IMG/VR virus record: IMGVR_UViG_3300020165_000007
Location: 124,001 to 188,000 of that record
Length of the DNA: 64,000 nt
Direction: 5' to 3' (one strand)
Of this stretch, positions 1 to 64,000 are shown piece after piece (positions within the stretch are counted from its first letter, which is position 1; the number at the start of each line of letters is the position of its first letter). Under the pieces are notes generated by a model. That model had not been told where the DNA came from. It saw only the letters and a program-made list of their open reading frames with translations, and made no database searches. A program made the position numbers and the translations under genes.

Positions 1-498
1 AAACATACCTAAAGTTGTTAAAGTACCGATAGGTTTTTTCATTTTTTTCTTTGGGCTACCGAATAAATCTTCTATAACTGCATCCTCATCAATATACCCC
101 ATTCCGTCACTATTCGGACTAGGATTATTACCTGCCGGACCTTCAGTATTACCAGGACTATTACCGGCGTAAGGATTATATCCACTTTCCTTCTCTACTG
201 AGTTATCTAAATCTTCATCCTCAGATATTTCACTTTCATTCTTCATTGTTAATGCAACGTCTCCTTGGTCGGTTGCGGTTATCTGATTATTCTCACCGCT
301 ATTAGCGTCTTTATCAAACTCTTTTCTATCTGTTTCATTATCTAAATCAAAAACTTTTGTTTTTGTATTATAACTTTCAGCCTCTTTAATTAATCTATCA
401 TATAGTAAATCAATGTGAGTGTTAGACATTTTCTTAATAGTATCATAAGAAAAACCCTCCTCTAATAATGATACTATTTTTTTTTCTTTATTCTTCAT
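1..498 (-). CDS. Acidic hypothetical protein, 3' end runs off the window
   Basis: Manually read frame MKNKEKKIVSLLEEGFSY... open from ATG at 498 to position 1; overlaps the stop of the upstream gene. Confidence 0.75.
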   Translation of the reverse strand, partial: MKNKEKKIVSLLEEGFSYDTIKKMSNTHIDLLYDRLIKEAESYNTKTKVFDLDNETDRKEFDKDANSGENNQITATDQGDVALTMKNESEISEDEDLDNSVEKESGYNPYAGNSPGNTEGPAGNNPSPNSDGMGYIDEDAVIEDLFGSPKKKMKKPIGTLTTLGMF

Positions 499-898
499 GT
501 GTCATAAAACTTTTTTCATAAGAAAGAACAATATCTCTTTCATATAATTTATCTTCTACGGATTTTACTGTATCTCCGTATCTAAAGACTAATCTTTTAT
601 ACTTACTATCGACTACAAACTCAGAATCAGATTTTTCCCATCCTAAAGATATAACATCCTCAACTGCGTCATAAACAGAAAAAAAGTCAGAGTTTTGAAC
701 TAACTCTAATTCAATATCTGAGTTTCTCAAAACACCAACTTTTTTAATATATTCAACATTAGGTGGTAATGGTTTACCTGAAGCCGGTTCAGAATCCCAA
801 TCCTCACCCCATACTTCTTCTACGTCAGAGAATATAAACTCATAGATATTGTCCCCTTTATAATTGGGACCCAATTCGTTGACGTAGATTAACCTCAT
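488..898 (-). CDS. Hypothetical phage protein
   Basis: 136 aa ORF overlapping both neighbours on the same strand. Confidence 0.8.
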   Translation of the reverse strand: MRLIYVNELGPNYKGDNIYEFIFSDVEEVWGEDWDSEPASGKPLPPNVEYIKKVGVLRNSDIELELVQNSDFFSVYDAVEDVISLGWEKSDSEFVVDSKYKRLVFRYGDTVKSVEDKLYERDIVLSYEKSFMTHEE

Positions 899-2091
899 AG
901 TAATTCTCCATTAGGTGATACTTTCAATTGTTTACCATCTACTTCAAATACCAAGTTGTTCTTGTTTGTTTTACCTAAGAACTTAGAACCCTTGTTTTCC
1001 TTCATGATAAACTCTGAGGTTAATTCTTGCTCTAAAGTCTCTGACATTTCTTTAACTTCAGACTTAACTTTAACCTTGTTTACTTTTTCTGTGATAAATC
1101 TCATTACGTTCTTATCTTCAGTTTCCTTTTTTTCTTCTTCAGAAATTACGAAATACTTTGATAAAACCTTATCTACTTTAGATTCTGTGAATACTTCATC
1201 TACAACTTCTTCGATTCCGTATCCTTCACCTAATTCCTCATCACCTACAGGTTCTTCTTCCACACTCATATCCAAGTCTAAGTCCAACTCATCTTCACCA
1301 CCGGCTTCAATATCAAGTTCTCCCTCAACACCATAGTCGATTTCTTCATCTTCAAAGTTACTTAAAATATCTTCTAAGTCTTCTTCTGATAAGTTTTCTA
1401 AATTCACGGCAGATATAATTGAATTTAAAACGTACTTAATATCTTCAGAAGAAAGTCCTTCTTGAGAATCTAATGTTCTTAACTTTTGACCTAGTTTACC
1501 CGTTAATTTTTGGATTAATTTAAATGATATTTCGTCTTCCTCTGATTCAATGTCAGTTTCAGGTACATCCATATCTAAGTCTAATTCTTCTTCACCTTCA
1601 GGTGTTTCTAAATCCATGTCTAAATCTAATTCTTCTTCTTCACCTCCTAAACTCCCTAAATCTAAATCACCACCCATATCGCTCATCGAAGCTTCAGGTG
1701 ATGGTTCTGGTTCAGGTGTTGGAGTCTTAAGTACAAACTTTTTTTGTTCACCTATTAAGTCAACATTTTCACTATGTTCATGAATCCTATTCAATTCGCC
1801 AGCCATTAGATTTATTTTTTTCATGGCTTGTGAATAAGAGCGATAATATTTCCTATTCTTCATAGGATTAATATATTCTAATTCACTTTCGTTAATTCCT
1901 CTTTTAACTATGTAACCACTTTTTTCGTGTACAATACCGTAAACGTTACCATCTGCGAGTTGTATAGTGTAATCGGATTTATTTTCATTCAAATTTTGAG
2001 TGGTCTCGTTATACCGAGCAATTTCTAGGATACGTCTAATTTTACTGTCTCCTTGTAATTTTTCACTTCCTATTGGGTTTAAATCTGCCAT
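895..2091 (-). CDS. Highly acidic protein, possibly prohead core/scaffold-like
   Basis: Long E/D-rich tracts (EEELDLDMD repeats) and many LNE/ITE/FTE sites; start set at MADLNPIG; function inferred. Confidence 0.6.
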   Translation of the reverse strand: MADLNPIGSEKLQGDSKIRRILEIARYNETTQNLNENKSDYTIQLADGNVYGIVHEKSGYIVKRGINESELEYINPMKNRKYYRSYSQAMKKINLMAGELNRIHEHSENVDLIGEQKKFVLKTPTPEPEPSPEASMSDMGGDLDLGSLGGEEEELDLDMDLETPEGEEELDLDMDVPETDIESEEDEISFKLIQKLTGKLGQKLRTLDSQEGLSSEDIKYVLNSIISAVNLENLSEEDLEDILSNFEDEEIDYGVEGELDIEAGGEDELDLDLDMSVEEEPVGDEELGEGYGIEEVVDEVFTESKVDKVLSKYFVISEEEKKETEDKNVMRFITEKVNKVKVKSEVKEMSETLEQELTSEFIMKENKGSKFLGKTNKNNLVFEVDGKQLKVSPNGELL

Positions 2092-2104
2092 TTTTAATTT
2101 TTTT

Positions 2105-2287
2105 TTAAGAGAAAACACCATTACCACCTAACTGTACTAAATTACACTGAATTGATTCTGTTATTGTGTATGCTGATAGTTCGTCGTTATATTCTACAGT
2201 ATTCATACTAGGATGAACCGTAGGTGTTCCACCAGTATATAAGTTATATGTCGAATCTGCGCTATATGTACATCCCGTGATTGCCAT
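2105..2287 (-). CDS. Small hypothetical protein
   Basis: 60 aa ORF with the sense ATATTTAT motif upstream. Confidence 0.65.
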   Translation of the reverse strand: MAITGCTYSADSTYNLYTGGTPTVHPSMNTVEYNDELSAYTITESIQCNLVQLGGNGVFS

Positions 2288-2338
2288 GTTTATATTTTTT
2301 TAATAAATATACCGTAAATACATAATTTTCTATTTTAT

Positions 2339-3088
2339 TTAACTATCTGATAAATTTTCTTTGATTGAGAGTGTTTTATCAATCAATTCATTTTTATTAT
2401 CGAACAGTTTTTGTATATATCCGTTTCTACGTAAAAATTTAAAAACTAAGTTTTCATAAGAGTATTCTCCTCCTTTTTCTAACCCACCACTTCTAAATTT
2501 TTTTATTTTGTCTTTAACCGAATCTAATTTTAATAAGGCTGAATCTAAATCGATTTCTTCTTCTACATCTTCTATCGTATTATCAATAATATCCATCCAA
2601 TTTTGAGATTTAGATTCTATCTTTTTCGTATCTATTATTACTTCTTCCGGTTTTGGTTGTTTCATCCATTCATTATAAAGAACTGAATAAACACCTGTCG
2701 ACATATGAGGTTCATTCATATCTTGAACATATAACTCAACTTCATATCCTTTAACAGTAATATCATGTTGTGAATTAAAAACCGTTCTCTTTAAGTTAAA
2801 TAAATCTTTAAATATTTCTTCTTGTTCTCCTGACTCTTTAAAATCATATATTATATGTAAGTCAATATCTGAATAGTCAGACCAGTTAAAATTAGCTAAT
2901 GAACCTGTCATAGTAATATCTTGAACAAAAATATCAAATCCCAAAAAATCAATAAACTCGTTTGCAATATCTAAAAGACCATCTCTTATTTCAGGTTTCA
3001 TTTTAGACTCTTCAACATTGTCGTAGTTATCCCATATTTCAGGATTAAGAGTATCCTTAACCAAAAAACTACTAATTATTTTATCCAT
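2339..3088 (-). CDS. Pol-beta superfamily nucleotidyltransferase-like protein
   Basis: TGSLANFNWSDYSDIDLH matches the GS...DxD motif; later acidic residue in VELYVQD. Confidence 0.75.
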   Translation of the reverse strand: MDKIISSFLVKDTLNPEIWDNYDNVEESKMKPEIRDGLLDIANEFIDFLGFDIFVQDITMTGSLANFNWSDYSDIDLHIIYDFKESGEQEEIFKDLFNLKRTVFNSQHDITVKGYEVELYVQDMNEPHMSTGVYSVLYNEWMKQPKPEEVIIDTKKIESKSQNWMDIIDNTIEDVEEEIDLDSALLKLDSVKDKIKKFRSGGLEKGGEYSYENLVFKFLRRNGYIQKLFDNKNELIDKTLSIKENLSDS

Positions 3089-3335
3089 CTTTATCTATTT
3101 TTTTATAATCAAACTTTTTACCTATTTCTTTATTAAAAAAACTTCCTTGTGATTCTGCCATTCTAAACTTAGTAAAGATAGAGTGAGGCACTTCACTATA
3201 TTCATATTGTATCTCACCTTTAAACGTCACTAAAAGTTTTTGTGTCGACGTATCATACTCCACAATCTTGACTGTTGAAGAGTCAATCTCACAGATTATC
3301 TTCTTACCTAATATTCTTTCTGTTTTAATCGACAT
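3081..3335 (-). CDS. KTSC domain protein
   Basis: SSTVKIVEYD...LLVTF...YEYSEVP...AESQGSFFNKEI pattern. Confidence 0.85.
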   Translation of the reverse strand: MSIKTERILGKKIICEIDSSTVKIVEYDTSTQKLLVTFKGEIQYEYSEVPHSIFTKFRMAESQGSFFNKEIGKKFDYKKIDKDG

Positions 3336-3834
3336 TACTATTGGATATTAATATATAAGAAATAAAATCGTTGTCTTCTCCCATTGTGAGCCTTTGAACC
3401 TTGTTTAAAAATCCACTAACCTTAAAGTCCTCATTACTTATTCTTAAATCTTCCGCCGCCGCTATTTCAGCATTATTCCTTGCCTTTTTCTTTGCAATTT
3501 CACGGTCCGTTGAGTCTGCAACACCAAAATATAAAGTTTCACCATTAACGTCTATTTTACCTTCTGATTTATTCGTGTCTCGAACATCCTGAATAATTTC
3601 ATCAATGGGTTTATTGTTATACTTTTTTACTTCTACTTCTACTTCTTCTTCATCACCGTCAAGTTTATCTTTGATATTATCGACAGTGTTTTTAATCGCC
3701 TCTTTACCTTTTTGGAAACCTTTCTTTATACCATCTCTTACACCTCTAAAAATTCCTTGTTCATCAAGCTCAGATTCGTTAATACCCATTAACTCACGAT
3801 TACGTTTTACTTCATTCAATATATCCTTATTCAT
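3325..3834 (-). CDS. Hypothetical protein with NEVxRxxxLM leader
   Basis: MNKDILNEVKRNRELMGINE; TATTTATA motif upstream. Confidence 0.7.
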   Translation of the reverse strand: MNKDILNEVKRNRELMGINESELDEQGIFRGVRDGIKKGFQKGKEAIKNTVDNIKDKLDGDEEEVEVEVKKYNNKPIDEIIQDVRDTNKSEGKIDVNGETLYFGVADSTDREIAKKKARNNAEIAAAEDLRISNEDFKVSGFLNKVQRLTMGEDNDFISYILISNSNVD

Positions 3835-3867
3835 GACAATATTTTACTATAAATACTTCTATTAATA

Positions 3868-3898
3868 AAAAACCCCTCACTTTTGATGAGGGGGTTTT
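3868..3898. terminator. Intrinsic terminator hairpin
   Basis: aaaacccctca...tgagggggtttt directly downstream of the 3900..4343 gene. Confidence 0.7.
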
Positions 3899-3899
3899 A

Positions 3900-4343
3900 T
3901 TAAGAGTTAAGTTTTTTAAGTTTATCCCTATATTTTATCGAAGATTCAAAATCCTGAGATTTTATAGACTCATCTAATTTAGTTTTAATTTCCTCAATCT
4001 TTTCTTTATTCGACTCAATTTTTTTGATTTGGTCTCGTATTTTAGCGGCTGTCTCATAATCTTGTATTTCTACCGCATCTGATAATTGGGTTTTTAAAGT
4101 AAAAGTTTCATCTGTTTCTACAGTTGTTGGTTCATCCGTATATTGATATAACGTTGTGACTTGATATGTACCATCATCAGAAATAAATGTTTCTTTTTTC
4201 CATTTACCGTTTTTATCATCTCCGTGTTCTACATTTTTTTTACCTTTAATATATAAAGGGTTTGATTTATATGACCCAATCCCGTCAAAAAGAGAGTCAA
4301 AATCTGAAAATAAGTCATTAAAATTAAAATTTCTACGTAACAT
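3900..4343 (-). CDS. Protein with two C-terminal UVR (UvrB/C) coiled-coil motifs, candidate ClpC adaptor
   Basis: LSDAVEIQDYETAAKIRDQIK and LDESIKSQDFESSIKYRDKLK; N-terminus resembles sHSP-type FNDLFSDFDSLF; divergent from clpC. Confidence 0.7.
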   Translation of the reverse strand: MLRRNFNFNDLFSDFDSLFDGIGSYKSNPLYIKGKKNVEHGDDKNGKWKKETFISDDGTYQVTTLYQYTDEPTTVETDETFTLKTQLSDAVEIQDYETAAKIRDQIKKIESNKEKIEEIKTKLDESIKSQDFESSIKYRDKLKKLNS

Positions 4344-4522
4344 TTTGTTTTTTTATTATTAGTTTATTAAATTTACATTTTTATAGTTAATATCGTACCA
4401 ACATATTAAATTAACTCTAAAACTGACATTATGTCAGGTAAAGTTTAAATGATATGTCACAATGTCAACACTTGATTTAATGGTATAATATATACTATAT
4501 TTGTATAAAATTATTTAAGATT

Positions 4523-6544
4523 ATGATAGAATCGGTAGACCCAAACGAAAAAGGAGGAGGAAAAAAGAAAAAAGAAGTTAGTAACTCCAGAACTCCTGTT
4601 CTAGATAATTTTTCTAGAGATTTAATTAAGTTAGCGTCGGAAGGTAAATTAGACCCTGTTGTAGGTCGAGAAGTAGAAATAACAAGGATTGCACAAATTC
4701 TTTCTAGAAGAAAGAAAAACAATCCTATTATTGTTGGTGAACCTGGATGTGGTAAAACTGCGATAGTGGAGGGTTTAGCTATGAGAATTTTTGAGGGAGA
4801 TTGTCCTCAAAATCTGTGTGATAAAAGAATCGTATCTTTAGATATGACTTCTATAGTCGCGGGAACAAAATATAGGGGTCAGTTTGAAGAAAGAATGAAA
4901 GTTATTTTAGATGAACTCCATGATAACCATGATATTGTAGTGTTTATTGATGAGATTCATACTATTATAGGTGCGGGTAATTCCTCAGGTTCATTAGACG
5001 CTTCCAATATATTTAAACCGGCACTAGCGAGGGGTGAAATTCAATGTATCGGAGCAACAACTCTTGATGAATACCGTGAAAATATAGAGAAAGACGGGGC
5101 TTTGGAGAGACGTTTTCAAAAGGTGATGGTTGATGGGTCTACACCTGAAGAAACTATGGTTATCTTAGAGAACTTAAAGTCTAGATATGAAGACCATCAT
5201 AAAGTATCGTATAGTTATGAATCATTAGAGGCTTGTGTTTCTTTATCAGGAAGATATGTTAATGATAGAGAATTCCCTGATAAAGCGATTGATGTTATGG
5301 ATGAGGTTGGGGCTAAGGCACAAATCAATGTTAAATTTCCTGAAATTATAGAGAAACTTAGAGAGGATGCTTTTAATATAAAAGAAAAGAAAATACAAGT
5401 CGTAAAAAGTCAGAGATATGAGGAAGCGGCTCAATTAAGAGATGAAGAGAAAAAGATTCTTTCTCGTCTTGAGTTTGAAAAAGAAAAATTCGAAAGTGAT
5501 AAGGATGAGAAAAGAAAAGAGATTACCGAAGAAATGGTTTATGAGGTAGTTTCTACTATGACTAAAATTCCATTGTCTAAATTAAATGCGGATGACAAAG
5601 AATCTTTATTAAAGTTAGAAAGCAATCTTAACAATTCTGTTATTGGACAAGAAGAGGCAGTCAAAACAATATCTAAGTCTATTAGAAGAAATAGGGTCGG
5701 TATTAAAGACCCTAATAGACCCATCGGTTCGTTTATCTTTTTAGGTTCTACAGGAATTGGTAAGACTCACTTAGCTAAACAATTAGCTAAAGAAATTTTC
5801 GGGGATGAGGAATCTTTGATTAGGGTAGATATGTCAGAATATCAAGAGAAGTACTCAATGAGTAGACTTATAGGTTCTCCTCCAGGGTATGTGGGATATG
5901 ACCAAGGAGGTCAATTAACTGAAGCAGTTAAAAATAAACCATATTCTGTGGTACTATTTGATGAGATTGAAAAGGCGAATAAAGATATTTTTTCAATTCT
6001 ACTTCAAATGATGGATGATGGTCATTTAACAGATTCGTTTGGTCGTAAGATTAATTTTAAAAATTGTCTTATTATAATGACCTCAAACTTAGGGGTTAAG
6101 AAATTACAAGATTTCGGTACCGGTGTTGGGTTTGACACTAAGACTCGTATGTCAAGTAACGAAGAAATGAAAAAGTCCTTACTACAAAAGGAACTTAAAA
6201 ATCACTTTACCCCTGAGTTTTTGAATCGTGTAGATGAAGTTGTAGTTTTTAATCCCCTTAAGGAAAACGAGGTGGAAAAAATTGTTGAAATTGAACTATC
6301 AAAACTTAATCGTAGATTAGTTAAGTTGGGTTATAAGGTATCCATTGACAATAAGGTTAAAAAGTTTTTGTCTGAGGTTGGGTTTGATGAGAAGTATGGA
6401 GCAAGACCTATAAAACGGGCAATTCAAGAAAAAATCGAGGATTTAATTTCAGAAGAAGTATTAAGAGGTAATATCGTAGAAGGTAAACCCTGTAAACTTA
6501 AAATGAAAGGTAAAGAAGAGGTTGTACTAATAAAGGGGAGATAA
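4523..6544 (+). CDS. clpC: ClpC-type AAA+ unfoldase lacking the N-terminal Clp-repeat domain
   Basis: Walker A GEPGCGKT and GSTGIGKT; Walker B VFIDE and LFDEIEK; UVR M-domain QRYEEAAQLRD; GYVGY pore loop; VGF ClpP-docking loop. Confidence 0.92.
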   Translation: MIESVDPNEKGGGKKKKEVSNSRTPVLDNFSRDLIKLASEGKLDPVVGREVEITRIAQILSRRKKNNPIIVGEPGCGKTAIVEGLAMRIFEGDCPQNLCDKRIVSLDMTSIVAGTKYRGQFEERMKVILDELHDNHDIVVFIDEIHTIIGAGNSSGSLDASNIFKPALARGEIQCIGATTLDEYRENIEKDGALERRFQKVMVDGSTPEETMVILENLKSRYEDHHKVSYSYESLEACVSLSGRYVNDREFPDKAIDVMDEVGAKAQINVKFPEIIEKLREDAFNIKEKKIQVVKSQRYEEAAQLRDEEKKILSRLEFEKEKFESDKDEKRKEITEEMVYEVVSTMTKIPLSKLNADDKESLLKLESNLNNSVIGQEEAVKTISKSIRRNRVGIKDPNRPIGSFIFLGSTGIGKTHLAKQLAKEIFGDEESLIRVDMSEYQEKYSMSRLIGSPPGYVGYDQGGQLTEAVKNKPYSVVLFDEIEKANKDIFSILLQMMDDGHLTDSFGRKINFKNCLIIMTSNLGVKKLQDFGTGVGFDTKTRMSSNEEMKKSLLQKELKNHFTPEFLNRVDEVVVFNPLKENEVEKIVEIELSKLNRRLVKLGYKVSIDNKVKKFLSEVGFDEKYGARPIKRAIQEKIEDLISEEVLRGNIVEGKPCKLKMKGKEEVVLIKGR

Positions 6545-6557
6545 TTTCTCCCCTTTT
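6533..6557 (+). terminator. Intrinsic terminator
   Basis: aaggggag-ataattt-ctcccctttt. Confidence 0.7.
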
Positions 6558-6558
6558 G

Positions 6559-6590
6559 TTTGGTTTAAAGTAAATAATTTAGTATATTTG
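6559..6590 (+). promoter_or_regulatory. Bacteroidota housekeeping-sigma promoter (-33 TTTG, -7 TAnnTTTG)
   Basis: TTTG 6559-62, 20-nt spacer, TATATTTG 6583-90. Confidence 0.8.
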
Positions 6591-6608
6591 TATACAAATC
6601 AACCACAA

Positions 6609-7679
6609 ATGAATAACGAACAACTTAATCGTCTCAAAGAAGTACTTTCAATCCCAACTAAAACCTATAAGGAAGATGGAATGGTAGACTATATTATTAA
6701 TGTTCTTGAGACGATTGACGGTGTAACGTATTACAATGACCCAATGAATAACGTTTACGCCACTAAAGGTACATTACCTGATGGTGAGTTTTATCCGATG
6801 TTTGTTGCACATACTGATACGGTTCATGAACTGGTTGAAGACATTGTTGTTGAGGAGGAGAATCTCGAAAAACCACCCACTTTTGGTCGAACGTTTACTG
6901 AAGAACTAAACTTATCTCTAAAGGGATACACTCCACAAGGGAATCCAACGGGAATCGGTGGTGACGATAAATGTGGTGTTTTCTTGGCACTCGAACTCCT
7001 TCGCACTTTGTCACATGTAAAGGTCGGTCTTTTCGTATCTGAAGAGACCGGATGTCACGGCTCTAAGGAGTGTGATGTTGAGTTCCTCAAGGATGTGGGT
7101 TATGCGATTCAATTTGACGCACCTGGAAATCATTTGGTTACCGAAGTTTGTTCGGGAATTCGTTTATTTGAGAGTAATGGTGAGTTCATTAAACGCATTA
7201 CCCCCATCTTTGAAAACTCTATGGGTGTATCTCCTTACCTTCAGTCACACCCATATACTGATGTCTCACAAATTAAACAAAAAGGTGATTTTTCTTGTAT
7301 CAACTTTTCTTGTGGTTATTACAACATGCATTCAACATCTGAATTTGTAGTTGTAAAAGATGTTGAAGATGCCCTAAAACTCGCTATTGGTGTTGTAAAT
7401 GAGCTTGGTTTGAATAAGTTTGGTTACACTTACATCAAACCTACATACGATTACTACGGTCAAGGTAGTTTATTCACTAGTTATGATATTGAGGATGATG
7501 ATTACGATTATGAATCAGTAGAATGGGAAGAAAGTGATAATCATTACTTCAACATCTCAGATGATTCAATTGAAATTGAAAGTAAAATTAATGGAAATAC
7601 TGTCACTTTAAATATGAAGGATATGGCAGATTTATATCTACTTATCCGTGAGCGTTTATTGGAAAACGAAGAGATTTAA
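6609..7679 (+). CDS. M20/M28-family zinc peptidase
   Basis: AHTDTVH, GGDDKCG, EETGCHGS and GYYNMH metal-ligand motifs; start at ATG 6609. Confidence 0.85.
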   Translation: MNNEQLNRLKEVLSIPTKTYKEDGMVDYIINVLETIDGVTYYNDPMNNVYATKGTLPDGEFYPMFVAHTDTVHELVEDIVVEEENLEKPPTFGRTFTEELNLSLKGYTPQGNPTGIGGDDKCGVFLALELLRTLSHVKVGLFVSEETGCHGSKECDVEFLKDVGYAIQFDAPGNHLVTEVCSGIRLFESNGEFIKRITPIFENSMGVSPYLQSHPYTDVSQIKQKGDFSCINFSCGYYNMHSTSEFVVVKDVEDALKLAIGVVNELGLNKFGYTYIKPTYDYYGQGSLFTSYDIEDDDYDYESVEWEESDNHYFNISDDSIEIESKINGNTVTLNMKDMADLYLLIRERLLENEEI

Positions 7680-9538
7680 AACGGGTCAAAAAGTGTGTAG
7701 TTGTTCAACAATTTAATTATTGTTGTCAACTTAGCACTACCTTTTTTTATTTCATTATCTTTATTAATTATTTCAAAATTAATTTTAGAGTTTTTTGGGT
7801 TAACCCCTGTAAATATTATAGAATCTTCACTTTCTGACGATTTAATTGCGTGAGGAGTATTAAGACCAAATTTATTATTTATATACTTTAATATTCTTCT
7901 ATACTCATTAACGTCTGACACTACATTATCATCAGATTCGACATCCGATAAAACATTTTCCAACAGATTTGTCATATCACTGTTAAACGAGTCATTAAAC
8001 ACATCCAAATCCTGATATTCATTTACACTATCCATAAAGTATGTGTCTAAGTCAATATTTTGTTGGATTACGTTCTCCAACACTTGCTCTGTAGACAAGT
8101 CTTTATTGTAATCTAAATTATCCTCGTAGATATCAATAAGTTTATCAATACTGATTTTATATTGACCAAAACAACCTTCATCGTCAACCTTTGTTAATCC
8201 TATTTCATCATAAAGATTACATATTTCATCTTCAATATATTTTATTACACCTTGGTGTATAGACCTGTCCTCGGCTTCGGAATACAAATAACCAAAATCT
8301 TCATATAATTTTGGTAATTTATTTTCTATAAATTTCGATACTTTTACGTCCCAATCACCGTCAGGTTTAATTTCACTACCATCAAACGCCTCTAACAACT
8401 CAGGTTCTATTATCTCAACAATAGAACGTAATATATCTATATGTTCAGGTGTTAATACATAAAGTGGGTAACCTTCCATCATATCGTCATTAAATCTTGA
8501 TGTCTCATAAAAAAAATCTCCATTAGGGTTTTCATATGACCATAGATAATAACCTATCGCATCTTCACCGACCTCATCCTCCATAAAGTCCAAATAATTC
8601 TTAAGTTCATTACTGAAATTAAAAATTGCGTTCTCACCATCAAACCTATCAAAGAAGTGAGATGTTAATGATTCATACATAGATGTCTTAGGGTTATTTT
8701 TTACTTTCTTTAGAGTTTCGTAGTCATCCCCACGTTCCGTCAGTTTATTAATCTCTTCCTTTATTGGTGCAAATCTTTCTAATAAAAAACTAAATTTTTC
8801 CCCGTGGTCCTGTTGATTGTATACCTCAGGTGTGCCGTTACCATGAGGTACAAGTAATGCCATTTTACCGTATGTTCTGTCTGAAGATTTTTTATCTATA
8901 ATGTAATATAGTTTACCTCTTGATGTATATCTGTTAAAATAGTCGTCGTTATCAGTACTGGTGGTACACCATTTAGTACTTGCTCCGTAGTAACATGATG
9001 ATTTATGTGATAATGGACGTATTATTAAAAATCTATCGTTTTCATAAACTCTATCTACTTCTTTTTTTACTTCTTTTTCAGTCCTTATCTCATCTAAATA
9101 ATCTTCGTACTTATTAACAAAACGAAATAAATCGTGAATGGTATCAAACGAGGTAATGTCTTTTGGTTTTGACCTTATCTTTTTTTCTGTACTTTCACTA
9201 CTAAAATTTCCTTCTATATTTAAGATATTAAACATATTATCAACCTTTTCAGGTGATAATCTTTCAACAATATCATGATACTTTTTAATATTGACCCATA
9301 TAATACTTGCGACTGAAATTGGGTCCCCTCCTCCTACAACTGAAGAAGTGGGTTTATTAATTTCATCTATAAATTTTTTAACACCCCATTCAGAATACTT
9401 TTTAGTTAAGCTTGGGTCGTTATTTATAATTATTTCGGCATATTTTATCGCCTCGTCACCTAACGGTTCAAGTTGATTTCGGAACTTATCTATTATACGC
9501 TCCTTTTTACCTTCTAATAATAGAGTTATAAACTTCAT
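7676..9538 (-). CDS. Large hypothetical protein with a G-x-x-T-K-W-C motif domain (possibly PcfJ-like)
   Basis: SCYYGASTKWCTTS...YFNRY...LYYIIDK; leader MKFITLLLEG. Confidence 0.6.
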   Translation of the reverse strand: MKFITLLLEGKKERIIDKFRNQLEPLGDEAIKYAEIIINNDPSLTKKYSEWGVKKFIDEINKPTSSVVGGGDPISVASIIWVNIKKYHDIVERLSPEKVDNMFNILNIEGNFSSESTEKKIRSKPKDITSFDTIHDLFRFVNKYEDYLDEIRTEKEVKKEVDRVYENDRFLIIRPLSHKSSCYYGASTKWCTTSTDNDDYFNRYTSRGKLYYIIDKKSSDRTYGKMALLVPHGNGTPEVYNQQDHGEKFSFLLERFAPIKEEINKLTERGDDYETLKKVKNNPKTSMYESLTSHFFDRFDGENAIFNFSNELKNYLDFMEDEVGEDAIGYYLWSYENPNGDFFYETSRFNDDMMEGYPLYVLTPEHIDILRSIVEIIEPELLEAFDGSEIKPDGDWDVKVSKFIENKLPKLYEDFGYLYSEAEDRSIHQGVIKYIEDEICNLYDEIGLTKVDDEGCFGQYKISIDKLIDIYEDNLDYNKDLSTEQVLENVIQQNIDLDTYFMDSVNEYQDLDVFNDSFNSDMTNLLENVLSDVESDDNVVSDVNEYRRILKYINNKFGLNTPHAIKSSESEDSIIFTGVNPKNSKINFEIINKDNEIKKGSAKLTTIIKLLNNYTLFDPF

Positions 9539-10962
9539 TAGTCATATGCTGCACATCCTATACCACCACTGTCTTCAAAAAATCCGACACCACCACCGCT
9601 CTTAATAAAATTAAAAATCTTACGGTTTCTCCCTCCTGTTGGTTGTGTATCACTTGTTATTTTAATATCCCATTCACCAATTTTATCATCAGTACCAGGT
9701 TCACTCTTTTCTGTATCATAATCAAATTTAACAGCCAATTGTATTATACAATATTTATACTGTTCATATTCATTTGGTGAACTGTGTGGTTCTTGCCCAT
9801 TAAATGTTCTGTCACCCTCTTGTTTAAATGAATTAGGGTCACCACCACCATCAGAAAATTGATTTGGACTTGGTGGATTTGGTCCTGATGAACCGTCACC
9901 ATTTCTACCATTAGAATTTAAAGTGACATTTACTGTACTTATGTCGGGTACTAAAGAACTTAATTCATTAACTATGTAACTATATACACTTTCAGCTCTC
10001 TCTTGAGAAAGTTCTTTAAAATTCATTTGCTGAGCCTCTCCTGTATTTCTGTATCTTGACGCTGATGTCGCAATTACAAATGGGTAGTTTTCACCGTCTA
10101 CTTTATTCGCCACTGAAACTTTAGCATCTGGAAATTGTTTTAGAAAATCGGTAATATCACCTTTAAATTTTTTAGTCCACTCAACGACGCCTTGACCCAC
10201 TCTTGTTGAGTTGTTAGGGAATGGTTCACCTTCAGTTTTCTTGTCTATTGAGTGATTAACTTTAACCGCGGGTATTACAGTTTCATCTTTTTCTTCTTTT
10301 GATAACTTACCAGGTATTAGACGTATTGATTTAATATTTTTTCTACATTCACCTATATCAGGAGTACTTTCATCTTTCTTTTCAGGGTATTTTTTAGTAC
10401 ACCAATCGATAAAATATTGAATGAACCCTTCTTTATTTTCTTCTGTCATAGGAGGAACATCGGCACCTGATTGTCTTTTGTCTTTTCCTTTTACACCCTT
10501 ACTACCAGTTTTACAAGCGTTAAGTGATGACTCATTAAAGTCCGGATTTAACGAATCTTCGCCGAGAGGGAATCCGAATTTTACTTGACCTAAACGGTCA
10601 CCGTTTTGGTCTTCAATATTTCTTAACTCTTTTACAGAGTTACGATATTGGCTTTCATCTTTAAAATATGATTTAGGGATGTAATTGTAACTACTGTATA
10701 GATATTGTCCATCAACACCTCTTCTTGTTGTTGTTTTTTCCGGTAACTTTTCAGACTCTAATTCTGAAACAGGGAATCTATATTTGAAATAATATCTTGG
10801 TGAACAACTGAAATCATCACCAGCACTTTCCCAATAAATTTTACTCTTTTCATCTAATAATGAGACAAACACTCTTTCTATATTGTCAGTTTGTTCTAAA
10901 ACTAACTCCAACCCCATAATTTGTCTCATGCGGTTAACTTCATTTATAATATTACGCTTCAT
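9538..10962 (-). CDS. Leader-bearing protein with OmpA-C-like segment
   Basis: MKRNIINEVNRMRQIMGL; NFKELSQERAESVYSYI resembles the N..LS..RA..V motif. Confidence 0.55.
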   Translation of the reverse strand: MKRNIINEVNRMRQIMGLELVLEQTDNIERVFVSLLDEKSKIYWESAGDDFSCSPRYYFKYRFPVSELESEKLPEKTTTRRGVDGQYLYSSYNYIPKSYFKDESQYRNSVKELRNIEDQNGDRLGQVKFGFPLGEDSLNPDFNESSLNACKTGSKGVKGKDKRQSGADVPPMTEENKEGFIQYFIDWCTKKYPEKKDESTPDIGECRKNIKSIRLIPGKLSKEEKDETVIPAVKVNHSIDKKTEGEPFPNNSTRVGQGVVEWTKKFKGDITDFLKQFPDAKVSVANKVDGENYPFVIATSASRYRNTGEAQQMNFKELSQERAESVYSYIVNELSSLVPDISTVNVTLNSNGRNGDGSSGPNPPSPNQFSDGGGDPNSFKQEGDRTFNGQEPHSSPNEYEQYKYCIIQLAVKFDYDTEKSEPGTDDKIGEWDIKITSDTQPTGGRNRKIFNFIKSGGGVGFFEDSGGIGCAAYD

Positions 10963-11014
10963 TGTAATTTTTCTTTATAAATAGTTTGTATAAAGAAAAA
11001 CTTTCACTATCTTT

Positions 11015-11584
11015 ATGTTTATGAAGAATCTATTACCCCTCCTTTTTTGTTTGATTTCATTAACGACCACATCTCAAATTACATGGGAAGGTGCTAAATG
11101 TTATTATATTGATGATAAGGGTAATGAGGTTGAAGTTTCATGTGAAGGATATATCCCAACACCAGTACCTCAGGTAAATATTGATTCTCTTTGTTGGGAA
11201 ATGGAAAAACGTTTTGTAAATACATTAAACGAATGGAGAGTAAATCATGGATTGAATGGATTAGAATACGATGATGACATGGAATCTCTACTGACTGTGC
11301 CTTGGAATGAAAATCAGGTAAAAACAGGTAAAGTTGGTCATGGTGAAGGGTATAACAGTTTCACAAATCGGATTGATTGGGCGGGTTTTGATACTTGTGG
11401 TGAATGTTGTGGGTCTAATCATAGGTCGGATGTTAATAATGTTTCTCAGTTTTTTTTACAGTATCAAAAAAGTCCCCCACACTGGAAAATTTTAACAAAT
11501 AGTAAGTATAACTATATTTCTGTATCAGTTCTTTATGACCGAGAAACAAATACTTATTATTCTGTAGTAAATGTTCGAAAGTGA
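11015..11584 (+). CDS. Secreted CAP/SCP-domain protein
   Basis: Signal peptide; LNEWRVNHGL, GH, GEC and SPPHWKIL motifs. Confidence 0.75.
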   Translation: MFMKNLLPLLFCLISLTTTSQITWEGAKCYYIDDKGNEVEVSCEGYIPTPVPQVNIDSLCWEMEKRFVNTLNEWRVNHGLNGLEYDDDMESLLTVPWNENQVKTGKVGHGEGYNSFTNRIDWAGFDTCGECCGSNHRSDVNNVSQFFLQYQKSPPHWKILTNSKYNYISVSVLYDRETNTYYSVVNVRK

Positions 11585-11615
11585 TTTGATTGTTTAAGAT
11601 TTATATTTATATTTG
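11585..11615 (+). promoter_or_regulatory. Bacteroidota-type promoter for tmRNA
   Basis: TTTG 11585-88, 19-nt spacer, TATATTTG 11608-15. Confidence 0.75.
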
Positions 11616-11634
11616 TAGTGTTCTTTGAAAATAT

Positions 11635-12021
11635 GGGGGTGTTTTATGGATTTGACCGGTATGGTCAGGTGTAGAGTGCACGTAGTGAGAGGATACCTAT
11701 CACTTTAATCTACGGTTTCAATTTGTAACAGGCGAAACTTTCGCAAAACTTCAGGCTGTCGGTTTACTCCGCACTGAAGAGGTTTACGCTGCCTAAGGCA
11801 TCGTTTACCACGGGTCGGTCAGGACGTTAACCTTGGAACAGAAGTCCGTTGTAGTGGTGGAAAAATGACTGAACCCTAAATCGAGTCATACATCTATTGT
11901 CAGTGGAGGATGTTAAAATTCAACTGAATATTTCGGATTATTAAGAATTAATAATGAACTAAACGTGTAGGACTCTATATTTGAAATATTTGGGACCTGG
12001 GTTCGAGCCCCAGCACCTCCA
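11635..12021 (+). ncRNA. ssrA: tmRNA with tag (A)GETFAKLQAVGLLRTEEVYAA*
   Basis: 5' GGGGGTG...GGATTTGAC; 3' GACCTGGGTTCGAGCCCCAGCACCTCCA; G3-U70 acceptor pair; tag ORF 11731-11796 ends in AA-stop. Confidence 0.93.
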
Positions 12022-12027
12022 CAAATA

Positions 12028-12060
12028 AATCCCCTATTGTTTTGGCAGTAGGGGATTTTT
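12028..12060 (+). terminator. Terminator after tmRNA, overlapping the next promoter
   Basis: aatcccctattg...cagtaggggattttt; TTTG 12041 and TATATTTG 12065-72 overlap it. Confidence 0.7.
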
Positions 12061-12102
12061 GACTTATATTTGTATCACAATCACCACATAAACAATATTA
12101 AT

Positions 12103-12690
12103 ATGACTCAAGAACAAGTAATCGAAGAAGTGCAGAACTACAACGGAACCAACAATTTTATGAACTCACTCAAAAGAGGTCTTAATAAGTTTAACTCACT
12201 GACCGATAATCAAACCGCAGCAGCTATTCGTGTTATCGAGGGTGCTCGTCGTCATGAACAGGCTCAACAGCGTTTGAATATCACTTTGGTTGGTGATACC
12301 ATCAAGATTGGTCGTAAGATTGCATTGGGTATTAAAGAAGAGTATGGTCTTGAGTTTCACCCCATCCTTATCGATGTAACTGCGGTTACGGGTATGACTG
12401 ACCGAGCACTTCGGGTCAAAGGCAAGTTGACGAAAGAAAACGGAGGTGTATGTCGTTGTTGCGCTAAAACCCTTACTGATGATGTTTCTAAGTTGACAGG
12501 TATCGGTCCTGTGTGTTCTAAGTATGTTGGTGTTGCTCATCCTCGTAGCGCTTACGACACTGTCGCAATCGAGAATTATAAAAAGGATATGTCTCGAAAA
12601 ATTGATGAGATTGGTGAGTTTGAGTTTTGGATTCCTAAAAGGGCGATTGTTAAGTGGAATGGTATGGGAGGAGTGATGGTGAAGATGTGA
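12103..12690 (+). CDS. Zn-binding DUF6011-like protein
   Basis: CRCCAKTLTDDVSKLTGIGPVC motif; host-type promoter upstream. Confidence 0.65.
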   Translation: MTQEQVIEEVQNYNGTNNFMNSLKRGLNKFNSLTDNQTAAAIRVIEGARRHEQAQQRLNITLVGDTIKIGRKIALGIKEEYGLEFHPILIDVTAVTGMTDRALRVKGKLTKENGGVCRCCAKTLTDDVSKLTGIGPVCSKYVGVAHPRSAYDTVAIENYKKDMSRKIDEIGEFEFWIPKRAIVKWNGMGGVMVKM

Positions 12691-12772
12691 GAAGGGGGGG
12701 TAACACCCCCCTTTTTTGTTTTTTATATATTTGTAGATATTTATTACAATAAACTGTAAAAAAATATTTAAT

Positions 12773-13003
12773 ATGGGAACAGCAGAAATTAAAAGTCTTA
12801 TTAGACACGGATTAACCGCAATTGGTACTTTGTTGGTACTAACAGGTTTGAACACATGGATACCTTTGGTAGACTTATTAACTGAGAATTTAGATTCAGT
12901 AATAAATGCTATCGAGGTTCTAATAGGTTTAGGAATAGCGGTCTTTGGATTCTTTAGGAACAAAGAGAGATTCGAAATAGTTAAGGAGGCCGAGGCCAAA
13001 TAA
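12773..13003 (+). CDS. Small two-TM membrane protein, putative holin
   Basis: IRHGLTAIGTLLV hydrophobic helix, a second TM and a charged C-terminus. Confidence 0.55.
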   Translation: MGTAEIKSLIRHGLTAIGTLLVLTGLNTWIPLVDLLTENLDSVINAIEVLIGLGIAVFGFFRNKERFEIVKEAEAK

Positions 13004-13020
13004 TAAAAACCTTTAAAATT

Positions 13021-13052
13021 AAAACCCCCGAACAAATCGGGGGTTTTTTTTT
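13021..13052 (+). terminator. Intrinsic terminator
   Basis: aaaacccccga-acaaa-tcgggggtttttttt. Confidence 0.8.
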
Positions 13053-13094
13053 GACTAATAAATTATTATATTTTATATTATAAAAAAAAACATA

Positions 13095-13592
13095 ATGAGT
13101 AACGTACTTGTACTAAATTCTGATTTTTCACCATTAAATATCACAACTTTACATAGAGGGTTTATATTGGTGAACAAAGGTAAAGCAGAAATAGTAAAAA
13201 AGGGAGACCGTGATATCGTCACCACTATAGGTAAATTTGTTCGTCCCGTAATTATAAGGTTATTAAATTATATTAGATATCGAAGAACCTCATTAAAAGT
13301 TAATAGAAAAAGAATTTTTAAAAGAGATAAGTCTACCTGCCAATATTGCGGTTCAAAAAAAAATCTAACTATCGACCACATTATACCTCGTTCTCGTGGA
13401 GGTAAGAATACTTGGAAAAATTTGGTTACTTGTTGTTCTAGATGTAATGTTACAAAAGGTAATAAAACCCCTAACGAGTGGGGTGTTAAGTTAATAAATA
13501 GACCTCATGAACCCTCTGTATTTTCTTCCTTATTATACGAAGAAGCTGAGGTTATATGGGACGATTTTAGGAAAGGATTTTCTACTTATTGA
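13095..13592 (+). CDS. HNH endonuclease (McrA-like)
   Basis: RDKSTCQYCG...LTIDHIIPRSRGG...NLVTCCSRCNVTKG. Confidence 0.9.
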   Translation: MSNVLVLNSDFSPLNITTLHRGFILVNKGKAEIVKKGDRDIVTTIGKFVRPVIIRLLNYIRYRRTSLKVNRKRIFKRDKSTCQYCGSKKNLTIDHIIPRSRGGKNTWKNLVTCCSRCNVTKGNKTPNEWGVKLINRPHEPSVFSSLLYEEAEVIWDDFRKGFSTY

Positions 13593-13648
13593 CCGTTATA
13601 AACTATTTATAGGTGTAGTTCTTCATAAACAAGTAAACCTATAAATTA

Positions 13649-16645
13649 ATGAATTTTACTTTTTTTAATAAGGCACGCCGTATGCTTTTAATACCTTTAA
13701 TGCTCTTGTTTTCAGTAGTATTAAGGGCTCAATGTGACGTTTTTATAGAACAGGGTTCTGTAGTCGTCACTGATAATGGTAGTGGTGTCAAGTTTCAATT
13801 TGACGTTACAAACAATTCGGGTAGTGAATGGGAAGGGGACGTACTTAAGATGTATTGGTCACTTAATTCAAGTGCACCAATATGGACCATAGATTATACC
13901 TCAAACAACAATGTTGGACCCTTACCTCCTGGTCAGACTAGGACAATAACAACCCCTTGGTTCGACATTCCAAATCTCCCTTCATGGTTTCCTGAAGACC
14001 CAGGTCCTGGTGGAGTAAATGATTTATCGTGGGAAGAGTCTATGGAATGGGCGTATTATGGTTTATCTTTCCCTTTTGATGGGGCTTGGTCACAATTTAA
14101 TCTTAGGTTAGGTAGTTGTGGGTTAGCTGATGGCGCTTGGGTATATAACTCAGACGGAACACCATACTACGGACCTTTTAATACTGATTGTCCTGATGTA
14201 AATAATGATGCGTTTTGTGATTGTGATGTTAATTTCCTTGGATTTGACCCTGAAACATATGACGTAAGTATTGAAGTAGTATCACATTGGAACTGTGGCA
14301 CTTCTTTAAATACGGTGGGTCAGTCGGGACAAATGGATTATGTAAATATGGTTCAAATAGGTGCACACGTACCTGGTTGGGATTATGAATGGGGTTGTAC
14401 CGCATCTGAATATCATTTAGGATGGACATTTGATAATCCTGTATCATTTGCTGAGTATTACGCGGGTGATACAATAAATTATAATATGTTTGCTGACGAT
14501 ACATTTTATGATGATTGTTTCCAAAGTATCTTAGAGTCTGATACATTAACTTCATGTTTGGAAGTTGTATTATGGCAAATAAACTATTCGGAAACTGCGA
14601 TTATTGGTGAAATTGATGGTGGTTGGGCCCAGACGTGTGGATTATGTGCGGACCAAACACAGTTTTATCCTGACATATCAATGGAATTAAATTCTATTAA
14701 TGTATGTGATGCACCACCCCCTATTTACCCTGGTTGTACTGACCCTTTAGCAGAAAACTTTAATGGTAATGCGGGGTATGATGACGGGACTTGTACTTTT
14801 GCACCTGTATACGGTTGTCAAGACCCTATCGCTTGTAATTATAATCAACAAGCAACCGAAAATGATGACTCATGTATATATTGTGATACTCCAGAGGGAG
14901 AAGAATTATGTAATGAATATCATGGCGATAGCACTTATTGGGAGTTTTATAGTAATCTATTCGACTGTGATGATGAAGTAATATATACTCCTGACGCAGG
15001 TGGATATGTTTCATTTGTAAATGCAGTGTGTGATGACGGGATAGTTTCTAACGAAATTAGTATAATAGTAGTTAACCCTGATACGGGTAATTTTAATTCA
15101 AATGACACATTATTTGTGTATTGTGTAGAAGTACCTGAATTAGGTCTTGATACTTGTTTAAATGGTAATTTAAACGGTACTGATTGGATTGAACCTGGTG
15201 GGGGTCAGTTAATATGGACTATTAATGTACCTGATTTTATAACTCAACTAACAATTAATGTATATGATGTTGAAGGTGAGATTGATGAATATTCATATAA
15301 CAATACGTTCTTATACTTAAATAATATAAGTGACCCCGATGTATGTCTTGTTTTAGGATGTACAGACCCAATAGCGGAAAATTATAATCCGTTAGCAACT
15401 GAGGATGATGGAAGTTGTGAATATATGGTTGATTTATCATTAGATAGTATAACTATAAACGAATACTGTGACGGATTTACCCCATACTGGGTTCCTACGT
15501 TACATCTAAACAATCTAACCAATCCCGCGATAAATGAATACTGTATTAAAGTTCAAGTCTTAGGACAAACAAACGACACTATTTGTTTTAATGCGATGGG
15601 TACAACAATAAACTCATTCGGTGATATCTCTATTGAGTGGCCTAACCCCATATACTCATATGGTGTTGTTAGTGTACACGTTTTAGACGTAAATGGTGAG
15701 AGTCCTAACTCATGGGAAAATTTCGGAGAAGATGATAATATTAGTAATAATATACTTGTCCTTACAATCGGAGGTTCCGGAATTAATTGCAATGTTGCGG
15801 GATGTATCGACGATACTGCTAATAACTATAATCCTGACGCAAATGTGGATGATGGTAGTTGTACTTACGATATATTCGGATGTACCGATGAAAGCGCTAA
15901 TAATTACAATCCCAATGCGAATTTAGACGATGGTACATGTACGTATGATATTTATGGTTGTACAGATGAAGAAGCAAATAACTACAACTCAACAGCTAAC
16001 GTGGACGATGGGTCTTGTACTTATGACGTTTTCGGCTGTACAGACTCAACCGCAAATAATTATAACCTCTTAGCTACAGTCGATGACGGTTCTTGTGAAT
16101 ATGATGTATTTGGGTGTACTGATGAAAGTGCTAACAATTATAATTCACTTGCTAACGTGGATGATGGTAGTTGTACTTACGATATATTAGGGTGTACCGA
16201 TTTAAACGCTAACAATTATAATATGTTCGCAAATGTAAATGATGGGTCATGTGAATATGACGTGTTTGGATGTACTAACATGGACGCATTAAATTATAAT
16301 TTTGAAGCGACGATAGAAGATGGTACTTGTGTTTTTCCTAGTCCTTGTGATGAATTCGACGGTCAGGCATTTGCACCTAACGCATTTAGTCCTAATAATG
16401 ACGGTTTAAACGATTCTTGGGGGGTAATAACCGACGAAGAGTGTTGGAACACATGGGAAGTATCTATTTTCAATAGATGGGGTCAAGTGGTCTTTAAAAT
16501 CGATAATCCTAATGGAAGATGGGATGGAAGTTTTAATAATGGTGGGTATTACGTACAAGACGGAGTTTACGCTTACACAATTAGGGCAGTGGCATGGAAT
16601 TTGGAGGTCTTGGATACGAGTGGTTATATAACCGTTCTCAGGTAA
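13649..16645 (+). CDS. Large secreted Cys/Asp-rich repeat protein with T9SS type B C-terminal domain (gliding-motility-associated CTD)
   Basis: Signal peptide ending VLRA-Q; ten GCTD..A.NY...A..DDGSC repeats; C-terminal APNAFSPNNDGLND...IFNRWGQVVF...WDG...DGVYAY...GYITVLR. Confidence 0.88.
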   Translation: MNFTFFNKARRMLLIPLMLLFSVVLRAQCDVFIEQGSVVVTDNGSGVKFQFDVTNNSGSEWEGDVLKMYWSLNSSAPIWTIDYTSNNNVGPLPPGQTRTITTPWFDIPNLPSWFPEDPGPGGVNDLSWEESMEWAYYGLSFPFDGAWSQFNLRLGSCGLADGAWVYNSDGTPYYGPFNTDCPDVNNDAFCDCDVNFLGFDPETYDVSIEVVSHWNCGTSLNTVGQSGQMDYVNMVQIGAHVPGWDYEWGCTASEYHLGWTFDNPVSFAEYYAGDTINYNMFADDTFYDDCFQSILESDTLTSCLEVVLWQINYSETAIIGEIDGGWAQTCGLCADQTQFYPDISMELNSINVCDAPPPIYPGCTDPLAENFNGNAGYDDGTCTFAPVYGCQDPIACNYNQQATENDDSCIYCDTPEGEELCNEYHGDSTYWEFYSNLFDCDDEVIYTPDAGGYVSFVNAVCDDGIVSNEISIIVVNPDTGNFNSNDTLFVYCVEVPELGLDTCLNGNLNGTDWIEPGGGQLIWTINVPDFITQLTINVYDVEGEIDEYSYNNTFLYLNNISDPDVCLVLGCTDPIAENYNPLATEDDGSCEYMVDLSLDSITINEYCDGFTPYWVPTLHLNNLTNPAINEYCIKVQVLGQTNDTICFNAMGTTINSFGDISIEWPNPIYSYGVVSVHVLDVNGESPNSWENFGEDDNISNNILVLTIGGSGINCNVAGCIDDTANNYNPDANVDDGSCTYDIFGCTDESANNYNPNANLDDGTCTYDIYGCTDEEANNYNSTANVDDGSCTYDVFGCTDSTANNYNLLATVDDGSCEYDVFGCTDESANNYNSLANVDDGSCTYDILGCTDLNANNYNMFANVNDGSCEYDVFGCTNMDALNYNFEATIEDGTCVFPSPCDEFDGQAFAPNAFSPNNDGLNDSWGVITDEECWNTWEVSIFNRWGQVVFKIDNPNGRWDGSFNNGGYYVQDGVYAYTIRAVAWNLEVLDTSGYITVLR
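15800..16336 (+). repeat. Seven tandem 78-bp (26 aa) coding repeats
   Basis: GC[TI]D..ANNYN..AN.DDGSC.YD[VI]F units. Confidence 0.9.
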
Positions 16646-16659
16646 ACAATCGATTAAAT

Positions 16660-16690
16660 AAAAAAGTGACCTTCGGGTCACTTTTTTTTA
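16660..16690. terminator. Bidirectional terminator
   Basis: aaaaaagtgacc-ttcg-ggtcactttttt between convergent genes. Confidence 0.85.
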
Positions 16691-16759
16691 TATAAGAAAA
16701 AAGGACTGACACCGCCAGTCCTTTTCATAGATTTAATTTTACCCCCTTTTTTTAAAAGT

Positions 16760-17395
16760 TTATGAGAAGACCTTATCTCTAATGCCTCTCAATTTCGAGT
16801 CCATATTTGACTCAATGGAATCCAATAAAGATTCCAACGCCGTTGTAAACTTATCTTCAATATCTCTTTTAAATCTATCGTTATCAATTTGCTTCATCAC
16901 AATTTCTTTTGTCGTATCTGTAAGTCCTTCTAAGTATTTTTCTTCAAATTCTCTTGTGAATACATCGGCGATACTTCTCGGTAAGAACTTCTTATCCGTA
17001 AATATTTTAGAAAATTCCTCTTCTTCAATTTCTGATATTGTCTGAGACAATACATCCTTTTCAAAACCATCAATATTAAGTTTACCCTCTAAAAAAAATA
17101 ATAACTTATCTTTTAACGTGTCTATAACTTTAGAACCATCATCACCCATAATACCTTTAAGTGTCATAATTAAATCTTCATTAACTACGGATTCACTAAT
17201 ACCCATTTTTATCAAATGATTAGCCTCTAAAAATAATTTATTAAAGAATTTGGTGGTATGAATTTTAGAATTAAAGTTAACAGACTCAGATATAATACCT
17301 AATCTTCCTTTAACAATTTTAGATTCAGTAAGACTATTAAGTTTTTTAGTTTCTAATTCTATTAGATTCTTTTTAACTATGTGTTTTAGACTCAT
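16760..17395 (-). CDS. Hypothetical helical protein
   Basis: Start MSLKHIVKKNLIE, overlapping the upstream stop. Confidence 0.7.
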   Translation of the reverse strand: MSLKHIVKKNLIELETKKLNSLTESKIVKGRLGIISESVNFNSKIHTTKFFNKLFLEANHLIKMGISESVVNEDLIMTLKGIMGDDGSKVIDTLKDKLLFFLEGKLNIDGFEKDVLSQTISEIEEEEFSKIFTDKKFLPRSIADVFTREFEEKYLEGLTDTTKEIVMKQIDNDRFKRDIEDKFTTALESLLDSIESNMDSKLRGIRDKVFS

Positions 17396-18798
17396 TTTTC
17401 TTTGGGTTTCCACGCATTTATTGATTCTGTGAATTCCTTACTATTAACTCTCACTCTTTCATAAATATCTGAGTTTTCAGGTTTTTTAAGTTTAAAACCT
17501 TTTTTTTTTAAGTTTTCTAAAAATTCCTTCTGAGACTTCGTAAATTCGTTTGTAAGACCTTCCCCATTTAGTAATGACTGTAAACCTTTCTTTTCTTTAC
17601 CCTTCATAACCTCTTCAAAAGGTTGTTCTTTTTTCATCGATTGATTATGTGTGTTGATATAACTATCTCTTTGTATTTCCTCTTTTTCTCCCCCTCCAAA
17701 TTCAACTTCAGGTATCTTATCACCACCGACTATCTTAAAATCTCTATAATCAGGACCCTCATTATTAGTAATGGTAAAATATATTATACCACCGTCCAAT
17801 AATTTACCTAATCCATTCATCTGAGAATTAAAAGGAAGTTCAATATTTGCATTATTATAGTAAGAACCCAATCTAACGACAGGTTCTCCCGTTTTTTTAT
17901 CTTCACCTTTAGCGACTACTACTGACCTAATAAATGCAATATCTTCAGGATATTTTTTCATTAAATCCATAAATTCTTTATTTATTTCTTCACGGTCTTT
18001 ATCTGTAAAAACTACTTTTTGTTTTCCTTTGTCATTTGCAGTATAAAAATTAAATTCTTTTAACTTTTCATCTATTTTTTCTGGTATTGAATTTTCCATT
18101 TCATTTTCTTTTAATACGTCTTTTAACCCTTCATTAACTTTATTTGTACACCAATTAGAATCTGAAAATTCTTGCCATGAACCACTACTCGGCGGGTCTA
18201 TAAAACCCCATTTTCCACCTCTTTCTTCTATCGGTAACGGTATATTTTTTCTACCTGTTTGTGAATCAGCAAAAAAGACAATTCTCTCATCTTCGTATTG
18301 ACTGTTTGGTTCTCTTTGAACGAATATTAAAGGCCAAACTCTTCCACAAGGTATACCTTTCAAGTAATCGACCACATCTCTAAATTGTTGATTTACAGTT
18401 GAGCTTACACCGCTTTTACCTAAATTTAATTTCTCTTTTTTTAACTCTCTACCACTTTTTTGTCTTGCGGGTGGTGATGGCGGTGTTCCTCCTGGGTTAG
18501 GTTGTGTTGTCGAGCCTGTTGTAGGAGATGGCGTAGTACTACCAGTAGGAGGAGGTGTTGTACTTATCTTTTTAGTGTAGTACGCTTTTGGTGGCATTGG
18601 AGGACCTGTGACAGTATCATCTTGATATAATTTATAATCTGAAATGTTATCACCGTTAGATGTGATTTTGTTTTTTAAATTTGGTTCATTATCCGGTCCT
18701 TCCCATCCTGCACCAGAAGGTGTGCCACTTTTTTTTTCAGTTTGTCCCCAACTAGTGGATTGTTCGTTTAGTATTATTTTATTTGACATTATATTCAT
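17392..18798 (-). CDS. Multidomain protein with P/T-rich linker and a domain shared with the M23 peptidase
   Basis: KIILNEQ leader; CGRVWP...WGFID...WQEFSDSNWCTNK segment. Confidence 0.7.
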   Translation of the reverse strand: MNIMSNKIILNEQSTSWGQTEKKSGTPSGAGWEGPDNEPNLKNKITSNGDNISDYKLYQDDTVTGPPMPPKAYYTKKISTTPPPTGSTTPSPTTGSTTQPNPGGTPPSPPARQKSGRELKKEKLNLGKSGVSSTVNQQFRDVVDYLKGIPCGRVWPLIFVQREPNSQYEDERIVFFADSQTGRKNIPLPIEERGGKWGFIDPPSSGSWQEFSDSNWCTNKVNEGLKDVLKENEMENSIPEKIDEKLKEFNFYTANDKGKQKVVFTDKDREEINKEFMDLMKKYPEDIAFIRSVVVAKGEDKKTGEPVVRLGSYYNNANIELPFNSQMNGLGKLLDGGIIYFTITNNEGPDYRDFKIVGGDKIPEVEFGGGEKEEIQRDSYINTHNQSMKKEQPFEEVMKGKEKKGLQSLLNGEGLTNEFTKSQKEFLENLKKKGFKLKKPENSDIYERVRVNSKEFTESINAWKPKEK

Positions 18799-20651
18799 TT
18801 TGATTTAAAATCACCATTATCATATACATAATAAGTATCAGTTCCATTACCTTTTCTTGACACTACATACCATGTTTTACCACCGTCCTCACCTGCTTTT
18901 TTCGCAGATAAGTAATTATATACATCCTCACTTAAATTATCCCTTACGAATGATTTGAAACTATCTTCCTCATTCTTATACGTAACAATCTCGGCAGATG
19001 GTAGAAGATTACGGACCTTATTTACTATTTCCATAATTATTCCATCAAATTCACTCATGTCGTACTTTCCTTGTGAGGCTGTTTCTATAAATGCATCAAC
19101 TATAGAATAACCCATACTGTCCTGAACGCTACCTAAACCTCCAGGTACAAGCCTTTCAATAATATTAACCATAGTTCCAACAAAGCTATTAGGGTCATCT
19201 TCCCCTTTCTGTCTAAGAACATCAAAAAGAACTCCAACTCTTTCGTAGGCCCATTCACTTAATCCTTGTTTCCATATTGTATTAAAATCAATTTTAAAAT
19301 TATTTAAATCCGTATCAAACATATCGGAAAGCCCGTCTAATAATGAGTTCCAACCAGACTCAATTAAACCTCTCAGAATATCAAATACAAATATAATAAC
19401 CGATTGTGCAAACCAACCTACAAAATAACCAACAAGTGATTGTGCCAAATAAACTAATGCATATTTCAACTTTTTACCTCCAGTTTCTCCTGCGGATGTC
19501 CTAATTAAACCCAAATACTGCTTATTTAAACCTGCAAATTGATTTGTAAGCATAAATTGACCTACTGACGTTCTAGGGTCAATTAATGATTTTACGGCCT
19601 CCATTCTTTGACCTTTAGTTAATAATTGTTTTACTGTTAATAATAATTCACCTGAAAATGACTTCATAACGTCTCCCATTATTTCTCCCACACCCTCTCC
19701 GGACTTCTCCCAAGTGTCATTAAAAATACTAAAAAACGGTATTTCACCATCCCTAATTAAATTTGTTATTTCAGAATCTAAACCTGCATCGGCAAGAACT
19801 TCTGCGGCCGCTCCGTCTTTTTTAATTTCTAACTGGTTTAATAATCTTGTTATTGCAACTGCATAAGCTTCTGTAATTTCTTTAATTTTTTTATCTGAAT
19901 TTTGTTGACTTTTGGCAATTGCGACATCAGTTATGTAACCCGCATTTAATTCCTTAATTTCCTGTTTTACCTTATCAAAACTTTTTACAAACAATGTAAA
20001 GAAATCTTGAATAAATAATGTTGGAGTTTTATCATCAATAACTTTTCTGAGCTTTCTCATTTGTCTCTTACTTAGTTTAGTAGGGGCTACACCTGATAAA
20101 GTATCTACAAAACTACTTGGTTTATTAACGTATATATCTAATTGTTTTTTTACAGTATCAAAAATCCCATTTACATTAATAGGTTTTTGTGGTGAGTCAC
20201 CAACAACACGATTTAATGCCGTTACTAACTCGGTACCGGGTTTCTTCATTCCTTTTCTTAATTTTTCTAAAAATTCTCTCTCACTCATACTATTCTTTCT
20301 TTGGATATCCTTTAAAAATCCTTTATAAAATTCTAATGCAAGTTCATCGTCGTCATTTATAAGTTTACCCAATAGAGTTTTTTCAGTTTCACCCATTTCG
20401 GATACTCTACCATTAAAATCTTCTAAAATATAAATAAGACTATCAAAATTTTCTCTTTTGAACGTTGTACCACCTATTTCTATTTCTAAAAAATCACTTT
20501 TTTTAAGTGCCTTATTGACATATTTTAATATGTTATCGTATACACTGCTACCAATACTTTCTTTTAATATCGTTTTAGGTAAAGACATAATTTCCTTCAT
20601 CCTATGTATTTCAATAAGAATATTAGGGTTAGTTAAATGTAATAGGTCCAT
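18795..20651 (-). CDS. Large helical protein with a hydrophobic segment
   Basis: Leader ILIEIHRMKEIMSL...ILKE; hydrophobic YALVYLAQSLVGYFVGWFAQSVIIFVF. Confidence 0.7.
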   Translation of the reverse strand: MDLLHLTNPNILIEIHRMKEIMSLPKTILKESIGSSVYDNILKYVNKALKKSDFLEIEIGGTTFKRENFDSLIYILEDFNGRVSEMGETEKTLLGKLINDDDELALEFYKGFLKDIQRKNSMSEREFLEKLRKGMKKPGTELVTALNRVVGDSPQKPINVNGIFDTVKKQLDIYVNKPSSFVDTLSGVAPTKLSKRQMRKLRKVIDDKTPTLFIQDFFTLFVKSFDKVKQEIKELNAGYITDVAIAKSQQNSDKKIKEITEAYAVAITRLLNQLEIKKDGAAAEVLADAGLDSEITNLIRDGEIPFFSIFNDTWEKSGEGVGEIMGDVMKSFSGELLLTVKQLLTKGQRMEAVKSLIDPRTSVGQFMLTNQFAGLNKQYLGLIRTSAGETGGKKLKYALVYLAQSLVGYFVGWFAQSVIIFVFDILRGLIESGWNSLLDGLSDMFDTDLNNFKIDFNTIWKQGLSEWAYERVGVLFDVLRQKGEDDPNSFVGTMVNIIERLVPGGLGSVQDSMGYSIVDAFIETASQGKYDMSEFDGIIMEIVNKVRNLLPSAEIVTYKNEEDSFKSFVRDNLSEDVYNYLSAKKAGEDGGKTWYVVSRKGNGTDTYYVYDNGDFKSK

Positions 20652-20724
20652 AGTTTTTTATAATAAATACTTGGCAGAATAAAAAAAAATTAATATATTT
20701 GTAGAGAACAAAATTAATTCAATA

Positions 20725-20949
20725 ATGAAATACTCAGTTAAGGAAGTTGTTATTTATAAAAAAGAAACAGTAACAATAAGGGAAGTACATAAAGTTGGTA
20801 GTACTTATGCTTATGTTCTGAGTAGTGGTGAAAGTTGTTTTGAGGATGAATTACGTAAATCATCTAAAGACCGTTATGTCTCACATGTCAATAACTTAAT
20901 TAGAGAGAATATGGACGATATTTTAAAGTACTGTTTTAGTCCTGTCTAA
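20725..20949 (+). CDS. Small hypothetical protein
   Basis: 74 aa, TATATTTG promoter element upstream. Confidence 0.65.
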   Translation: MKYSVKEVVIYKKETVTIREVHKVGSTYAYVLSSGESCFEDELRKSSKDRYVSHVNNLIRENMDDILKYCFSPV

Positions 20950-22747
20950 AAACAGATGAGTCGCAGCTATATTGTGTTAGTCTCATATCTGGTTCCGACT
21001 TTCTTTTACGTAATCCATCATAAAAATATATGGTGCCGTCAATATCATAGGATATCTCTTGTTCCCTTTCAACACTACTATCGTTTTTTCTTCTATTATA
21101 TTTTATTTCTTTTGCGTTTGGGTGATTGATAACACACGGATAGTCTTCTTTAAATTTATTCTTTTTTTCTTCGTCGCTTTTTGGTTTATCATCTGTACCC
21201 GAAACTAGTTCAAATATAGTTTTATTATTAGATTCCTCTAAAGTACGTAACGCTTCATAAAGTGATTCCATTGACTCCTCAGCTACTTTATCAGGGTTTT
21301 GACCTAACGCCCTTATAGTAGACGCCCCTAAAATTGTAGTAAATATACCACCCATCTGTAATCCCATATTTAAAGTAGATTTTAAAAAGTTTGTTTCTTC
21401 AAGTATTTCAGATACGGCCTCTAAAGATTTTTTAGTTAATGGTTTTGACATACCAGACTCATTCAATTTAATAATTGCGTCGTCTACATATTTTTTAAAA
21501 TTACCCGCCTTTGTGATTAATTCTCTACTTGAGGCATAAAAAGAATAAACAAGAGACCTTTCTTCTTTTGACAGATTTTTTAACGCCGACCAAATTACTG
21601 TAGGTTTAACCTCACCTGACAAGAATTTAATATAGTTTGTTATAAATCCAATAACCCTAACGAATGATGTTTTACCTATCTTTGTCCCTAATTGTTTAAA
21701 TACTGAAGAGCCTATGTCACCGAATAAAGGTATCAAACCGATAGATAATGATATAAGTGCACCAAATTTATCATTTTTATTTTTCCATAAATCGTAAGCA
21801 TGTGCAAATTCAATAGAAAATGATGCGACTGGATTTATAAAAAACATAAGACCAGCTAATAAATCACACCAAAATTCTTCATAGGCATAATCAATACCTA
21901 TTAATTTAAATGCCCCAACATTCTTACCTTCAGTACCAAACCATTCATCAAAAATACTATCCTCACCACAAACAAGTGAAGATAATTGTTTGAAACCAAT
22001 CTCTGACATTTCAGAAGCTTCATTCCACCATATTTCTAAACCACTTGCTTGTAAAACTTCTTTTTTAGGTTGTTGGTAGATATTATTGTTATCATTTTTA
22101 TAGTATTTAAAATACCAATCAATACTAAAAGGATTATTTTTATTACTCTCAGTGTTTAGATTCTTAGATATTTTACCCCCTAATAGAGTACGATAATTAG
22201 TGCCGTTTATTTTTAGTTTTTGAGAAACGCCATTAGGGTAAATTCTCTGTAGTTGGTCATATAACGAATTTCTTAATCCACTCTCAAACTCTTCTCCGTA
22301 TTTTTCACCGTATTCATTAAACCAATCGTCCATAGTTTTATCTGATGAGTTATTAATAGGAGACTCGATAAAACTTTCATACAACTCCTTCCAGTTAGAA
22401 TTAATTGTTTTTATTACTTTAGTGTTTTCCGGAAAATACATTACTCCTTTTGGTGTGTTATACATACACCACCCTTTATACACGGGGTGTTCGACTGTTC
22501 CTGCAACTGCTAAATCAGGACTACCACAATTTTTAGGGTACCCGAAATCACTCCCTGTTATATCTTCATCCGATTGATATTGTTTAATTTTAATAGGGTC
22601 ATTCTTTATTGAGGATGATATTTTACCTACCTCAACATCTCTTAATGGTCCTGATGGTTTTTTATCTTGTTCAGATAAAACTTTAGACCTATCGTAATTC
22701 ATAAGTCTATTCATCTCCACTAACTGTATTCTAATATTTTCCTCCAT
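20936..22747 (-). CDS. Large protein with hydrophobic hairpin (pre-toxin/membrane-inserting-like)
   Basis: Leader QLVEMNRLMNYDRSKVLSEQ; GALISLSIGLIPLFGDIG resembles pre-toxin TG-type helices. Confidence 0.6.
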   Translation of the reverse strand: MEENIRIQLVEMNRLMNYDRSKVLSEQDKKPSGPLRDVEVGKISSSIKNDPIKIKQYQSDEDITGSDFGYPKNCGSPDLAVAGTVEHPVYKGWCMYNTPKGVMYFPENTKVIKTINSNWKELYESFIESPINNSSDKTMDDWFNEYGEKYGEEFESGLRNSLYDQLQRIYPNGVSQKLKINGTNYRTLLGGKISKNLNTESNKNNPFSIDWYFKYYKNDNNNIYQQPKKEVLQASGLEIWWNEASEMSEIGFKQLSSLVCGEDSIFDEWFGTEGKNVGAFKLIGIDYAYEEFWCDLLAGLMFFINPVASFSIEFAHAYDLWKNKNDKFGALISLSIGLIPLFGDIGSSVFKQLGTKIGKTSFVRVIGFITNYIKFLSGEVKPTVIWSALKNLSKEERSLVYSFYASSRELITKAGNFKKYVDDAIIKLNESGMSKPLTKKSLEAVSEILEETNFLKSTLNMGLQMGGIFTTILGASTIRALGQNPDKVAEESMESLYEALRTLEESNNKTIFELVSGTDDKPKSDEEKKNKFKEDYPCVINHPNAKEIKYNRRKNDSSVEREQEISYDIDGTIYFYDGLRKRKSEPDMRLTQYSCDSSVFRQD

Positions 22748-22759
22748 ATCAAATAAATA

Positions 22760-23440
22760 TTACGTTAAAGTATTTGATTTACCTCTATTAATTCCAGATT
22801 CCCATTTACTATTTTGGTCAATCATATTTCCCTTACCTCTACTTATATTAGAATTCCATACATTAATAGTTAATTGATTTGCAGGTCCACGAGTTAAACC
22901 TGTTTCCCATGTAGAAGTATTACTGTTTGTAGAACTAGAATCTCCTCCTGTAGTTTCTCCTCCACCTTCATCTTGTTCGTTAAACTCAGACTCTACATTA
23001 CCATATATTTCGGGATACCTAAGACCAAACATTTTAAGTAATTCACCTGCCTTAGCATTCGCTTCATCCTCTATTTTACCACCAACATTTTGTATTTTAC
23101 CTTCAAGTTCACCGTCTTCATTTTGATGATGATGAACCAATTCATGTGCGACCGACCTCATAACGTCTTGTAACGCTCTTTCTTTAGTATATACCGTAAC
23201 TTCAGCATTCTCTATATCTGCATTTTCACCGTCTTCGTACCTATAAACCGCAGTTGTATCTACTTTGGATTTATCCTCCGTGTAATCAATACGAACGTTA
23301 TTTTTTATATTTAATTCTTTAACAGTTAAATCAACAAACTTATCTAATAAAATTCTTTCATTATTATCAAATGATTCATCACCCTCATTAATACTCATAA
23401 GGGTTTTTATTCTATTGATATCTTCGTTAAGTAAATTCAT
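22760..23440 (-). CDS. HExxH metallopeptidase-like protein
   Basis: RSVAHELVHHHQ...EDEANAKAG; leader LLNEDINRIKTLMSINE. Confidence 0.65.
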   Translation of the reverse strand: MNLLNEDINRIKTLMSINEGDESFDNNERILLDKFVDLTVKELNIKNNVRIDYTEDKSKVDTTAVYRYEDGENADIENAEVTVYTKERALQDVMRSVAHELVHHHQNEDGELEGKIQNVGGKIEDEANAKAGELLKMFGLRYPEIYGNVESEFNEQDEGGGETTGGDSSSTNSNTSTWETGLTRGPANQLTINVWNSNISRGKGNMIDQNSKWESGINRGKSNTLT

Positions 23441-23457
23441 ATTCAATAAATACTACG

Positions 23458-24432
23458 TTAGAAAGAACATGACGGAACTGTAATTTTTTTTTCACTTGTT
23501 TTATTGTTTATTTTTATTACAACAGATATTTCATGAGCACCACCTGTGGTGGGACCTAATTGTGATATAGTAACATCATAATTGTAAAAGAACATTAATT
23601 CTCCCGTATCTACACCCATATTTAATAATAAAGCATCCCTATAAGAGTATCCTTCTACAAGTCTTAACCCACCACCAAATAAGAATTTACCTTTTCTAAT
23701 ATTATTATTTAATGTTAGTTGTGTGAACTGACCTTGTCGTAGTATTGAAATTGATGGTGTATAAGTCACGTCTTCATTCCTATCGGTAGATTTATCTAAG
23801 GGTATTATCACCCCTCCGTGAATATTATATTTTACTGGTAAGTAACTTTCTCCATATATTAACGTTTGGTTCGGTTGGTTTATATGTGACACACTAAATC
23901 CTGCAAACCATTTATGATTAAATAAAAGTATTCCTGTACCTACATCAAAATAATTAACTTTAAAGTTATTTAAAAAAGATTCATTTGTGTAATTAGTAAA
24001 CGCGACACCGTTAAAAGAATCTTCAAAGAACAGTTTTTTACTATCTATGAAATTTTGCTTATAACTAAATTCCAAACCAAATTTAATATTTAAATTATTA
24101 GTTAGTTTTTGTTGATTACTATAATAGGTGTTAAATGAATTTAATGAGTATATTCCATTGGCGGACCTATCATTCATCATTAATATACCGAAACCACTTT
24201 TCAAATCTCTAATATATTGTTCGTAAGTTACAACGCTAGTTACGTATTGACTACCTAATGATGGCCAATGATTTCTATATGTCATACTTAACTCAGGACA
24301 ATTCCTTGACCCAGCGAATGCGGGATTCAAGTACAAAACACTACTGTTTATTTGTGAAAATGAAACGTCTTGAGAAAAACCTATTGCAAACAAACTTAAA
24401 AACCCAAAAATTAATAAAATCTTCTTAATCAT
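23458..24432 (-). CDS. PorP/SprF-family type IX secretion outer-membrane protein
   Basis: Signal peptide then QDVSFSQ, LYLNPAFAG, YRNHWP, HINQPN, YNYDVT, GAHEISV and terminal CSF; beta-barrel-like pattern. Confidence 0.85.
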   Translation of the reverse strand: MIKKILLIFGFLSLFAIGFSQDVSFSQINSSVLYLNPAFAGSRNCPELSMTYRNHWPSLGSQYVTSVVTYEQYIRDLKSGFGILMMNDRSANGIYSLNSFNTYYSNQQKLTNNLNIKFGLEFSYKQNFIDSKKLFFEDSFNGVAFTNYTNESFLNNFKVNYFDVGTGILLFNHKWFAGFSVSHINQPNQTLIYGESYLPVKYNIHGGVIIPLDKSTDRNEDVTYTPSISILRQGQFTQLTLNNNIRKGKFLFGGGLRLVEGYSYRDALLLNMGVDTGELMFFYNYDVTISQLGPTTGGAHEISVVIKINNKTSEKKITVPSCSF

Positions 24433-24498
24433 ACCTATAAATATCAAAAAATATGTCTATTTATTTGTAGATTAACTAAATATACTTATATTTGTAAT

Positions 24499-25008
24499 AT
24501 GAAACACTACCTCACCCTTTTATCTTTAGTTTTACTCTTCTCAGGATGTTATCAATATGCGGAACATACCTACCCTACTATGGACGGCACATATATCCTT
24601 AGGTCTATTACTGTAAACAGTACAGATATATTAAATTCCGAACTTGTAGACGACGACCCTCTTTCATTAATCTACCCTAACCCTATTGGTCCTTTGGATT
24701 CCATGAAAGTAAATAAGAGTCGTATTAGTATTAGTGGTGACCGTTTATTTGCTGGATACTACTTAGAAAATGGAGGAGACCATTGGAGAGTAGAATATCC
24801 AGTTAATATTACTCAAGACTTCGTTACAGGTCGATGGGTTAATATGAATGTTTCTTATAATACCCCACAACTTAACACGTATCGTCATTACGTAATTATA
24901 GAGGATGGTTTAGAATATTTAATTTTAGAATGTCCAAAACAATATCCAGAGGGTGTTGAAGGTAATGAATATAGTTATTCATTAACTTTTTATAGGGAAG
25001 GACCTTAA
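24499..25008 (+). CDS. Putative lipoprotein
   Basis: Lipobox LFSG-C; promoter TTTG 24464 / TATATTTG 24487. Confidence 0.7.
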   Translation: MKHYLTLLSLVLLFSGCYQYAEHTYPTMDGTYILRSITVNSTDILNSELVDDDPLSLIYPNPIGPLDSMKVNKSRISISGDRLFAGYYLENGGDHWRVEYPVNITQDFVTGRWVNMNVSYNTPQLNTYRHYVIIEDGLEYLILECPKQYPEGVEGNEYSYSLTFYREGP

Positions 25009-25529
25009 TCTAGAAGGTTCTTAACCTGTTCTATATTCTTAATGAATTTTTCTGGGTTATCTATCGCCCATTGTTTAACAGACTCAGGTAGGGAAGATTT
25101 TTTTAGTTCCTGAAGTACTATTTTAACCTTATCCTTACCTATAGACTCATTTATTTCGTTACTAACCATTACGTCACCTAACATACTAAACAGCTTATGT
25201 TTTAGTTGTGGAGTTGGAGCAACAAACGTAATCTCAAAACCGTTATCGTCAGCCCATCGAATTAGTTCGTCTCCATTTAAAAATTGTTGTCTTTTTTGTG
25301 GAAATTTATCTACAAGTTTAGATGGAGAAGCTACTACCGAAACTATTTTTAAGGTGGGTGTAATAATTATTGCAATTTTTTGCTCATCCATACCAAAAAA
25401 AACTTGTTTAGTTAAAAATATTCTACCTAAAAGTTTAAGAATAAAGTCTTCATAAGAACTTTTCTCTCTTTCAGGTTTATTCGGAACATTAAATGAGCCG
25501 GATTCGTTAAGATATTTTTTATCTGCCAT
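25005..25529 (-). CDS. Hypothetical protein
   Basis: MADKKYLNES start; TATTTATA motif upstream. Confidence 0.7.
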   Translation of the reverse strand: MADKKYLNESGSFNVPNKPEREKSSYEDFILKLLGRIFLTKQVFFGMDEQKIAIIITPTLKIVSVVASPSKLVDKFPQKRQQFLNGDELIRWADDNGFEITFVAPTPQLKHKLFSMLGDVMVSNEINESIGKDKVKIVLQELKKSSLPESVKQWAIDNPEKFIKNIEQVKNLLD

Positions 25530-25547
25530 CACATCTATAAATATGCG

Positions 25548-25856
25548 TTACCTATAATCGGCGTCAGGTAATTTAGTCTCATAAATTAAATAATATTCAT
25601 TTAAAAATGAAACTAAATTATCGTTGTCAATAAAGAAGTCGTCCTCCTCTTCAAACCCTAAATCCCAATCATCATCCATATCACTAAAAATGTCAAAAGA
25701 AGTAAAGTTTTCTCCATACCCAAAATCCTGTAAGTATTGAAACTCTATGGTATCAGACCTAACTAAATCTTCTCCATCATTTCTTAATCTAAATTCTACC
25801 TCAACAACGTTATTGTCTTTATTAATAAAGTTTGTTATTATTTCTACGACTTCCAT
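25548..25856 (-). CDS. Acidic hypothetical protein
   Basis: 102 aa ORF. Confidence 0.7.
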   Translation of the reverse strand: MEVVEIITNFINKDNNVVEVEFRLRNDGEDLVRSDTIEFQYLQDFGYGENFTSFDIFSDMDDDWDLGFEEEDDFFIDNDNLVSFLNEYYLIYETKLPDADYR

Positions 25857-25902
25857 TTTTTTATTTTAAATCTTTTATTTTATTACAAATATCAAAAAAA
25901 TC

Positions 25903-26214
25903 ATGAAAAGACAATTATTAATAGACGAATATTCATTTAACGATGGAGAATTGAATATAATTTTTCAAGATGGGGATAAAAATTACCGAGAAGATAACAT
26001 AGATGAAGATATTTTCGAATCTTATATTACCGCATCAGGTAGATTAGAAGGGTTTGAAGATATGTGGGATGGGTATAGTGAGTCTCATTATACTAAAGAC
26101 TATATTATGGACTATTCCTACTGGTTAAGTGAAATTTGTGAGAGTAGTGACATTTTAGATTTTATTTACTATTATTACGAAAGTAATAAATTACCTAAAA
26201 TACTTGAAGAATGA
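25903..26214 (+). CDS. Acidic hypothetical protein
   Basis: 103 aa ORF overlapping the rmlC start. Confidence 0.7.
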   Translation: MKRQLLIDEYSFNDGELNIIFQDGDKNYREDNIDEDIFESYITASGRLEGFEDMWDGYSESHYTKDYIMDYSYWLSEICESSDILDFIYYYYESNKLPKILEE

Positions 26215-26852
26215 ATTTAATCTCCACTTCCTTTGATAACGTATATCTTATTGAGGAACCTGTCCATACTGATGATAGGGGTTTTTTTATGGAAACATGG
26301 AATGAAATAGGATACTCTAATAGAAAGTTACTTAAAGATATACCTTCACTAAAAGCGATACAGAATGACGATTCATTATTCTCAACTCTGTTTGTTCAAG
26401 ATAACCTATCTAAATCAAAATTAGGGGTCTTTAGAGGACTACATTATCAAACAGGTGACTTTCCTCAGCCCAAATTAGTTAGAGTATTAAAAGGGTCCGT
26501 AATCGATTTTATAGTTGATTTGAGAGAGGATTCTAAAACCTACGGTAAGTTTGAGTTTTTTGAATTAAATGATAAAAATAATATGAGTTTATTTATTCCC
26601 TCATACTTCGCTCACGGATTTTTATCTTTAGAAGACGATACTCTTCTTTCTTACAAGTGTGGTAGTTATTACAGTAAAGAAAGTGAAGGAAGCGTAAATT
26701 ATAATGACCCAGTCATCAGACATGTAATTAACAATAAAGACACAATTAAAGACGTTATAGAAATTAACTTACCTCATCATAATGAAAAAGATTTACTCAT
26801 ATCTGATAAAGATAAAAACGCACCAAAATTCCTTTATAGAAGGCATGAATGA
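26211..26852 (+). CDS. rmlC: dTDP-4-dehydrorhamnose 3,5-epimerase
   Basis: DDRGFFME, FVQDNLSKS, RGLHYQ, VDLR, FAHGF, YKC and SDKD motifs. Confidence 0.93.
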   Translation: MNLISTSFDNVYLIEEPVHTDDRGFFMETWNEIGYSNRKLLKDIPSLKAIQNDDSLFSTLFVQDNLSKSKLGVFRGLHYQTGDFPQPKLVRVLKGSVIDFIVDLREDSKTYGKFEFFELNDKNNMSLFIPSYFAHGFLSLEDDTLLSYKCGSYYSKESEGSVNYNDPVIRHVINNKDTIKDVIEINLPHHNEKDLLISDKDKNAPKFLYRRHE

Positions 26853-27021
26853 ATATGAATTGTTTTCACATACAGAAAAAATAATTGATTCTTTAAATAA
26901 AAAGGAACAATGCAATTCAACTTTACGATATATAGAGTTGTATTATAAAAGAACTGAAAATTTTGTACTATACAATACTTTGTTACGAAAACTTAATAAT
27001 AAAAAATCCCTCCTAATGTGA
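26845..27021 (+). CDS. Small hypothetical protein
   Basis: Start MNEYELF overlaps the rmlC stop; terminator follows. Confidence 0.5.
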   Translation: MNEYELFSHTEKIIDSLNKKEQCNSTLRYIELYYKRTENFVLYNTLLRKLNNKKSLLM

Positions 27022-27033
27022 GGGATTTTTTAT

Positions 27034-27906
27034 TTAGATAAATTTCTTAAATCTATCAAACATTTCTACTATTCGTTCTTTTTGTTTTATAAAGTCTTCC
27101 ATTAGGTCTTCGTCAACATCTTCATATGTCTCACCACATCCTTCACACACATCTTCCTCCTCAACCTCTTCGTATGTTTCACCACATCCTTCACACACAT
27201 CTTCCTCATCAACCTCTTCGTATGTTTCACCATCCATGGAACCGTCTGAATTGAAATTATAAGCCCCCATTTCACCACTATACTTTTCCTTACCGTCTAA
27301 GTCTTGATTCATATCTGAATCAACATCATCATACTCGGCAGCACTCATCTCACCCCCAAACATTTGCATGATGGAATCAATATCCATACCATAAGAATCG
27401 GAAATATCAGTTGTAGAGTCATCAAATTGTTCAGGACCTCCAGATTCAAAGTCGTAAGCTGATTCTACATCTGACACATCCATATCATCAGCCGCGTATT
27501 CTTTAACTTCCTCCTGTAATGATTTACACTTTTCACTATTCATGTTTAAGAATAATTGAGCCTGTTTCTCTGGTTTTCCACCTTCTTTTCGGGCTTTTTC
27601 AACACAGTCACATGTAACTTCACCCCCACAGTATTCAGTAAAACTACCTTTATCCATATCAACTTTCTGAATCCAATCTTTATCTTCTTCACTAACAACA
27701 GATTCGTTAACCAAATGATTTTTGTATTGACCGACCTCACCTCTGTTGTTAACGGTAATACCTTGTGAATCTGATGGACCTTCGTCCTGTAATAATGGTT
27801 GTGGACCTGATGGAATATTACCAGTAGCATATCCGTTGTAGAATGCTGAGTGTTGCTGAAGGATTGAATTTCTCTCTTCGTCTGACATTGTAGAATAACC
27901 TCTCAT
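27034..27906 (-). CDS. Acidic protein with CxxC tandem repeats, possibly head-associated
   Basis: MRGYSTMSDEERNSILQQH; VCEGCGETYEEV repeated; TATTTATA upstream. Confidence 0.7.
   Translation of the reverse strand: MRGYSTMSDEERNSILQQHSAFYNGYATGNIPSGPQPLLQDEGPSDSQGITVNNRGEVGQYKNHLVNESVVSEEDKDWIQKVDMDKGSFTEYCGGEVTCDCVEKARKEGGKPEKQAQLFLNMNSEKCKSLQEEVKEYAADDMDVSDVESAYDFESGGPEQFDDSTTDISDSYGMDIDSIMQMFGGEMSAAEYDDVDSDMNQDLDGKEKYSGEMGAYNFNSDGSMDGETYEEVDEEDVCEGCGETYEEVEEEDVCEGCGETYEDVDEDLMEDFIKQKERIVEMFDRFKKFI
27121..27232. repeat. 48-bp tandem coding repeat, about 2.3 copies
   Basis: Encodes GETYEEV[DE]EEDVCEGC units. Confidence 0.85.
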
Positions 27907-27986
27907 GACTATTTTTTTATATAAATATGTTTTACTTACAGAATAATTTGACATCTTAAATAAAGATTTGTATGTTTAAAACAAAA

Positions 27987-28235
27987 ATGGATAAAACTAA
28001 GTACTTCGATTTTGCTGAGGGAGCTGTAATGTTAGATGGTTTTGATGACTGTGTAATAGGTATTTCAGAGTCTTTCGGAGAAGAACCTCGTCTTATATAC
28101 TCCAAAATACAGATAATAAAAAAGTTAATGGAGGATATGACAGAAGACGAAGCTGTTGAATACTACTACTATAATATAGTTGGTGGTTATTTTGGTATAC
28201 AAAACCCGATTTTCATTCAAGATAATTTGGATTAA
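27987..28235 (+). CDS. Conserved small phage protein
   Basis: DGFDDCVIG...EAVEYYYYNIVGGYFG..NPIF pattern familiar from phage hypotheticals. Confidence 0.75.
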   Translation: MDKTKYFDFAEGAVMLDGFDDCVIGISESFGEEPRLIYSKIQIIKKLMEDMTEDEAVEYYYYNIVGGYFGIQNPIFIQDNLD

Positions 28236-28277
28236 TTGGTATAAAGTCGTATATTTGTTTTCACAAAAGAGAATAAT

Positions 28278-28688
28278 ATGACTGTACATGAACTTAGTGA
28301 CTACTTCAACCAATCTCCGAACATGGCAAAAGTTTATAAAGAACATAAGTCCATCGGTCGTTTGATTCGTAGTAATATGTTTAAGTACTCTAATCCTCGT
28401 CGTTGGAATAATAAGGACTTGACTTATAAAATCACGTACATTAAGGTCGACAAGAGTGAAAATTTAATAGTCAATCTCAAAGTCTCAGGTACGATGGGTA
28501 ATAATTGGGGTGGAGAAAAGGGGACTTGTGTTACTGAATATGTTAAAGTTAATTTCTCAAGTTCCCGTAGACGTAATGATGATATTCGTAGGGCGGTTCG
28601 AGAAGATGTTCAAAAGTTTTTCCGTCTTTTCGGTATGGATAGTTATAGGGTTGAGATTGGTAAGATTAAAGTGTGTAAAGAACTTTAA
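28278..28688 (+). CDS. Basic hypothetical protein
   Basis: Promoter TTTG 28226 / TATATTTG 28250. Confidence 0.75.
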   Translation: MTVHELSDYFNQSPNMAKVYKEHKSIGRLIRSNMFKYSNPRRWNNKDLTYKITYIKVDKSENLIVNLKVSGTMGNNWGGEKGTCVTEYVKVNFSSSRRRNDDIRRAVREDVQKFFRLFGMDSYRVEIGKIKVCKEL

Positions 28689-31270
28689 AGTTTTACCGTA
28701 AAATACTTAAAAGCTAACGGACCTAATTTCCTCAATTCTCGGTTAATATTATTAGTAGTTAACTCTTGCTCTTTATCTTGTAGATTTCTAAATGCTACTG
28801 ATATCATAACCTGTTGTGACTTCTCTGCAAGTTGCAACAGGTTTTCTTTTTCATCCTCATCTTCAATTTGTTGGTAACTACCCTGTAATTCTTGTATCTT
28901 TAAATATTTTTCCAAGAAGTCTCTACCGCTCCAAGTAAAATCAGGTGATTGCATCATATTAACAATACCACTATCTCTTAACGCCTTTAAAAAATCAAAG
29001 ATATAACCACCATTATCCATTTTTAGAAGGGGTAGTAATGGTTTCATTTCATCAATAAAATTTTCATTAATTGTTGTAATAGACTCAGGATATGTATCAC
29101 TAATAGTACCCTCATTTTTATCGGGGTAATCTGAATTCTTTAATATATGTCTAAGTAAGTTTAAAGAACCAATTCTTTTGTCGTTAGTATCCACAACAGT
29201 CCAAGGAACCTCACCTTTACCCAAGTCAAAAACTTTTTCTTTGTATTCTGTATAGTCATCCCACTTTTCTAAAGACTTTTCATCATTAGGTGAAAATTTC
29301 CAATATTTTAAAGGCGAAGACTTTCTTAAATCAAATCTTTTTTCTTGTGTTTTAGGTGTTATTGATAACCAAAACTTATATAAGTCAGTTCCCCTACTAA
29401 CTAAAGACTTTTCAAAATCATTAACATTATTCATAAACCCCTCATATTCTTCATCAGTTCCATATCCCATAACTGGTTCCACAATTCCTCTGTTATACCA
29501 ACTACGGTCAAAAAAAGTAATTTTACCAGGTTCAATATGTTGTTCATATCTTTTAAACCAATCCTCCCTTTCTTCAGGTGTTGGTATTCCCAAGGCAACC
29601 ACATTAAAATATTTTGGGTCTAAATATTTAGTTATGGTTCTTATCGTTGAGCCTTTACCTGCAGTGTCTCTACCTTCGAATACTACTGCGATAGATTTAC
29701 CTGTCTGCTTGATGTGTTCTTGTAATTTTAATAACTCAACTTGTAATGGTAGTAACTCTTTTTTAAATTGTTTTTTACCTATGGAAGATATCTCAGGCTC
29801 CTCGCCTCCGTAAACTAACTCATCTTCAACATTAAAATCATCATCTTCAAATTCTGACGATTTTCTATTACCGATAGAATTAACTAAGATTTCTAAATAT
29901 TCTCTGGCGTTTATTCTTGGGTTACCTGATTTTAAAAATTTTCTTTCTAAGTTTCTTATTACTAAGTTGTTTATATCCTCATCTTTTAGTTGAGATAGTA
30001 AATCTTCCATTTCTGACGGGTCAATATCTTTACTTCTTAATACGTTAGATAAATCTTCTTTAGATTCATCCATTTGACTGGGAAGGTCTATCAATCCTTT
30101 ATCTTTCATTATTCTCGCCAGTCTATCTCCATATAAATCAATAACTCTTTTTAAGAATAAATCAGGATTTTTTCTAATATATTGAATTATATCAAACCTG
30201 ACATTTTTAGAGTATTTTCCAAATAAGTCTGATATTTTGTCGTCTTTTCTATACGAGTCTTTACGATAAAACAGGTTTTTTATTTCTTTATTACTGACCT
30301 TAGGAAACGTAATAATTTTACAATCACCTCCAACCTTACCCTGTGGTAATGAAATACTATTTACACTTTTCCCACTTTTATAATTATTAATAACTAAATC
30401 AATTAAACTATCGGTGTCATTTAAACAATATGAAATATATTCATCATTTAAAATAGAAAAAATCCATTTTAGTGACTTTTCTTCACCGGACACCGCACTC
30501 TTCCCCTCTGTTTCTCCTACAACGAAAGATACTTTCATCATTAGTTTTTTATATGGATTAAACTCATCATCTTTATCCATTAAATCTATAGGTCTTTTTA
30601 AATCATCTATTTCATACCCATCCTCAACCATTTTAATTTTTGCGGCCTTAAACCCACTAGATAATGAACCTAAGTCAAATCGTTCACCTGGTTGTGTCAA
30701 TTTAACTGAGTAATAATCCTCACCGATTTTTATATCTTCTTTTCGTTGAGATATTATAGGTTTACCTCCTGTAAGTCCTGCTAATAACCCTTCAAAATTA
30801 AATCCTCTACCGTCTTTATCTTTTTTAAATGATAAGAAGTACTCATAAAATCTAATTTTATCAACTAATCTTTTTAATGTGTTTTCTAAATCAATATCTT
30901 TATTAATGTCAAAAAATGTTAGTCCTTCACTACTTAAAATCTTTTTTATCACATTACTTGAAGACATCTTTGTTTTTGGTATCGGACCTAACGTAGACAT
31001 TATTTTACTTAGAGTTGTTGATGTCGCGTCTATTTCTTCTTTAATTACATCTTGATTTTCTTTAACCCACACATCTTCATCACCAACTAAATTAAGGGTT
31101 CTACCGTTATCCCACTCAACATAATATAATGGTTCATTGCTCCATGGGTCAGACCCAATACCAATAACAGTACCTTTAGTGCCGACAGTTATTGGGGAGT
31201 AAGGGTCACTCATAACAATTAAAGTGACTCTATCACCTTTTTTTAAATTTGGGTTAATATCCATACTCAT
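28685..31270 (-). CDS. ppk2: Multidomain protein: DUF4314-like, putative PD-(D/E)xK nuclease, polyphosphate kinase 2, C-terminal domain
   Basis: QVELLKLQ, FEGRDTAGKG, FDRSWYNR and WKFSPND PPK2 motifs; N-terminal GDRV...DPY...GTKGTV...VEWDNG. Confidence 0.85.
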   Translation of the reverse strand: MSMDINPNLKKGDRVTLIVMSDPYSPITVGTKGTVIGIGSDPWSNEPLYYVEWDNGRTLNLVGDEDVWVKENQDVIKEEIDATSTTLSKIMSTLGPIPKTKMSSSNVIKKILSSEGLTFFDINKDIDLENTLKRLVDKIRFYEYFLSFKKDKDGRGFNFEGLLAGLTGGKPIISQRKEDIKIGEDYYSVKLTQPGERFDLGSLSSGFKAAKIKMVEDGYEIDDLKRPIDLMDKDDEFNPYKKLMMKVSFVVGETEGKSAVSGEEKSLKWIFSILNDEYISYCLNDTDSLIDLVINNYKSGKSVNSISLPQGKVGGDCKIITFPKVSNKEIKNLFYRKDSYRKDDKISDLFGKYSKNVRFDIIQYIRKNPDLFLKRVIDLYGDRLARIMKDKGLIDLPSQMDESKEDLSNVLRSKDIDPSEMEDLLSQLKDEDINNLVIRNLERKFLKSGNPRINAREYLEILVNSIGNRKSSEFEDDDFNVEDELVYGGEEPEISSIGKKQFKKELLPLQVELLKLQEHIKQTGKSIAVVFEGRDTAGKGSTIRTITKYLDPKYFNVVALGIPTPEEREDWFKRYEQHIEPGKITFFDRSWYNRGIVEPVMGYGTDEEYEGFMNNVNDFEKSLVSRGTDLYKFWLSITPKTQEKRFDLRKSSPLKYWKFSPNDEKSLEKWDDYTEYKEKVFDLGKGEVPWTVVDTNDKRIGSLNLLRHILKNSDYPDKNEGTISDTYPESITTINENFIDEMKPLLPLLKMDNGGYIFDFLKALRDSGIVNMMQSPDFTWSGRDFLEKYLKIQELQGSYQQIEDEDEKENLLQLAEKSQQVMISVAFRNLQDKEQELTTNNINRELRKLGPLAFKYFTVKL

Positions 31271-31333
31271 AAAAAATACCTTTTATCATAAATATACTAA
31301 ATAACCTAATATTTATATTTATAATATAAAGTT

Positions 31334-31972
31334 ATGAAGGTAATTTTAACTGAAAGTCAATTTAACACGTTATTAAAAGAGAATTACAAGGAGAAGGTCG
31401 GAGGTTCTCTAATGAATCTTAGTAAATTCTCAAATAAAGTAGTCAGAGACGCGTCAAACCAACTAAAATTTGATTTTAGATTTTTAGTCACTTATGGTGC
31501 AGGTATAGGCTCTATACTACAATCGGTATTTGATTATTTAGAAGGTAACTTTACAGGTCTGAGTGAAACTCAGTTAGCGGGATTGGCTGTTATGGCGGTA
31601 GGGGTTGTGTTTTTTGAAAATAAAGATTTAAAGTCTCAAATAAAAAATATTGAGTCGATGGGTTTAAGTTCTGAATTAGATAACGTTGTTAGTTATACTC
31701 AAAATTTAAAAAATAAATTTTCTAATATTTTAAGGGTTTTAGGTTTGTCTATTCACAGAACATCAAATATTATATCATATAGTTTTTTAATACCATTACT
31801 CTCTATTATTATAGAAATTGTAACATTACATGGTGTTGAATCTTCCCAATTTAGTATGTTAATTGAGAGTTTATTAACATCGGGTCTTATTGCCGTAGAG
31901 GGTGTAGCGTTAAGAGATATATTAATGAAGGCTGGTGATATTATTAGTCAAAAGACTGTTAATCAAAAGTAA
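31334..31972 (+). CDS. Hydrophobic protein with xxLTESQ leader
   Basis: MKVILTESQFNTLLKE; several hydrophobic helices; TATTTATA upstream. Confidence 0.7.
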   Translation: MKVILTESQFNTLLKENYKEKVGGSLMNLSKFSNKVVRDASNQLKFDFRFLVTYGAGIGSILQSVFDYLEGNFTGLSETQLAGLAVMAVGVVFFENKDLKSQIKNIESMGLSSELDNVVSYTQNLKNKFSNILRVLGLSIHRTSNIISYSFLIPLLSIIIEIVTLHGVESSQFSMLIESLLTSGLIAVEGVALRDILMKAGDIISQKTVNQK

Positions 31973-32267
31973 ATTCTTTATCCACTACATAGTAAAAGAC
32001 ATCCATAGCCCAATATAAGTTTTTGACTTTACCCTTCTCTCTTTCTTTACTTATTTTTTTAATCTTCTCTTTATCTCCTGAGATTACTCCAACAATTTTT
32101 TTACCACTAGGTAGGTCTATATGTTTATGAGTATTAATCGATATTGGTTCAGGTTTATCAAAATCCTTTAACCTCTTCACTAATTGTTTTTTACTCCCAC
32201 CATATGATAACCTACGAGTTTTACAATAATTTTTTAATTCTACTAATGAAAGTGAGTTATAATCCAT
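31959..32267 (-). CDS. SAP-domain DNA-binding protein
   Basis: SLSLVELKNYCKTRRLSYGGSKKQLVKRL. Confidence 0.75.
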   Translation of the reverse strand: MDYNSLSLVELKNYCKTRRLSYGGSKKQLVKRLKDFDKPEPISINTHKHIDLPSGKKIVGVISGDKEKIKKISKEREKGKVKNLYWAMDVFYYVVDKEFTFD

Positions 32268-32291
32268 AAAGACTAAATTACTAATTTAATC

Positions 32292-32666
32292 TCATAATTC
32301 AAAATCTTTTTTTAATTGTTCAATATCCATTCTAAGTTTTTCATCTCTTTCAATAGAATCTGTAGCACTTTCAAAGTCTACGTCTTTTTTGTTTTTAGAT
32401 GAATAATCAGTATCGGTAGAATATGCTTTATTATGTGAACCTCCCGAATCTAACCCCTTTTCTAATCTAATTAATCTTTTATGTATTTCCTTAATAGAAT
32501 TTTCTACATCTGACCAATTTTCAATACTTTGTAAAATTATAGTATCTGATAAAAATTCAGGTAAATCATAATCAACAACGTCTGATGTATTCCCGTAAAG
32601 ACCTTGTTCTTTAATAGTCTGTATAATTACTTTATTTAGTTGGGTTTCTGTTAACTTAATTTTCAT
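32292..32666 (-). CDS. Hypothetical protein with xxLTETQL leader
   Basis: MKIKLTETQLNKVIIQTIKEQ. Confidence 0.7.
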   Translation of the reverse strand: MKIKLTETQLNKVIIQTIKEQGLYGNTSDVVDYDLPEFLSDTIILQSIENWSDVENSIKEIHKRLIRLEKGLDSGGSHNKAYSTDTDYSSKNKKDVDFESATDSIERDEKLRMDIEQLKKDFEL

Positions 32667-33505
32667 CTTACTTTATATTTTTCTTTGTACTTATTAGTTA
32701 AAAAAAGTACTAGTTCATTAATATCTTCGTTATTTAGATTATGAACATTTTTATTTCTATTAAACCAATCCCTCATTGTTTTTTCTATCGGTTCTTTTCT
32801 AAGTTTGTTTACTCTTCTAAAACCTTTTAACTCTGCGGGTATTTCATGTGGCTGTTTATAATACTCTTTATCTTTAGGTCTATCATCTGAATTATCCTCA
32901 AAAGGGTCTTTTTCATCATCTGGACTTCCCCATGAGGTTTGATAAACGTGTTCTAATTCGTGCGCAATTATATCATTTAAATCCGCAATTACATCATATA
33001 AAATTTTAGGTAAACCATTAGGGTTAATTATAAGATTAATTGTTATTGTATCACCCTCATCAACTGTCTGACCATCAATTAAGTAACCGTCTTTTAGGTT
33101 AGGGTCTAACTGATATGTAAATTCTACACTAAACTCAGGTATGTTTTTAAAGTCATACTCAAATTCTTCCCCGTCTGTTATTTTTTCAGGTAAGTAATGA
33201 TTTCCTGTTTCTTTACTTTTAATAATATTAACTAATGTCCTAACAATTTCTCTTATAGGTGCGTCTGTAACTCTTCTTTCAACTACTAACCCTTCTATCA
33301 GTATCTTACCCCTTTCTTTCAAGTGTTCTTTAATTTGAAACACTAATTCTTCGACTATAGTATTTGGATTTTCGTCTTCATAAAATCCTGTTTTGATTCT
33401 GAAGTAGTTTTTACTCACTAAGGACTCTGCATAAGGAATGTTATTTGTCTTAACGACAACCATTTCCATTATACCATCATAATAATCTTTAAATTCTTCA
33501 CTCAT
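32663..33505 (-). CDS. HExxH metallopeptidase-like protein
   Basis: IAHELEHVYQ...YYKQPHEIPA; start MSEEFKD. Confidence 0.65.
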   Translation of the reverse strand: MSEEFKDYYDGIMEMVVVKTNNIPYAESLVSKNYFRIKTGFYEDENPNTIVEELVFQIKEHLKERGKILIEGLVVERRVTDAPIREIVRTLVNIIKSKETGNHYLPEKITDGEEFEYDFKNIPEFSVEFTYQLDPNLKDGYLIDGQTVDEGDTITINLIINPNGLPKILYDVIADLNDIIAHELEHVYQTSWGSPDDEKDPFEDNSDDRPKDKEYYKQPHEIPAELKGFRRVNKLRKEPIEKTMRDWFNRNKNVHNLNNEDINELVLFLTNKYKEKYKVR

Positions 33506-33989
33506 TATCCTCAAATATAATATCATTAATTTTTAATTCATAGTCTTCCATACCAATTAATCTTGCAAGTCTACCAAATTGACTATCCCAATTATAACTA
33601 CTACTTTTAAATTGTTTTTTAAAAAAATCAAATAAATCTCCAAGTTTTGAGTCCACAACTAGTGTATTAATATCAGTATCACCTAATATGACGTTTTTTA
33701 ATACAATATCGCAACTTAACGACTTATAAATTTTACCCATACTATTTATCACTGAAAACTTTTTAGGTATAAATTTAATTTCACATTTTATTTTCGTTGG
33801 TGTAGAAAATAAAAAAATCTCATCCTCCATATGTCTAAAGGTAGATAGTAGGTGTAACCTATCTTTAAAATTAACAGAATCTTTTTTTAACTCTTCAATA
33901 GTTTCATCCCTGTTTTGTATTACGTCTTTAGCGTAATAATCATCAGGTCGGTTATAAAGATAGTCGGGTAATTCAATGTCTAATTCCAT
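33498..33989 (-). CDS. Hypothetical protein
   Basis: 163 aa ORF with ATATTTAT upstream. Confidence 0.7.
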   Translation of the reverse strand: MELDIELPDYLYNRPDDYYAKDVIQNRDETIEELKKDSVNFKDRLHLLSTFRHMEDEIFLFSTPTKIKCEIKFIPKKFSVINSMGKIYKSLSCDIVLKNVILGDTDINTLVVDSKLGDLFDFFKKQFKSSSYNWDSQFGRLARLIGMEDYELKINDIIFEDNE

Positions 33990-34001
33990 AACAAATAAAT
34001 A

Positions 34002-34847
34002 TTACAAACTTTGTAACATTTCAATAAGTTTTGGATGTGGGTAAATATCAAACTTATCTTTTCTAAAATTAGTGTGTGACCATATCCCCGAACCACCCTC
34101 ATTCGCTAATGGTTGGTAGTCAAAAGGTTTCCAATTGTTTCTTTTAGCATCTGTATATAACCTTAACGCATAATTAGTATTTCTACCATGTAATCCGTCT
34201 TCGAGTAGCATTTTACCATTCATACCTAAGTACCCCTTACTATTTAAAAATTTCTGTTGTTTAAGTATAGGTAAATCCTTTATTGTATCATCATAAGATT
34301 CAAATAATTCATTAATGCCCTTACACACGTCAATATTATATTTTTCAGATAAAGTAGATATCAAATACTTAATAGACGAGATTTGTTTATCTGTATAGTT
34401 GTGATAATATCTAAATCCTCTCCAATTTTTACCTAAATCAATTACATCTTCATCAGGTACTTTAGAATTGACATATGTGAAATATTGACCGTCTTGAGAC
34501 CTCGTTAGAGGTCCGTAATTACATATTTCAATACCTATTGATTGTTTATTTAACTGTGAGTTGTTTGAATTTTTAGTCCCTAAGTGATGTGCCCAATATT
34601 TTAAATCAAAACACTCCACAATATTACCGTCCCACTTAGTGTCTCCATCTCTAGTTGATTTATTTCCTATTACAAAATGAGTCGCAACCCTTAAAGATTT
34701 ACCTCCTTTAGTTTTATCTCTATCCCACGCATACACAACCCAATCAGGTCTATGACTACCAGCAGTATGATGTAGTACTATAGATTTCTTTTCCGTTTCA
34801 TCCGGAAAAAATTCATCTTTTGGAAGGTGTAATTTATTTATCTTCAT
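34002..34847 (-). CDS. N-acetylmuramoyl-L-alanine amidase (endolysin-like) with PG-binding-like insert
   Basis: IVLHHTAG, WAHH, SIGIEI, WSH...KFDIYP; insert QKFLN..GY...EDGLHGRNT. Confidence 0.85.
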   Translation of the reverse strand: MKINKLHLPKDEFFPDETEKKSIVLHHTAGSHRPDWVVYAWDRDKTKGGKSLRVATHFVIGNKSTRDGDTKWDGNIVECFDLKYWAHHLGTKNSNNSQLNKQSIGIEICNYGPLTRSQDGQYFTYVNSKVPDEDVIDLGKNWRGFRYYHNYTDKQISSIKYLISTLSEKYNIDVCKGINELFESYDDTIKDLPILKQQKFLNSKGYLGMNGKMLLEDGLHGRNTNYALRLYTDAKRNNWKPFDYQPLANEGGSGIWSHTNFRKDKFDIYPHPKLIEMLQSL

Positions 34848-34883
34848 AATAATATTATTAGATTTGTCTTATATAATATAAAT

Positions 34884-35471
34884 ATGAAAAAAATAACTTT
34901 ATTATTTAACTTATTACTTTCATTTACCACATTATGGTCTCAAAATGAAAAAAATATTGTTACGGATATTTTTATTGTAAAATATTCTGAAACTTTAGAG
35001 CAACCTACATTTATTTTTTATGAGGTAAAGTGCCCTAACGGTAATCAATCAAGAAGTGGTCTAAACTTTAAAAAATATGAAGGAGTACATACCTCGGATA
35101 ATGACGATTACGTAGATAATATATGGGATAAAGGTCACTTAGCACCCGCAGCCGCATTTAACTGTGATTTAGAAACCTTAAAAAAAACATTTTCTTTTTT
35201 AAATTGTGCGTTACAGCATCAGTCGTTAAATAGGGGTCCTTGGAGAGAGTTAGAAGAGTTTGAGCGTAACTTATCTAAAATTTTCGATAAAGTTTTTGTT
35301 GAAATAACTTGTCATTTTAGTGAAAATTCGTTAGTATTACCAACTGGAGCAACAGTTCCTGACGGATTTAGTAAAAATATAACATTTAATAATACCATTG
35401 AATGTTTTTATTTTCCTAATTCAGATGTGTCAGGAATTGATTGGTCAGAATTTAGAATAACTAATAAATAA
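34884..35471 (+). CDS. Secreted DNA/RNA non-specific endonuclease (NucA/EndA type)
   Basis: Signal peptide; [27 protein letters not shown]. Confidence 0.85.
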
Positions 35472-35493
35472 AATAATAAAAATTAAATTAAGT

Positions 35494-37374
35494 ATGGGAA
35501 AAGTTATTGGAATCGATTTGGGTACAACTAATTCATGTGTTTCTGTAGTTGAAGCGGGTACTCCTATCGTAATAGTCAATTCTGAAGGTAGAAGAACAAC
35601 ACCTTCAATAGTTTCATTTAAAGATGGTGACCGCATTGTTGGAGATGCAGCAAAACGTCAATCTATTACAAATCCAGAGAATACAATATACTCTGTTAAA
35701 CGTTTTATCGGTAGTACCTATTCAGAGGTTTCGAAAGAAGTTAAAAAAATGCCATATAAAATATCTAAAGGTGACGGTGGAAAAGTCATAATAAATGTTA
35801 ATGATAGAGATTATGTACCACAAGAAATTTCGGCAATTGTTTTACAAAATTTGAAAAAAACTGCTGAAGATTATTTAGGAGAAAAAGTAACACAAGCCGT
35901 TATTACGGTACCTGCATATTTTAACGATTCACAAAGAAACGCAACAAAAGAAGCGGGTGAAATTGCTGGTCTTGAGGTACTTAGAATAATTAACGAACCT
36001 ACTGCAGCTGCACTATCTTACGGTTTAGATAAAGAAGGAGATAAAAAAGTTGCAGTATATGACTTAGGTGGTGGTACTTTTGACATATCTATTTTAGATA
36101 TGGGTGATGGGGTATTTGAAGTTTTATCCACTAACGGAGACACTCATTTAGGTGGAGATAACTTTGACGAGGTTTTAATTGATTGGATGATAAATAAATT
36201 TAAAGAGGAGTCGGGTATTGACGTATCTAAGGATTCTATGGCGATACAGAGACTTCGTGACGCATCTGAGAAATCTAAAATCGAATTATCATCGTCAAGT
36301 TCAACAGAGATTAATTTACCTTATCTCTCTGCAGGTTCAGAAGGTCCAAAACATTTTGTATGTAAATTAACTAGGTCTGAATTTGAAAGGATGGTAGAGG
36401 ATTTAGTAAAGAAGACCATTTCTCCTTGTCGTAAGGCGGTAAAATCGGCAAATCTAAAAGTAGATGATATTGATGAAGTAATTTTAGTAGGAGGTTCAAC
36501 AAGAATGCCATGTATACAAAATGCCGTTGAAAAGTTCTTTAAGAAGACCCCATCTAAAGGAGTTAACCCTGATGAGGTAGTCGCTATGGGTGCGTCTATA
36601 CAGGGTGGGGTACTTGCTGGTGATGTTAATGACGTTCTTTTATTGGATGTAACTCCTTTATCTTTAGGTATTGAAACAATGGGTGGTATTATGACAAGGT
36701 TAATCGAATCTAACACGACAATACCCACATCAAAATCTCAGGTATTTTCAACGGCGGTAGATAATCAACCCGCTGTTGATATTCATGTATTACAAGGTGA
36801 AAGACCTTTATCTTCAGACAATAGAACGTTAGGTAGATTCCAATTAACAGATTTACCCCCATCACCAAGAGGGATACCTCAAATAGAAGTGACGTTTGAT
36901 ATTGACGCCAACGGTATTATAAATGTAAGTGCAAAAGACAAGGCTACTGATAAGGTGCAAAATATACGTATAGAATCAGGAAATGGTTTGTCAGATGAAG
37001 AAATTGAAAGAATGAAGAAAGACTCTTTAAAGAATGAGGAGTCTGATAATAAAAAGAAATCTGAGATTGAAAAATTAAATGAGGTAGACTCTATGATTTT
37101 TCAAACCGAAAAACAGATAAAAGAATTCGGGGATAAATTAAGTGACACAGACAAAGACAATTTAAATAATAGTTTAAGTAAATTAAAATCCTCATATGAG
37201 GAAAAAGATTTTAATTCTATTGACGAGGATTTAAATTTGTTAAATGAAACATGGTCATCAATATCAACAAAATTATACGAAAATAATCAAGAAGATGATT
37301 CTAATCAATCAGATTCTTTAGATGACGATATAGATGTAAATGATGTGGAATTTGAAGAAGTAAAAACACATTAA
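35494..37374 (+). CDS. dnaK: Hsp70 chaperone DnaK
   Basis: [32 protein letters not shown] and DVEFEEV motifs. Confidence 0.97.
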
Positions 37375-37392
37375 AATTAAATAAATAAAATT

Positions 37393-37821
37393 ATGAAAGT
37401 TAAAAACGGAGACAGTGTCAAGGTCCATTATATCGGCACTTTAAATGATGGAAATGAGTTTGATAATTCATATAAAAGAGGTTCTACACTTGATTTCAAA
37501 GTAGGTGGAGGGCAAATGATTAAAGGATTTGATGACGCCATGGTTGAGATGGAAGTAGGTGATAAAAAAAGTATTAACATTAATCCTGAAGAGGCGTATG
37601 GTCCTCGTAGAGAGGAGGCGATAACTTCAGTCTCTAAAGATAATTTTCCACCTGATTTTGTAGCTAAAGAAGGTGAGATGGTACAGGGAAGTACAGAGAG
37701 CGGACAACCAATCACAGCGTTAATTTTAGAGATAAAAGATGATGAAATTATCTTAGATATGAATCATCCTTTAGCGGGAGAAGAGTTAAATTTTCAAATC
37801 GAACTTTTAGAAATAGTATAA
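37393..37821 (+). CDS. FKBP-type peptidyl-prolyl isomerase (SlyD-like, no His-rich tail)
   Basis: VKVHYIG, FDNS, PEEAYG, DMNHPLAGEELNF. Confidence 0.9.
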   Translation: MKVKNGDSVKVHYIGTLNDGNEFDNSYKRGSTLDFKVGGGQMIKGFDDAMVEMEVGDKKSININPEEAYGPRREEAITSVSKDNFPPDFVAKEGEMVQGSTESGQPITALILEIKDDEIILDMNHPLAGEELNFQIELLEIV

Positions 37822-37884
37822 TTAATTTGTTTTTATTAATTATCATCTCTATATTTATCATGAAGATTTTAATTTAAATTTAAA

Positions 37885-38094
37885 ATGAGTAAAATTTCTT
37901 ATGATGACTATTTGGGTCATGACCCATTTTTTTCACCTTGTATACATTGTGGATGTTCTGAGTTTCATATGGATTGGGATGAAATGATTTACAAATGTTC
38001 CGATTGTCAGAAACCCATAGAATCAGAAAATAACAATTATGGAAAAGAAAAAAGACCCAAAGAAGGAGTTAAAAAATTTAAAGGAGAAGACTAG
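37885..38094 (+). CDS. Small zinc-ribbon protein
   Basis: CIHCG...CSDC. Confidence 0.65.
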   Translation: MSKISYDDYLGHDPFFSPCIHCGCSEFHMDWDEMIYKCSDCQKPIESENNNYGKEKRPKEGVKKFKGED

Positions 38095-38180
38095 TCTTTT
38101 ATACTGGAAAGTTGATTATTACAATACATCAGATATTGGATATCCAGATGAAGAAACCTATTTATCTAAAAAATAGGTAT

Positions 38181-38324
38181 ATGAAATTTGATACATCATT
38201 AAGAAAGAAAATAATATTTTTTATTTTCTTTCTTATGCCAGGAGGATTTATTCTATTGTCTATTATGCTTTTTTTTGATGAATTTATTTTAAACAGAAAC
38301 CATGACGAAATTAACCCTAAGTAA
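38181..38324 (+). CDS. Small membrane protein
   Basis: IIFFIFFLMPGGFILLSIMLFF; CTATTTAT upstream. Confidence 0.45.
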   Translation: MKFDTSLRKKIIFFIFFLMPGGFILLSIMLFFDEFILNRNHDEINPK

Positions 38325-38790
38325 AATATTCTTTTTTTTAATTTTTATTTTCTCATTCCCTATGATTTCATATGAGAGAGCGAATAATATAGGGTTCAGA
38401 AACTTACGTATCAAACCTATTGAAACTAAAAGGGTTGTTCGAGTACCACAAAAAGTTGTTATCGGGATGATTCAAGTGGAAAGTAATGGTAACGATAGTG
38501 CTTACAATAAATCTGAAGAGGCTGTTGGTTGTTTACAGATAAGACCTATTATGGTAAGAGAAGTAAATCGTATTTTAAAAAAACAAGGAAAAGAACATAG
38601 GTTTAAAATGAAGGACAGGTGGGATAGAAATAAATCTTTAGATATGTTTTGGGTTTGGAAGGACTACCATCATCCAAACAGTGAAGATGAGGTAATTGCG
38701 AGAAATTGGAATGGAGGTCCCAACGGGTACATTAAAAAGTCAACGGAAAAGTATTGGGAAAAGGTTAGTAGTTGTTTGGAATATAAGTAA
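38302..38790 (+). CDS. Lysozyme-fold (SLT/destabilase-like) muralytic enzyme with N-terminal anchor
   Basis: IQVESNGN...AVGCLQIRP...ARNWNGGP...YW. Confidence 0.75.
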   Translation: MTKLTLSKIFFFLIFIFSFPMISYERANNIGFRNLRIKPIETKRVVRVPQKVVIGMIQVESNGNDSAYNKSEEAVGCLQIRPIMVREVNRILKKQGKEHRFKMKDRWDRNKSLDMFWVWKDYHHPNSEDEVIARNWNGGPNGYIKKSTEKYWEKVSSCLEYK

Positions 38791-38824
38791 TTGTTTTGTA
38801 TATTTGTAAAACAGAACAGAACAA

Positions 38825-39160
38825 ATGATTGTAGAAAAACTCACAACACGTCAGTACGGTAAACTTTTCAAACAACTTGTTGGTACTATTAAATCTAATA
38901 ATAGTAACTTTGACGGTACTATTGAAGTTACTCGTCTTCGTAAATATGATGATGTTAATCCTCAATATCACGGTGGTGAAGTAGATATTATTTACCGTGG
39001 AACTATATTGGCGGCGAATGGTAGAAATTATAATGGAAATCAGTTTGGTGGTGGAAGAATTCGTAGATATTTTCGCGCCCAATTTGGTAACCATCTTGAT
39101 ATGTACACTCGCCCTTTTGGTATTGATAAAGTAAAAATTTGTAAAATAACATTTGAATAA
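38825..39160 (+). CDS. Hypothetical protein
   Basis: Promoter TTTG 38775 / TATATTTG 38799. Confidence 0.75.
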   Translation: MIVEKLTTRQYGKLFKQLVGTIKSNNSNFDGTIEVTRLRKYDDVNPQYHGGEVDIIYRGTILAANGRNYNGNQFGGGRIRRYFRAQFGNHLDMYTRPFGIDKVKICKITFE

Positions 39161-39807
39161 TGAAAAAGTATATTGTTCGTTTTTATGGGTGGGAGGAAGA
39201 GATGAATGGATTTAATCTTTCTCAAGAGCAAGCGGATAAGCTTGATGAAGCACTTGAAAGTGGTGAATATGAATCACTTGATAGTATCGGTATGGATATT
39301 GAAGAAATTCTTGGTGTTGAATTCTTTGAAGGTGACGCATTTTCTACGACTAAGGCAAATTACTTAACTGAAAATACATACGTTTATGTTTATGATGAAA
39401 ATGAGAATGAACTATTCTCCTTTGGTTTGGATGAAATGGGTGATATTGAAGACCATAACGAAGAATACGATTATGAAGATGTAACCCAAATTGAGTTCGT
39501 TCCTGAAAAAGGTGGTGTTGAAAATACTCTTTTTGTTTCATCATCAAGTAAAGGAGGTCTTTATGAGTTTCATATTGAAAGTGACGAAGTACCAAAACCT
39601 GAAGATTTTTCTATTGTGACGGGCATGATTGAGATAATAGACTTATATTACGAGTTTATTGATAACGTTTACTTTAAGGGTGAAAAACTTGAAATTGAGG
39701 AATGGTTGGATAATCGTGGCAAAGGAATTTATCTACATTACACCAAACTTCAAGACCTTTATGATTTTTGGGAAAAAAATGGTATTAAAAATCCATACGT
39801 GGATTGA
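39160..39807 (+). CDS. Acidic hypothetical protein
   Basis: 215 aa, start overlaps the upstream stop. Confidence 0.75.
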   Translation: MKKYIVRFYGWEEEMNGFNLSQEQADKLDEALESGEYESLDSIGMDIEEILGVEFFEGDAFSTTKANYLTENTYVYVYDENENELFSFGLDEMGDIEDHNEEYDYEDVTQIEFVPEKGGVENTLFVSSSSKGGLYEFHIESDEVPKPEDFSIVTGMIEIIDLYYEFIDNVYFKGEKLEIEEWLDNRGKGIYLHYTKLQDLYDFWEKNGIKNPYVD

Positions 39808-39841
39808 CAATATTATTTTAATGTTGTATCGTAATACAACA

Positions 39842-39924
39842 GGAGGGATGCCAGAGTGGTTAATGGAGCAGTTTGCTAAACTGTCGTCGGTAACGACGCG
39901 TGGGTTCGAATCCCACTCCCTCCG
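39842..39924 (+). tRNA. tRNA-Ser(GCT)
   Basis: GGAGGGA/TCCCTCC acceptor, loop TTGCTAA, long variable arm, TTCGAAT T-loop. Confidence 0.93.
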
Positions 39925-40097
39925 CAAAAATTAAAAAATGAACTTTAAATATAACATATCAAACAATACAGAACATTTTGAATACACGGTGTATTTGACT
40001 GAAGAAGAATTCAAATCAATTAATTTCGAAAATTACTCAACTACATTTGGTTAAATGAATAATAAGTCATATATTTGTAGAACAAAACAAATAAACA

Positions 40098-40352
40098 ATG
40101 TCAAAAGAAAAACTGTATCGTAGTTCAAATGGTGACTACCTTTACTTGTTCAACTGGAAATGTGGTGGGTTCAATGACGTGTGGGCACCCAATAAGCGTG
40201 AAGCTTATAAGCGTGTAATGAAGGAGCGTAAGGAGTCGGAGGAAAAATACCCTAATCATTCTAAACTTCGTCCTGACTATGATTCAATGCGTCGTTGCAC
40301 TTATAGTGAATATCAGGAACAAAATAAAATGGGTTGGCTACTATCAATCTAA
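40098..40352 (+). CDS. Small hypothetical protein
   Basis: Promoter TTTG 40046 / TATATTTG 40070. Confidence 0.75.
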   Translation: MSKEKLYRSSNGDYLYLFNWKCGGFNDVWAPNKREAYKRVMKERKESEEKYPNHSKLRPDYDSMRRCTYSEYQEQNKMGWLLSI

Positions 40353-40358
40353 TTATAT

Positions 40359-40432
40359 GACTTCGTAGCTCAGTTGGTTAGAGCATCTCACTTTTAATGA
40401 GAGGGTCCTGGGTTCGAGTCCCAGCGGGGTTA
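40359..40432 (+). tRNA. tRNA-Lys(TTT)
   Basis: Cloverleaf; TCTCA-CTTTTAA-TGAGA. Confidence 0.92.
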
Positions 40433-40521
40433 CTTCATCTACCTAAAATTATATCAACATGAAATATTAGCAATAACAAACAAATCAGCTTAATTTAAAA
40501 TTTATAACTAATGTAAACAAA

Positions 40522-40712
40522 GACATTCTCTGAGTAGGGTAAGAATAAAGGAGAGTGTTATAACAAAACTTCTTGCGTGAGTTGGTAAGGTAGCAGCGCA
40601 AGTCTTGTCAGACGCTTACCAAGTCATGGACGAGTGGTGTAAGAAGGTTCCGTTCAAGTTAATGAGAGCGGGTAGACCCAAACAATGGTGGAGTACCAAT
40701 CAAAATCTCCAC
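40522..40712 (+). ncRNA. Candidate structured ncRNA between tRNA-Lys and tRNA-Leu
   Basis: GC-richer spacer with nested helices and no listed ORF. Confidence 0.45.
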
Positions 40713-40718
40713 TGAAAT

Positions 40719-40800
40719 ACCGATGTGGCGTAATTGGTAGCCGCGACAGTCTTAGGAACTGTTGTCGAAAGACGTGTAGGTTCGAGTCCTATCATCGGTA
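40719..40800 (+). tRNA. tRNA-Leu(TAG)
   Basis: ACAGT-CTTAGGA-ACTGT with variable arm. Confidence 0.92.
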
Positions 40801-40807
40801 CTTATAT

Positions 40808-40882
40808 GGTGACTATAGTTCAGTTGGTTAGAACGTCTGATTGTGGTTCAGAAGGTCGTCGGTTCGACTCCGATTAGTCACC
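40808..40882 (+). tRNA. tRNA-His(GTG)
   Basis: Encoded G-1, C73 and loop TTGTGGT. Confidence 0.93.
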
Positions 40883-40890
40883 CATTATAA

Positions 40891-40960
40891 GGTCAGATGT
40901 CCGATTGGAAGGTGTAGGTACGCAATACCTATAACGGTGGTTCGAATCCATCTCTGACCT
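40891..40960 (+). tRNA. tRNA-Cys(GCA) with atypical anticodon loop
   Basis: GGTCAGA/TCTGACC acceptor, U73, TAGGT-ACGCAAT-ACCTA. Confidence 0.82.
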
Positions 40961-40984
40961 CAATTTGAATGAAAACTGTAAATT

Positions 40985-41263
40985 ATGTATGACCCAAAAC
41001 AAGACCCTGCCTTTACAAATAACCCTTATCTAACAGATTATGAATTTAATTATGATTTAATGATGGACCCATGTAGTAACCCAAATCCACCTTCATGGTG
41101 TGAAGACGGTACTGGAGGTCCTTGTAATAACCCTGACCACGGACCTTATTGTGATGGTGTTCACGCAGTACCATGTGATGGTGGAATTATGATGTTATTT
41201 CTTTCTGCAATATTTGGGGTATCATTAATCAAAAAAAGATTTGTTTTATCGAGATACATGTAG
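40985..41263 (+). CDS. Small Cys/Pro-rich protein with PID-CTERM-like sorting tail
   Basis: C-terminal VPCDGG, hydrophobic helix, then KKR. Confidence 0.6.
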   Translation: MYDPKQDPAFTNNPYLTDYEFNYDLMMDPCSNPNPPSWCEDGTGGPCNNPDHGPYCDGVHAVPCDGGIMMLFLSAIFGVSLIKKRFVLSRYM

Positions 41264-41290
41264 TATATTTGTATTCGTTATTTAACATAT

Positions 41291-41364
41291 GCACCCCTAG
41301 CTCAGTTGGATAGAGCATCTGCCTTCTAAGCAGACGGTCACAGGTTCGAATCCTGTGGGGTGTA
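41291..41364 (+). tRNA. tRNA-Arg(TCT)
   Basis: TCTGC-CTTCTAA-GCAGA; own promoter at 41240-41271. Confidence 0.93.
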
Positions 41365-41431
41365 CAAAAAATCTACAATAGATTTGGTAGTTCAAAAAAG
41401 TTACTTATCTTTGTAGTGTTCTTTACAGAAT

Positions 41432-41517
41432 GCCCGGATGGTGGAAGTGGTAGACACGACAGACTTAAAATCTGTTTCGCCGAACGGTGAGTGTGGGTTC
41501 GAGTCCCACTCCGGGTA
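41432..41517 (+). tRNA. tRNA-Leu(TAA)
   Basis: ACAGA-CTTAAAA-TCTGT; promoter at 41383-41413. Confidence 0.93.
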
Positions 41518-41606
41518 CTAAGATAAAGTTCTTTGATATGATGGTATAGTAAATAAGTAAAACTTTCGCTGATGACCCCTCTGCGACAAAAAAGGGGAAC
41601 CAATAC

Positions 41607-41680
41607 GGGGACGTAGCTCAATTGGTTAGAGCATCAAGCTTATATCTTGAAGGTCGGAGGTTCGATTCCTCTCGTCCCTA
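41607..41680 (+). tRNA. tRNA-Ile(TAT)
   Basis: TCAAG-CTTATAT-CTTGA, A73, intact D and T arms. Confidence 0.85.
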
Positions 41681-41698
41681 CTAAAACTATAATAAAAT

Positions 41699-42121
41699 GG
41701 GGGGTCGTCTCTTCGTCCTGATGTGTGGCGACCTCCCGATATAACAAATCGCGTGTGAGGTGAATATGGGGCTTCGGCCCCTACCTCACACACAACAAGC
41801 CGTGTAGTCGTGAAAGGAGTGGTGACTGGAAGCGACCTGAGTACTAGAAAACTCAGACCTGTGTGAAAGCAATCTGTGGGTTGGATGCGCCGACTAAGTA
41901 GTATCTTTTGATACCTTACCCTTATTCTAGTTTGGGTGTCGTTCGGAGAGTAGTGGGTTCGAATCCCATCACATTGGCTAAATTTAAATCACTAAACCCT
42001 CCTACTGACAAGGAGGGGAGGTAAAGATGAACGGGGTATGTCAGAATCCTCAGTAATCGGTGTAACGGTTCGAATCCGTCAGGGGTATTGTCCTTGTAAC
42101 TATCGGAGTATACACCACCTC
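41699..42121 (+). ncRNA. Candidate large structured ncRNA (or two to three adjacent RNAs) with two T-loop hairpins
   Basis: Many helices, a UUCG tetraloop, two GGTTCGAATCC arms without a tRNA cloverleaf, and a kissing-loop complement. Confidence 0.65.
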
Positions 42122-42125
42122 AATT

Positions 42126-42201
42126 GCCACTATAGCTTAGTTGGTAGAGCAGCTGATTTGTAATCAGCAGGTCGGCGGTTCGAGTCCGTCTAGTGGCTCC
42201 A
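42126..42201 (+). tRNA. tRNA-Thr(TGT)
   Basis: GCTGA-TTTGTAA-TCAGC; CCA encoded. Confidence 0.94.
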
Positions 42202-42212
42202 TATAAAAAAGA

Positions 42213-42292
42213 GGGGGTATCGCATAGTGGCAATTGCGGCTGACTGTAAATCAGCTCCTTCGGGTTCGGAGGTTCGAGTCCTTCTACCCCCA
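42213..42292 (+). tRNA. tRNA-Tyr(GTA)
   Basis: GCTGA-CTGTAAA-TCAGC with variable arm. Confidence 0.93.
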
Positions 42293-42295
42293 CAT

Positions 42296-42369
42296 TCTCC
42301 CTTAGCTCAGTTGGTTAGAGCATCTGACTGTTAATCAGAGGGTCCTTGGTTCGAGCCCAAGAGGGAGAG
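42296..42369 (+). tRNA. tRNA-Asn(GTT)
   Basis: TCTGA-CTGTTAA-TCAGA, G73. Confidence 0.93.
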
Positions 42370-42448
42370 CGGCGCCTGAAGACTGAGAGAAGGGGAGTGA
42401 CTATTAATTTAGTCCTCCTCTTTTTGTATTTATAAATAAAATAATAAA

Positions 42449-43384
42449 ATGAAAATAGGATTATGGCACGAAGGGCTTGTAGGGGACGACCTACAAACCA
42501 ATGAATCAAGTTTTAGTACATATGCAAGTGAGTATGTTAAATTTGTTACTGACAATAATATAGACAGGGCATTTTTTATATTACATGACCCCAATAGTAA
42601 AGACGGTAGATACCTTAAAAACGGATGGTTTGAAAAATATTGGTTAAATAAACTACCTAAAAATTGTGAGGTAGGACTTTTAATTGATACCGAACCTGGT
42701 TCTTCATGGGTAAACTCCAACCCTATATTAACTTCAGGTGATAGTATGGAAATTGCATTTCAATATATATCAACATTAAATAACACTTCGGGTAATAAAC
42801 AAATAACGTGCGTGTCTTTTGATTCTGAGGATGTATCGGGTTCAGGTAAGTGGGGAGATGGATATTATAGTGTGGACGGAATTAAATGGATTAACAATAT
42901 GGTGGGTAAGTATATTACTAACCCAAACTTTGATTGGGGGTTTGCTGGTCAATCTAACGACCCTAACAAACTTAACAACTACAGGGAAGTATATTGGGTT
43001 GGTGAGTTACTAAATTGTGGTTGTACTGGAATTTTAGCTAAAAACGATAGTCTTAAATGTCAGTGTCCGAATACGCCTTACTGTAAAAATAAAAACGATA
43101 TAAACGGAATTTTAAATACTCCGATAGGTGATTACCTAAAAAAACCTGAATTAACTGGTTCTACAATATGGACTATGTTTTCAGTAGAAAGTACATCTAA
43201 AACTGATTGTGTATCATTACCTTACGCTAGTAACTCTAAACACCCGTGTGGTATTATGGACGCTTTTGGTGTGTGGGATAAATCGGACTTTATGTCTTTT
43301 TTAAATGAGGTTGAGTTAAAATATGGAATTAAACAAGTTATGATTTATGAGTGGCAATTCATTCCGAAAAAGTGGTTAATATAA
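42449..43384 (+). CDS. Hypothetical Cys/Trp-rich protein, possibly glycoside-hydrolase-like
   Basis: 311 aa; VSFDSED resembles a GH18-like DxE; function weakly supported. Confidence 0.55.
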   Translation: MKIGLWHEGLVGDDLQTNESSFSTYASEYVKFVTDNNIDRAFFILHDPNSKDGRYLKNGWFEKYWLNKLPKNCEVGLLIDTEPGSSWVNSNPILTSGDSMEIAFQYISTLNNTSGNKQITCVSFDSEDVSGSGKWGDGYYSVDGIKWINNMVGKYITNPNFDWGFAGQSNDPNKLNNYREVYWVGELLNCGCTGILAKNDSLKCQCPNTPYCKNKNDINGILNTPIGDYLKKPELTGSTIWTMFSVESTSKTDCVSLPYASNSKHPCGIMDAFGVWDKSDFMSFLNEVELKYGIKQVMIYEWQFIPKKWLI

Positions 43385-43565
43385 ATATTATTAACCACAA
43401 CGGCCACCCCAATACTACCCATAATCTGTCCAAGTAGTTCATAGTTATTCCTGATTTCTGAATTGGATTTTCTAATATAACCGCAACGACTATACCTAAT
43501 GTAAAGTAGATGCAAACAGTTCTAATGTTAGTTATGTCATTAATGAATAGTTCAATAAGGCTCAT
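43359..43565 (-). CDS. Small membrane protein
   Basis: Two hydrophobic helices; GTATTTAT upstream. Confidence 0.55.
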   Translation of the reverse strand: MSLIELFINDITNIRTVCIYFTLGIVVAVILENPIQKSGITMNYLDRLWVVLGWPLWLIIFILTTFSE

Positions 43566-43878
43566 ACCATAAATACTTTTTTATATCAAAATTTAATCAT
43601 ATCTTTGTATTATGACAAACGAAGATTTACAAAAACTTAAAGATAATATTTCAGAATACAGAGAAGATGAAGGATATGAGCGAACTTTTGAAAATGGAGG
43701 ACAGAATTACTATAATATCTCCTTTTACCCGATGTCTTGTTTTGGAAAACGAGGGTCGTAAGGTGATTAAACCATACCAGGTATATAAAACTTGGGTTAT
43801 TGACATTAGATAATGTATTACTATATTTACATGAGGAAAGGGTTCTTTGACATAAACAAATATTAAAATTTAAAAATC

Positions 43879-44217
43879 ATGAATACAGAAATAATGTTTT
43901 TTGTAGGGGGTATTTTAATGTCAGGTCTAATAGGTTTGGTATTTTGGGTATCTTCGAACAGAAAAGAAATAGTTAGTATTAAAGCGGAAGACGAGTCATT
44001 GTCAGACCTTTTAAAACAATTACAAAATGAAGTTAAAGACTTAGAACTAAATGTTCATAAATTCGTTGATAATATGTACAGAGATACTGATGATAAGTTC
44101 AACAATTTTGATAAAGGATTGGATAGTAGATTAGATAAAATGGAAAACCGTCTCCACACTATGTATGAAGACGGTTGTAAACCAGTTGATAAACTTAAAA
44201 CTCAGTTAAACGGGTAA
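43879..44217 (+). CDS. Membrane-anchored coiled-coil protein
   Basis: N-terminal TM followed by heptad pattern. Confidence 0.7.
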   Translation: MNTEIMFFVGGILMSGLIGLVFWVSSNRKEIVSIKAEDESLSDLLKQLQNEVKDLELNVHKFVDNMYRDTDDKFNNFDKGLDSRLDKMENRLHTMYEDGCKPVDKLKTQLNG

Positions 44218-44218
44218 A

Positions 44219-46234
44219 TTAGTTAAAGAACTCTTTCTTAATTTGATAATTACCATTAGTGTATTTTATTTTCTTAATATAAATTCCTGATGAGGTTATC
44301 TCACTTAAATTAATCTTAGCACCGTAGATATTATAGTATTCTATATTTTCTACGGTGTTTTGATTTTCAGGAATTTGTATTCCTTTAGAATTAATAATTT
44401 GTTTAACCGACTCAGGGATTTCAGTTTCTAACATCATACCATTCTCACACTGTAGACCAAATACGGAAATAAAGTCTAATATATCGTCAACACCAATAAT
44501 ACTATCCTGATTAAAATCTAACGGACTACATTCTACAGTTAATCCAAAGTTTTGTAGTAAAGGAAATAAGTCAGAGGTACCTACAATACCATCTTCATCT
44601 AAATCCCAAGGACAATCACCTAATGGTGGACATACATCAACAGGAGGACCCACATAAAAAGGTAATATCTCTTCATCTCCCCAATTTCCTGTTACTGTGT
44701 TTAGAGTGTCATTACCATTTATAATAGAAGTCGGACCCCCACAAGGGTAAAACATACCATTTCCAAATAAATCTTCTAAAACTAAAACATAATTTCCTTC
44801 TTCTAAACAATATGTGTTAGTTTCAACCTCACATGCGTATACTTCATTATCATAGTAACCCCCCTCATCAATTAATTCCTCAGTATCTGAGTTGTATAGA
44901 CTCCATTCGAATCCATAAGGTAAAGCATCAAATTCTATAGTAATGTCTATAAAAGTACCTTCATAATTGTTAATTTGAAGGGTATTAGTATTATTATCTT
45001 CATATATGTCACCTAATACTTCTACATTAACCTCTATATCTGAGATACCGTATTCTATATTGATATTAGGTATTATTATAACTTCACTTTCAGCAAAACC
45101 TAAATTTCCTACCCAATTAATAGAACTACTTTCACCATTTAGAGAATAATTAATAGTGGCTTCAGTTAATGTATCACCAAAACTCTGTAAGTTGAAAATT
45201 ATATCCTTTGTGGTTGAACATCCCAAATTAGGAACTGATAACCCATTAATAGAAACGTCTATCCCCCCAACGGCACCACATGCTAAATTATTATCCACAA
45301 CTCCAGGTCTAAAAGTTTCTAATTGGGATAACATTCTTAAAGTCTGTCCTTGGGTAAAACTTTCCATACAATTATCAGTAGTATAATCCATAAAATTCTC
45401 TATTAAATCACCACCACAAGCACCTCCATTTAAGGGACATCCAATGTTTCCTGTAGTGACAGGTGTATCACATACTTTATCCCCTTGTGTTTCACAGTTA
45501 GTGTTGGTAGGGGTACATGTACTTGTTTGATTAAATGTGTGAAATAACCCACAATAGTGTCCCATTTCATGAACCAGAGTTCTATTTAACCCATAACTAC
45601 CTACATTAGTAATTCCAAAAGCGTTAGTCCCCATAAATACCCCATAATTAGTTGGGGGTAAATAAGCGAACCCTAACGGACTACCAAAAGGCGCTATAAA
45701 AACATTACAATAATTATTTCTATCATATCCAATTTGATTGGATACTTGAATGTGGTTATTGTAAAAAGCCGTAGCGTCCCACTCCTCTATATTTAAATTA
45801 TCCCAATCATAATATCTAATACCTTCAATAGGTTCTCCATCAGTAGAAGCATTTGCTATACAAAAATTTATCTGTGTGTTTGCAGTAGGTACATCACTAA
45901 ATTCTCCCGCAAAATTATCATTTAAATTATCAAAAGCTTCTTGTATAAATTCCACAGGTAAATGGTAGTCAGTTCCGTAGGGTTCACCAAAATGAATTAC
46001 ATGAACTATTACAGGAATTGTAATAGGTAAATCTGATTTGTTTGAAATTCTTATCGTCTCTTCTGATTTTTTCGCTATAGATTCAAGTTTTTGGTAGCTC
46101 CTTTTAAATTTAGGGTCTTTTAGTTGCTGTTCAAATAATATATCAGTACCACATCTCGTGGGTTCCTGAGAAAATATTATGTTATTAAATAAACTAAATA
46201 AAAATACTAAAATTAAAGGTCTTAAAAATGTCAT
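44219..46234 (-). CDS. Secreted M43 (pappalysin/ulilysin-type) zinc metalloprotease with dockerin-like repeats and a CTD-like tail
   Basis: Signal peptide; RCGT cysteine switch; HEMGHYCGLFHTF; Met-turn NFMDY; DLDEDGIVGTSD/DFNQDSIIGVDD; YYNIYGAKI...GIYIKK tail. Confidence 0.88.
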   Translation of the reverse strand: MTFLRPLILVFLFSLFNNIIFSQEPTRCGTDILFEQQLKDPKFKRSYQKLESIAKKSEETIRISNKSDLPITIPVIVHVIHFGEPYGTDYHLPVEFIQEAFDNLNDNFAGEFSDVPTANTQINFCIANASTDGEPIEGIRYYDWDNLNIEEWDATAFYNNHIQVSNQIGYDRNNYCNVFIAPFGSPLGFAYLPPTNYGVFMGTNAFGITNVGSYGLNRTLVHEMGHYCGLFHTFNQTSTCTPTNTNCETQGDKVCDTPVTTGNIGCPLNGGACGGDLIENFMDYTTDNCMESFTQGQTLRMLSQLETFRPGVVDNNLACGAVGGIDVSINGLSVPNLGCSTTKDIIFNLQSFGDTLTEATINYSLNGESSSINWVGNLGFAESEVIIIPNINIEYGISDIEVNVEVLGDIYEDNNTNTLQINNYEGTFIDITIEFDALPYGFEWSLYNSDTEELIDEGGYYDNEVYACEVETNTYCLEEGNYVLVLEDLFGNGMFYPCGGPTSIINGNDTLNTVTGNWGDEEILPFYVGPPVDVCPPLGDCPWDLDEDGIVGTSDLFPLLQNFGLTVECSPLDFNQDSIIGVDDILDFISVFGLQCENGMMLETEIPESVKQIINSKGIQIPENQNTVENIEYYNIYGAKINLSEITSSGIYIKKIKYTNGNYQIKKEFFN

Positions 46235-46396
46235 TACTTATGGTAGAGTAGATTGTACTACTCGTATATAAATAGATTTATTTTTTAAGTTATCCATGTA
46301 GGATTATTCCTATTAAAATAACTTTGATAAATGATTATTTTTTACTATATTTAATTAGTTGGATTTATATCCATAAACTTTTTAAAACTTATAAAA

Positions 46397-46621
46397 ATGA
46401 AAAATTTAATATTTTTATCCGCTGTCGCTTTATTGTCTTCATGTGGAACGGTAAATGAAGAAACTGAAGTTACTATTACAGACACTACTAATCAATGTTG
46501 TGATACTACTGTAGTTGACACAACAGTAGTTAACATTTTTGACCCAACAGGTATTAGTAACGTTCAAGAACTTCTTGACACTTTATCTAATATGCCCGAA
46601 GGAACTATAGTTAAAGATTAA
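46397..46621 (+). CDS. Small lipoprotein
   Basis: Lipobox LLSS-C, then a T/D-rich stalk. Confidence 0.7.
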   Translation: MKNLIFLSAVALLSSCGTVNEETEVTITDTTNQCCDTTVVDTTVVNIFDPTGISNVQELLDTLSNMPEGTIVKD

Positions 46622-46764
46622 TAACCGATGTCGAAAAAAAACTACGAAGATTTATACCAAGGAAGAAGAAAGAATCAACTAGAATTTAGTTATAAAGTGG
46701 TTATTCTTGGGTACTATGGAATTATCCTTAGTATTTTATGTTTTATGTTATATCATTATTTGTA

Positions 46765-47313
46765 ATGAAACGTACTAAAATAATAAATTTGTTCGCGGGA
46801 CCTGGGGCTGGTAAATCAACCATAGCCTCAGGTCTTTTTCACGAAATGAAAAAACGTCATATTAAATGTGACGCCCCTTATGAGTTTCCAAAAGAACTTG
46901 CTTGGAATGAATCTAATAAAGAAATAAAAGACCAGCTTTACGTCATCGCAAATCAACATAGGGGTATTGTTAGGTCTTATGGTATTGTTGATTACATTAT
47001 TTTAGATTCTCCTTTACTATTATCGTTAGCGTATAGAGATAATTACACTTCAGAATATCCCGCGAATTTATATGGGGAAAGTTTTGAGCGTATGATGTTA
47101 GATATTCATAACAAATATGATAATATTAATATATTTTTAGATAGACCTGAAAATATACACGAATATGAAGGTAGGTTTCATAATGAAGATATGTCAAAAA
47201 AACTAGATAGAAGAATAATTTCTATTTTAGAAGTTAACAACATCCCTTTTATAAAAATGAAAGTTGATAAAAATACTATAGATAGTATTTTAAATTTAAT
47301 CAATTATCCTTGA
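46765..47313 (+). CDS. NadR/AAA_28-like P-loop kinase
   Basis: INLFAGPGAGKST...DSPLLLS...GRFH. Confidence 0.8.
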   Translation: MKRTKIINLFAGPGAGKSTIASGLFHEMKKRHIKCDAPYEFPKELAWNESNKEIKDQLYVIANQHRGIVRSYGIVDYIILDSPLLLSLAYRDNYTSEYPANLYGESFERMMLDIHNKYDNINIFLDRPENIHEYEGRFHNEDMSKKLDRRIISILEVNNIPFIKMKVDKNTIDSILNLINYP

Positions 47314-50300
47314 GCCTCAGTCCAAGATATTCTACATTTTACATTACCCGCTTGTGAACCGTTATTCTTAGCGAATATTGTTAAGGTGTCTGGACCGTCA
47401 GGGAAAGAGTTAGGACCCCCTAAAACACTATTACTTAAATCTCTAACGTCTGATATGTCAAGAGTGGATGATGTGGCTCTCGTACCACCTTCGTCTGTAA
47501 GGAACAGTCCTATAACATCACCACCAATAACCTCAGTATTATCTGTGTGGTCAACGTACTGTGATATACTTCCATTACCCGCAGCATCCCAATTACTTTC
47601 AGTTTCGAATAATGTTGATTCTCCGTTTATTTTAACAGTTATCGTAAACTGACCTGTAGCAACAACACCTATTGTTTTTAGTGTGACTAAAGAACGATTG
47701 ATTAAGTTTCTAACTCCATAAAACCCTGGAATACCATAATCAACGCTAGGTGCTAATCGAATTGTTAATAACGCCTCTTCATTCCCCGCAGTAATTGTTT
47801 TATTACCCGCATTTGACGCAGTAAATAAGTATGATTTATCCACATCAAATTTACCGTCCATAATTACTGAGACACCCCAGTGACTTAAAGTAGGTGAAAA
47901 GTTTTGATTAACGGATAACCAAGTATCATTAACAGAACCTGTAGTATTTCCTGCTGATAAAAACCCTACATTTCTATTAACTAAATTAAGTGTAGTATTA
48001 TCACCAGATTCACTTCCTTTAGTATATTCTATATATTCATTATTAATGTTTATAGTACCGGCACTTGGTAAATAATACGCATCTTCAGTAAGTATGTCTA
48101 ATGTTGTTGATGAGGTGGTCATTGAAGATTTTAAGTAACCGCTTTTAGAAACTGTATTAATTTCAAATCTAGCAGGTAAGTTACCTGTCCTCATATAAGC
48201 CTCTGTGTTAAGATTATTATTTACAAATTCATGAAAGTAGAACACTTCTCCTTGCGTTCCTCTCATACCGTACCTAATTTTACCCGCACCGTACCATGAA
48301 TAATCTAGGAATACCATTTGCATTTTTGATGCGTCAAATACATAACCAGAAGGACCGCTACCATCTAAAACATCTAAATTAAAGTCAGACCTTTTAACCC
48401 TTTGTTCTACAGTCTTAACGAGTTTTATTCTCTCTACTGTCGAACCTTTATAGTCAGGTGCTACTGTTATCTGAGTGTCACTATCAATGGATGTTATATA
48501 ATAAGCTTGACCTTTAATAACTACAAAATCACCTTCATATAGTTGTGTGGTAAATTTAGTGCCGTCACCTGTAACTATAGATGAATCTGTCGTTGCAGTT
48601 ATAAATCCTGATATCTGAGTAGTACTATTTCTTTTTACGCAGTATAACTCATCCCCATCATGCTCAAAGAATAATCCGTTCTGTTGGTCGAATAGACCTG
48701 ACCTTACAACTGCATCATTCCACTCATTTACAATAATTCTAATAAGACCACCAGGATTAGTATCGGTAGGTACACTTCCTGAATCTATTGGTATTTGTAG
48801 TGAAAAATCTTTAGGACTTGATACTCCATTTATAGATGTGCCACTAACGTTGTATGGGTTTGAACCGCCACTAACAGTAAATCCTTCTAATGTTATTTTA
48901 ATCGATTCTAAATAATCTCCAGGTAGTTTAAATCCGTGTACTTGGTCAGTCTCAATAAACATATCATAATATGGATATGTTGTAGCGTCGTAATTACTTG
49001 TATCTACACTGTACAGAAATACATCATAAGTTGGTTTAAATAGGATACCAGTACTGAACTGTATACCTTTACCTGATTGGTATCTAAAGTACCCTCTAGT
49101 CTGCCTTACAATTTGACAATTAGGTGAATATCCCTCAGGGCTAATTTGAACCCCTCCATCAAAGTATCTATGTATTGCACTTCCATTATTTCTAACATAA
49201 ACTTTAGTTGTGGAATCCGAAACTGTATTAGAGTTCGTATAGTCGCTATCAGACGCACCTAAGAACTCAACTTCAGTATTACTTAATACTTTAGTGATTT
49301 CAAAAGAACCTATCCAATCCGTATCCGAAGATGCGGAATCCACCACATAAATAGTAGAACCTATAAATAATGAGTGGTTGGTTGAAAATGTGACTTTGAG
49401 GTTACGTCCTCCACTAACACGAGATACGGAGGTAAGAGGTAGTTCGGAGGAAAAATAAAACCCTCCAGTATAAATGACAGTATAATCAGTTTTTTGGTTA
49501 CCTACATATGTTGTTGGCGAGTTAGGGATTATACCAAACGAAGTCGAACCTGAAGTACTTACAATTAGGAAAGATGTGTCTAAATATGTAGGGTCTTTAG
49601 TTTCTTTGAAAATGATGGGTTGACCAACATAGAAAGGAATTGTTGGTGCTACCGTTACTGTAACTTGCAGACCGTCTCTTGATATAGTATCTAGATTTAA
49701 TGAAAACGCTTGTCTTGTAAAATATGGTGATGTGGTATTAACTGTCGGTGACCACGATAATATTCGTTCAGATGTTCTTGGGTCGTCTAAAGCGACTATA
49801 GTTGCCGCAGAACCGAACTTCTCGTAATGACACTCAATTTTATTTTGACCTTCAAAAAACTTGACGTAAACAATTTTATCAACTTGGCTTTGTGTACTAG
49901 AACCATTAGGGGCATACTCTGCTTTCCAAATAAACACCCTATTTGGTGAAGTACCTGTACTACGTTTGGAGTATTTAGCTACCTCCATATCAGTACCAAA
50001 CATCTTCAATATTGGTCCATATGCGGTATTTCCAGGGTAAGACGATTGACCTATATTTGAAATGTCTCCGTTACCCGTTGCTCTAGTTCCAAAAAATAAC
50101 ACACCGTTATTATTACCCCTTACAGTATTAAATGTAAAACCATTGACAGTAACATTAAACCCTATACTTCCATTTCTAGATGCTGAAGTATCATTATTGT
50201 CAGGATTACTAAAGTTTTCTATCGTGGTAAAACTCGCACTTTCTAAAGAAGTGTCGTAAGTAATACTAGTCGTATTTGCTGGTGTTACTAAAGTCGAGGG

Positions 50301-50765
50301 TGATATTGATGTTATTTGTTCCGCGGTAAATGCTGGTTCGTTAGCTTTTTGATATATACCAGGTATGTTAGCTTGTAGTTGAACAGTTTCCCATTTTGTA
50401 GGTTGTAAAGAATATTCAAAGTCGGTATCAATAAGTGATTGTGGATTACTTACTCTCATCTTATCCACAGGGTCACTATATGGACCATCGGGTACTATTT
50501 TTTGACCTCCCTTATCAGCATATATTTGTAAATAATCAGTATCAGACATGGTCGATGTGTCATACTCTAAAGTCAATGTAGTAAGATTTGTGTCTTTGTC
50601 ATAAGTGGCGCTACCTCCTCTACCTTGTTGTGCAAAATTATATATTATAAGGTTATCGGTCGTGTTAGTTATTAATAACCATTCTTTTACATTGTAGTTA
50701 CCTCTAACTATAATTTTTTTCTCACTTGCATCGAAAGTGTAATTTTCTAATAATGTTTTAGCCAT
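47304..50765 (-). CDS. Large virion structural protein (tail/baseplate-associated)
   Basis: 1153 aa, beta-rich and S/T/G-rich; YTFDAS N-terminus, RVSNPQSLIDTDFEY, RYQSGKG and WYGAG motifs seen in large-phage structural proteins. Confidence 0.7.
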   Translation of the reverse strand: MAKTLLENYTFDASEKKIIVRGNYNVKEWLLITNTTDNLIIYNFAQQGRGGSATYDKDTNLTTLTLEYDTSTMSDTDYLQIYADKGGQKIVPDGPYSDPVDKMRVSNPQSLIDTDFEYSLQPTKWETVQLQANIPGIYQKANEPAFTAEQITSISPSTLVTPANTTSITYDTSLESASFTTIENFSNPDNNDTSASRNGSIGFNVTVNGFTFNTVRGNNNGVLFFGTRATGNGDISNIGQSSYPGNTAYGPILKMFGTDMEVAKYSKRSTGTSPNRVFIWKAEYAPNGSSTQSQVDKIVYVKFFEGQNKIECHYEKFGSAATIVALDDPRTSERILSWSPTVNTTSPYFTRQAFSLNLDTISRDGLQVTVTVAPTIPFYVGQPIIFKETKDPTYLDTSFLIVSTSGSTSFGIIPNSPTTYVGNQKTDYTVIYTGGFYFSSELPLTSVSRVSGGRNLKVTFSTNHSLFIGSTIYVVDSASSDTDWIGSFEITKVLSNTEVEFLGASDSDYTNSNTVSDSTTKVYVRNNGSAIHRYFDGGVQISPEGYSPNCQIVRQTRGYFRYQSGKGIQFSTGILFKPTYDVFLYSVDTSNYDATTYPYYDMFIETDQVHGFKLPGDYLESIKITLEGFTVSGGSNPYNVSGTSINGVSSPKDFSLQIPIDSGSVPTDTNPGGLIRIIVNEWNDAVVRSGLFDQQNGLFFEHDGDELYCVKRNSTTQISGFITATTDSSIVTGDGTKFTTQLYEGDFVVIKGQAYYITSIDSDTQITVAPDYKGSTVERIKLVKTVEQRVKRSDFNLDVLDGSGPSGYVFDASKMQMVFLDYSWYGAGKIRYGMRGTQGEVFYFHEFVNNNLNTEAYMRTGNLPARFEINTVSKSGYLKSSMTTSSTTLDILTEDAYYLPSAGTININNEYIEYTKGSESGDNTTLNLVNRNVGFLSAGNTTGSVNDTWLSVNQNFSPTLSHWGVSVIMDGKFDVDKSYLFTASNAGNKTITAGNEEALLTIRLAPSVDYGIPGFYGVRNLINRSLVTLKTIGVVATGQFTITVKINGESTLFETESNWDAAGNGSISQYVDHTDNTEVIGGDVIGLFLTDEGGTRATSSTLDISDVRDLSNSVLGGPNSFPDGPDTLTIFAKNNGSQAGNVKCRISWTEAQG

Positions 50766-50771
50766 ATTTTC

Positions 50772-50849
50772 TTTAGTATTATGACATAGCTATTGATATA
50801 GCTATGTTTGTTTAGTATTATGACATGGCTATTGTCATAGCCATGTTTG
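50772..50849. repeat. Two tandem 39-bp copies, each a perfect 10-bp inverted repeat
   Basis: ACATAGCTAT-tgat-ATAGCTATGT and ACATGGCTAT-tgtc-ATAGCCATGT. Confidence 0.9.
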
Positions 50850-51201
50850 TATTATCCATTAGGTCACCGTATAAGACCCAATTATCGGTTGATAGTTGTT
50901 TTAATTTGACAACCGAACCTTCTTTTTCGGTCATTAGGTCTGCTTTTGATGTGATTGTTACACCCTGAGCACCCACAAAAGTAATCTGACCTGTATTTGA
51001 TTGCTCTATTGTTATTTCACCTGACGATGTAAACTCTACTGATGAGTTCGCAGGAACAGTAAACACTGAATCAGTAGTTCCTAAATATTCTATGTATCCT
51101 CCAACATCATCATTTGTAAACTGATATGTTGACCTATCACTTACAGTTGTTATGCTTGATGGAATTGGTTTTATTTCTACACCCGATATTTTAAGCCCCA
51201 T
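50818..51201 (-). CDS. Small tail-fibre-like structural protein
   Basis: TVPANSSVEF...IEQSNTGQITF..GVTI...WVLYGDL pattern. Confidence 0.65.
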   Translation of the reverse strand: MGLKISGVEIKPIPSSITTVSDRSTYQFTNDDVGGYIEYLGTTDSVFTVPANSSVEFTSSGEITIEQSNTGQITFVGAQGVTITSKADLMTEKEGSVVKLKQLSTDNWVLYGDLMDNTNMAMTIAMS

Positions 51202-51294
51202 ATAATTACTCCTTTTTAATAAGTACCTTAAAAACCATAATAAAAAATTTTTTATTTAAAATATTATACTTATATTTGTATTTGTATTCAAACC

Positions 51295-51368
51295 GCGCCC
51301 ATAGCTCAGTTGGTTAGAGCATCCGACTCATAATCGGCAGGTCCTAGGTTCAAGTCCTAGTGGGCGCA
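51295..51368 (+). tRNA. tRNA with CAT anticodon (likely Ile2/lysidine type; elongator Met possible)
   Basis: CCGA-CTCATAA-TCGG; C4-G69 and C5-G68 pairs; no initiator features. Confidence 0.85.
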
Positions 51369-51381
51369 CAAACACATTACG

Positions 51382-51858
51382 ATGAATATTTTTATTTTAG
51401 ATACCGATGTTAAAAAATGTGCTGAATATCATAACGACAAACATGTCGTTAAGATGATACTTGAAAGCGCACAACTATTATGTGGAGTTCATCACATGAC
51501 AGAATCTAGTATGGATTACGTACCATATAAGTTATCTCATAAAAATCATCCTTGCTCGATATGGGCTCGTGAAAATATGTCAAACTACTTATGGTTATGT
51601 GAACTTGGTCTTGAACTATGTAAGGAATATACATACCGTTACGGTCGTCGACACAAATCACAGGAGGTTATTGAATGGTGTATTGAAAATCGTCCTAAAA
51701 TACCTGAAGATGATTTTACTACCCCACCTAAGGCAATGCCTGAAGAATATAAAGTAAATGATGTTGTCCAGTCATATCGTAATTACTATATAGGTGAGAA
51801 AAAATCTTTTAGTAAATGGAAAAATAGAGATTCACCTGTTTGGTTTAATCTAAATTAG
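51382..51858 (+). CDS. Pyrimidine-dimer DNA glycosylase/endonuclease V-like protein
   Basis: MNIFILD...HNDKHVVKMILESAQLL...HKNHPCSIW...PKAMP...YRNYY. Confidence 0.8.
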   Translation: MNIFILDTDVKKCAEYHNDKHVVKMILESAQLLCGVHHMTESSMDYVPYKLSHKNHPCSIWARENMSNYLWLCELGLELCKEYTYRYGRRHKSQEVIEWCIENRPKIPEDDFTTPPKAMPEEYKVNDVVQSYRNYYIGEKKSFSKWKNRDSPVWFNLN

Positions 51859-51968
51859 TAATTACATTTACGTAAAATAAACTATTATGATTTACATAGC
51901 TAATTTAATACTTACAATTTATGCGGTGACGATTACTTACTCTGTTATAAAATTAATCAAAATAAATA

Positions 51969-52328
51969 ATGAATAAATACTTTCAATTTTCAGGTACTAT
52001 TAATGGTACAAATTACTTTCTAAGAAATCTGTTGTCTACTTTTATCGCATTTGGCGGAGGGTGGATGATTGGTTATGGGTTGGCTACAGAAGCCACATAT
52101 CTTTTTATGTTGGGGTTATTACTACTACTTCCAACTATATGGTTTAATATCTGTACAATATTTAAAAGGTCAAACGCTTTATTTCCACAACAAGCGATAT
52201 GGATTACAGTCGGTATGATAACCTTTCAGGTACTCGGAGAGATTAATGAATTATTTTCTATCGTCCCTCTTATTATGGGATTGATTCTTTTGTTTAAAAA
52301 TTCTAATATAGAAACACACGAAGGTTAA
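51969..52328 (+). CDS. DUF805-like membrane protein
   Basis: [10 protein letters not shown] start, multiple TMs, KR motif. Confidence 0.6.
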
Positions 52329-52335
52329 ACCTTTA

Positions 52336-52420
52336 GGAGAGATGGCAGAGCGGTCGAATGCGACGGTCTTGAAAACCGTTGTACCGAAAGGTACCGGGGG
52401 TTCGAATCCCTCTCTCTCCA
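52336..52420 (+). tRNA. tRNA-Ser(TGA)
   Basis: ACGGT-CTTGAAA-ACCGT; GTACC-GAAA-GGTAC variable arm. Confidence 0.93.
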
Positions 52421-52441
52421 CATAATTTAAAAATTAAAAAA

Positions 52442-53113
52442 ATGGAATACGGAGAAGATTTTAAAAAGTATGCAATGAGTGACCATAATATCTCATCATT
52501 TAATATGGATTATTATGAAAAACAAATTAAAGGTTCACTCACACCATATATTCTTGAAGAAAGGGAAATGAGAGTTACTCAGATGGATATATTCTCTAGA
52601 TTAATGAGGGACCGTGTATTGTGGGTGGCCGGTGGTGTTGATGACCGTATGTCAACAGTGGTCCAAGCTCAACTAATGTATCTTGACTCTGTAGATAATT
52701 TAGATATTACAATGCATATCGATTCTCCAGGTGGTTCAGTTAAATCTGGTTTGTCTATGGTAGATGTGATGCAGTATATTAAATCGGACATTGTTACTGT
52801 AAATACGGGAATGGCAGCTTCTATGGGTTCAGTACTATTAGGTGCGGGGACTAAAGGAAAAAGGTCGTCACTAAGATTTTCAAAGACAATGTTACACCAA
52901 TCTAGCGGAGGGGCTTATGGAAATATTCAAGACGCTAGAATTAATTTTGAAGAGTGGGAAAAAGTTAATAAAATTCTTTTTGAATTACTCGGAGAGTTCT
53001 GTGGTAAAGACCCAAAACAGGTTATTGAAGACTCCTCAAGGGACTTTTGGATGGACGCTAATGAAGCACTTGAGTATGGTATTATCGATGAGGTGATAAA
53101 AGTTAAGTCGTAA
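52442..53113 (+). CDS. clpP: ATP-dependent Clp protease proteolytic subunit
   Basis: DIFSRLMRDR, IDSPGGSV, GMAASMG (catalytic Ser), MLHQ (His), RDFWM (Asp); start at MEYGEDF. Confidence 0.95.
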   Translation: MEYGEDFKKYAMSDHNISSFNMDYYEKQIKGSLTPYILEEREMRVTQMDIFSRLMRDRVLWVAGGVDDRMSTVVQAQLMYLDSVDNLDITMHIDSPGGSVKSGLSMVDVMQYIKSDIVTVNTGMAASMGSVLLGAGTKGKRSSLRFSKTMLHQSSGGAYGNIQDARINFEEWEKVNKILFELLGEFCGKDPKQVIEDSSRDFWMDANEALEYGIIDEVIKVKS

Positions 53114-53199
53114 TCTTTAAAATATTTTAGTAAGAATATTGTTATACTTAGAATTTTAATATATTTATCGTGTGTATAATAACGTTAATATAGTAAAAA

Positions 53200-53823
53200 A
53201 TGGATTTTATAAAAATTTTAGAGGTGTTACTTACTTCAATTACTTCAATTGTAGTAGCTTTGGTCGGTGCTGGGTTTTTTAAGAGATATAATGATAAAAA
53301 AACAAAATTAGAATCTAAGGGTACTTTACTCGCTCAAATTAAAAAGGATGAGATAGTTCATTTAGCGATAAGAGATGTCAGACGTAGATATAATGCGGAT
53401 AGAGTTTATGTATGGCAATTTCATAACGGAGGGTATTTCTACACTTCATCCCCTATGCAAAAATTATCAATAACCTATGAAAGGTGTTCCCAAGGACTAG
53501 AAAGAAAATCTGAAAAAAATCAAAATCATTTAATAACTAACTTTACCACGTATATAAAAGATGTGATGGACGGTAAAATGTATTTTCCAGATATAACAAA
53601 ATTACAAGATATTGGATTGAGGTCATTGGCACAATCTCAAGGAACTACTTCTCATTGCGCGACTCCTATTTACGATAAACAAGGCCATTTAATAGCTTTG
53701 TTATGTTTAGATTGGGTTTGGAGTGATATACCCTCTGAATTTTTAAAAAAGGACGGAACGTTCACACAAGATTTTATAGATGAGTTTAGTAAAGATTCTG
53801 ACACATTAGACCCTTACTTATGA
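53200..53823 (+). CDS. N-terminal TM plus GAF-like domain, candidate T4-T-like holin
   Basis: TM helix, then ADRVYVWQFHNG...PIYDKQGHLIALLCLDW. Confidence 0.55.
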   Translation: MDFIKILEVLLTSITSIVVALVGAGFFKRYNDKKTKLESKGTLLAQIKKDEIVHLAIRDVRRRYNADRVYVWQFHNGGYFYTSSPMQKLSITYERCSQGLERKSEKNQNHLITNFTTYIKDVMDGKMYFPDITKLQDIGLRSLAQSQGTTSHCATPIYDKQGHLIALLCLDWVWSDIPSEFLKKDGTFTQDFIDEFSKDSDTLDPYL

Positions 53824-54053
53824 ATGTATTAAACGCATATAAAAAAAATTACAGTATAATAAAAGTTATTATATTATTATCTATATTATCTGTAGTTAAT
53901 ACGTTAGAGGGGTTTTTATACGCCGAGTATGGGTTTTCTAATGTATTTATATTTACAGAAATATTTAGCTTTGCACTTACTATGATAATAGTGCTTGGAA
54001 TATGGTGTGGGTGGGAAAAAGATAAATGTACTACTTACACTAAAGATAAATAA
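53820..54053 (+). CDS. Small two-TM membrane protein
   Basis: Two hydrophobic helices; overlaps the upstream stop. Confidence 0.55.
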   Translation: MNVLNAYKKNYSIIKVIILLSILSVVNTLEGFLYAEYGFSNVFIFTEIFSFALTMIIVLGIWCGWEKDKCTTYTKDK

Positions 54054-54055
54054 CT

Positions 54056-54883
54056 TTAGTAAGCTCGTATACTAACCTCAGGATTATTACTTCCGTATGT
54101 TGATGGTTTTTTTTGAATTCTATACCTTGGGTGATTTAATGTGATACCCTCTAATCTTATTGAAACGAAATTTGTGTCATACCCTCCCCATTCGTCTTCG
54201 AATAGTATAGTATCTGCAGTGTTATCAATAAGCATAATCTCACTATCGTACTTCTCAGATATTGTTTTAAAGTCGTTTACTGAATTATATTTACCTATAT
54301 TATTTTTAACTTCATCAACAAATTCACTATTTTGAGTAAGTACTGTTGAATAAACGATATCGATAGATTCCTCATTATCATCAATTTCTCCATCTCCTTC
54401 ACATTCAGGACATTCATAATTTCCATCTCCTGAACACGCATCACAGTAAACATACTCATCTCCATTACAATCTGAACATGACTCATCATCGTCATCACTA
54501 CCACACTTATCACATGGTACTTGACCATCTCCACCACACTCATCACACTCTACTTGACCCTCACCTCCACAATAATCACAATCAGACTTATTAAAATACT
54601 CATAACCATCGGATTCCATAGTATCAATCATAAATATGTTATCTGTTTTTCTAACTGCTTCGATATCCGTATCACCATTTAATAAGTTATAAGCCGCAAA
54701 TATACCTCTAACCATTACAATATCTTCAGTGTTTTCTAAAATATTAAAAGTTATAACGTTTTTTAAAGATACTTGAGCGATATACGATACTGAAGGTTTT
54801 TTACCTTTAATTCCTTTATTTAATAGTTCCATAGAGACCAATTGAGCCAAAACTTTACCTATTTTTAAAATATTTTCTTCCAT
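54056..54883 (-). CDS. Protein with DnaJ-type CxxCxGxG zinc-finger repeats, no J-domain
   Basis: CDYCGGEG, CDECGGDG, CDKCG, CSDCNGD, CDACSGDG, CPECEGDG. Confidence 0.75.
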   Translation of the reverse strand: MEENILKIGKVLAQLVSMELLNKGIKGKKPSVSYIAQVSLKNVITFNILENTEDIVMVRGIFAAYNLLNGDTDIEAVRKTDNIFMIDTMESDGYEYFNKSDCDYCGGEGQVECDECGGDGQVPCDKCGSDDDDESCSDCNGDEYVYCDACSGDGNYECPECEGDGEIDDNEESIDIVYSTVLTQNSEFVDEVKNNIGKYNSVNDFKTISEKYDSEIMLIDNTADTILFEDEWGGYDTNFVSIRLEGITLNHPRYRIQKKPSTYGSNNPEVSIRAY

Positions 54884-54934
54884 AACCTAATAATACTATA
54901 AATAGTAAGTATTTATATAATATACGATAGTAAA

Positions 54935-55174
54935 ATGGGTCATATTAGAAAAAATATTAAAAGGGTTTTAAAAGAGTACGATAAAGAGGAATTATTTGAC
55001 TACACACCAAATTTTTCCGCGGATGAATTACTCAAGTATATAGAATCAGAATGGGACGTAGAGATGTTGAGTTTAGTTAACTCAAAAATAAATGAGAGGA
55101 TTGATTTCTTAAACCGTATTGCTGACATGAGTGCCAAGAAAGAAGTTAAAGGTTTTAAAAGATATGAAGATTAA
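54935..55174 (+). CDS. Small protein with IKRVLKE leader
   Basis: MGHIRKNIKRVLKE; GTATTTATA upstream. Confidence 0.7.
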   Translation: MGHIRKNIKRVLKEYDKEELFDYTPNFSADELLKYIESEWDVEMLSLVNSKINERIDFLNRIADMSAKKEVKGFKRYED

Positions 55175-56087
55175 ATTAATCGATATACTATTAGAAGAAG
55201 TTACTGAGTCTCAACTACTACCGTCACCAATCGGACCTACTAGTGAAACTTCTTCGTTTGGTTCTCGTTCTATCGGTGGAGTAAGGGGTCAACATAACGG
55301 TATAGATTTACACTCACCTGTGGGTACTCAGATACTTAATCCGGCTAGTGGTAGAGTTATAACAGCAAAAAAAGTCGATGAGACATGGAATGAAGTACTT
55401 ATTAGAACAGAAAACAAACCTAATGGTAATGATAGGTGTGGTTCTCGTGTTGTCATAGAACATACATCAGGAATACTAAACGGTCTAAAAACTATTTACT
55501 GTCATTTGTCAGAAATAAATGTGGGTAAGGGTGATGTTATTGAAGAAGGTCAATTAATTGGTCTTACAGGTGGTAAACGTAATAGTAAAGGGTCAGGTAG
55601 AACTATCGGTCCACACTTACATTTAGGGGTTAAAAATAATAATGAACCTTTAGACCCTAAAAACTACTTTTCATTCAAACGGGGAGGTCTTGGAGTGTCA
55701 TCCGTACAAAGTAATAGTACAAATACAGGAACCACTAAAAGTTCACCTATAATACCTTCGGAGTACATTAAAAATAATTTAAAAAAGAAGGCCATAGGTA
55801 AAAATAAAGTTGAAGTAAATAATCAACTTAAAGACCTTAAAAATTACCTTTTCTACGATATTAAGTGTGCAAGAGCGTTTCCTGTAATATATGTACAATG
55901 GGAACCTAACCCACAAAATGAACCTGAACGGGTTGTATTATTTGGGGATTTGCAAGATGGTACACCTTATCAAGTGATTCCTGTAGAAAAAAGAGGTGGT
56001 GAGTGGGGATTTATTGATTCTTCTGTAGGTGAATGGCAAGAATTTTCAGAATCTAATTGGTGTACGAATAAGTACAGACTTAAGTAA
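55164..56087 (+). CDS. M23-family peptidoglycan endopeptidase with novel C-terminal domain
   Basis: HNGID, YCHL and GPHLH motifs; start MKIKLIDILLEE. Confidence 0.88.
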   Translation: MKIKLIDILLEEVTESQLLPSPIGPTSETSSFGSRSIGGVRGQHNGIDLHSPVGTQILNPASGRVITAKKVDETWNEVLIRTENKPNGNDRCGSRVVIEHTSGILNGLKTIYCHLSEINVGKGDVIEEGQLIGLTGGKRNSKGSGRTIGPHLHLGVKNNNEPLDPKNYFSFKRGGLGVSSVQSNSTNTGTTKSSPIIPSEYIKNNLKKKAIGKNKVEVNNQLKDLKNYLFYDIKCARAFPVIYVQWEPNPQNEPERVVLFGDLQDGTPYQVIPVEKRGGEWGFIDSSVGEWQEFSESNWCTNKYRLK

Positions 56088-56329
56088 GTAAAACCTAAAA
56101 CCGTTAATTTATTGTTTTTATTTAATAATGTGATAGGTTACTAACTATACTATTTTTAAGTTTTTAATATATTTATATGTAAATTCATAAACTTAAAAAG
56201 TATTACTGAATGGTTTAAACATATTTTTATTAAAATAATTTTGTTTATAACCAATCCCTACCCTATATTTACTAAAAACAATTACACTGTAGAAATACTC
56301 GTATATTTACTTTTTATAAAAAATTAAAA

Positions 56330-56545
56330 ATGATGGAAAAGACTGGTAGTATTAAGTTTCTTAACCAAGAAATTAAAAAGCTTGAAAAAATCAGAAGTGA
56401 ACTTCAGGAGAGATGTCTCCATAAAGAAACGTCAATTAAATTTATAACTACGGATACTACTCCAAGACTTATCTGTAGTAATTGTGATAAATCTATCGGA
56501 TATCCTGATAAGGAACAGTTAGACGTATTTCTTACAGGTCGGTAG
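56330..56545 (+). CDS. Small Zn-binding hypothetical protein
   Basis: CLH...CSNC. Confidence 0.6.
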   Translation: MMEKTGSIKFLNQEIKKLEKIRSELQERCLHKETSIKFITTDTTPRLICSNCDKSIGYPDKEQLDVFLTGR

Positions 56546-56803
56546 CGTTTTTTGTTTTTATGTCCTAATATTATTACGTATAACCGATTTTAAGGTTGTT
56601 ATTTAAACTATCTTTATCTTTACATATACCGATAAGGTTTATGTTAGTTTCGTTTAATAACGACTCTCTTTTTGTGCCTAACTGTATTATATTTTGATAC
56701 TTACTGGTGACTCCGTAATTTTTATTTATAATTATTACATAAAAAATAAACCCCCCACTATTGTGGAGGGTTTATTACTATTCTAAAATACTTTTACTTA
56801 AAG

Positions 56804-56983
56804 TCAAAGGAGAATACCTTTATTTAAAATCAAAGGAGACTCATCCTTGTTTGATTTAACATAAAACAGTTTTTCTGTTTCTTCAATAATCAATTCCTTA
56901 TTACTGTAACGTCTTGGGTAGTTTTTGTAAACATACTCCGTAACTTTTTCTTTGACTTCCTTGTCCATTGTAATTGTTTCCAT
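56804..56983 (-). CDS. Small hypothetical protein (59 aa, not in the ORF track)
   Basis: METITMDKEVKEKV...NKGILL*; hairpin terminator near 56746-56773 follows. Confidence 0.6.
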   Translation of the reverse strand: METITMDKEVKEKVTEYVYKNYPRRYSNKELIIEETEKLFYVKSNKDESPLILNKGILL

Positions 56984-56997
56984 TTTCTTTTTTTATT

Positions 56998-57366
56998 TTA
57001 ATAATTTAGTGTTGTTGCTTCCATTTTCCAATTACCATACCGACTATACTCTTCGTTAGGTTCTCCAACCTCTAACCAAGTTTCGGCACCCTTCTCACGG
57101 CTATCGTCAAAAACTTCCATCTCTGGCCACTCATCAAAAATCAATAGAGAGGCATCATCCTCATCATCAAAGTTTCCTTTGTTTTCTTCAAACCAATCAT
57201 AATCATCTTTAATCTCTTCAAGATACTCCAACAACTCTTCGGCGGTATTACCCTCATACGCGGGAGTACATTTACGAAGTGATTCAACGTCGACTTCAAT
57301 AGGTTCGGAAGCCTGTGCTATCCGATAAGATTCGCAAAAGCGAACATAAACTTTTTCTTCTGACAT
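56998..57366 (-). CDS. Acidic hypothetical protein
   Basis: Minus-strand promoter TTTG (57419-22), 20-nt spacer, TACATTTG (57391-98). Confidence 0.75.
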   Translation of the reverse strand: MSEEKVYVRFCESYRIAQASEPIEVDVESLRKCTPAYEGNTAEELLEYLEEIKDDYDWFEENKGNFDDEDDASLLIFDEWPEMEVFDDSREKGAETWLEVGEPNEEYSRYGNWKMEATTLNY

Positions 57367-57435
57367 TTTTGTTTTATTTTTTGTTCAGTACAAATGTAAA
57401 ACAAAAATCCCTTACAGACAAATAATTTTTAATAA

Positions 57436-58239
57436 TTAATCTCTTTGTGTACTAGAACTATAATTAACCCCTTCTTTCCATCCGTATTCGCTGAGTATTT
57501 TTTTCATCTCATTTTCAATTTCTCTTTGCACACTATAAGTATAACAAGGGTGAATATCTCTCCATCTTGGGTGTATTTGCACTTCACTATTGTAACTTTT
57601 CCTAACTCGGAAAACTATACTATGAATACAATTATGAGTATCTAAGTCCTTTATTCGTTTCCTAATTTCTTTTCTAAATACGTTTTTTATATAACTTTCT
57701 ATACCACTTATTACGTGTCTTTTTATAACGATACTGGCCTCTTGAGGGAAATATCTTCTAAAAAATGAGTTTAGTCTGTTATCTATTATGTTTGTGGTAC
57801 GAGCCCAATTGCCGTCTGTTTGAAGTGCCTTTTCCAAATCAATAGTTGGTGTTATAGAATATGGGTCACTTCTGGATGTATTTTTTTTAACATCAGGAAA
57901 GTTAAACGATAACCAATCAGGATATAAACTTGGGTTTTGTCTTTTATCCATCACAATAAACGCACTTGCATAATCTATGACAGTGGAAGTAATTTTATTT
58001 CTTTCCCTACGTACAGTATCATATAATTTTTGATTAGCAGTACGGTATTGTTTTTGTAATTCATCGTACTTTTCTCTACTAATTTTACGGTTTGTTGTCT
58101 TATGTCTATACACCTTTTCCTCCCATTGCCAACGGTAAGAATATAACCTATCCTTAATTTTTTTAACTCTCTTATCAAGACGGTCAATATAGTCTTGGTT
58201 CACCTTAAGAACCGACATTTCATTTAATTGTTCAGACAT
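57436..58239 (-). CDS. Basic hypothetical protein
   Basis: MSEQLNE start, R/K-rich. Confidence 0.7.
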   Translation of the reverse strand: MSEQLNEMSVLKVNQDYIDRLDKRVKKIKDRLYSYRWQWEEKVYRHKTTNRKISREKYDELQKQYRTANQKLYDTVRRERNKITSTVIDYASAFIVMDKRQNPSLYPDWLSFNFPDVKKNTSRSDPYSITPTIDLEKALQTDGNWARTTNIIDNRLNSFFRRYFPQEASIVIKRHVISGIESYIKNVFRKEIRKRIKDLDTHNCIHSIVFRVRKSYNSEVQIHPRWRDIHPCYTYSVQREIENEMKKILSEYGWKEGVNYSSSTQRD

Positions 58240-58576
58240 TACAAAACTTATTTAAATCAATTTTTAGTGTTTCTAACTCATTTTCATCGACAATACTACC
58301 AGGTACTAAATTGTAACCATCATTTCTTGTTAATTTTTTAGAACTACACCTATATGTTATTGAATGTGATTTATTACCCTTACTCACTAAGTCTGCACTT
58401 ATCAAATCACCCTCTCCTACGATATTTTCTAATTCCAATCTTCCGTCAAATTGTACATCGAGTCCTTTTTGAAATCCCACGTCATAACCTGTTTTAGCAA
58501 AATTAATAACTTGCTCATTTAGGTTATAAAGACCCCTAATTTTACTCTTTTCTAACTCAGTAATCGTAAACTTCAT
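58232..58576 (-). CDS. Hypothetical protein with ITExEKxxI...LNEQ leader
   Basis: MKFTITELEKSKIRGLYNLNEQ. Confidence 0.7.
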   Translation of the reverse strand: MKFTITELEKSKIRGLYNLNEQVINFAKTGYDVGFQKGLDVQFDGRLELENIVGEGDLISADLVSKGNKSHSITYRCSSKKLTRNDGYNLVPGSIVDENELETLKIDLNKFCNV

Positions 58577-58588
58577 ATATTATAAATA

Positions 58589-58984
58589 TTACCAACCTAT
58601 TAAACGGCTAACAGGTAATTTAAAAGTTTTTTCAAACCATTTTTTATATAATTCCTCAAATTTATTACCTAAATACCCTATTTCCGTTGAAAAATAATCT
58701 TTTGAGTAATAGAGTAGTGGAAAATCTCCTTCCATAAACTCGTTATTTGTAAAAGTAACGTTTTCTAAGTATTTTGGGTCATATAAGGCGAACCAGTCAT
58801 TAATCTCAGGTAATGAATCGACATCGTCTTTAAAAAACTGTAAAACGTCCTTTTTACCGTCAATAAACTTATTAAATTCACCAACATCACTTAAATCCCA
58901 CACATTTGTTACGGGTTTTTCGTGTTTTTTCATTAATTTGTCAAAAGCTGAAACTAATTGTGACTGTTCTATCAGTATTTCCAT
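58589..58984 (-). CDS. Hypothetical protein
   Basis: MEILIEQSQL leader; C-terminal KWFEKTFKLPV. Confidence 0.7.
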   Translation of the reverse strand: MEILIEQSQLVSAFDKLMKKHEKPVTNVWDLSDVGEFNKFIDGKKDVLQFFKDDVDSLPEINDWFALYDPKYLENVTFTNNEFMEGDFPLLYYSKDYFSTEIGYLGNKFEELYKKWFEKTFKLPVSRLIGW

Positions 58985-59024
58985 ACATATAAATATATTT
59001 TTATTTATATTTATAAATAAAAAA

Positions 59025-59192
59025 ATGAAAAAGATTTATGAGTTTAGAGATGAGTTAATGAGAAGAAAAATTGAAGGGTTCGCACAGTTCTATATAGACG
59101 AAAAAGGAAAGTACTTTTCAATTGATGAATTTATTAAAGAAGTTGACGAATTAAGGGTATGTAGTTGTCCCCCAACTGTAAATAAGGACTGA
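59025..59192 (+). CDS. Small hypothetical protein
   Basis: ATG 59025 after ATATTTATA. Confidence 0.5.
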   Translation: MKKIYEFRDELMRRKIEGFAQFYIDEKGKYFSIDEFIKEVDELRVCSCPPTVNKD

Positions 59193-59255
59193 TTACCTTT
59201 GATTTATGTATTAAATTTACTATATTTGTAGTATTAAACTAAAAAAATACTTATT

Positions 59256-59690
59256 ATGAAAAAATACCTTTTTATTACCTTATCAGTTATAATTTTATTC
59301 GGATGTACAAAAGAAACTTACCTCACCGAACCATTAATCACCCCACAAGTCGATAGTTTAACCAATAATCAGGAAGAGTTGAGTAATATTGAACTTTTCA
59401 ACAGTATGAACCGAGATGTCGAGGTTGAATTGACTTTTTATGGTAACTTAGGTGTTGGTGCTCTAGTTATGGCTCCTACTTGGACAGATACAGTATTAAC
59501 TCCTATTTACACCACGGTAGTAGACACTACAGAAACTTATACTTTAGGGGTCGGTGAGAGCTTCACAATTATGGTACAATCATTTAATAGCTGTTACGTT
59601 CAACTGGATGTAACTTTAGATGATAACGAAACCTATTCACTATATGACGATAGTAATACTGGTTATCTATACCACACCCTACAAAACTAA
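59256..59690 (+). CDS. Putative lipoprotein
   Basis: Lipobox LFG-C followed by TKE; promoter TTTG 59198 / TATATTTG 59221. Confidence 0.75.
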   Translation: MKKYLFITLSVIILFGCTKETYLTEPLITPQVDSLTNNQEELSNIELFNSMNRDVEVELTFYGNLGVGALVMAPTWTDTVLTPIYTTVVDTTETYTLGVGESFTIMVQSFNSCYVQLDVTLDDNETYSLYDDSNTGYLYHTLQN

Positions 59691-59746
59691 TTTAAGACCC
59701 ATAACCTTTTTACCGATTGTAAGTGTCCTTAAACCGTAAAATCTGT

Positions 59747-60775
59747 TTATACCCCTCTATTGTCCATTACTGACCACACTTTTAGAGTCATATCACCTCT
59801 TAAAAGTGCCGCAATTAGTCTTCCTACCCCCCAATATAACTCTCCATTAACCATTGTTGACGGTTCTGCAGTTTTTGGGTCATAATTAATGTATTCTTCG
59901 TATCTTTCGGGATTTTGGTCGAATATTTCACCAGATTTTAGACCAAATTTACTTCCAATTTCGGTATCTGAGATGTGTTGTACGTCTTCTAACTCCAGTC
60001 TATACTTTGGGTTGGTCTTAATCATCTCCATAACATGTCTTGGAGTCCTTCCGATTGACTCTTTTACTGAATCTGTCTGTAATAAGTTCAATAAATTCAT
60101 AGTTATTGGGTAATTTGGGTCTAGCTCCCAATTTTTTATCAAATTTATGTCACTTTTTGACCCTTCAGGTCTTTCATCGATGATTTCTCTCTGAAATTCA
60201 TCAGGAAAACGGTCTAAAATCTCGACCCACTTGTTATTTCCCTGTTCTATGGCTTTTTTTTTGTAACTTTCGAGGTTAATTTCAGACATTTTACTCTCAG
60301 AAATAACGTTCATCATATTTTTTATACGATTTACATCCTCAGATATCTGTTCCATATCAATTATATTCCAATCACCCTCTCGGTCCAGCCAGTCGACATC
60401 AACCTCTTCTCCTTCATCATAACAAGGGTCACAATTATTTAAGGCGTTTTTTAAGTCATACTCATCATACGCTTCAACCTCATCTTGGTACGTTCTTCTT
60501 ACTACCTCAGTACCTGAAAATTCAGTTCTTATCTTATATTTTTTGAGTTTTGGTATGATAATATCTTTATCTTCCATGTTACCCCAATCATCAAAAGTTT
60601 CTTTATTTTGAAACAATAATGCTGTTAAAAAATCGTGGTTTCCCACAATTGATGTTAAAGGGTGTGGTATCGGATAGTCGTAAATGTCGTAGTTTGAACT
60701 GTTCTCCCAAGGGTCTTTGTCCTTATACAATAATTTAGCAATACTCAGTACCTTATTAAAGTGACTTTTATCCAT
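59747..60775 (-). CDS. Two-module protein with an internal leader motif and a ParB/Srx-like C-terminus
   Basis: Start MDKSHF; internal ISEDVNRIKNMMNVISE; ELYWGVGRLIAALLRG. Confidence 0.6.
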   Translation of the reverse strand: MDKSHFNKVLSIAKLLYKDKDPWENSSNYDIYDYPIPHPLTSIVGNHDFLTALLFQNKETFDDWGNMEDKDIIIPKLKKYKIRTEFSGTEVVRRTYQDEVEAYDEYDLKNALNNCDPCYDEGEEVDVDWLDREGDWNIIDMEQISEDVNRIKNMMNVISESKMSEINLESYKKKAIEQGNNKWVEILDRFPDEFQREIIDERPEGSKSDINLIKNWELDPNYPITMNLLNLLQTDSVKESIGRTPRHVMEMIKTNPKYRLELEDVQHISDTEIGSKFGLKSGEIFDQNPERYEEYINYDPKTAEPSTMVNGELYWGVGRLIAALLRGDMTLKVWSVMDNRGV

Positions 60776-60810
60776 AACAGTAAAAAAATTCCCTATTAGA
60801 AGGATTTTTA

Positions 60811-61062
60811 TTAATCTTCGTCTTCGTCTTCGTCTTCTTCGTGACCACCTTCTAAGTCCAAGACTAATTTCTGACCACTGCAAGAACACTCACCATCTTT
60901 TAATAACATTGCGATATGGTCCAAAGTGATTTCAATTGCATCACCTTCTTCTTCGTCTTCTACTTCCATATCCATGTCCATTTCGACTTCTCCTTGCTCT
61001 GCAAGAACTCTTTTTACAATATTTTCTAAATCTGATTCCTTAAGTTTAATAATTTTTTTCAT
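60811..61062 (-). CDS. Small acidic protein with KLKESDL leader
   Basis: MKKIIKLKESDLENIVKRVLAEQ. Confidence 0.75.
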   Translation of the reverse strand: MKKIIKLKESDLENIVKRVLAEQGEVEMDMDMEVEDEEEGDAIEITLDHIAMLLKDGECSCSGQKLVLDLEGGHEEDEDEDED

Positions 61063-61487
61063 GATGTAAGTATTTTATTTAGTGCTAATATGTTATTTAA
61101 ATTATTTTTATAATTCTGAATCGCCTGTGCCATCTCATTAGACATTCCATCAACATTCGGAACAACTCTATCGATATTTTTCAAAGCATTTTTAACATCA
61201 TTATCCATACTTCTAACTAATGATTTAAGTTCTGCCTTTACCTTTTCTTCCTTTGGGTTTTGACCTTTTGGTAGTTCTTTTGGTTTTCCTGTTTTTACGT
61301 AACTTTTCTTAGTATCTCTAAAAGATTTTCTGTTTTGTTGTCTTGCTTTTACTGCTCCAACACCTCCGGCAACTTTTGCTTTTAATCTATCAACAACCTG
61401 TTCGGTAGCCTCTTCTTCTTGCTCCGCAAGAACTCTTTTTATGATATTTTCTAAATCTGATTCCTTAAGTTTTATAATTTTTGCCAT
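61059..61487 (-). CDS. Protein with KLKESDL leader
   Basis: MAKIIKLKESDLENIIKRVLAEQ. Confidence 0.75.
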   Translation of the reverse strand: MAKIIKLKESDLENIIKRVLAEQEEEATEQVVDRLKAKVAGGVGAVKARQQNRKSFRDTKKSYVKTGKPKELPKGQNPKEEKVKAELKSLVRSMDNDVKNALKNIDRVVPNVDGMSNEMAQAIQNYKNNLNNILALNKILTS

Positions 61488-61578
61488 AATAGTATTTTTA
61501 TTATAAATATAAGACTTATGTAAAAACTTTAAAGTTTTTTGGCGATTACAGAACCTTTACATTACTTTATACATTTTA

Positions 61579-62331
61579 TTATGATTCGAAATGTAATTTT
61601 ATACAAGACTCATGGAATGGGAAGAACTTATTCATCCTGTTTTTCACCGATTTTTCTACTCTATCAATCACCCACGAAGCATCCTGAAAATAACGAAGTG
61701 TGACACTATGTGGTTCCGCGTGTATGTCAAAATCTTTACCCATATCCTCATAAAATACAAATGAGTGTTCACTCACAGGGCTTATTACCATATGTACTAT
61801 TAAATCACACCCTTCTTTTTCTGAAGATACTATCTCCACACTATCGACTTGCCATACACCGTTTACGGACTCATTTACATCGGTTTCACCATCCCAATAT
61901 ATTCTATTGTCTTCAACATAGTTGTTTTCAAATGCATCTTTATTTAGTTTATCTCTTATAAGATTCTCAAGTTTATTGAATTCTACAGACTCATTAAATA
62001 AACCAAATTCACTTTTATAATACCCTTTGTTACCATCCAACGATATCTCATCATCAATCTCTTTCATTTTATTTTCTAAGTATTCACTAACATCAGATGG
62101 AAGATTTTCATCGTCTATCATACCATACTTTTTCAAAGAATTTCTAATATTACTAAACTCATTTTGAATTTTGTAATGTTCCGACCATATAGAATCCGGA
62201 GCGTCTGTAACTCTAAGTATTTCAGATTCAGTAAATCCGTTTTCTAAAAATAAAGACCTTAATTTTCTATATAATACGTATAGATTACTATCTAAGTCAG
62301 TTTGTATAATAAATTTTAGTGATGGTGACAT
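61579..62331 (-). CDS. Hypothetical protein
   Basis: 250 aa ORF with internal LFNES. Confidence 0.7.
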   Translation of the reverse strand: MSPSLKFIIQTDLDSNLYVLYRKLRSLFLENGFTESEILRVTDAPDSIWSEHYKIQNEFSNIRNSLKKYGMIDDENLPSDVSEYLENKMKEIDDEISLDGNKGYYKSEFGLFNESVEFNKLENLIRDKLNKDAFENNYVEDNRIYWDGETDVNESVNGVWQVDSVEIVSSEKEGCDLIVHMVISPVSEHSFVFYEDMGKDFDIHAEPHSVTLRYFQDASWVIDRVEKSVKNRMNKFFPFHESCIKLHFES

Positions 62332-62336
62332 ATTAA

Positions 62337-62750
62337 TTATTCATTACTTAATACTACAGGTAAAATAGCCGTTAATACGGTGGTTAATATTGTGACATTA
62401 CGTGTGTTTCTTAATCTTTTTATTTTATCCTCTTTAGATACAATTTCTAAAGATTGGTAAGTAGTCTTATCAATTAAACCTTGATTTATGAACATCAAAG
62501 AATCTGTAGTCGTTTTAAATTTATCAATTAATATATTGTTCTGTTCTACAATACTATTCAAATCATTTACTTGAGATAAAAGGGAGTCTACTTCCATTTT
62601 ACACAAATCATACTTAATTAAATCACTAGCGATTTGTTTGGCTTGGATTGTTGGAATGCAAACTAAGTCTTCACTCACTGTATCGCTTTGCGAAAAAATC
62701 GGAAAGCTCATTATGAGACATATTGTCGATACCATTAAGTGTCTTATCAT
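62337..62750 (-). CDS. Signal-peptide coiled-coil protein with hydrophobic C-terminus (spanin-like partner)
   Basis: Overlaps the 3' end of the upstream TM/coiled-coil gene. Confidence 0.55.
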   Translation of the reverse strand: MIRHLMVSTICLIMSFPIFSQSDTVSEDLVCIPTIQAKQIASDLIKYDLCKMEVDSLLSQVNDLNSIVEQNNILIDKFKTTTDSLMFINQGLIDKTTYQSLEIVSKEDKIKRLRNTRNVTILTTVLTAILPVVLSNE

Positions 62751-63048
62751 AATCTTTTTTTAACTTATCTATCTGTTTATTCCTGTTTTGAATTGTAGTG
62801 TTTAAACTATCTACCTTCGACTCGGTTTCAACTAAAGTAACCTCTAAACGTTCTTTTAATTTAGTTGCGTCATCAACTTTATCCTGTAACTTGTCTTTCT
62901 CTTCTTCTAATAAAGAATCAAATCTTTCTTCAGCAGCCATAACAGCCTTATCTACAAAATTTTTAGTCATGGACCAAACCGCAACTCCGCCTAATATACC
63001 TCCTATTAGTAATCCGACTCCTAAGGAAATTAACCTAACATTTTTCAT
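62671..63048 (-). CDS. N-terminal TM coiled-coil protein (i-spanin-like)
   Basis: LGVGLLIGGILGGVAVW followed by a long heptad repeat. Confidence 0.55.
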   Translation of the reverse strand: MKNVRLISLGVGLLIGGILGGVAVWSMTKNFVDKAVMAAEERFDSLLEEEKDKLQDKVDDATKLKERLEVTLVETESKVDSLNTTIQNRNKQIDKLKKDYDKTLNGIDNMSHNELSDFFAKRYSE

Positions 63049-63063
63049 ACTTCACCATATGAT

Positions 63064-63756
63064 TTATGCCTTCATCATCGAGGATGGAAAATCGGGTTTA
63101 GATGGAAAATCAGGTTTGTTAATCTTATCTCTTGGTGGTACTTTACCTCCTTCAAAACATTGTCCTATACCAACACATTGTAGCAAACCTTTTATTTTAT
63201 CTTCATCAATACAGAAATCCTCTTTTAGTCCTCCCATAAACTTAGATATACATCCTTGTACTTTCTCACAGTCCACATTGATACCACCGTCTTTAACTGG
63301 TACAGTACCTATTTGACCACCACCTTTACACTTATCACAAATTTCTTTAGGGATACAACCTAATTCACATAATTTACCTGTAGTTTCAGGTCCGATACCA
63401 CCGTCAACTTTAAGTCCATTTTTTCCTTGAAATACTTCAACAACATCCTTAGTCATACTTCCAAAGATACCATCAACAACTAATGGTTGTAGAGGTTCGA
63501 TACCACATGCGTTTAACGCTTCTTGAAATAACTTAACCAACTCACCTTTAGCACCTCTCTTAAGTTGTCCTTTACCGACCAATACTTGACAAAATTCGTC
63601 AGCAATTGGTAAGTATTTTTTTACAGGTACTTCTTTTTTTGGTGGAGCGTCGGTCATTGGTGGAGATACGACTTTCTCTTGTTCATTTAATAAACCCTTA
63701 TATAGACTCTGTATACTCAGTTTTTCATTTTCGGATAGTATGATTCTTTTTCCCAT
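63064..63756 (-). CDS. Peptidoglycan-binding-domain protein with leader
   Basis: LKRGAKGELVKLFQEAL...VDGIFG...FQGKNGLKVDGGIGPET; leader MGKRIILSENEK...LLNEQ. Confidence 0.8.
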   Translation of the reverse strand: MGKRIILSENEKLSIQSLYKGLLNEQEKVVSPPMTDAPPKKEVPVKKYLPIADEFCQVLVGKGQLKRGAKGELVKLFQEALNACGIEPLQPLVVDGIFGSMTKDVVEVFQGKNGLKVDGGIGPETTGKLCELGCIPKEICDKCKGGGQIGTVPVKDGGINVDCEKVQGCISKFMGGLKEDFCIDEDKIKGLLQCVGIGQCFEGGKVPPRDKINKPDFPSKPDFPSSMMKA

Positions 63757-63831
63757 AATATTAAGTTTTACTATAAATACTTTTATAAATGAAAAATCCC
63801 CATTAATGAGGATTTTTCTTAATTAAAACAT

Positions 63832-63975
63832 TTATTTTTCATTCTTAAGTTCATCTCTTACGTCCCAATAATGTTCTCTAAGTCTTCTACCGAGTTGTTG
63901 CTCATTAAGCTTTTCATCTATAATCCATTTTGTTATTACGGAAATAGGTAGGTGGTGATATTCTTTATTACTCAT
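63832..63975 (-). CDS. Small hypothetical protein (47 aa)
   Basis: MSNKEYHHLP...LKNEK*; hairpin near 63792-63817 follows. Confidence 0.5.
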   Translation of the reverse strand: MSNKEYHHLPISVITKWIIDEKLNEQQLGRRLREHYWDVRDELKNEK

Positions 63976-64000
63976 TTTCTACTCTATTAATAATTTGTGG

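What the first reader, a model, noticed from the sequence alone, without database searches (positions are those of the whole stretch)
3325..63756. About 20 unrelated proteins share short leaders ending in [ILV]-x-E: candidate capsid-loading and maturation signal
Seen: three leader styles recur on dissimilar cargo. (a) ILNEVKRNRELMGINE (3834), IINEVNRMRQIMGL (10962), LIEIHRMKEIMSL (20651), LVEMNRLMNY (22747), LLNEDINRIKTLMSINE (23440). (b) VILTESQF..LLKE (31334), IKLTETQL..IKEQ (32666), IKLKESDL..VLAEQ (61062, 61487), ITELEK..LNEQ (58576), ILSENEK..LNEQ (63756), ILIEQSQL (58984). (c) FITLLLEG (9538), LIDILLEE (55164), IKRVLKE (54935), KIILNEQ (18798). These genes or their operons follow the TATTTAT motif. 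Established: T4 internal proteins have an N-terminal capsid-targeting peptide removed by the gp21 protease after Glu in [IL]-x-E. Inference: a modular address label loads diverse effectors (M23 peptidase, PG-binding, HExxH, hydrophobic-helix proteins) into the head for injection.
Basis: partly seen in the sequence, partly recalled or inferred. Interest (0 to 1): 0.82.

Follow-up and report, generated by a model that had tools for sequence, protein, structure and literature searches.

The report
Shared capsid-address leaders on phage proteins
A large uncultured T4-like phage of Bacteroidota puts a few interchangeable 10-30-residue leader peptides, each ending in a T4-protease-type [ILV]-x-E site, on many unrelated late proteins; this is most likely a portable tag for loading them into the capsid, and it recurs in over 2,000 protein clusters from metagenomes.

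Summary
Thirteen window genes carry one of three N-terminal leader families: A (NEVNRMRxIMGL...LEQ), B (IKLTESDLxxIVKRVIKEQ) and C (ILSExEKxxIxxLY...LNEQ). About six more carry short, weaker ones. Cargo is unrelated except for one pair. [ILV]xEQ is 15-fold enriched in the first 30 residues (p=2e-8). It occurs in 10/38 genes behind the TATTTAT motif and in 0/36 others.

Contigs identical to the window carry a T4 head module 7-12 kb beyond its left end: Portal_T4, a gp21-family Peptidase_S77 protease, an acidic scaffold and a Gp23 capsid protein. The capsid protein's site LINE|A aligns with T4's LTE|A and is invariant in 44 variants.

Orthologous cargo in relatives carries different leaders (A, C, D or a short stub) that always end at [ILV]xE.

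A leader-B profile finds 2,043 clusters in 1.84 billion proteins, nearly all at residue 1. No paper, solved structure or deposited phage matched.

Packaging and cleavage remain inferred. Internal, C-terminal and tandem copies, and Gln after the Glu, are loose ends. Verdict: a new variant of the T4 capsid-targeting-sequence system, confidence about 0.5.

The parts
3757..3834 (-). Leader A on the 169-aa protein 3325-3834: MNKDILNEVKRNRELMGINE-SELDEQ, with INE and LDEQ sites
   Evidence: HMM A 23.6 bits, hit starts at residue 3 of the protein
10891..10962 (-). Leader A on the 474-aa protein 9538-10962. The cargo holds an OmpA/MotB-like peptidoglycan-binding fold. The leader ends in VLEQ.
   Evidence: AF2 leader pLDDT <50 and cargo 75-94; Foldseek OmpA/MotB matches, prob 0.98-1.0
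20559..20651 (-). Leader A on the 618-aa protein 18795-20651 (one hydrophobic helix-like segment). The leader ends in ILKE.
22667..22747 (-). Leader A (divergent) on the 603-aa protein 20936-22747 (two hydrophobic segments). The leader ends in LSEQ.
   Evidence: (relative L050 carries NIINEELYRMKYL...VISEQ)
23384..23440 (-). Leader A on the 226-aa HExxH protein 22760-23440. The leader ends in INE.
60296..60355 (-). Leader A, newly found. The true start of ORF 59747-60889 is Met179, giving a 202-aa protein that begins MEQISEDVNRIKNMMNVISE.
31334..31393 (+). Leader B on the 212-aa protein 31334-31972 (three hydrophobic segments)
   Evidence: (37.4 bits)
32604..32666 (-). Leader B on the 124-aa protein 32292-32666. 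The leader ends in IKEQ.
   Evidence: (36.8 bits)
60994..61062 (-). Leader B on the 83-aa very acidic protein 60811-61062. The leader ends in LAEQ.
   Evidence: (41.1 bits)
61419..61487 (-). Leader B on the 142-aa basic protein 61059-61487 (cargo pI 10.2). The leader ends in LAEQ.
   Evidence: (38.0 bits)
58511..58576 (-). Leader C on the 114-aa protein 58232-58576. The leader ends in LNEQ.
   Evidence: (32.3 bits)
63679..63756 (-). Leader C on the 230-aa PG_binding_1 protein 63064-63756. The leader ends in LNEQ.
   Evidence: PF01471, 6.8e-14; 28.4 bits
27847..27888 (-). Possible leader C (MSDEERNSILQQHS) if ORF 27034-27954 starts at its third Met. Weak.
   Evidence: 6.6 bits only
54935..54976 (+). 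Short D-type leader MGHIRKNIKRVLKE on the 79-aa protein 54935-55174. It resembles the second half of leader B.
   Evidence: (D-type IIKKVIKE|A in relatives). Not significant on its own.
55164..55208 (+). Short leader MKIKLIDILLEEVTE on the M23 peptidase 55164-56087
   Evidence: (PF01551, 4.9e-20). Not significant on its own.
18760..18798 (-). Short leader MNIMSNKIILNEQ on the 468-aa protein 17392-18798
   Evidence: Not significant on its own.
9512..9538 (-). Short stub MKFITLLLE on the 620-aa protein 7676-9538
   Evidence: Weak.
25500..25529 (-). Short stub MADKKYLNE|S on the 175-aa basic protein 25005-25532, directly behind TATTTAT
   Evidence: Weak.
58964..58984 (-). Short stub MEILIEQ on the 131-aa protein 58589-58984
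   Evidence: Weak.
61503..61509 (-). TATTTAT late-promoter-like motif ahead of the 61487/61062/60355 leader-gene run. Equivalent copies on the minus strand: 3849-3855, 10977-10983, 20663-20669, 22753-22759, 23446-23452, 33995-34001, 58582-58588, 58989-58995, 63773-63779. Plus-strand copies: 31310-31322 and 54910-54916.
   Evidence: The same motif precedes the portal, core, protease, and scaffold/MCP genes just outside the window.

Best explanation
The leaders are portable prohead-targeting propeptides of a T4-like phage. They correspond to the capsid targeting sequences (CTS) of T4 internal proteins.

Proposed mechanism: late in infection, unrelated proteins are made with a 10-30-residue N-terminal module. 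The cargo includes peptidoglycan binders, an M23 peptidase, an HExxH protein, basic and acidic small proteins, and large proteins with hydrophobic helices. The module binds the scaffolding core while the prohead assembles. The gp21-family protease then cuts after Glu of [ILV]-x-E, probably at one or both of the two such sites in each leader. This frees the cargo inside the head for delivery with the DNA.

Shown here:
- the leaders exist, are specific to the N-terminus and are conserved at the protein level;
- they end in [ILV]-x-E;
- they are exchanged among orthologous cargo;
- they sit behind the motif that also precedes the head genes;
- the genome has a gp21-type protease, and a capsid protein with a conserved I-N-E|A site.

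Inferred, not shown: binding to the core, cleavage, presence in virions, and injection.
For: (1) A T4 head module lies in the same genome. Contigs identical to the window over the overlap (0 mismatches) carry TerL, Portal_T4 (8.6e-79), Peptidase_S77, an acidic scaffold-like protein and a Gp23-family MCP. The protease is 36% identical to T4 gp21 and keeps the ELNHP and GVSSRG motifs.

(2) The MCP site LINE|A aligns with T4 gp23 LTE|A and with Flavobacterium phage immuto VSE|A. It is invariant in 44 distinct MCP variants and is followed by a variable Ser/Thr-rich stretch.

(3) Leader ends have the same form. [ILV]xEQ is enriched 15-fold in the first 30 residues and is confined to TATTTAT genes. 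Of 15 [IL]NE[SAGQ] sites in 26 kb of protein, 4 lie in the 246-aa core-like protein next to the portal, 1 is the MCP site and about 6 are N-terminal leader or stub ends.

(4) Natural swaps:
- The basic protein encoded after the MCP has short, D-type or C-type N-termini in different relatives. All end at [ILV]xE followed by A/G/V and then a conserved start.
- Homologues of 9538-10962 carry A or C leaders, and one a B-like N-terminus. In that alignment the conserved leader columns are M1 and E23 (invariant) and E8, R11, L18 and Q24 (>=90%).

(5) TATTTAT precedes the portal, core, protease and scaffold/MCP genes as well as the leader genes.

(6) Synonymous codons vary freely at conserved leader positions, so selection acts on the peptide.

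(7) In the AF2 model the leader is a low-confidence helix that is not confidently placed against the folded cargo.

(8) An 84-aa protein made of leader B plus a poly-Lys tract is encoded about 2 kb from the MCP gene. It resembles the small basic T4 internal proteins.

(9) Several cargo proteins bind or cut peptidoglycan but lack any Sec signal. This fits delivery from the virion.

(10) In T4, 10-20-residue propeptides target proteins into the prohead and are removed by gp21. Multiple cuts within one propeptide and C-terminal propeptides are also known there (PMC9026906, PMC5694885).
Against: - There are no proteomic or experimental data. Cleavage and encapsidation are inferred only.
- Leader B also occurs internally, at C-termini and in tandem. 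Of the 149 best database hits, 22 have several copies and 5 have a C-terminal copy. A simple removable N-terminal propeptide does not explain this.
- The residue after Glu is mostly Gln in B leaders (80 of 142), and leaders A and C also mostly end in EQ. It is Ala at the MCP and basic-protein sites.
- [ILV]xE is common in Glu/Lys-rich helices: about 2 per 100 residues.
- Amphipathicity of the leaders is mostly not significant.
- The closest cultured relative has a gp21-type protease but none of these leaders. The leaders are therefore not required for T4-type assembly.
- Peptidoglycan-directed cargo could instead sit in the tail or baseplate, where the prohead protease does not act.
Confidence: 0.5

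Rival explanations
1. The module is a retained docking or oligomerisation peptide, not a propeptide. It tethers diverse proteins to one hub (in the virion, tail or an intracellular assembly) and stays on the mature protein, working like a very small dockerin.
For: Copies occur at N-termini, internally, at C-termini and in tandem. Some 50-residue proteins consist only of two copies. The whole 20-residue module is conserved, not only the [ILV]xE ends. Leader B sits as a linker between two domains in the basic protein encoded after the MCP gene.
Against: Orthologues that replace long leaders with 7-10-residue stubs keep only the [ILV]xE|A boundary. That fits a cleavage site better than a docking helix. 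The two Glu residues and the Gln are the most conserved leader columns across types A and C. The AF2 model does not place the leader confidently. Docking and later cleavage are not mutually exclusive: that combination is what the T4 CTS does.
Confidence: 0.25
2. The leader is a non-Sec export or release signal. It takes peptidoglycan-directed proteins from the cytoplasm to the periplasm late in infection, as part of lysis or envelope remodelling.
For: Cargo repeatedly binds or modifies peptidoglycan: PG_binding_1, LysM, YkuD, M23 and an OmpA/MotB-like fold. None has a Sec signal. The genes sit behind the late-type motif.
Against: The leaders are charged and lack a hydrophobic core or a twin-arginine motif. 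Real signal peptides are present on other window proteins such as 13649, 24499 and 44219. Much of the cargo has no cell-wall link: poly-Lys proteins, acidic proteins and the HExxH protein. No candidate transporter was found next to the leader genes.
Confidence: 0.08
3. The leader is a recognition tag for the phage's own chaperone and protease set (DnaK, a ClpC-like ATPase with a McsA-like partner, ClpP, FKBP). It controls folding or timed degradation of the tagged proteins.
For: The window encodes HSP70 (1e-253), an FKBP, a ClpB/ClpC-type double AAA+ protein, a UVR-motif protein and ClpP. Hydrophobic cores flanked by basic residues, as in KKIIRL and RIVKRVIK, resemble DnaK-binding motifs; this comparison is from general knowledge and was not tested.
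Against: The ClpC-like gene sits behind the host-type TAnnTTTG box, not the late-type motif. This idea does not explain the fixed [ILV]xE boundary or the leader swaps. Two other Gp23-family phage contigs carry the leaders, but whether they encode these chaperones was not checked.
Confidence: 0.07
4. There is no shared function. The similarity reflects gene duplication within one phage, or compositional bias of N-termini in an AT-rich genome.
For: 61062 and 61487 are adjacent and have nearly identical leaders.
Against: The leader-B profile finds 2,043 clusters at 50% identity, nearly all at residue 1, on unrelated cargo. Shuffles and internal segments give no such similarity. Codons vary while the residues are kept.
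Confidence: 0.03

Closest known systems
T4 capsid targeting sequences (the N-terminal propeptides of IPI, IPII, IPIII and Alt, removed by the gp21 prohead protease)
   Same: Both are short N-terminal peptides on unrelated, late-made proteins that end in [LI]-x-E. The phage has a gp21-family protease, gp20 portal, gp23 capsid protein and an acidic scaffold. The capsid protein's maturation site aligns with T4's. Small basic cargo is present. In T4, several cuts per propeptide and C-terminal propeptides are also known (PMC9026906, PMC5694885).
   Different: These leaders are mostly longer (19-31 residues in families A-C, versus 10-20) and much more conserved. They form a few families shared across a whole clade and more than 2,000 protein clusters. 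Each carries two [ILV]xE motifs and is usually followed by Gln. They also occur internally, at C-termini and in tandem. The cargo is rich in peptidoglycan-binding domains. From memory they show no resemblance to the T4 IPIII peptide; this was not tested here.
Propeptides of phiKZ-like giant phages (phiKZ, 201phi2-1, SPN3US), cut by their gp21-related protease
   Same: Many head-internal 'ejection' proteins are processed after Glu at a three-residue motif. Diverged paralogues can keep identical N-termini (PMC5694885).
   Different: Those motifs have a small residue at P3 (A/S/G-x-E), and the propeptides are mostly over 100 residues. Here P3 is Ile/Leu/Val, as in T4, and the leaders are short.
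Encapsulation peptides of bacterial microcompartments and cargo-loading peptides of encapsulins
   Same: A short, portable terminal peptide followed by a variable linker addresses unrelated cargo to the inside of a protein shell.
   Different: Those peptides are not removed by a protease and serve non-viral shells. No such shell genes turned up among the window proteins that were searched.
Double-glycine (bacteriocin-type) leader peptides
   Same: There is a superficial likeness in the pattern L-S/T-x-x-E-h-x-x-I.
   Different: There is no Gly-Gly end. No C39 peptidase transporter turned up among the window proteins searched against Pfam. Cargo reaches 618 residues.

Membership tests
T4-type CTS / gp21-processed propeptide system | The genome encodes a gp21-family (Peptidase_S77) prohead protease | tested here: met
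   PF03420 on a 240-aa protein 7.3-8.0 kb beyond the window's left end, on contigs identical to the window. BLASTP against T4 gp21 gives 36% identity, E=1e-23, with ELNHP and GVSSRG kept.
T4-type CTS / gp21-processed propeptide system | T4-type prohead: gp20 portal, gp23 capsid protein with an N-terminal propeptide cut after [LI]-x-E, and a scaffolding core | tested here: met
   Portal_T4 8.6e-79. Gp23 family. LINE|A aligns with T4 LTE|A and is invariant in 44 variants. The acidic 430-aa protein and the 246-aa protein are dense in [ILV]xE. The cleavage itself is inferred.
T4-type CTS / gp21-processed propeptide system | A short N-terminal peptide on otherwise unrelated proteins, ending in [LI]-x-E | tested here: met
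   Internal and C-terminal copies are an added feature.
T4-type CTS / gp21-processed propeptide system | The propeptide is actually removed by the protease | not testable with these tools
   Needs virion or prohead mass spectrometry, or an in vitro cleavage assay.
T4-type CTS / gp21-processed propeptide system | The cargo is inside the capsid, and the peptide suffices to load a foreign protein | not testable with these tools
   Needs virion proteomics and leader-reporter fusions.
phiKZ/SPN3US-type propeptides | Cleavage motif with a small residue at P3 (A/S/G-x-E) and long propeptides | tested here: not met
   P3 is I/L/V/M in 143 of 145 leader-B copies and at the MCP site. Leaders are 10-30 residues.
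Sec, Tat or lipoprotein signal peptides | Hydrophobic core of 10-20 residues after a basic N-terminus (or a twin-arginine motif, or a lipobox) | tested here: not met
   The leader sequences are charged throughout. Typical signal peptides are seen on other window proteins.
Double-glycine leader peptides | Leader ends in Gly-Gly, and a C39 peptidase ABC transporter is present | tested here: not met
   Leaders end in [ILV]xE[QA]. No C39 or ABC transporter hit in the Pfam searches of the window proteins that were run.
Type IX secretion signals | C-terminal CTD domain plus an N-terminal Sec signal | tested here: not met
   The window does encode a CHU_C CTD protein and a PorP/SprF protein. The leader proteins have neither a CTD hit nor a Sec signal.

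The most novel reading that the evidence does not exclude
The modules are more than disposable propeptides. They form a small docking code in which leader types A/C and B/D address different receptors or layers of the prohead core. Internal, C-terminal and tandem copies cross-link cargo into an ordered, peptidoglycan-directed ejection complex. The protease then releases that complex at the flanking [ILV]xE sites. If so, leader type alone would predict which proteins a whole clade of uncultured Bacteroidota phages injects, and in what arrangement. The module would also be a ready-made 20-residue packaging tag.
Probability: 0.2. Interest if true: 0.85.

Novelty: new variant of a known kind. Interest (0 to 1): 0.68.

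Why it matters
If the leaders are capsid-loading tags, a simple sequence profile would pick out the packaged and probably injected proteins of a large clade of T4-like phages of marine and other Bacteroidota. This clade is almost entirely uncultured: at least 566 contigs in IMG/VR encode a relative of the query MCP (tblastn E<=1e-3). The best 80 (68-100% identical) were examined here. For most phages such proteins cannot be recognised from sequence, and they are where anti-defence and envelope-breaching functions are expected. The strong conservation, the natural leader swaps and the presence of both a short and a long form give a clear experimental handle on how T4-type proheads choose their cargo. 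They also supply candidate tags for loading foreign proteins into capsids.

Tried and rejected
- The A-like hit at 6609 (M42 peptidase) was rejected. It is part of the peptidase family's own N-terminus and sits behind a host-type promoter.
- Leader alignments A1 and A2 were too divergent for the search for related loci.
- tblastn of a window B leader and of a consensus-like B leader against 50,697 deposited phage genomes found nothing. The 618-aa cargo also found nothing.
- Word-based searches of leader regions returned only close orthologues.
- A PDB profile search and the ESM Atlas gave nothing usable for the leader.
- 'LTESDL' occurs in no searchable paper, and a topical search found no description.
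- Pfam and PHROGs have no model covering the leaders.
- Hydrophobic-moment tests did not support a general 'amphipathic helix' label, except for the B consensus.
- The total TATTTAT count is not above chance. Only its position and orientation are informative.
- Flavobacterium phage immuto, the closest cultured relative (MCP 38.6% identical), has no A, B or C leader in 150 of its 160 kb.
- Context look-ups for P0045 and P0203 gave contigs too short, or without head genes in range.
- ClpP at 52442-53113 was considered as the maturation protease. It was set aside because a gp21-type protease lies in the head module.

Full report
**What the window is.** The window has 32% G+C. It carries 12 tRNA genes and genes for HSP70, an FKBP, a ClpC-like ATPase, ClpP and PPK2. 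It also encodes a type IX secretion cargo (CHU_C domain) and a PorP/SprF protein, and a 1,153-aa virion protein shared with cyanomyoviruses. An exact 40-base pattern and a 100% identical protein place it on IMG/VR contig UViG_3300020165_000007, 270 kb long. No deposited phage is close at the DNA level. Two upstream sequence types are visible. One is the Bacteroidota sigma-A box TAnnTTTG, for example before the ClpC-like gene. The other is TATTTAT, 10-25 nt before many start codons. The picture is a large phage of Bacteroidota.

**Checking the observation.** Pairwise ungapped scoring of the first 30 residues of 73 proteins gives six pairs scoring 40 or more. Residues 32-61, C-termini and shuffled N-termini give none. 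Profiles built from the leaders and run over all stop-to-stop ORFs hit only next to a start Met. This sorts the leaders into three families:
- A: core E-x-N-R-x-K-x-h-M-[GS]-[IL], then h-x-E-Q. Starts at 3834, 10962, 20651, 22747 and 23440, plus 60355, which is the real start of a mis-called ORF.
- B: I-K-L-T-E-S-D-L-x-x-I-V-K-R-V-I-K-E-Q. Starts at 31334, 32666, 61062 and 61487.
- C: I-L-S-E-x-E-K-x-x-I-x-x-L-Y ... L-N-E-Q. Starts at 58576 and 63756, three more just past the window end in L001, and a weak one at 27888.

An A-like hit on the M42 peptidase is a false positive.

**The shared ending.** The common feature is the end of the leader. [ILV]-x-E-Q occurs 13 times in 3,210 N-terminal positions and 6 times in 22,613 others (OR 15, p=2e-8). 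It occurs at residues 3-30 in 10 of 38 genes assigned to TATTTAT and in none of 36 others (p=0.001). With leaders removed, only one cargo pair is related.

**Beyond the window.** A 23-position profile of leader B was searched against 1.84 billion representative proteins. It found 2,043 clusters at E<=0.001. Of the 149 best hits, 136 have the motif starting within the first eight residues. The consensus is MKK-[IV]-I-[RK]-LTESDL-x-R-IVKRVIKEQ. After that point the sequences diverge completely. Pfam recognises little in the cargo, but what it finds is mostly cell-wall related: PG_binding_1, PG_binding_3, LysM and YkuD. Conserved residues use many synonymous codons, including both Ser codon families, so selection acts on the peptide and not on the RNA. 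I found no Pfam or PHROG model, no solved structure, no paper, and no match in 50,697 deposited phage genomes.

Contigs that match the window without a single mismatch over the overlap continue past its left end. There they carry, in order:
- a large terminase;
- a T4-type portal (8.6e-79);
- a 246-aa protein dense in [ILV]xE;
- a Peptidase_S77 protein;
- a very acidic scaffold-like protein;
- a Gp23-family major capsid protein.

The protease is 36% identical to T4 gp21 across the catalytic core and keeps the ELNHP and GVSSRG motifs. In an alignment with T4 gp23 and the capsid protein of Flavobacterium phage immuto, the T4 maturation site LTE|A lines up with LINE|A here and VSE|A in immuto. 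Across 80 related loci from IMG/VR, all 44 distinct capsid-protein variants keep LINE|A, and a variable Ser/Thr-rich stretch follows. TATTTAT precedes the portal, core, protease and scaffold/capsid genes, so it is very probably the late promoter. Its total count in the window is not above chance. Its position and orientation are what is biased.

**Natural swap experiments.** There are two.
- The first concerns a basic, Cys-rich protein encoded just after the capsid gene. In different relatives its N-terminus is a 7-10-residue basic stub (MKKNRISE|ATGS), a D-type leader (MDRLNQIIKKVIKE|ATS) or a C-type leader (...SESEKNTILKLHNLLE|ADTT). Each ends at [ILV]-x-E followed by Ala/Gly/Val, a Ser/Thr/Gly-rich stretch and then a conserved motif.
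- The second concerns homologues of the window protein 9538-10962. They carry leader A when close, leader C when distant, and in one case a B-like N-terminus. MAFFT aligns A and C in register. The leader columns conserved across both types are Met1 and Glu23 (invariant) and Glu8, Arg11, Leu18 and Gln24 (at least 90%). So the two Glu residues that end the two [ILV]xE motifs are among the best-kept positions.

Leaders B and C also co-occur in other genomes. B is present in 32, and C in 13, of the 80 capsid-anchored loci. Both occur on a separate 205-kb contig. A divergent B subfamily lies 8 kb from another Gp23-family gene.

**Cargo.** In the window the cargo includes:
- a PG_binding_1 protein and an M23 peptidase;
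- a protein whose AF2 model matches OmpA/MotB peptidoglycan-binding domains;
- an HExxH protein;
- very basic and very acidic small proteins;
- three proteins with hydrophobic helix-like segments.

None has a Sec signal. In the AF2 model the leader forms two short helices with pLDDT below 50, while the body reaches 75-94. An 84-aa protein near the capsid gene consists of leader B followed by a poly-Lys tract. It recalls the small basic internal proteins of T4.

**What does not fit neatly.**
- Leader B is not only N-terminal. Twenty-two of the 149 best hits have two or three copies, and five have one at the C-terminus. Some 50-residue proteins are just two copies. In the basic-protein family the module links two domains.
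- The residue after the Glu is mostly Gln, whereas the capsid and basic-protein sites have Ala.
- [ILV]xE is frequent in this proteome.
- The leaders are mostly not significantly amphipathic.
- The closest cultured relative has the protease but not the leaders.
- Nothing here shows cleavage, encapsidation or injection.

**Interpretation.** The best-supported reading is a T4-type capsid targeting system. The leader binds the scaffolding core, and the gp21-family protease removes it at [ILV]-x-E. T4 propeptides of 10-20 residues do this, can be cut more than once, and can also be C-terminal (PMC9026906, PMC5694885). I give this about 0.5. The main rival is a retained docking or cross-linking module (0.25), and it could also be part of the same mechanism. 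A non-Sec export signal for wall-directed proteins and a tag for the phage's DnaK/Clp set are less likely (0.08 and 0.07). Chance or mere paralogy is excluded for families A-C.

**Comparison and novelty.** In mechanism this is filed under the T4 CTS system. The genomic membership features that could be tested are met: the protease family, the head type and the form of the site. The functional features could not be tested. It differs from T4 in several ways. The leaders are longer and highly conserved, form families shared across a whole clade and are freely exchanged. They have a two-site architecture ending in E-Q, occur in multiple positions, and carry cargo rich in peptidoglycan binders. 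It does not fit the phiKZ-type motif, which has a small residue at P3. It also does not fit Sec or Tat signals, double-glycine leaders or type IX signals. I rate it a new variant of a known kind and, as far as the searches reach, undescribed.

Noticed in passing
window 13649-16645 (+) and 23458-24447 (-): The phage encodes a 998-aa protein with a signal peptide and a CHU_C type IX secretion C-terminal domain (4.6e-17). It also encodes a PorP/SprF-type T9SS outer-membrane protein (4e-45). Together they look like a phage-borne secretion cargo and partner pair, and they point to a Bacteroidota host.
   Followed up: partly
window 3900-4343 (-), 4523-6544 (+), 35494-37374 (+), 37393-37821 (+), 52442-53113 (+): A full protein-quality-control set: a UVR-motif (McsA-like) protein, a ClpB/ClpC-type double AAA+ ATPase, HSP70/DnaK (1e-253), an FKBP isomerase and ClpP (3e-57). 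PHROGs labels the ClpP as 'head maturation protease', but the real T4-type protease lies elsewhere.
   Followed up: partly
window 39842-42370, 51295-51369, 52336-52421: Twelve tRNA genes, ten of them in one array. The mechanical ORF 52379-53113 (ClpP) overlaps tRNA-Ser, so its true start is probably the ATG at 52442.
   Followed up: partly
window 28685-31270 (-): An 861-aa fusion of DUF4314 with polyphosphate kinase 2 (PPK2, 6.2e-70), sitting behind the late-type TATTTAT motif.
   Followed up: no
window-wide, e.g. 4495-4522, 20690-20724, 38790-38824, 59220-59255: Two upstream motif classes. TAnnTTTG (the Bacteroidota sigma-A -7 box) precedes 10 genes, including the ClpC-like gene. TATTTAT precedes 24 genes, including most leader genes and the head genes outside the window.
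   Followed up: partly
L012:10355-11647 versus L013:10355-11962 (outside the window, left side): The acidic scaffold-like protein is 430 aa in one assembly and 535 aa in another. The difference is in the copy number of a 21-residue repeat (YEANEGKYGGNKGDESRSHRD). The portal also ends in GDLGG repeats.
   Followed up: no
L012:8508-8693 (-) (outside the window): A ribosomal protein S21 gene sits inside the head-gene module, on the opposite strand.
   Followed up: no
window 17392-18798 (-) and 55164-56087 (+): The 468-aa protein and the M23 peptidase share a ~150-residue region (43% identity, 9e-29) of unknown function. It ends in a motif like WQEFS[DE]SNWCTNK. This is the only cargo similarity among the leader proteins.
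   Followed up: no
window 44219-46234 (-), 34002-34847 (-), 51382-51858 (+), 13095-13592 (+), 26211-26852 (+): Other annotated genes: a secreted M43 metallopeptidase, an Amidase_2 (a likely endolysin, with no leader), a pyrimidine-dimer DNA glycosylase, an HNH endonuclease and a dTDP-4-dehydrorhamnose epimerase.
   Followed up: no
L012:14015-14929 (+) and relatives: A conserved basic, Cys-rich domain (EDLAVWFG-KKKPKGS-QPKGPW...CRAAGVAGKMS) is encoded next to the capsid gene throughout the clade. It has no Pfam match and could be a DNA-binding internal head protein.
   Followed up: partly

What the first reader, a model, noticed from the sequence alone, without database searches (positions are those of the whole stretch)
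3900..6544. N-domain-less ClpC divergently paired with a twin-UVR protein
Seen: ClpC begins almost directly at the first AAA module (TPVLDNFSRDL), so it lacks the adaptor-binding N-domain, but it keeps the UVR M-domain and the VGF loop. The head-to-head gene has two UVR motifs and an aromatic sHSP-like N-terminus. Established: ClpC activity is gated by M-domain contacts and adaptors, and McsA carries a UVR motif. Inference: the small protein is a dedicated activator or adaptor that docks by UVR-UVR coiled coil, giving the phage a protease insulated from host adaptors.
Basis: partly seen in the sequence, partly recalled or inferred. Interest (0 to 1): 0.68.

Follow-up and report, generated by a model that had tools for sequence, protein, structure and literature searches.

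The report
Phage ClpC with stress-wired UVR partner
A marine jumbo phage of Bacteroidota carries a ClpC unfoldase that has lost its regulatory N-domain, and beside it a phage-only two-UVR-motif protein that swaps places with small heat-shock proteins in related phages and sits under the same DNA operator as the hosts' own hsp20 genes, which makes it a candidate stress-induced helper of the phage protease.

Summary
ORF 4523-6544(+) is a ClpC that aligns to solved ClpC only from residue ~150. It lacks the N-domain but keeps both AAA+ modules, a UVR-type M-domain (tip Tyr299) and the VGF loop. ORF 3900-4343(-) has two Pfam UVR motifs and a short sHSP-like aromatic N-terminus.

In 80 related IMG/VR loci the divergent slot beside ClpC holds the twin-UVR gene in 41, a true HSP20 in 15 and neither in about 22. 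No locus has both. The UVR state looks ancestral and was lost or swapped repeatedly, so it is an accessory partner, not an obligate one.

New finding: a palindrome, TGACA-N3-TGTCA, usually paired, accompanies the slot gene (39/41 UVR, 12/14 sHSP, 1/24 empty). The same motif with the same geometry precedes hsp20 in Flavobacteriales genomes.

The nearest cellular ClpCs are full-length Bacteroidota proteins. Phage ClpP is variable while the VGF loop is invariant, so the system is not insulated from the host.

Best reading (confidence 0.4): a host-stress-induced co-chaperone or adaptor that uses M-domain-like UVR hairpins to engage or de-repress the N-less ClpC. Docking is not shown; the complex prediction gave no verdict.

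The parts
3900..4343 (-). Twin-UVR protein gene (147 aa). Predicted layout: N-terminal aromatic arm, three-stranded beta-meander, then helix / long helix / helix.
   Evidence: ORF. Pfam UVR x2, E 4.8e-14. AlphaFold model pLDDT 74, helices 79-92, 96-128 and 132-146 at pLDDT about 88-90. Family alignment A1.
4272..4343 (-). N-terminal aromatic arm (res 1-24, MLRRNFNFNDLFSDFDSLFDGIGS), resembling sHSP N-terminal regions
   Evidence: N-terminal HMM enriches sHSP N-termini, 14 of top 40 hits, P 4.6e-16. Low model confidence.
4140..4244 (-). Beta-meander (res 34-68); variable or deleted in some family members
   Evidence: Strands E34-43, E46-55, E61-68, pLDDT 70-81. Indel-rich block in A1.
4014..4097 (-). 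UVR motif 1 (res 83-110; tip IQDY96ETAAKIR103D104)
   Evidence: PF02151 35.4 bits. F/Y96, R103 and D104 invariant or nearly so. Near-identical to the UVR of host BFN-UVR proteins.
3906..4007 (-). UVR motif 2 (res 113-146; tip SQDF132ESSIKYR139D140)
   Evidence: PF02151 25.4 bits. F132, E133, R139 and D140 conserved.
3873..3893 (.). Bidirectional terminator-like hairpin after the twin-UVR gene
   Evidence: Terminator scan, both strands.
4424..4436 (.). Operator 1: exact palindrome TGACATTATGTCA, centred 87 nt upstream of the UVR-gene ATG
   Evidence: Only exact copy in the 64 kb window. The only intergenic copy of 3 in the 270 kb genome. Linked to slot occupancy: 39/41 UVR, 12/14 sHSP, 1/24 empty.
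4455..4467 (.). Operator 2: TGTCACAATGTCA (1 mismatch), 31 bp from operator 1 and 5 bp upstream of the ClpC -33 TTG
   Evidence: Pair spacings cluster at about 21 and 31 bp in phage loci and 20-24 bp at host hsp20.
4472..4503 (+). Probable Bacteroidota-type ClpC promoter: TTG (4472-4474), 21 nt, TATATTTG (4496-4503; TAnnTTTG)
   Evidence: Sequence read. TAnnTTTG lies within 90 nt upstream of ClpC in 23 of 69 distinct loci, clustered 23-42 nt from the ATG, against 0.93 per kb background. The consensus itself is from general knowledge.
4523..6544 (+). N-domain-less ClpC (673 aa): D1, M-domain, D2, D2-small
   Evidence: phrog_4871, E 4.5e-243. At least 598 IMG/VR relatives of the same length.
5324..5551 (+). 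M-domain (res 268-343), with the UVR motif at 5378-5458 and tip Tyr299 (5417-5419), the equivalent of S. aureus ClpC F436
   Evidence: Pfam UVR 286-312. Alignment to 6em9. Y/F invariant in 80 ClpCs. Role of F436 from PMC12583610.
6125..6133 (+). VGF ClpP-docking loop tip (res 535-537)
   Evidence: Motif position. G536 and F537, and the flanking F531, G532 and G534, are invariant in alignment A3.
6532..6556 (+). Terminator-like hairpin overlapping the ClpC stop codon
6588..7679 (+). M42/M28/M20-type metallopeptidase; adjacent to ClpC in nearly all related loci, though its orientation varies
   Evidence: Pfam Peptidase_M42 E 1.5e-6. phrog_4191 E 2e-36. Synteny.
52442..53113 (+). Phage ClpP (ORF opens at 52379; probable ATG at 52442), 48 kb from ClpC
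   Evidence: PF00574 194 bits. Present in the own genome, G002, G003 and G004; absent from G001 and G005.
2339..3335 (-). Conserved upstream block: nucleotidyltransferase-like gene (2339-3088) and KTSC-domain gene (3081-3335). Context only.
   Evidence: Pfam and PHROG hits. Present in nearly all loci.

Best explanation
The locus is a phage proteostasis module built around a Bacteroidota-derived ClpC that has lost its N-domain. The gene beside it fills an accessory 'co-chaperone slot'. Related phages put either a canonical HSP20 or this twin-UVR protein there, and in both cases the slot gene brings a pair of TGACA-N3-TGTCA operators like those in front of Flavobacteriales hsp20 genes. The slot gene is therefore probably switched by an unidentified host factor that controls hsp20, in other words by host stress (inferred). 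The twin-UVR protein most likely acts as an sHSP-replacing adaptor. Its aromatic N-terminal arm and beta-meander would hold non-native or target proteins. Its two UVR hairpins copy the ClpC M-domain tip, including the aromatic residue, and would contact ClpC M-domains. That contact would compete with the head-to-head M-domain pairing that keeps an engineered N-less ClpC proteolytically silent, releasing active hexamers that work with phage or host ClpP. Shown here: gene structures, loss of the N-domain, synteny and mutual exclusivity with sHSP, the operator link to host hsp20, phage-only distribution, and presence in RNA libraries. Inferred: stress induction, substrate holding, M-domain contact and activation.
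For: N-less ClpC with intact M-domain tip and VGF loop. The nearest cellular relatives are full-length Bacteroidota ClpCs: 77 of 80 have 155-229 extra N-terminal residues and the other 3 are cut by contig ends. Slot occupancy: 41 UVR, 15 sHSP, about 22 neither, never both. The two are also exclusive genome-wide in 6 near-complete genomes. UVR is basal on the ClpC tree, with at least 6 changes forced. The operator accompanies the slot gene: 39/41 UVR, 12/14 sHSP, 1/24 empty, background about 0.03 per kb. The same motif lies upstream of hsp20 in Flavobacteriales: 13/33 at up to 1 mismatch, 26/33 at up to 2, and 0 in about 100 kb of flanks. Distance and pair spacing match. The UVR hairpins resemble the phage ClpC's own M-domain (35% identity) and keep F/Y96 and F132. 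Literature: engineered delta-N ClpC binds ClpP but stays inactive until M-domain contacts are broken by F436A (PMC12583610); stand-alone UVR proteins are enriched on trapped plastid CLPC1 (PMC8889267); a phage adaptor-like protein for ClpC exists in SPO1, Gp53 (PMC6873191). RNA-library contigs cover the whole UVR ORF and parts of ClpC but not the intergenic region.
Against: There is no direct or computational support for UVR to M-domain binding; the complex job gave no answer. The ClpC M-domain is equally conserved with a UVR partner, an sHSP or nothing, with no covariation. ClpC persists without any slot gene in many lineages, including a complete genome, so ClpC does not need the partner. 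A canonical sHSP, which has no UVR motif, can replace it, so the shared function may be substrate holding rather than ClpC docking. The regulator and the inducing signal are unknown. RNA evidence comes from assembled contigs of metatranscriptome libraries, which cannot exclude DNA carry-over.
Confidence: 0.4

Rival explanations
1. The twin-UVR protein is a stand-alone holdase and a non-crystallin analogue of an sHSP. The two UVR hairpins serve only for self-assembly into oligomers, replacing the alpha-crystallin dimer and the IXI motif. It sits beside ClpC only because both belong to a stress or proteostasis gene neighbourhood, and there is no direct ClpC contact.
For: Mutual exclusivity with true HSP20 in the same slot under the same operator. 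Shared N-terminal arm motif. No M-domain covariation. No support from the complex prediction (uninformative). UVR domains are known self- and hetero-associating helical hairpins (UvrB/UvrC, general knowledge; legend text in PMC8889267).
Against: The hairpins copy the ClpC M-domain tip motif in detail, aromatic residue included. UVR proteins are selectively trapped on CLPC1 in plastids. The slot is always the one directly abutting clpC.
Confidence: 0.3
2. The twin-UVR protein is an anti-host effector. It is a UVR decoy that binds host UVR-bearing proteins (host full-length ClpC, UvrB/UvrC of nucleotide excision repair, or the BFN-UVR nuclease) to deregulate or block them during infection.
For: Flavobacteriales genomes carry BFN_dom+UVR proteins whose UVR is nearly identical to motif 1, plus UvrB- and ClpC-sized hits. 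SPO1 Gp53 shows that phages do target host ClpC. The phage ClpC can do without the protein.
Against: An anti-host effector would not be expected to alternate with an sHSP, or to sit under the host hsp20-type operator, which suggests stress-responsive rather than programmed early expression. Its constant position abutting the phage clpC argues for a link to the phage enzyme.
Confidence: 0.15
3. The slot is merely a recombination hot spot next to clpC where unrelated morons land, and the twin-UVR protein has no functional tie to proteostasis.
For: Other unrelated small ORFs also occupy the region: the FQ family, a 169-aa ORF in the window, and 145-157 aa ORFs in L044 and L074.
Against: The two dominant occupants are both proteostasis-linked, share one specific operator and one N-terminal motif, and are strictly exclusive of each other.
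Confidence: 0.1

Closest known systems
ClpC of Firmicutes and Bacteroidota, and the engineered delta-N ClpC of S. aureus (PMC12583610)
   Same: Two AAA+ modules, a short UVR-type M-domain with an aromatic tip residue, a VGF ClpP-docking loop; about 52% identity to S. aureus and B. subtilis ClpC and 55-60% to Bacteroidota ClpC.
   Different: This is a natural protein with no N-domain, so it has no site for MecA, McsB, pArg or ClpS-type adaptors. It is phage-encoded and a core gene of a jumbo-phage clade. The laboratory delta-N construct is inactive unless M-domain contacts are broken; how the phage enzyme is activated is unknown.
MecA, McsA/McsB and SPO1 Gp53 (ClpC adaptors and adaptor-like proteins)
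   Same: Small partner proteins proposed or shown to activate ClpC. McsA has a C-terminal UVR-like motif, and that is the best NCBIfam hit of the small protein (E 1.2e-8).
   Different: No MecA domain. No Cys or zinc-finger motifs as in McsA (34.9 bits against a cut-off of 210). Known adaptors need the ClpC N-domain, which is missing here. Any docking would have to be through the M-domain only.
Plastid UVR-domain CLPC1 interactors (CLPF, UVR2-4 = DUF151/BFN+UVR, EXE1/2; PMC8889267) and bacterial BFN-UVR proteins
   Same: Stand-alone UVR motifs on proteins that associate with ClpC-type chaperones in vivo. Host Flavobacteriales BFN-UVR proteins carry a nearly identical UVR.
   Different: Those have a single UVR fused to other domains. 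This protein has two tandem UVR hairpins sharing one long helix, plus an sHSP-like arm. UVR-mediated docking has not been demonstrated mechanistically even in plants.
Small heat-shock proteins (HSP20/alpha-crystallin)
   Same: Same genomic slot, same operator, a similar aromatic N-terminal arm and a similar size.
   Different: No alpha-crystallin domain (no Pfam hit; hhalign probability 5.6%). No C-terminal IXI motif.
bS21-encoding Bacteroidetes jumbo phages (PMC9723584) and 'moraphages' (PMC12619734)
   Same: The genome encodes bS21. Complete relatives are 290-321 kb. Core genes include a 'ClpA/chaperone ATPase' and a peptidase. Some members carry HSP20. Hosts are predicted to be Flavobacteriia.
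   Different: Those papers list the chaperone genes only as annotations. In the text I searched, neither describes the missing N-domain, the twin-UVR family, the slot alternation or the operator.

Membership tests
ClpC (class I Hsp100/Clp ATPase) | Two AAA+ modules with Walker A/B motifs and pore loops | tested here: met
   Pfam AAA and AAA_2. GEPGCGKT at 72, DE at 143-144, KYR at 116-118, GSTGIGKT at 408, DE at 480-481, GYVG at 455.
ClpC (class I Hsp100/Clp ATPase) | Short coiled-coil M-domain with a UVR motif and an aromatic tip residue | tested here: met
   Pfam UVR 286-312. Y299 aligns with S. aureus F436.
ClpC (class I Hsp100/Clp ATPase) | ClpP-docking (I/L/V)GF loop in D2 | tested here: met
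   VGF at 535-537; G536 and F537 invariant in A3.
ClpC (class I Hsp100/Clp ATPase) | Clp_N repeat N-domain (adaptor and pArg docking) | tested here: not met
   The alignment to ClpC structures starts at chain residue 150. No Clp_N Pfam hit. Bacterial relatives have 155-229 extra residues.
ClpC (class I Hsp100/Clp ATPase) | Curated NCBIfam equivalog score | tested here: not met
   Best are the ClpB model at 823.7 against a cut-off of 1232 and the ClpA model at 733 against 993. The shortfall is expected for a truncated protein.
HSP20 / alpha-crystallin sHSP (for the small protein) | Alpha-crystallin domain (PF00011) | tested here: not met
   No Pfam hit. hhalign A1 against A2 gives probability 5.6%.
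HSP20 / alpha-crystallin sHSP (for the small protein) | Aromatic N-terminal arm | tested here: met
   N-terminal HMM enrichment, P 4.6e-16. The motif is short and individual scores are weak.
HSP20 / alpha-crystallin sHSP (for the small protein) | C-terminal I-X-I/V anchoring motif | tested here: not met
   The protein ends ...KLKKLNS. The phage sHSPs end ...ISLL.
McsA (arginine-kinase activator) | N-terminal CXXC zinc-binding motifs and the NCBIfam cut-off | tested here: not met
   No cysteine in the sequence. 34.9 bits against a cut-off of 210; only the C-terminal UVR segment matches.
MecA-type adaptor | MecA domain | tested here: not met
   No such Pfam or NCBIfam hit at E up to 0.01.
UVR-domain ClpC-associated proteins (CLPF, UVR2-4, EXE) | UVR motif (PF02151) | tested here: met
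   Two motifs, E 4.8e-14.
UVR-domain ClpC-associated proteins (CLPF, UVR2-4, EXE) | Physical association with a ClpC chaperone | tested here: inconclusive
   The complex prediction gave no answer. Genomic adjacency only.
bS21-encoding Bacteroidetes jumbo phages / moraphage-like clade | Phage bS21 gene; ClpA-like ATPase and peptidase as core genes; Bacteroidota host signal | tested here: met
   bS21 E 4.4e-11. ClpC plus peptidase synteny. Nearest ClpCs and the hsp20 operator are Bacteroidota. TerL and MCP phylogeny not tested.

The most novel reading that the evidence does not exclude
The twin-UVR protein is an M-domain decoy. Under host proteotoxic stress the host's hsp20 regulator switches it on. 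Its two M-domain-tip mimics then cap ClpC M-domains, dissolve inactive head-to-head ring dimers of the naturally N-less ClpC, and hand over clients held by its sHSP-like arm. That would be the first N-domain-independent, M-domain-directed ClpC adaptor. It would also be the first phage chaperone gene wired into a so far undescribed Bacteroidota hsp20 regulon defined by paired TGACA-N3-TGTCA operators.
Probability: 0.25. Interest if true: 0.8.

Novelty: new variant of a known kind. Interest (0 to 1): 0.62.

Why it matters
ClpC regulation is currently understood as an interplay of the N-domain, the M-domain and adaptors, and deregulated ClpC is a drug-target concept. Here nature has deleted the N-domain in a large phage clade, and possibly twice independently. 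The same clade offers a built-in comparative experiment: one ClpC with a UVR partner, an sHSP partner or no partner. That makes it possible to test directly how an N-less ClpC is kept in check and switched on, and whether UVR motifs are generic ClpC-docking tags, as plastid trapping data hint. Separately, the paired TGACA-N3-TGTCA operator gives a concrete handle on hsp20 regulation in Flavobacteriales. I found no description of that regulation. It also shows a phage borrowing the operator, which links phage proteostasis genes to the stress state of the host.

Tried and rejected
- **Complex prediction.** ClpC residues 24-350 with the full twin-UVR protein, both with family alignments, scored ipSAE 0.10 and 0.07 against a mark of 0.32. 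The verdict was 'no answer', which is not evidence either way.
- **Foldseek of the small-protein model against PDB.** Best E 8e-3, TM about 0.25, on RadD. Uninformative.
- **Profile-profile comparison of the UVR family with the sHSP family.** No homology. The idea that the whole protein is a diverged sHSP is rejected; only the N-terminal arm is alike.
- **tblastn of the small protein against 50,697 phage records.** No match. The huge phages LR745206 and LR756502 have an N-less ClpC but no UVR neighbour.
- **Scan of genome contigs with the phage sHSP alignment.** No confirmed relatives, because the patterns were too specific.
- **Word search with a phage sHSP.** Returned only phage-clade sHSPs, so it gave no route to host genes.
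- **Other two exact palindromes in the phage genome.** Both lie inside ORFs and are taken as chance.
- **Regulator gene next to host hsp20.** None is conserved, so the factor is unidentified. The literature search for the operator found nothing.
- **PDB 8XON (696 aa).** It comes from a Clp-machinery structure paper. I did not read that paper, so whether it is an N-terminally truncated construct or a natural N-less ClpC is untested. I do not use it as a precedent.
- **M-domain covariation with partner state.** None seen.
- **Large representative-protein search.** Not run, because it was costly. The phage-only distribution rests.
Full report
**What the window is.** The window is bases 124001-188000 of a 270 kb IMG/VR virus record estimated 88% complete. 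It has about 32% GC and 12 tRNA genes. The genome encodes ribosomal protein bS21, and complete relatives with terminal repeats are 321 kb. The locus DNA is held by marine, seawater, estuary and sediment metagenomes from about 15 studies. This places the phage among the bS21-encoding, Bacteroidetes-infecting jumbo phages (PMC9723584). It also fits the 'moraphage' description, whose core genes include a 'ClpA' ATPase and a putative peptidase (PMC12619734).

**Check of the observation.** The ORF at 4523-6544(+) encodes 673 aa with Pfam AAA, AAA_lid_9, UVR (residues 286-312), AAA_2 and ClpB_D2-small. Against solved structures it aligns as query 14-665 to S. aureus ClpC 150-800 (E 2.7e-223) and similarly to B. 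subtilis ClpC from residue 145. The whole N-domain is therefore missing, and only a 23-residue Lys-rich leader precedes TPVLDNF. Walker motifs, pore loops and the VGF loop (535-537) are present and invariant across 44 relatives. The ORF at 3900-4343(-) encodes 147 aa with two Pfam UVR stretches (E 4.8e-14; residues 83-110 and 113-146). Its AlphaFold model (pLDDT 74) shows a short N-terminal helix, a three-stranded beta-meander, and a confident helix / long helix / helix unit. That unit is two UVR hairpins sharing one central helix.

**Origin of the ClpC.** The 80 best cellular relatives (55-60% identity) are nearly all from Bacteroidota. Of these, 77 have ORFs of 837-930 aa with 155-229 residues ahead of the phage start, and the other three are cut by contig ends. 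At least 598 IMG/VR contigs carry a ClpC of about 650-720 aa. The truncation is therefore a fixed, phage-specific state. On a quick tree the jumbo-phage ClpCs form one clade (support 100). The N-less ClpCs of two 635-642 kb phages nest among bacterial sequences instead (support 82-88), which hints at independent loss of the N-domain but does not prove it.

**Synteny.** In 80 related loci the conserved order is nucleotidyltransferase, KTSC protein, an optional 'FQ' protein, a variable slot, then divergently ClpC, followed by an M42-type peptidase.
- The slot holds a homolog of the twin-UVR protein in 41 loci. In 40 of these it lies 65-210 bp from ClpC.
- It holds a protein that Pfam recognises as HSP20 (E about 1e-14) in 15 loci.
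- It holds neither in about 22 loci.
- No locus has both.

The exclusivity holds genome-wide in near-complete genomes. The window's genome, G003, G004 and G005 have the UVR protein and no HSP20. G002 has HSP20 and no UVR protein. G001 (complete, 321 kb) has neither. On the ClpC tree rooted with the huge-phage sequences, the basal groups all carry the UVR gene, and well-supported branches force at least 6 changes of the UVR state and at least 3 of the sHSP state. The pair is conserved and probably ancestral, but it is dispensable and interchangeable with an sHSP.

**A shared operator.** The 179-bp intergenic region contains TGACATTATGTCA (4424-4436) and TGTCACAATGTCA (4455-4467). The first is the only exact TGACA-N3-TGTCA in the window. 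The whole phage genome has three exact copies, and the other two lie inside ORFs.

| Loci | Palindrome (up to 1 mismatch) within 260 bp upstream of ClpC |
|---|---|
| UVR slot | 39 of 41 |
| sHSP slot | 12 of 14 |
| Empty slot | 1 of 24 |

Background elsewhere in these loci is 0.02-0.04 per kb. The element therefore belongs to the slot gene, whichever family occupies it.

I then sampled 81 Flavobacteriales genomes plus 5 named ones and fetched 33 hsp20 loci. The 250 bp upstream of hsp20 holds the palindrome at up to 1 mismatch in 13 of 33 and at up to 2 mismatches in 26 of 33, usually as a pair. There were no hits at up to 1 mismatch in about 100 kb of flanking DNA. The geometry agrees: site centres lie a median of 99 nt (phage UVR), 96.5 nt (phage sHSP) and 101 nt (host hsp20) upstream of the start codon. 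Pair spacings are about 21 or 31 bp in the phages and 20-24 bp in the hosts. Bacterial clpC loci do not carry the element. No regulator gene is conserved next to host hsp20, and I found no paper describing the element.

My inference is that an unidentified host factor controlling hsp20 also controls the phage slot gene. The second operator ends 5 bp before a TTG-N21-TATATTTG promoter of Bacteroidota type in front of ClpC, so ClpC may be influenced as well. ClpC in empty-slot phages lacks the element.

**N-terminal arm.** Profile-profile comparison finds no homology between the UVR and sHSP families. However, an HMM of residues 1-24 of the UVR family ranks sHSP N-termini in 14 of its top 40 non-family hits among 2,777 ORFs, of which 48 are sHSPs (P 4.6e-16). 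All of these align near the N-terminus, within the first ~30 residues. Host sHSPs begin in the same style (M.LIKR....F..lFDDFF).

**Distribution of the twin-UVR family.**
- The word search found 69 relatives, all from metagenomes, on contigs up to about 311 kb, with only automatic names.
- The nearest ESM Atlas clusters (53, 67 and 183 members) are 100% viral.
- There is no match in 50,697 deposited phage records.
- In 81 Flavobacteriales genomes the family profile hits only single UVR motifs inside larger proteins.

The best of those host hits are ~200-aa BFN_dom+UVR proteins. Their UVR (AVSIEDYEQAAKLRDQIKK) is almost the same as motif 1 of the phage protein (AVEIQDYETAAKIRDQIKK). They are the bacterial counterparts of plant UVR2-4, which are among the proteins most enriched on substrate-trapped CLPC1, together with EXE1/2 and CLPF (PMC8889267).

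**Mechanistic frame from the literature.** In S. aureus, deleting the ClpC N-domain yields planar hexamers that bind ClpP. They pair head-to-head through M-domain tips and show no proteolysis. Adding F436A at the tip gives a hyperactive, less selective and toxic enzyme (PMC12583610). F436 lies in the UVR motif (AQEFENAANLRD). The phage ClpC has SQRYEEAAQLRD, so the aromatic residue is retained (Y299), and it is Y or F in all 80 relatives. Each UVR hairpin of the small protein carries the same motif with the aromatic residue (Y96, F132; nearly invariant). The region is 35% identical to the phage ClpC's own M-domain. A protein presenting two M-domain-tip mimics is thus a plausible competitor of M-domain pairing, which is the step that limits the activity of an N-less ClpC. 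This is inference, because the one complex prediction allowed returned no verdict.

**Limits on 'a protease insulated from the host'.** ClpP (52442-53113) is present in the window's genome and in G002-G004 but absent from G001 and G005, both at least 99% complete. The VGF loop is nevertheless invariant. In some lineages the phage ClpC must therefore use host ClpP or act without a peptidase. Losing the N-domain does remove the known docking site of MecA, McsB, pArg and ClpS-type adaptors, but the partner gene appears to be wired to a host regulator.

**Expression.** Four metatranscriptome runs from three studies hold pieces of the locus as Logan contigs.
- In X15 one 554-nt contig (3795-4348, no mismatches) spans the entire twin-UVR ORF.
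- X16 and the DNase-treated X18 cover parts of the twin-UVR ORF.
- ClpC pieces occur in all four runs.
- None of the listed contig pieces spans 4349-4475 (36 further pieces were not shown) and depth there is near zero.

This fits two divergent transcripts, but assembled contigs cannot prove transcription, strand or level.

**Verdict.** The sequence facts are right. The 'dedicated UVR-UVR activator' reading is a reasonable but unproven mechanism, and it must be widened. The twin-UVR protein is an accessory, sHSP-interchangeable and probably stress-regulated partner of a core N-less ClpC. I rate the adaptor / de-repressor model at 0.4, a ClpC-independent holdase at 0.3, an anti-host UVR decoy at 0.15 and a functionless hot-spot insert at 0.1. 

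Noticed in passing
window 3325-3834(-), 9538-10962(-); L096 2516-2770; slot ORFs in L044, L048 and L074: Unrelated phage ORFs share an N-terminal motif of the type MK(K/R).I..L(T)E.DL..(I/M)V.R...E (for example MNKDILNEVKRNRELMGINE, MKRNIINEVNRMRQIMGLE, MKIIKLTEGDLVEMIQQVISE). It could be a targeting or packaging signal.
   Followed up: no
L178-L210 (Flavobacteriales hsp20 loci) and window 4424-4467: Paired TGACA-N3-TGTCA palindromes about 100 nt upstream of hsp20 define a candidate hsp20 operator in Flavobacteriales. No regulator gene is conserved nearby, and I found no description in the searched literature.
   Followed up: partly
L001 4887-6992, L002 4872-6995, L003 5001-6974: Huge phages of 484-642 kb also encode N-domain-less ClpCs with no UVR neighbour. 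L001 and L002 nest among full-length Bacteroidota ClpCs, apart from the jumbo-phage clade, which suggests a second, independent loss of the N-domain (support 82-88 only).
   Followed up: partly
L211 699-1295(-), L212 262-870(+): Flavobacteriales encode ~200-aa BFN_dom (DUF151)+UVR proteins whose UVR motif is almost identical to motif 1 of the phage protein. Their plant homologues UVR2-4 are CLPC1-trap interactors.
   Followed up: partly
window 6588-7679(+): An M42/M28/M20-type metallopeptidase is adjacent to ClpC in nearly all related loci, though its orientation flips between lineages. It may finish off peptides released by ClpCP.
   Followed up: partly
window 52336-53113: ClpP follows directly after a tRNA-Ser gene and lies 48 kb from ClpC. 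It is absent from 2 of 6 near-complete related genomes although the ClpC VGF loop is invariant.
   Followed up: yes
L034 5591-5935(-) and relatives (FQ family); window 3325-3834(-): A ~112-aa family with the motif FQREGWTEKDLE.PPYYP, with no Pfam hit, sits variably between the KTSC gene and the slot. The window has a different 169-aa ORF in that position.
   Followed up: no
window 39842-42370, 51295-51369: A cluster of 10 tRNA genes, plus tRNA-Met and tRNA-Ser further on. This is typical of jumbo phages.
   Followed up: no
G000:C1:117239-117394 (outside the window): A phage-encoded ribosomal protein bS21 gene (E 4.4e-11), which ties the genome to the bS21-encoding Bacteroidetes phages described in 2022.
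   Followed up: yes
window 4523-4591 (ClpC residues 1-23): The short leader that replaces the N-domain begins with a conserved MIES.D (M1 and D6 invariant in 44 sequences), followed by a Lys-rich linker. It is a possible docking or degron-like element.
   Followed up: no

What the first reader, a model, noticed from the sequence alone, without database searches (positions are those of the whole stretch)
11635..12021. Phage tmRNA with an extended tag, alongside phage ClpC and ClpP
Seen: the tag reads GETFAKLQAVGLLRTEEVYAA (21 codons). Established: Bacteroidota tags are typically short, GE...YALAA-like. Inference: the GE start and AA end are kept, while the inserted middle could be a recognition site for the phage ClpC/ClpP (4523, 52442) or an adaptor. 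That would form a self-contained ribosome-rescue and degradation circuit, useful if host defences cleave mRNA, tRNA or host tmRNA. The resume codon was assigned by eye.
Basis: partly seen in the sequence, partly recalled or inferred. Interest (0 to 1): 0.62.

Follow-up and report, generated by a model that had tools for sequence, protein, structure and literature searches.

The report
Jumbo-phage tmRNA with conserved long tag
A marine jumbo phage of Bacteroidota carries its own working-looking ribosome-rescue RNA (tmRNA), whose tag is twice the host length, is conserved in well over a hundred related phages, and always lies just downstream of a phage ClpC unfoldase gene. This points to a phage-private protein-disposal signal that has not been tested.

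Summary
Rfam finds a full-length tmRNA at 11635-12024 (97 bits). The 21-codon tag frame is supported by ARAGORN calls in relatives, an invariant A at -4, zero stops and many synonymous swaps.

The window lies in a 270-kb IMG/VR jumbo phage with Bacteroidota-type promoters and T9SS-type genes. All 57 relatives reached through ClpC, and 119 reached through a tag pattern, carry a 21-22 residue tag. It has an invariant Gly-Leu core and a terminal Ala.

Ninety sampled Bacteroidota tmRNAs have tags of 6-15 residues, mostly 9-10. Among 185,579 species genomes the tag pattern hit only two stray short contigs.

ClpC lacks the N-domain but keeps its pore loops and ClpP-docking loop. It lies 2-6.4 kb upstream on the same strand wherever the contig allows a test (57/57 and 47/47).

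The "self-contained circuit" is not supported. This phage has no SmpB, and ClpP is missing from two of five near-complete relatives. No tool could test whether ClpC recognises the tag.

Long phage tags have a precedent in mycobacteriophage Bxz1 (25 residues). Verdict: a real, functional-looking element and a new variant of a known kind. The ClpC link rests on synteny only.

The parts
11585..11615 (+). Bacteroidota-type promoter: TTTG (-33), a 19-nt spacer, then TATATTTG (-7), ending 20 nt before the mature 5' end
   Evidence: The motif TTTG-N17-21-TAnnTTTG occurs 12 times in the window against 3.2 +/- 1.7 in shuffles (0 of 100 shuffles reach 12). Nearly all matches lie just upstream of genes or tRNAs. 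The consensus itself comes from my knowledge of Bacteroides promoters.
11635..12024 (+). tmRNA gene. The mature RNA probably spans 11635-12021 plus an added CCA. The acceptor stem pairs 11635-11641 with 12014-12020.
   Evidence: Rfam 97.1 bits over the full model. In 29 aligned phage copies, 30 of 39 predicted pairs show compensatory changes, and G3:U70 is kept in 29/29.
11727..11727 (+). Invariant A four bases before the resume codon
   Evidence: Invariant in 29/29 aligned copies (A93). It sits where A86 of E. coli tmRNA sets the frame (that role is from my knowledge).
11731..11796 (+). Tag reading frame: resume codon GGC, 21 codons, then TAA
   Evidence: 0 stops in this frame against 95 and 49 in the other two frames; pN/pS 0.62 against 0.88 and 1.17.
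12028..12061 (+). Intrinsic terminator hairpin followed by a U run
   Evidence: Folds at -20.1 kcal/mol, z -5.85, and no shuffle folds as well. The consensus scanner missed it.
4523..6544 (+). ClpC-type double AAA+ unfoldase without the N-domain (673 aa)
   Evidence: Pfam AAA, AAA_lid_9, UVR, AAA_2 and ClpB_D2-small, with no Clp_N. Residues 14-665 align in one stretch with residues 150-800 of S. aureus ClpC, E 2.7e-223. Carries a G-V-G-F loop.
52442..53113 (+). ClpP peptidase
   Evidence: Pfam CLP_protease, E 3e-57. The Ser, His and Asp motifs are present in the translation.
3900..4343 (-). 147-aa protein with two UVR motifs, transcribed divergently from ClpC. It is a possible ClpC partner, but that is speculative.
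   Evidence: Pfam UVR, E 4.8e-14. The same arrangement occurs in a relative.
6588..7679 (+). Weak M42/peptidase-T-like protein directly after ClpC
   Evidence: Pfam M42 E 1.5e-6, partial match. PDB peptidase T E 2.3e-5. Not present at this position in all relatives.

Best explanation
This is a functional phage tmRNA. It is transcribed by the host RNA polymerase from its own Bacteroidota-type promoter and ends at its own terminator. It is then trimmed, given CCA and charged with alanine by host enzymes, with G3:U70 as the identity pair. In this phage it must be delivered by host SmpB, because the phage has none. It rescues ribosomes stalled on broken messages during infection. It adds Ala plus 21 residues of a clade-specific tag. 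The tag has two conserved parts: a basic-flanked hydrophobic core (K-[LM]-x-x-h-G-L-h-R) and a non-polar end (mostly V-A; Y-A-A here). I read this as a two-part degron. The most likely reader is the phage's N-domain-less ClpC, encoded 5 kb upstream, working with phage ClpP here and with host ClpP in relatives that lack their own. What is shown: the RNA, its structural and peptide-level conservation, its restriction to phages, and the strict ClpC linkage. What is inferred: the use of host SmpB, the timing and purpose of rescue, and above all which protease or adaptor reads the tag.
For: tmRNA identity and frame. Peptide selection: Gly11, Leu12 and the final Ala are kept in all 57 copies found through ClpC, while their codons vary (Leu TTA/CTT/CTC/CTA, Arg CGN/AGA, Gly GGT/GGA). 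Phage-specific: the host phylum's tags are 6-15 residues. The tag pattern found only two stray contigs, of 1625 and 668 bp, among 185,579 species genomes. It found at least 120 viral contigs, and all 119 loci fetched were true tmRNAs. Linkage: every ClpC locus with at least 6.4 kb of downstream sequence has the tmRNA on the same strand, 1.95-6.35 kb away (57/57). Of 50 records found through the tag alone, 47 have ClpC upstream; in two of the other three the tmRNA sits at the contig end on that side, and in the third, a 17-kb fragment, Rfam did not place it. ClpC competence: Walker A and B motifs and both pore loops in 80/80, and the ClpP-docking G-[VI]-G-F loop in 79/80, including the phages without ClpP. 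Trans-translation is the likely purpose: three relatives encode their own SmpB, in one case 0.5 kb from the tmRNA. Expression hint: a 381-nt metatranscriptome contig matches 11619-11999 exactly while the flanks are empty.
Against: No result shows that ClpC or ClpP touches the tag. Co-occurrence within a single clade may reflect inherited gene order only. ClpP is missing from 2 of 5 near-complete relatives. ClpC of 48-58% identity occurs in other huge phages that have no tmRNA, or have one far away with a short ARAGORN tag. The genes between ClpC and the tmRNA differ among relatives, so the two are not one operon. pN/pS of 0.62 indicates only moderate constraint. The RNA evidence comes from assembled contigs, which cannot prove transcription or RNA ends. 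The record is 88% complete, so absence of SmpB is not certain.
Confidence: 0.5

Rival explanations
1. The phage tmRNA mainly raises ribosome-rescue capacity, and its tag sends products to host proteases (ClpXP, Lon, or periplasmic or other C-terminal-specific enzymes). The nearness to ClpC is inherited gene order and nothing more.
For: The ClpP gene is dispensable in the clade. This genome has no SmpB, SspB or ClpS-like helper, so host factors are used anyway. Similar ClpC genes exist in huge phages without a tmRNA. The non-polar C-terminus ending in Ala is the general style of bacterial tags.
Against: A plain C-terminal degron does not need an invariant Gly-Leu core 10 residues from the end, nor double the length. 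The end is V-A in most copies, whereas nearly all sampled hosts end in [LM]-A-A. The linkage to ClpC has no exception in 104 testable contigs despite variable genes in between.
Confidence: 0.3
2. The tag is not a degron. Its amphipathic, basic-flanked core might recruit a chaperone or an unknown phage factor, drive aggregation or membrane association of the released chains, or act while still in the ribosome.
For: The core resembles an Hsp70-binding pattern (a hydrophobic stretch between K and R; from my knowledge). This phage encodes Hsp70 and an FKBP isomerase.
Against: Hsp70 is present in only 3 of 20 relatives and 1 of 5 near-complete ones, while the tag core is universal. The invariant terminal Ala and non-polar end fit protease recognition.
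Confidence: 0.1
3. The RNA acts chiefly as a competitor. By titrating host SmpB it replaces or blocks host tagging, so that host quality control or stalled-ribosome sensing is blinded. The tag sequence would be secondary.
For: A tRNA-like-domain-only tmRNA in mycobacteriophage DS6A has been discussed as an SmpB titrator (PMC4131195). This phage has no SmpB of its own.
Against: The full mRNA-like part, the frame-setting A, the open frame and the stop codon are kept in all copies, with peptide-level conservation. A mere decoy would not need these. Some relatives add their own SmpB.
Confidence: 0.1

Closest known systems
Chromosomal tmRNA (ssrA) of Bacteroidota
   Same: One-piece tmRNA of about 390-400 nt with G3:U70, a T-arm and a long helix 2. 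The tag starts with G-E/G-N and ends in Ala, like the host tags GENNYALAA, GNTQYAMAA and GETNYAMAA.
   Different: The tag is 21-22 residues against 9-10, with a conserved internal K...G-L...R core and mostly a V-A end. Nucleotide similarity to sampled host tmRNAs is confined to the 3' tRNA-like part. It is encoded by a virus.
tmRNA of cluster C mycobacteriophages (Bxz1 and kin) and Bacillus phage G
   Same: A full-length tmRNA carried by a large lytic phage among tRNA genes (PMC4131195). The Bxz1 tag is also long, at 25 residues.
   Different: No sequence relation between the tags. The Bacteroidota-phage clade couples the gene to a ClpC. No function or protease partner has been reported for the mycobacteriophage tag, as far as I found.
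Translation genes of huge phages (Al-Shayeb et al. 2020, PMC7162821)
   Same: That paper reports tmRNAs and SmpB in phages over 200 kb and proposes rescue of stalled ribosomes. Its 634-642 kb genomes hold the nearest GenBank ClpC.
   Different: Those two genomes have no tmRNA. The paper does not discuss tag sequences or a ClpC link in the passages found.
Two-part ssrA tags read by an adaptor plus a protease (E. coli SspB with ClpX), and the long Mycoplasma tags read by Lon
   Same: The working analogy is one tag part for a helper or second contact and a C-terminal part for the unfoldase pore; and long tags where the usual ClpXP route is not the one used (both from my knowledge).
   Different: No SspB homologue here. 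The resemblance is functional only and was not tested.
Bacterial ClpC (B. subtilis, S. aureus, M. tuberculosis ClpC1)
   Same: A single-stretch alignment over D1, the short M-domain and D2, with the docking loop for ClpP.
   Different: The roughly 145-residue N-domain, which binds adaptors and phospho-arginine, is replaced by a short Lys-rich tail. All 120 best database relatives have the same 672-674 aa form or are fragments of it.

Membership tests
tmRNA (Rfam RF00023, one-piece) | Covariance-model match over the whole model, above the curated cut-off | tested here: met
   97.1 bits against 47, model positions 1-374
tmRNA (Rfam RF00023, one-piece) | tRNA-Ala-like acceptor stem with G3:U70, and a T-arm | tested here: met
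   G:U in 29/29 aligned copies. T-stem pairs show compensatory changes.
tmRNA (Rfam RF00023, one-piece) | Internal open frame starting at a resume codon set by an upstream A and ending in a stop | tested here: met
   Seven of the 12 ARAGORN calls in relatives give the full tag in this frame and four more start later within it. The window copy itself is not called.
tmRNA (Rfam RF00023, one-piece) | Pseudoknots PK1-PK4 | tested here: inconclusive
   Rfam posterior probabilities are low across PK2-PK4. RNAalifold cannot predict pseudoknots; only one short helix was recovered there.
tmRNA (Rfam RF00023, one-piece) | Works with SmpB | not testable with these tools
   No SmpB in this genome. SmpB is present in 3 of 20 relatives. 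Binding was not assayed.
tmRNA (Rfam RF00023, one-piece) | Expressed as a stable small RNA | tested here: inconclusive
   Metatranscriptome contigs coincide with the gene, but contigs cannot prove transcription or RNA ends.
Canonical ssrA degron for ClpXP | C-terminal L-A-A or M-A-A, as in the host phylum | tested here: not met
   The window ends Y-A-A. Most relatives end V-A, whereas the hosts end [LM]-A-A.
ClpC (class I Clp/Hsp100 unfoldase) | Two AAA+ modules with Walker motifs and pore loops, and a short M-domain | tested here: met
ClpC (class I Clp/Hsp100 unfoldase) | N-terminal Clp_N repeat domain | tested here: not met
   No PF02861 match. The alignment starts at residue 145-150 of solved ClpC structures.
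ClpC (class I Clp/Hsp100 unfoldase) | ClpP-docking loop with the [ILV]-G-F tripeptide | tested here: met
   G-V-G-F in the window protein; present in 79/80 relatives. The docking prediction gave no verdict.
ClpP serine peptidase | CLP_protease fold with the Ser-His-Asp triad | tested here: met
   Pfam E 3e-57. The triad motifs were read from the translation.

The most novel reading that the evidence does not exclude
The long tag is a phage-private degron. By out-competing host tmRNA for stalled ribosomes, the phage relabels unfinished host and phage chains with a signal read only by its adaptor-free, N-domain-less ClpC, perhaps helped by the neighbouring UVR-motif protein. This would route them to ClpP for amino-acid recycling, outside host control. 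It would be the first orthogonal tag-protease pair evolved by a virus.
Probability: 0.3. Interest if true: 0.78.

Novelty: new variant of a known kind. Interest (0 to 1): 0.6.

Why it matters
Phage tmRNAs have been listed for years, but no role has been shown for their tags. Here a tag of fixed length and conserved core is shared by an abundant, widespread clade of marine and estuarine jumbo phages and is absent from the bacterial genomes searched. It is locked to one unfoldase gene. That turns an open question into a simple experiment: what does a virus gain from its own trans-translation RNA? If the pair is orthogonal to host ClpXP, it would also be a ready-made degradation tag system for Bacteroidota genetics. 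It would also show a new way for phages to take over host proteostasis when messages are being cut, whether by phage nucleases or by host defence RNases.

Tried and rejected
- **ARAGORN on the window:** no call at default or lowered thresholds. In relatives it called only 12 of 57 copies, so the miss reflects low sensitivity and is not evidence against the gene.
- **Nucleotide search of GenBank phages with the tmRNA:** only 48-nt matches to Flavobacterium phages at the tRNA-like end, and no relative.
- **The genome search 'relatives' and a taxon name as centre:** I reached a Bacteroidota centre through the CHU_C protein instead.
- **Complex prediction (two ClpP copies with ClpC D2):** verdict 'no answer', score 0.03. 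This counts neither for nor against binding. The tag is too short for that tool, so tag-ClpC docking could not be tried.
- **Hsp70 as the universal tag reader:** rejected, because it is present in only 1 of 5 near-complete relatives.
- **Tag core inside proteins of this genome:** only chance-level matches.
- **SspB, RF-1/ArfB and CCA-adding enzyme in this genome:** none. One 14-bit SspB hit contains stops and is noise.
- **attP-type tmRNA fragment left by an integrating phage:** rejected, because the gene is full-length, has its own promoter and terminator, and differs from host genes.
- **Limits:** the tag pattern covers only 21-codon variants.

Full report
**What is there.** The window is bases 124001-188000 of a 270,383-bp IMG/VR virus record that CheckV rates 88% complete. 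Rfam's tmRNA model matches 11635-12024 on the + strand over its whole length, at 97.1 bits against a cut-off of 47. The acceptor stem carries the G3:U70 pair. The 3' end reads discriminator A then CAA, where most relatives encode CCA. ARAGORN fails on this copy at every threshold tried. It recognises only 12 of 57 related copies, so the failure is one of sensitivity.

**The reading frame.** Four lines of evidence support this frame:
- Rfam aligns its consensus resume codon to this GGC.
- Seven of ARAGORN's 12 calls in relatives give the full 21-22-residue tag in this frame. Four more start at a later codon of the same frame, and one (L026) gives an unrelated peptide.
- An A four bases upstream is invariant in 29 of 29 aligned copies. 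In E. coli tmRNA the A at this position sets the frame (my knowledge).
- Among 40 distinct 21-codon versions the tag frame has no stop, against 95 and 49 stops in the other two frames. Its pN/pS is 0.62, against 0.88 and 1.17.

**A conserved, phage-specific tag.** A search of IMG/VR with the ClpC protein returned more than 598 matches, of which 80 loci were kept. The tmRNA is present in 57 of them. All 56 relatives aligned, and the window copy, have a tag of 21 or 22 codons with the pattern G-[NED]-[VTI]-[LIF]-x-K-[LM]-x-x-h-G-L-h-[RKA]-...-A.

Gly11, Leu12 and the last Ala never change. Their codons do: four Gly, six Leu and four Ala codons are used, and Arg switches between CGN and AGA. This is selection on the peptide, not on the RNA.

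A degenerate 66-nt pattern of the tag hit 40 of the 80 loci once each, with no false hit in 2.8 Mb. In one genome for each of 185,579 prokaryote species it hit five places:
- Three are not tmRNAs.
- The other two are contigs of 1625 bp and 668 bp, binned into a Terrimicrobiaceae MAG and a Nanopelagicales MAG.
- The Nanopelagicales MAG has its own ordinary tmRNA on a large contig, so I take both short contigs for stray phage fragments.

**Comparison with the host phylum.** The host is a member of Bacteroidota. The window holds 12 copies of the Bacteroides-type promoter motif against 3.2 expected, placed in front of genes and tRNAs. It also has a PorP/SprF gene and a protein with a CHU_C type IX secretion signal, whose nearest cellular relatives are in Chitinophagales, Flavobacteriales and Cytophagales.

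I sampled 151 genomes of the phylum around a Marinoscillum genome; 144 have a tmRNA above the cut-off. I fetched 91 of these, and ARAGORN gave tags for 90. Eighty-seven are 9 or 10 residues and the longest is 15. Nearly all end in [LM]-A-A. The phage tag shares the G-E or G-N start and the final Ala with them but is twice as long. The phage RNA resembles the host RNAs only in the 3' tRNA-like part, so it is not a recent copy.

**Signs of function.**
- *Structure:* across 29 copies, 30 of 39 predicted base pairs show compensatory changes.
- *Transcription signals:* the gene has its own promoter at 11585-11615 and a strong terminator hairpin at 12028-12061.
- *Distribution:* the phage occurs in marine and estuarine metagenomes from at least 15 studies.
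- *RNA libraries:* in one metatranscriptome a 381-nt contig matches 11619-11999 without a difference. It begins four bases after the -7 box, and nothing from that run lies on the 2 kb before it. In another, a variant tmRNA contig is the deepest contig on the stretch. These are assembled contigs, so this is a hint of expression and not proof.

**The Clp link.** The ClpC at 4523-6544 aligns in one stretch with residues 150-800 of solved ClpC structures (E 2.7e-223). It lacks the N-domain, which a short Lys-rich tail replaces. The best 120 database relatives share this 672-674 aa form or are fragments of it. All 80 relatives keep both Walker pairs and both pore loops, and 79 keep the G-[VI]-G-F loop that docks on ClpP.

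Every ClpC locus with at least 6.4 kb of downstream sequence has the tmRNA, on the same strand and 1.95-6.35 kb away (57 of 57). The 23 loci without it all end sooner. In the reverse direction, 47 of 50 new records found through the tag alone have ClpC upstream. In two of the three exceptions the tmRNA lies at the contig end on that side. The third is a 17-kb fragment in which Rfam did not place the tmRNA. The genes between the two differ among relatives.

- This genome has no SmpB, RF-1/ArfB domain, SspB or CCA-adding enzyme.
- Among 20 relatives searched whole, SmpB occurs in three, in one case 0.5 kb from the tmRNA.
- ClpP occurs in ten of the 20 and in only three of the five near-complete genomes. 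A 321-kb genome with terminal repeats and a 291-kb genome lack it, yet keep ClpC with its docking loop and keep the tag.
- Hsp70, present in this window next to an FKBP isomerase and a non-specific nuclease, is rarer still.
- Huge phages with a 48-58% identical ClpC have no tmRNA, or have one elsewhere with a short tag.
- The docking prediction for ClpC D2 with ClpP gave no verdict.

**Reading.** The constant pair is tmRNA plus ClpC. ClpP and SmpB are optional extras that the host can supply. An unfoldase without the adaptor-binding N-domain must pick substrates through its pore or M-domain. N-domain-less ClpA still degrades ssrA-tagged proteins (my knowledge), so direct reading of a C-terminal tag is plausible.

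A conserved core ten residues from the end suggests a second contact, either on ClpC or on a helper. The divergent 147-aa UVR-motif gene is a candidate helper, with no evidence beyond its position. I rate the tmRNA and the tag frame as near certain and the degron reading as likely. I put ClpC as the reader of the tag at about one in three.

**Novelty.** Phage tmRNAs are known from mycobacteriophages and Bacillus phage G (PMC4131195) and from huge phages together with SmpB (PMC7162821). A long phage tag also has a precedent: Bxz1 encodes 25 residues. Three things are new here: the breadth and peptide-level conservation of one tag family, its absence from cellular genomes, and its fixed partnership with an N-domain-less ClpC. 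I found no paper on this.

Noticed in passing
window 34884-37821: A proteostasis and nuclease cluster: a non-specific DNA/RNA endonuclease (Endonuclease_NS), a full Hsp70/DnaK (626 aa, E 1e-253) and an FKBP prolyl isomerase, all on the + strand. Hsp70 is sporadic among relatives (3 of 20). The nuclease could be a source of broken messages.
   Followed up: partly
window 13649-16645 and 23458-24447: The phage encodes a 998-aa protein with a CHU_C type IX secretion sorting signal and a PorP/SprF-like membrane protein. These are host-like T9SS parts and point to a Bacteroidota host.
   Followed up: partly
window 28685-31270 (-): An 861-aa protein combining DUF4314 with a polyphosphate kinase 2 domain (E 6e-70).
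   Followed up: no
window 39842-42370, 51295-51369, 52336-52421; also 40891-40960: A block of tRNA genes. ARAGORN. Rfam adds a further tRNA match at 40891-40960 (47 bits) that ARAGORN misses. tRNA-Ser at 52336-52421 ends 20 bases before the ClpP start codon.
   Followed up: no
window 12022-12024: The tmRNA gene encodes CAA where most relatives encode CCA, and the phage has no CCA-adding enzyme gene. The 3' end must therefore be trimmed and rebuilt by the host.
   Followed up: partly
L086 (1625-bp contig) and L089 (668-bp contig) in genome contigs: Fragments of this phage family's tmRNA sit in published MAGs of Terrimicrobiaceae and Nanopelagicales. This is probably mis-binning, and in the first MAG it would be mistaken for the organism's own tmRNA.
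   Followed up: yes
L040 about 15348-15764 (-); records G162, G164, G166: Some relatives carry their own SmpB gene. In G162 it lies about 0.5 kb downstream of the tmRNA on the opposite strand.
   Followed up: partly
window 13095-13592: A free-standing HNH endonuclease gene lies between the DUF6011 gene and the CHU_C gene. It is possibly a mobile homing element.
   Followed up: no
window 53200-53823: The GAF-domain protein just after ClpP contains a stretch (I-T-K-L-Q-D-I-G-L-R) that resembles the tag core. About that many matches are expected by chance in six frames, so I give it no weight.
   Followed up: yes
window 44219-46234 (-), 55131-56087, 34002-34847 (-): Further peptidase and cell-wall enzymes: an M43 metallopeptidase domain, an M23 peptidase, and an N-acetylmuramoyl-L-alanine amidase.
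   Followed up: no
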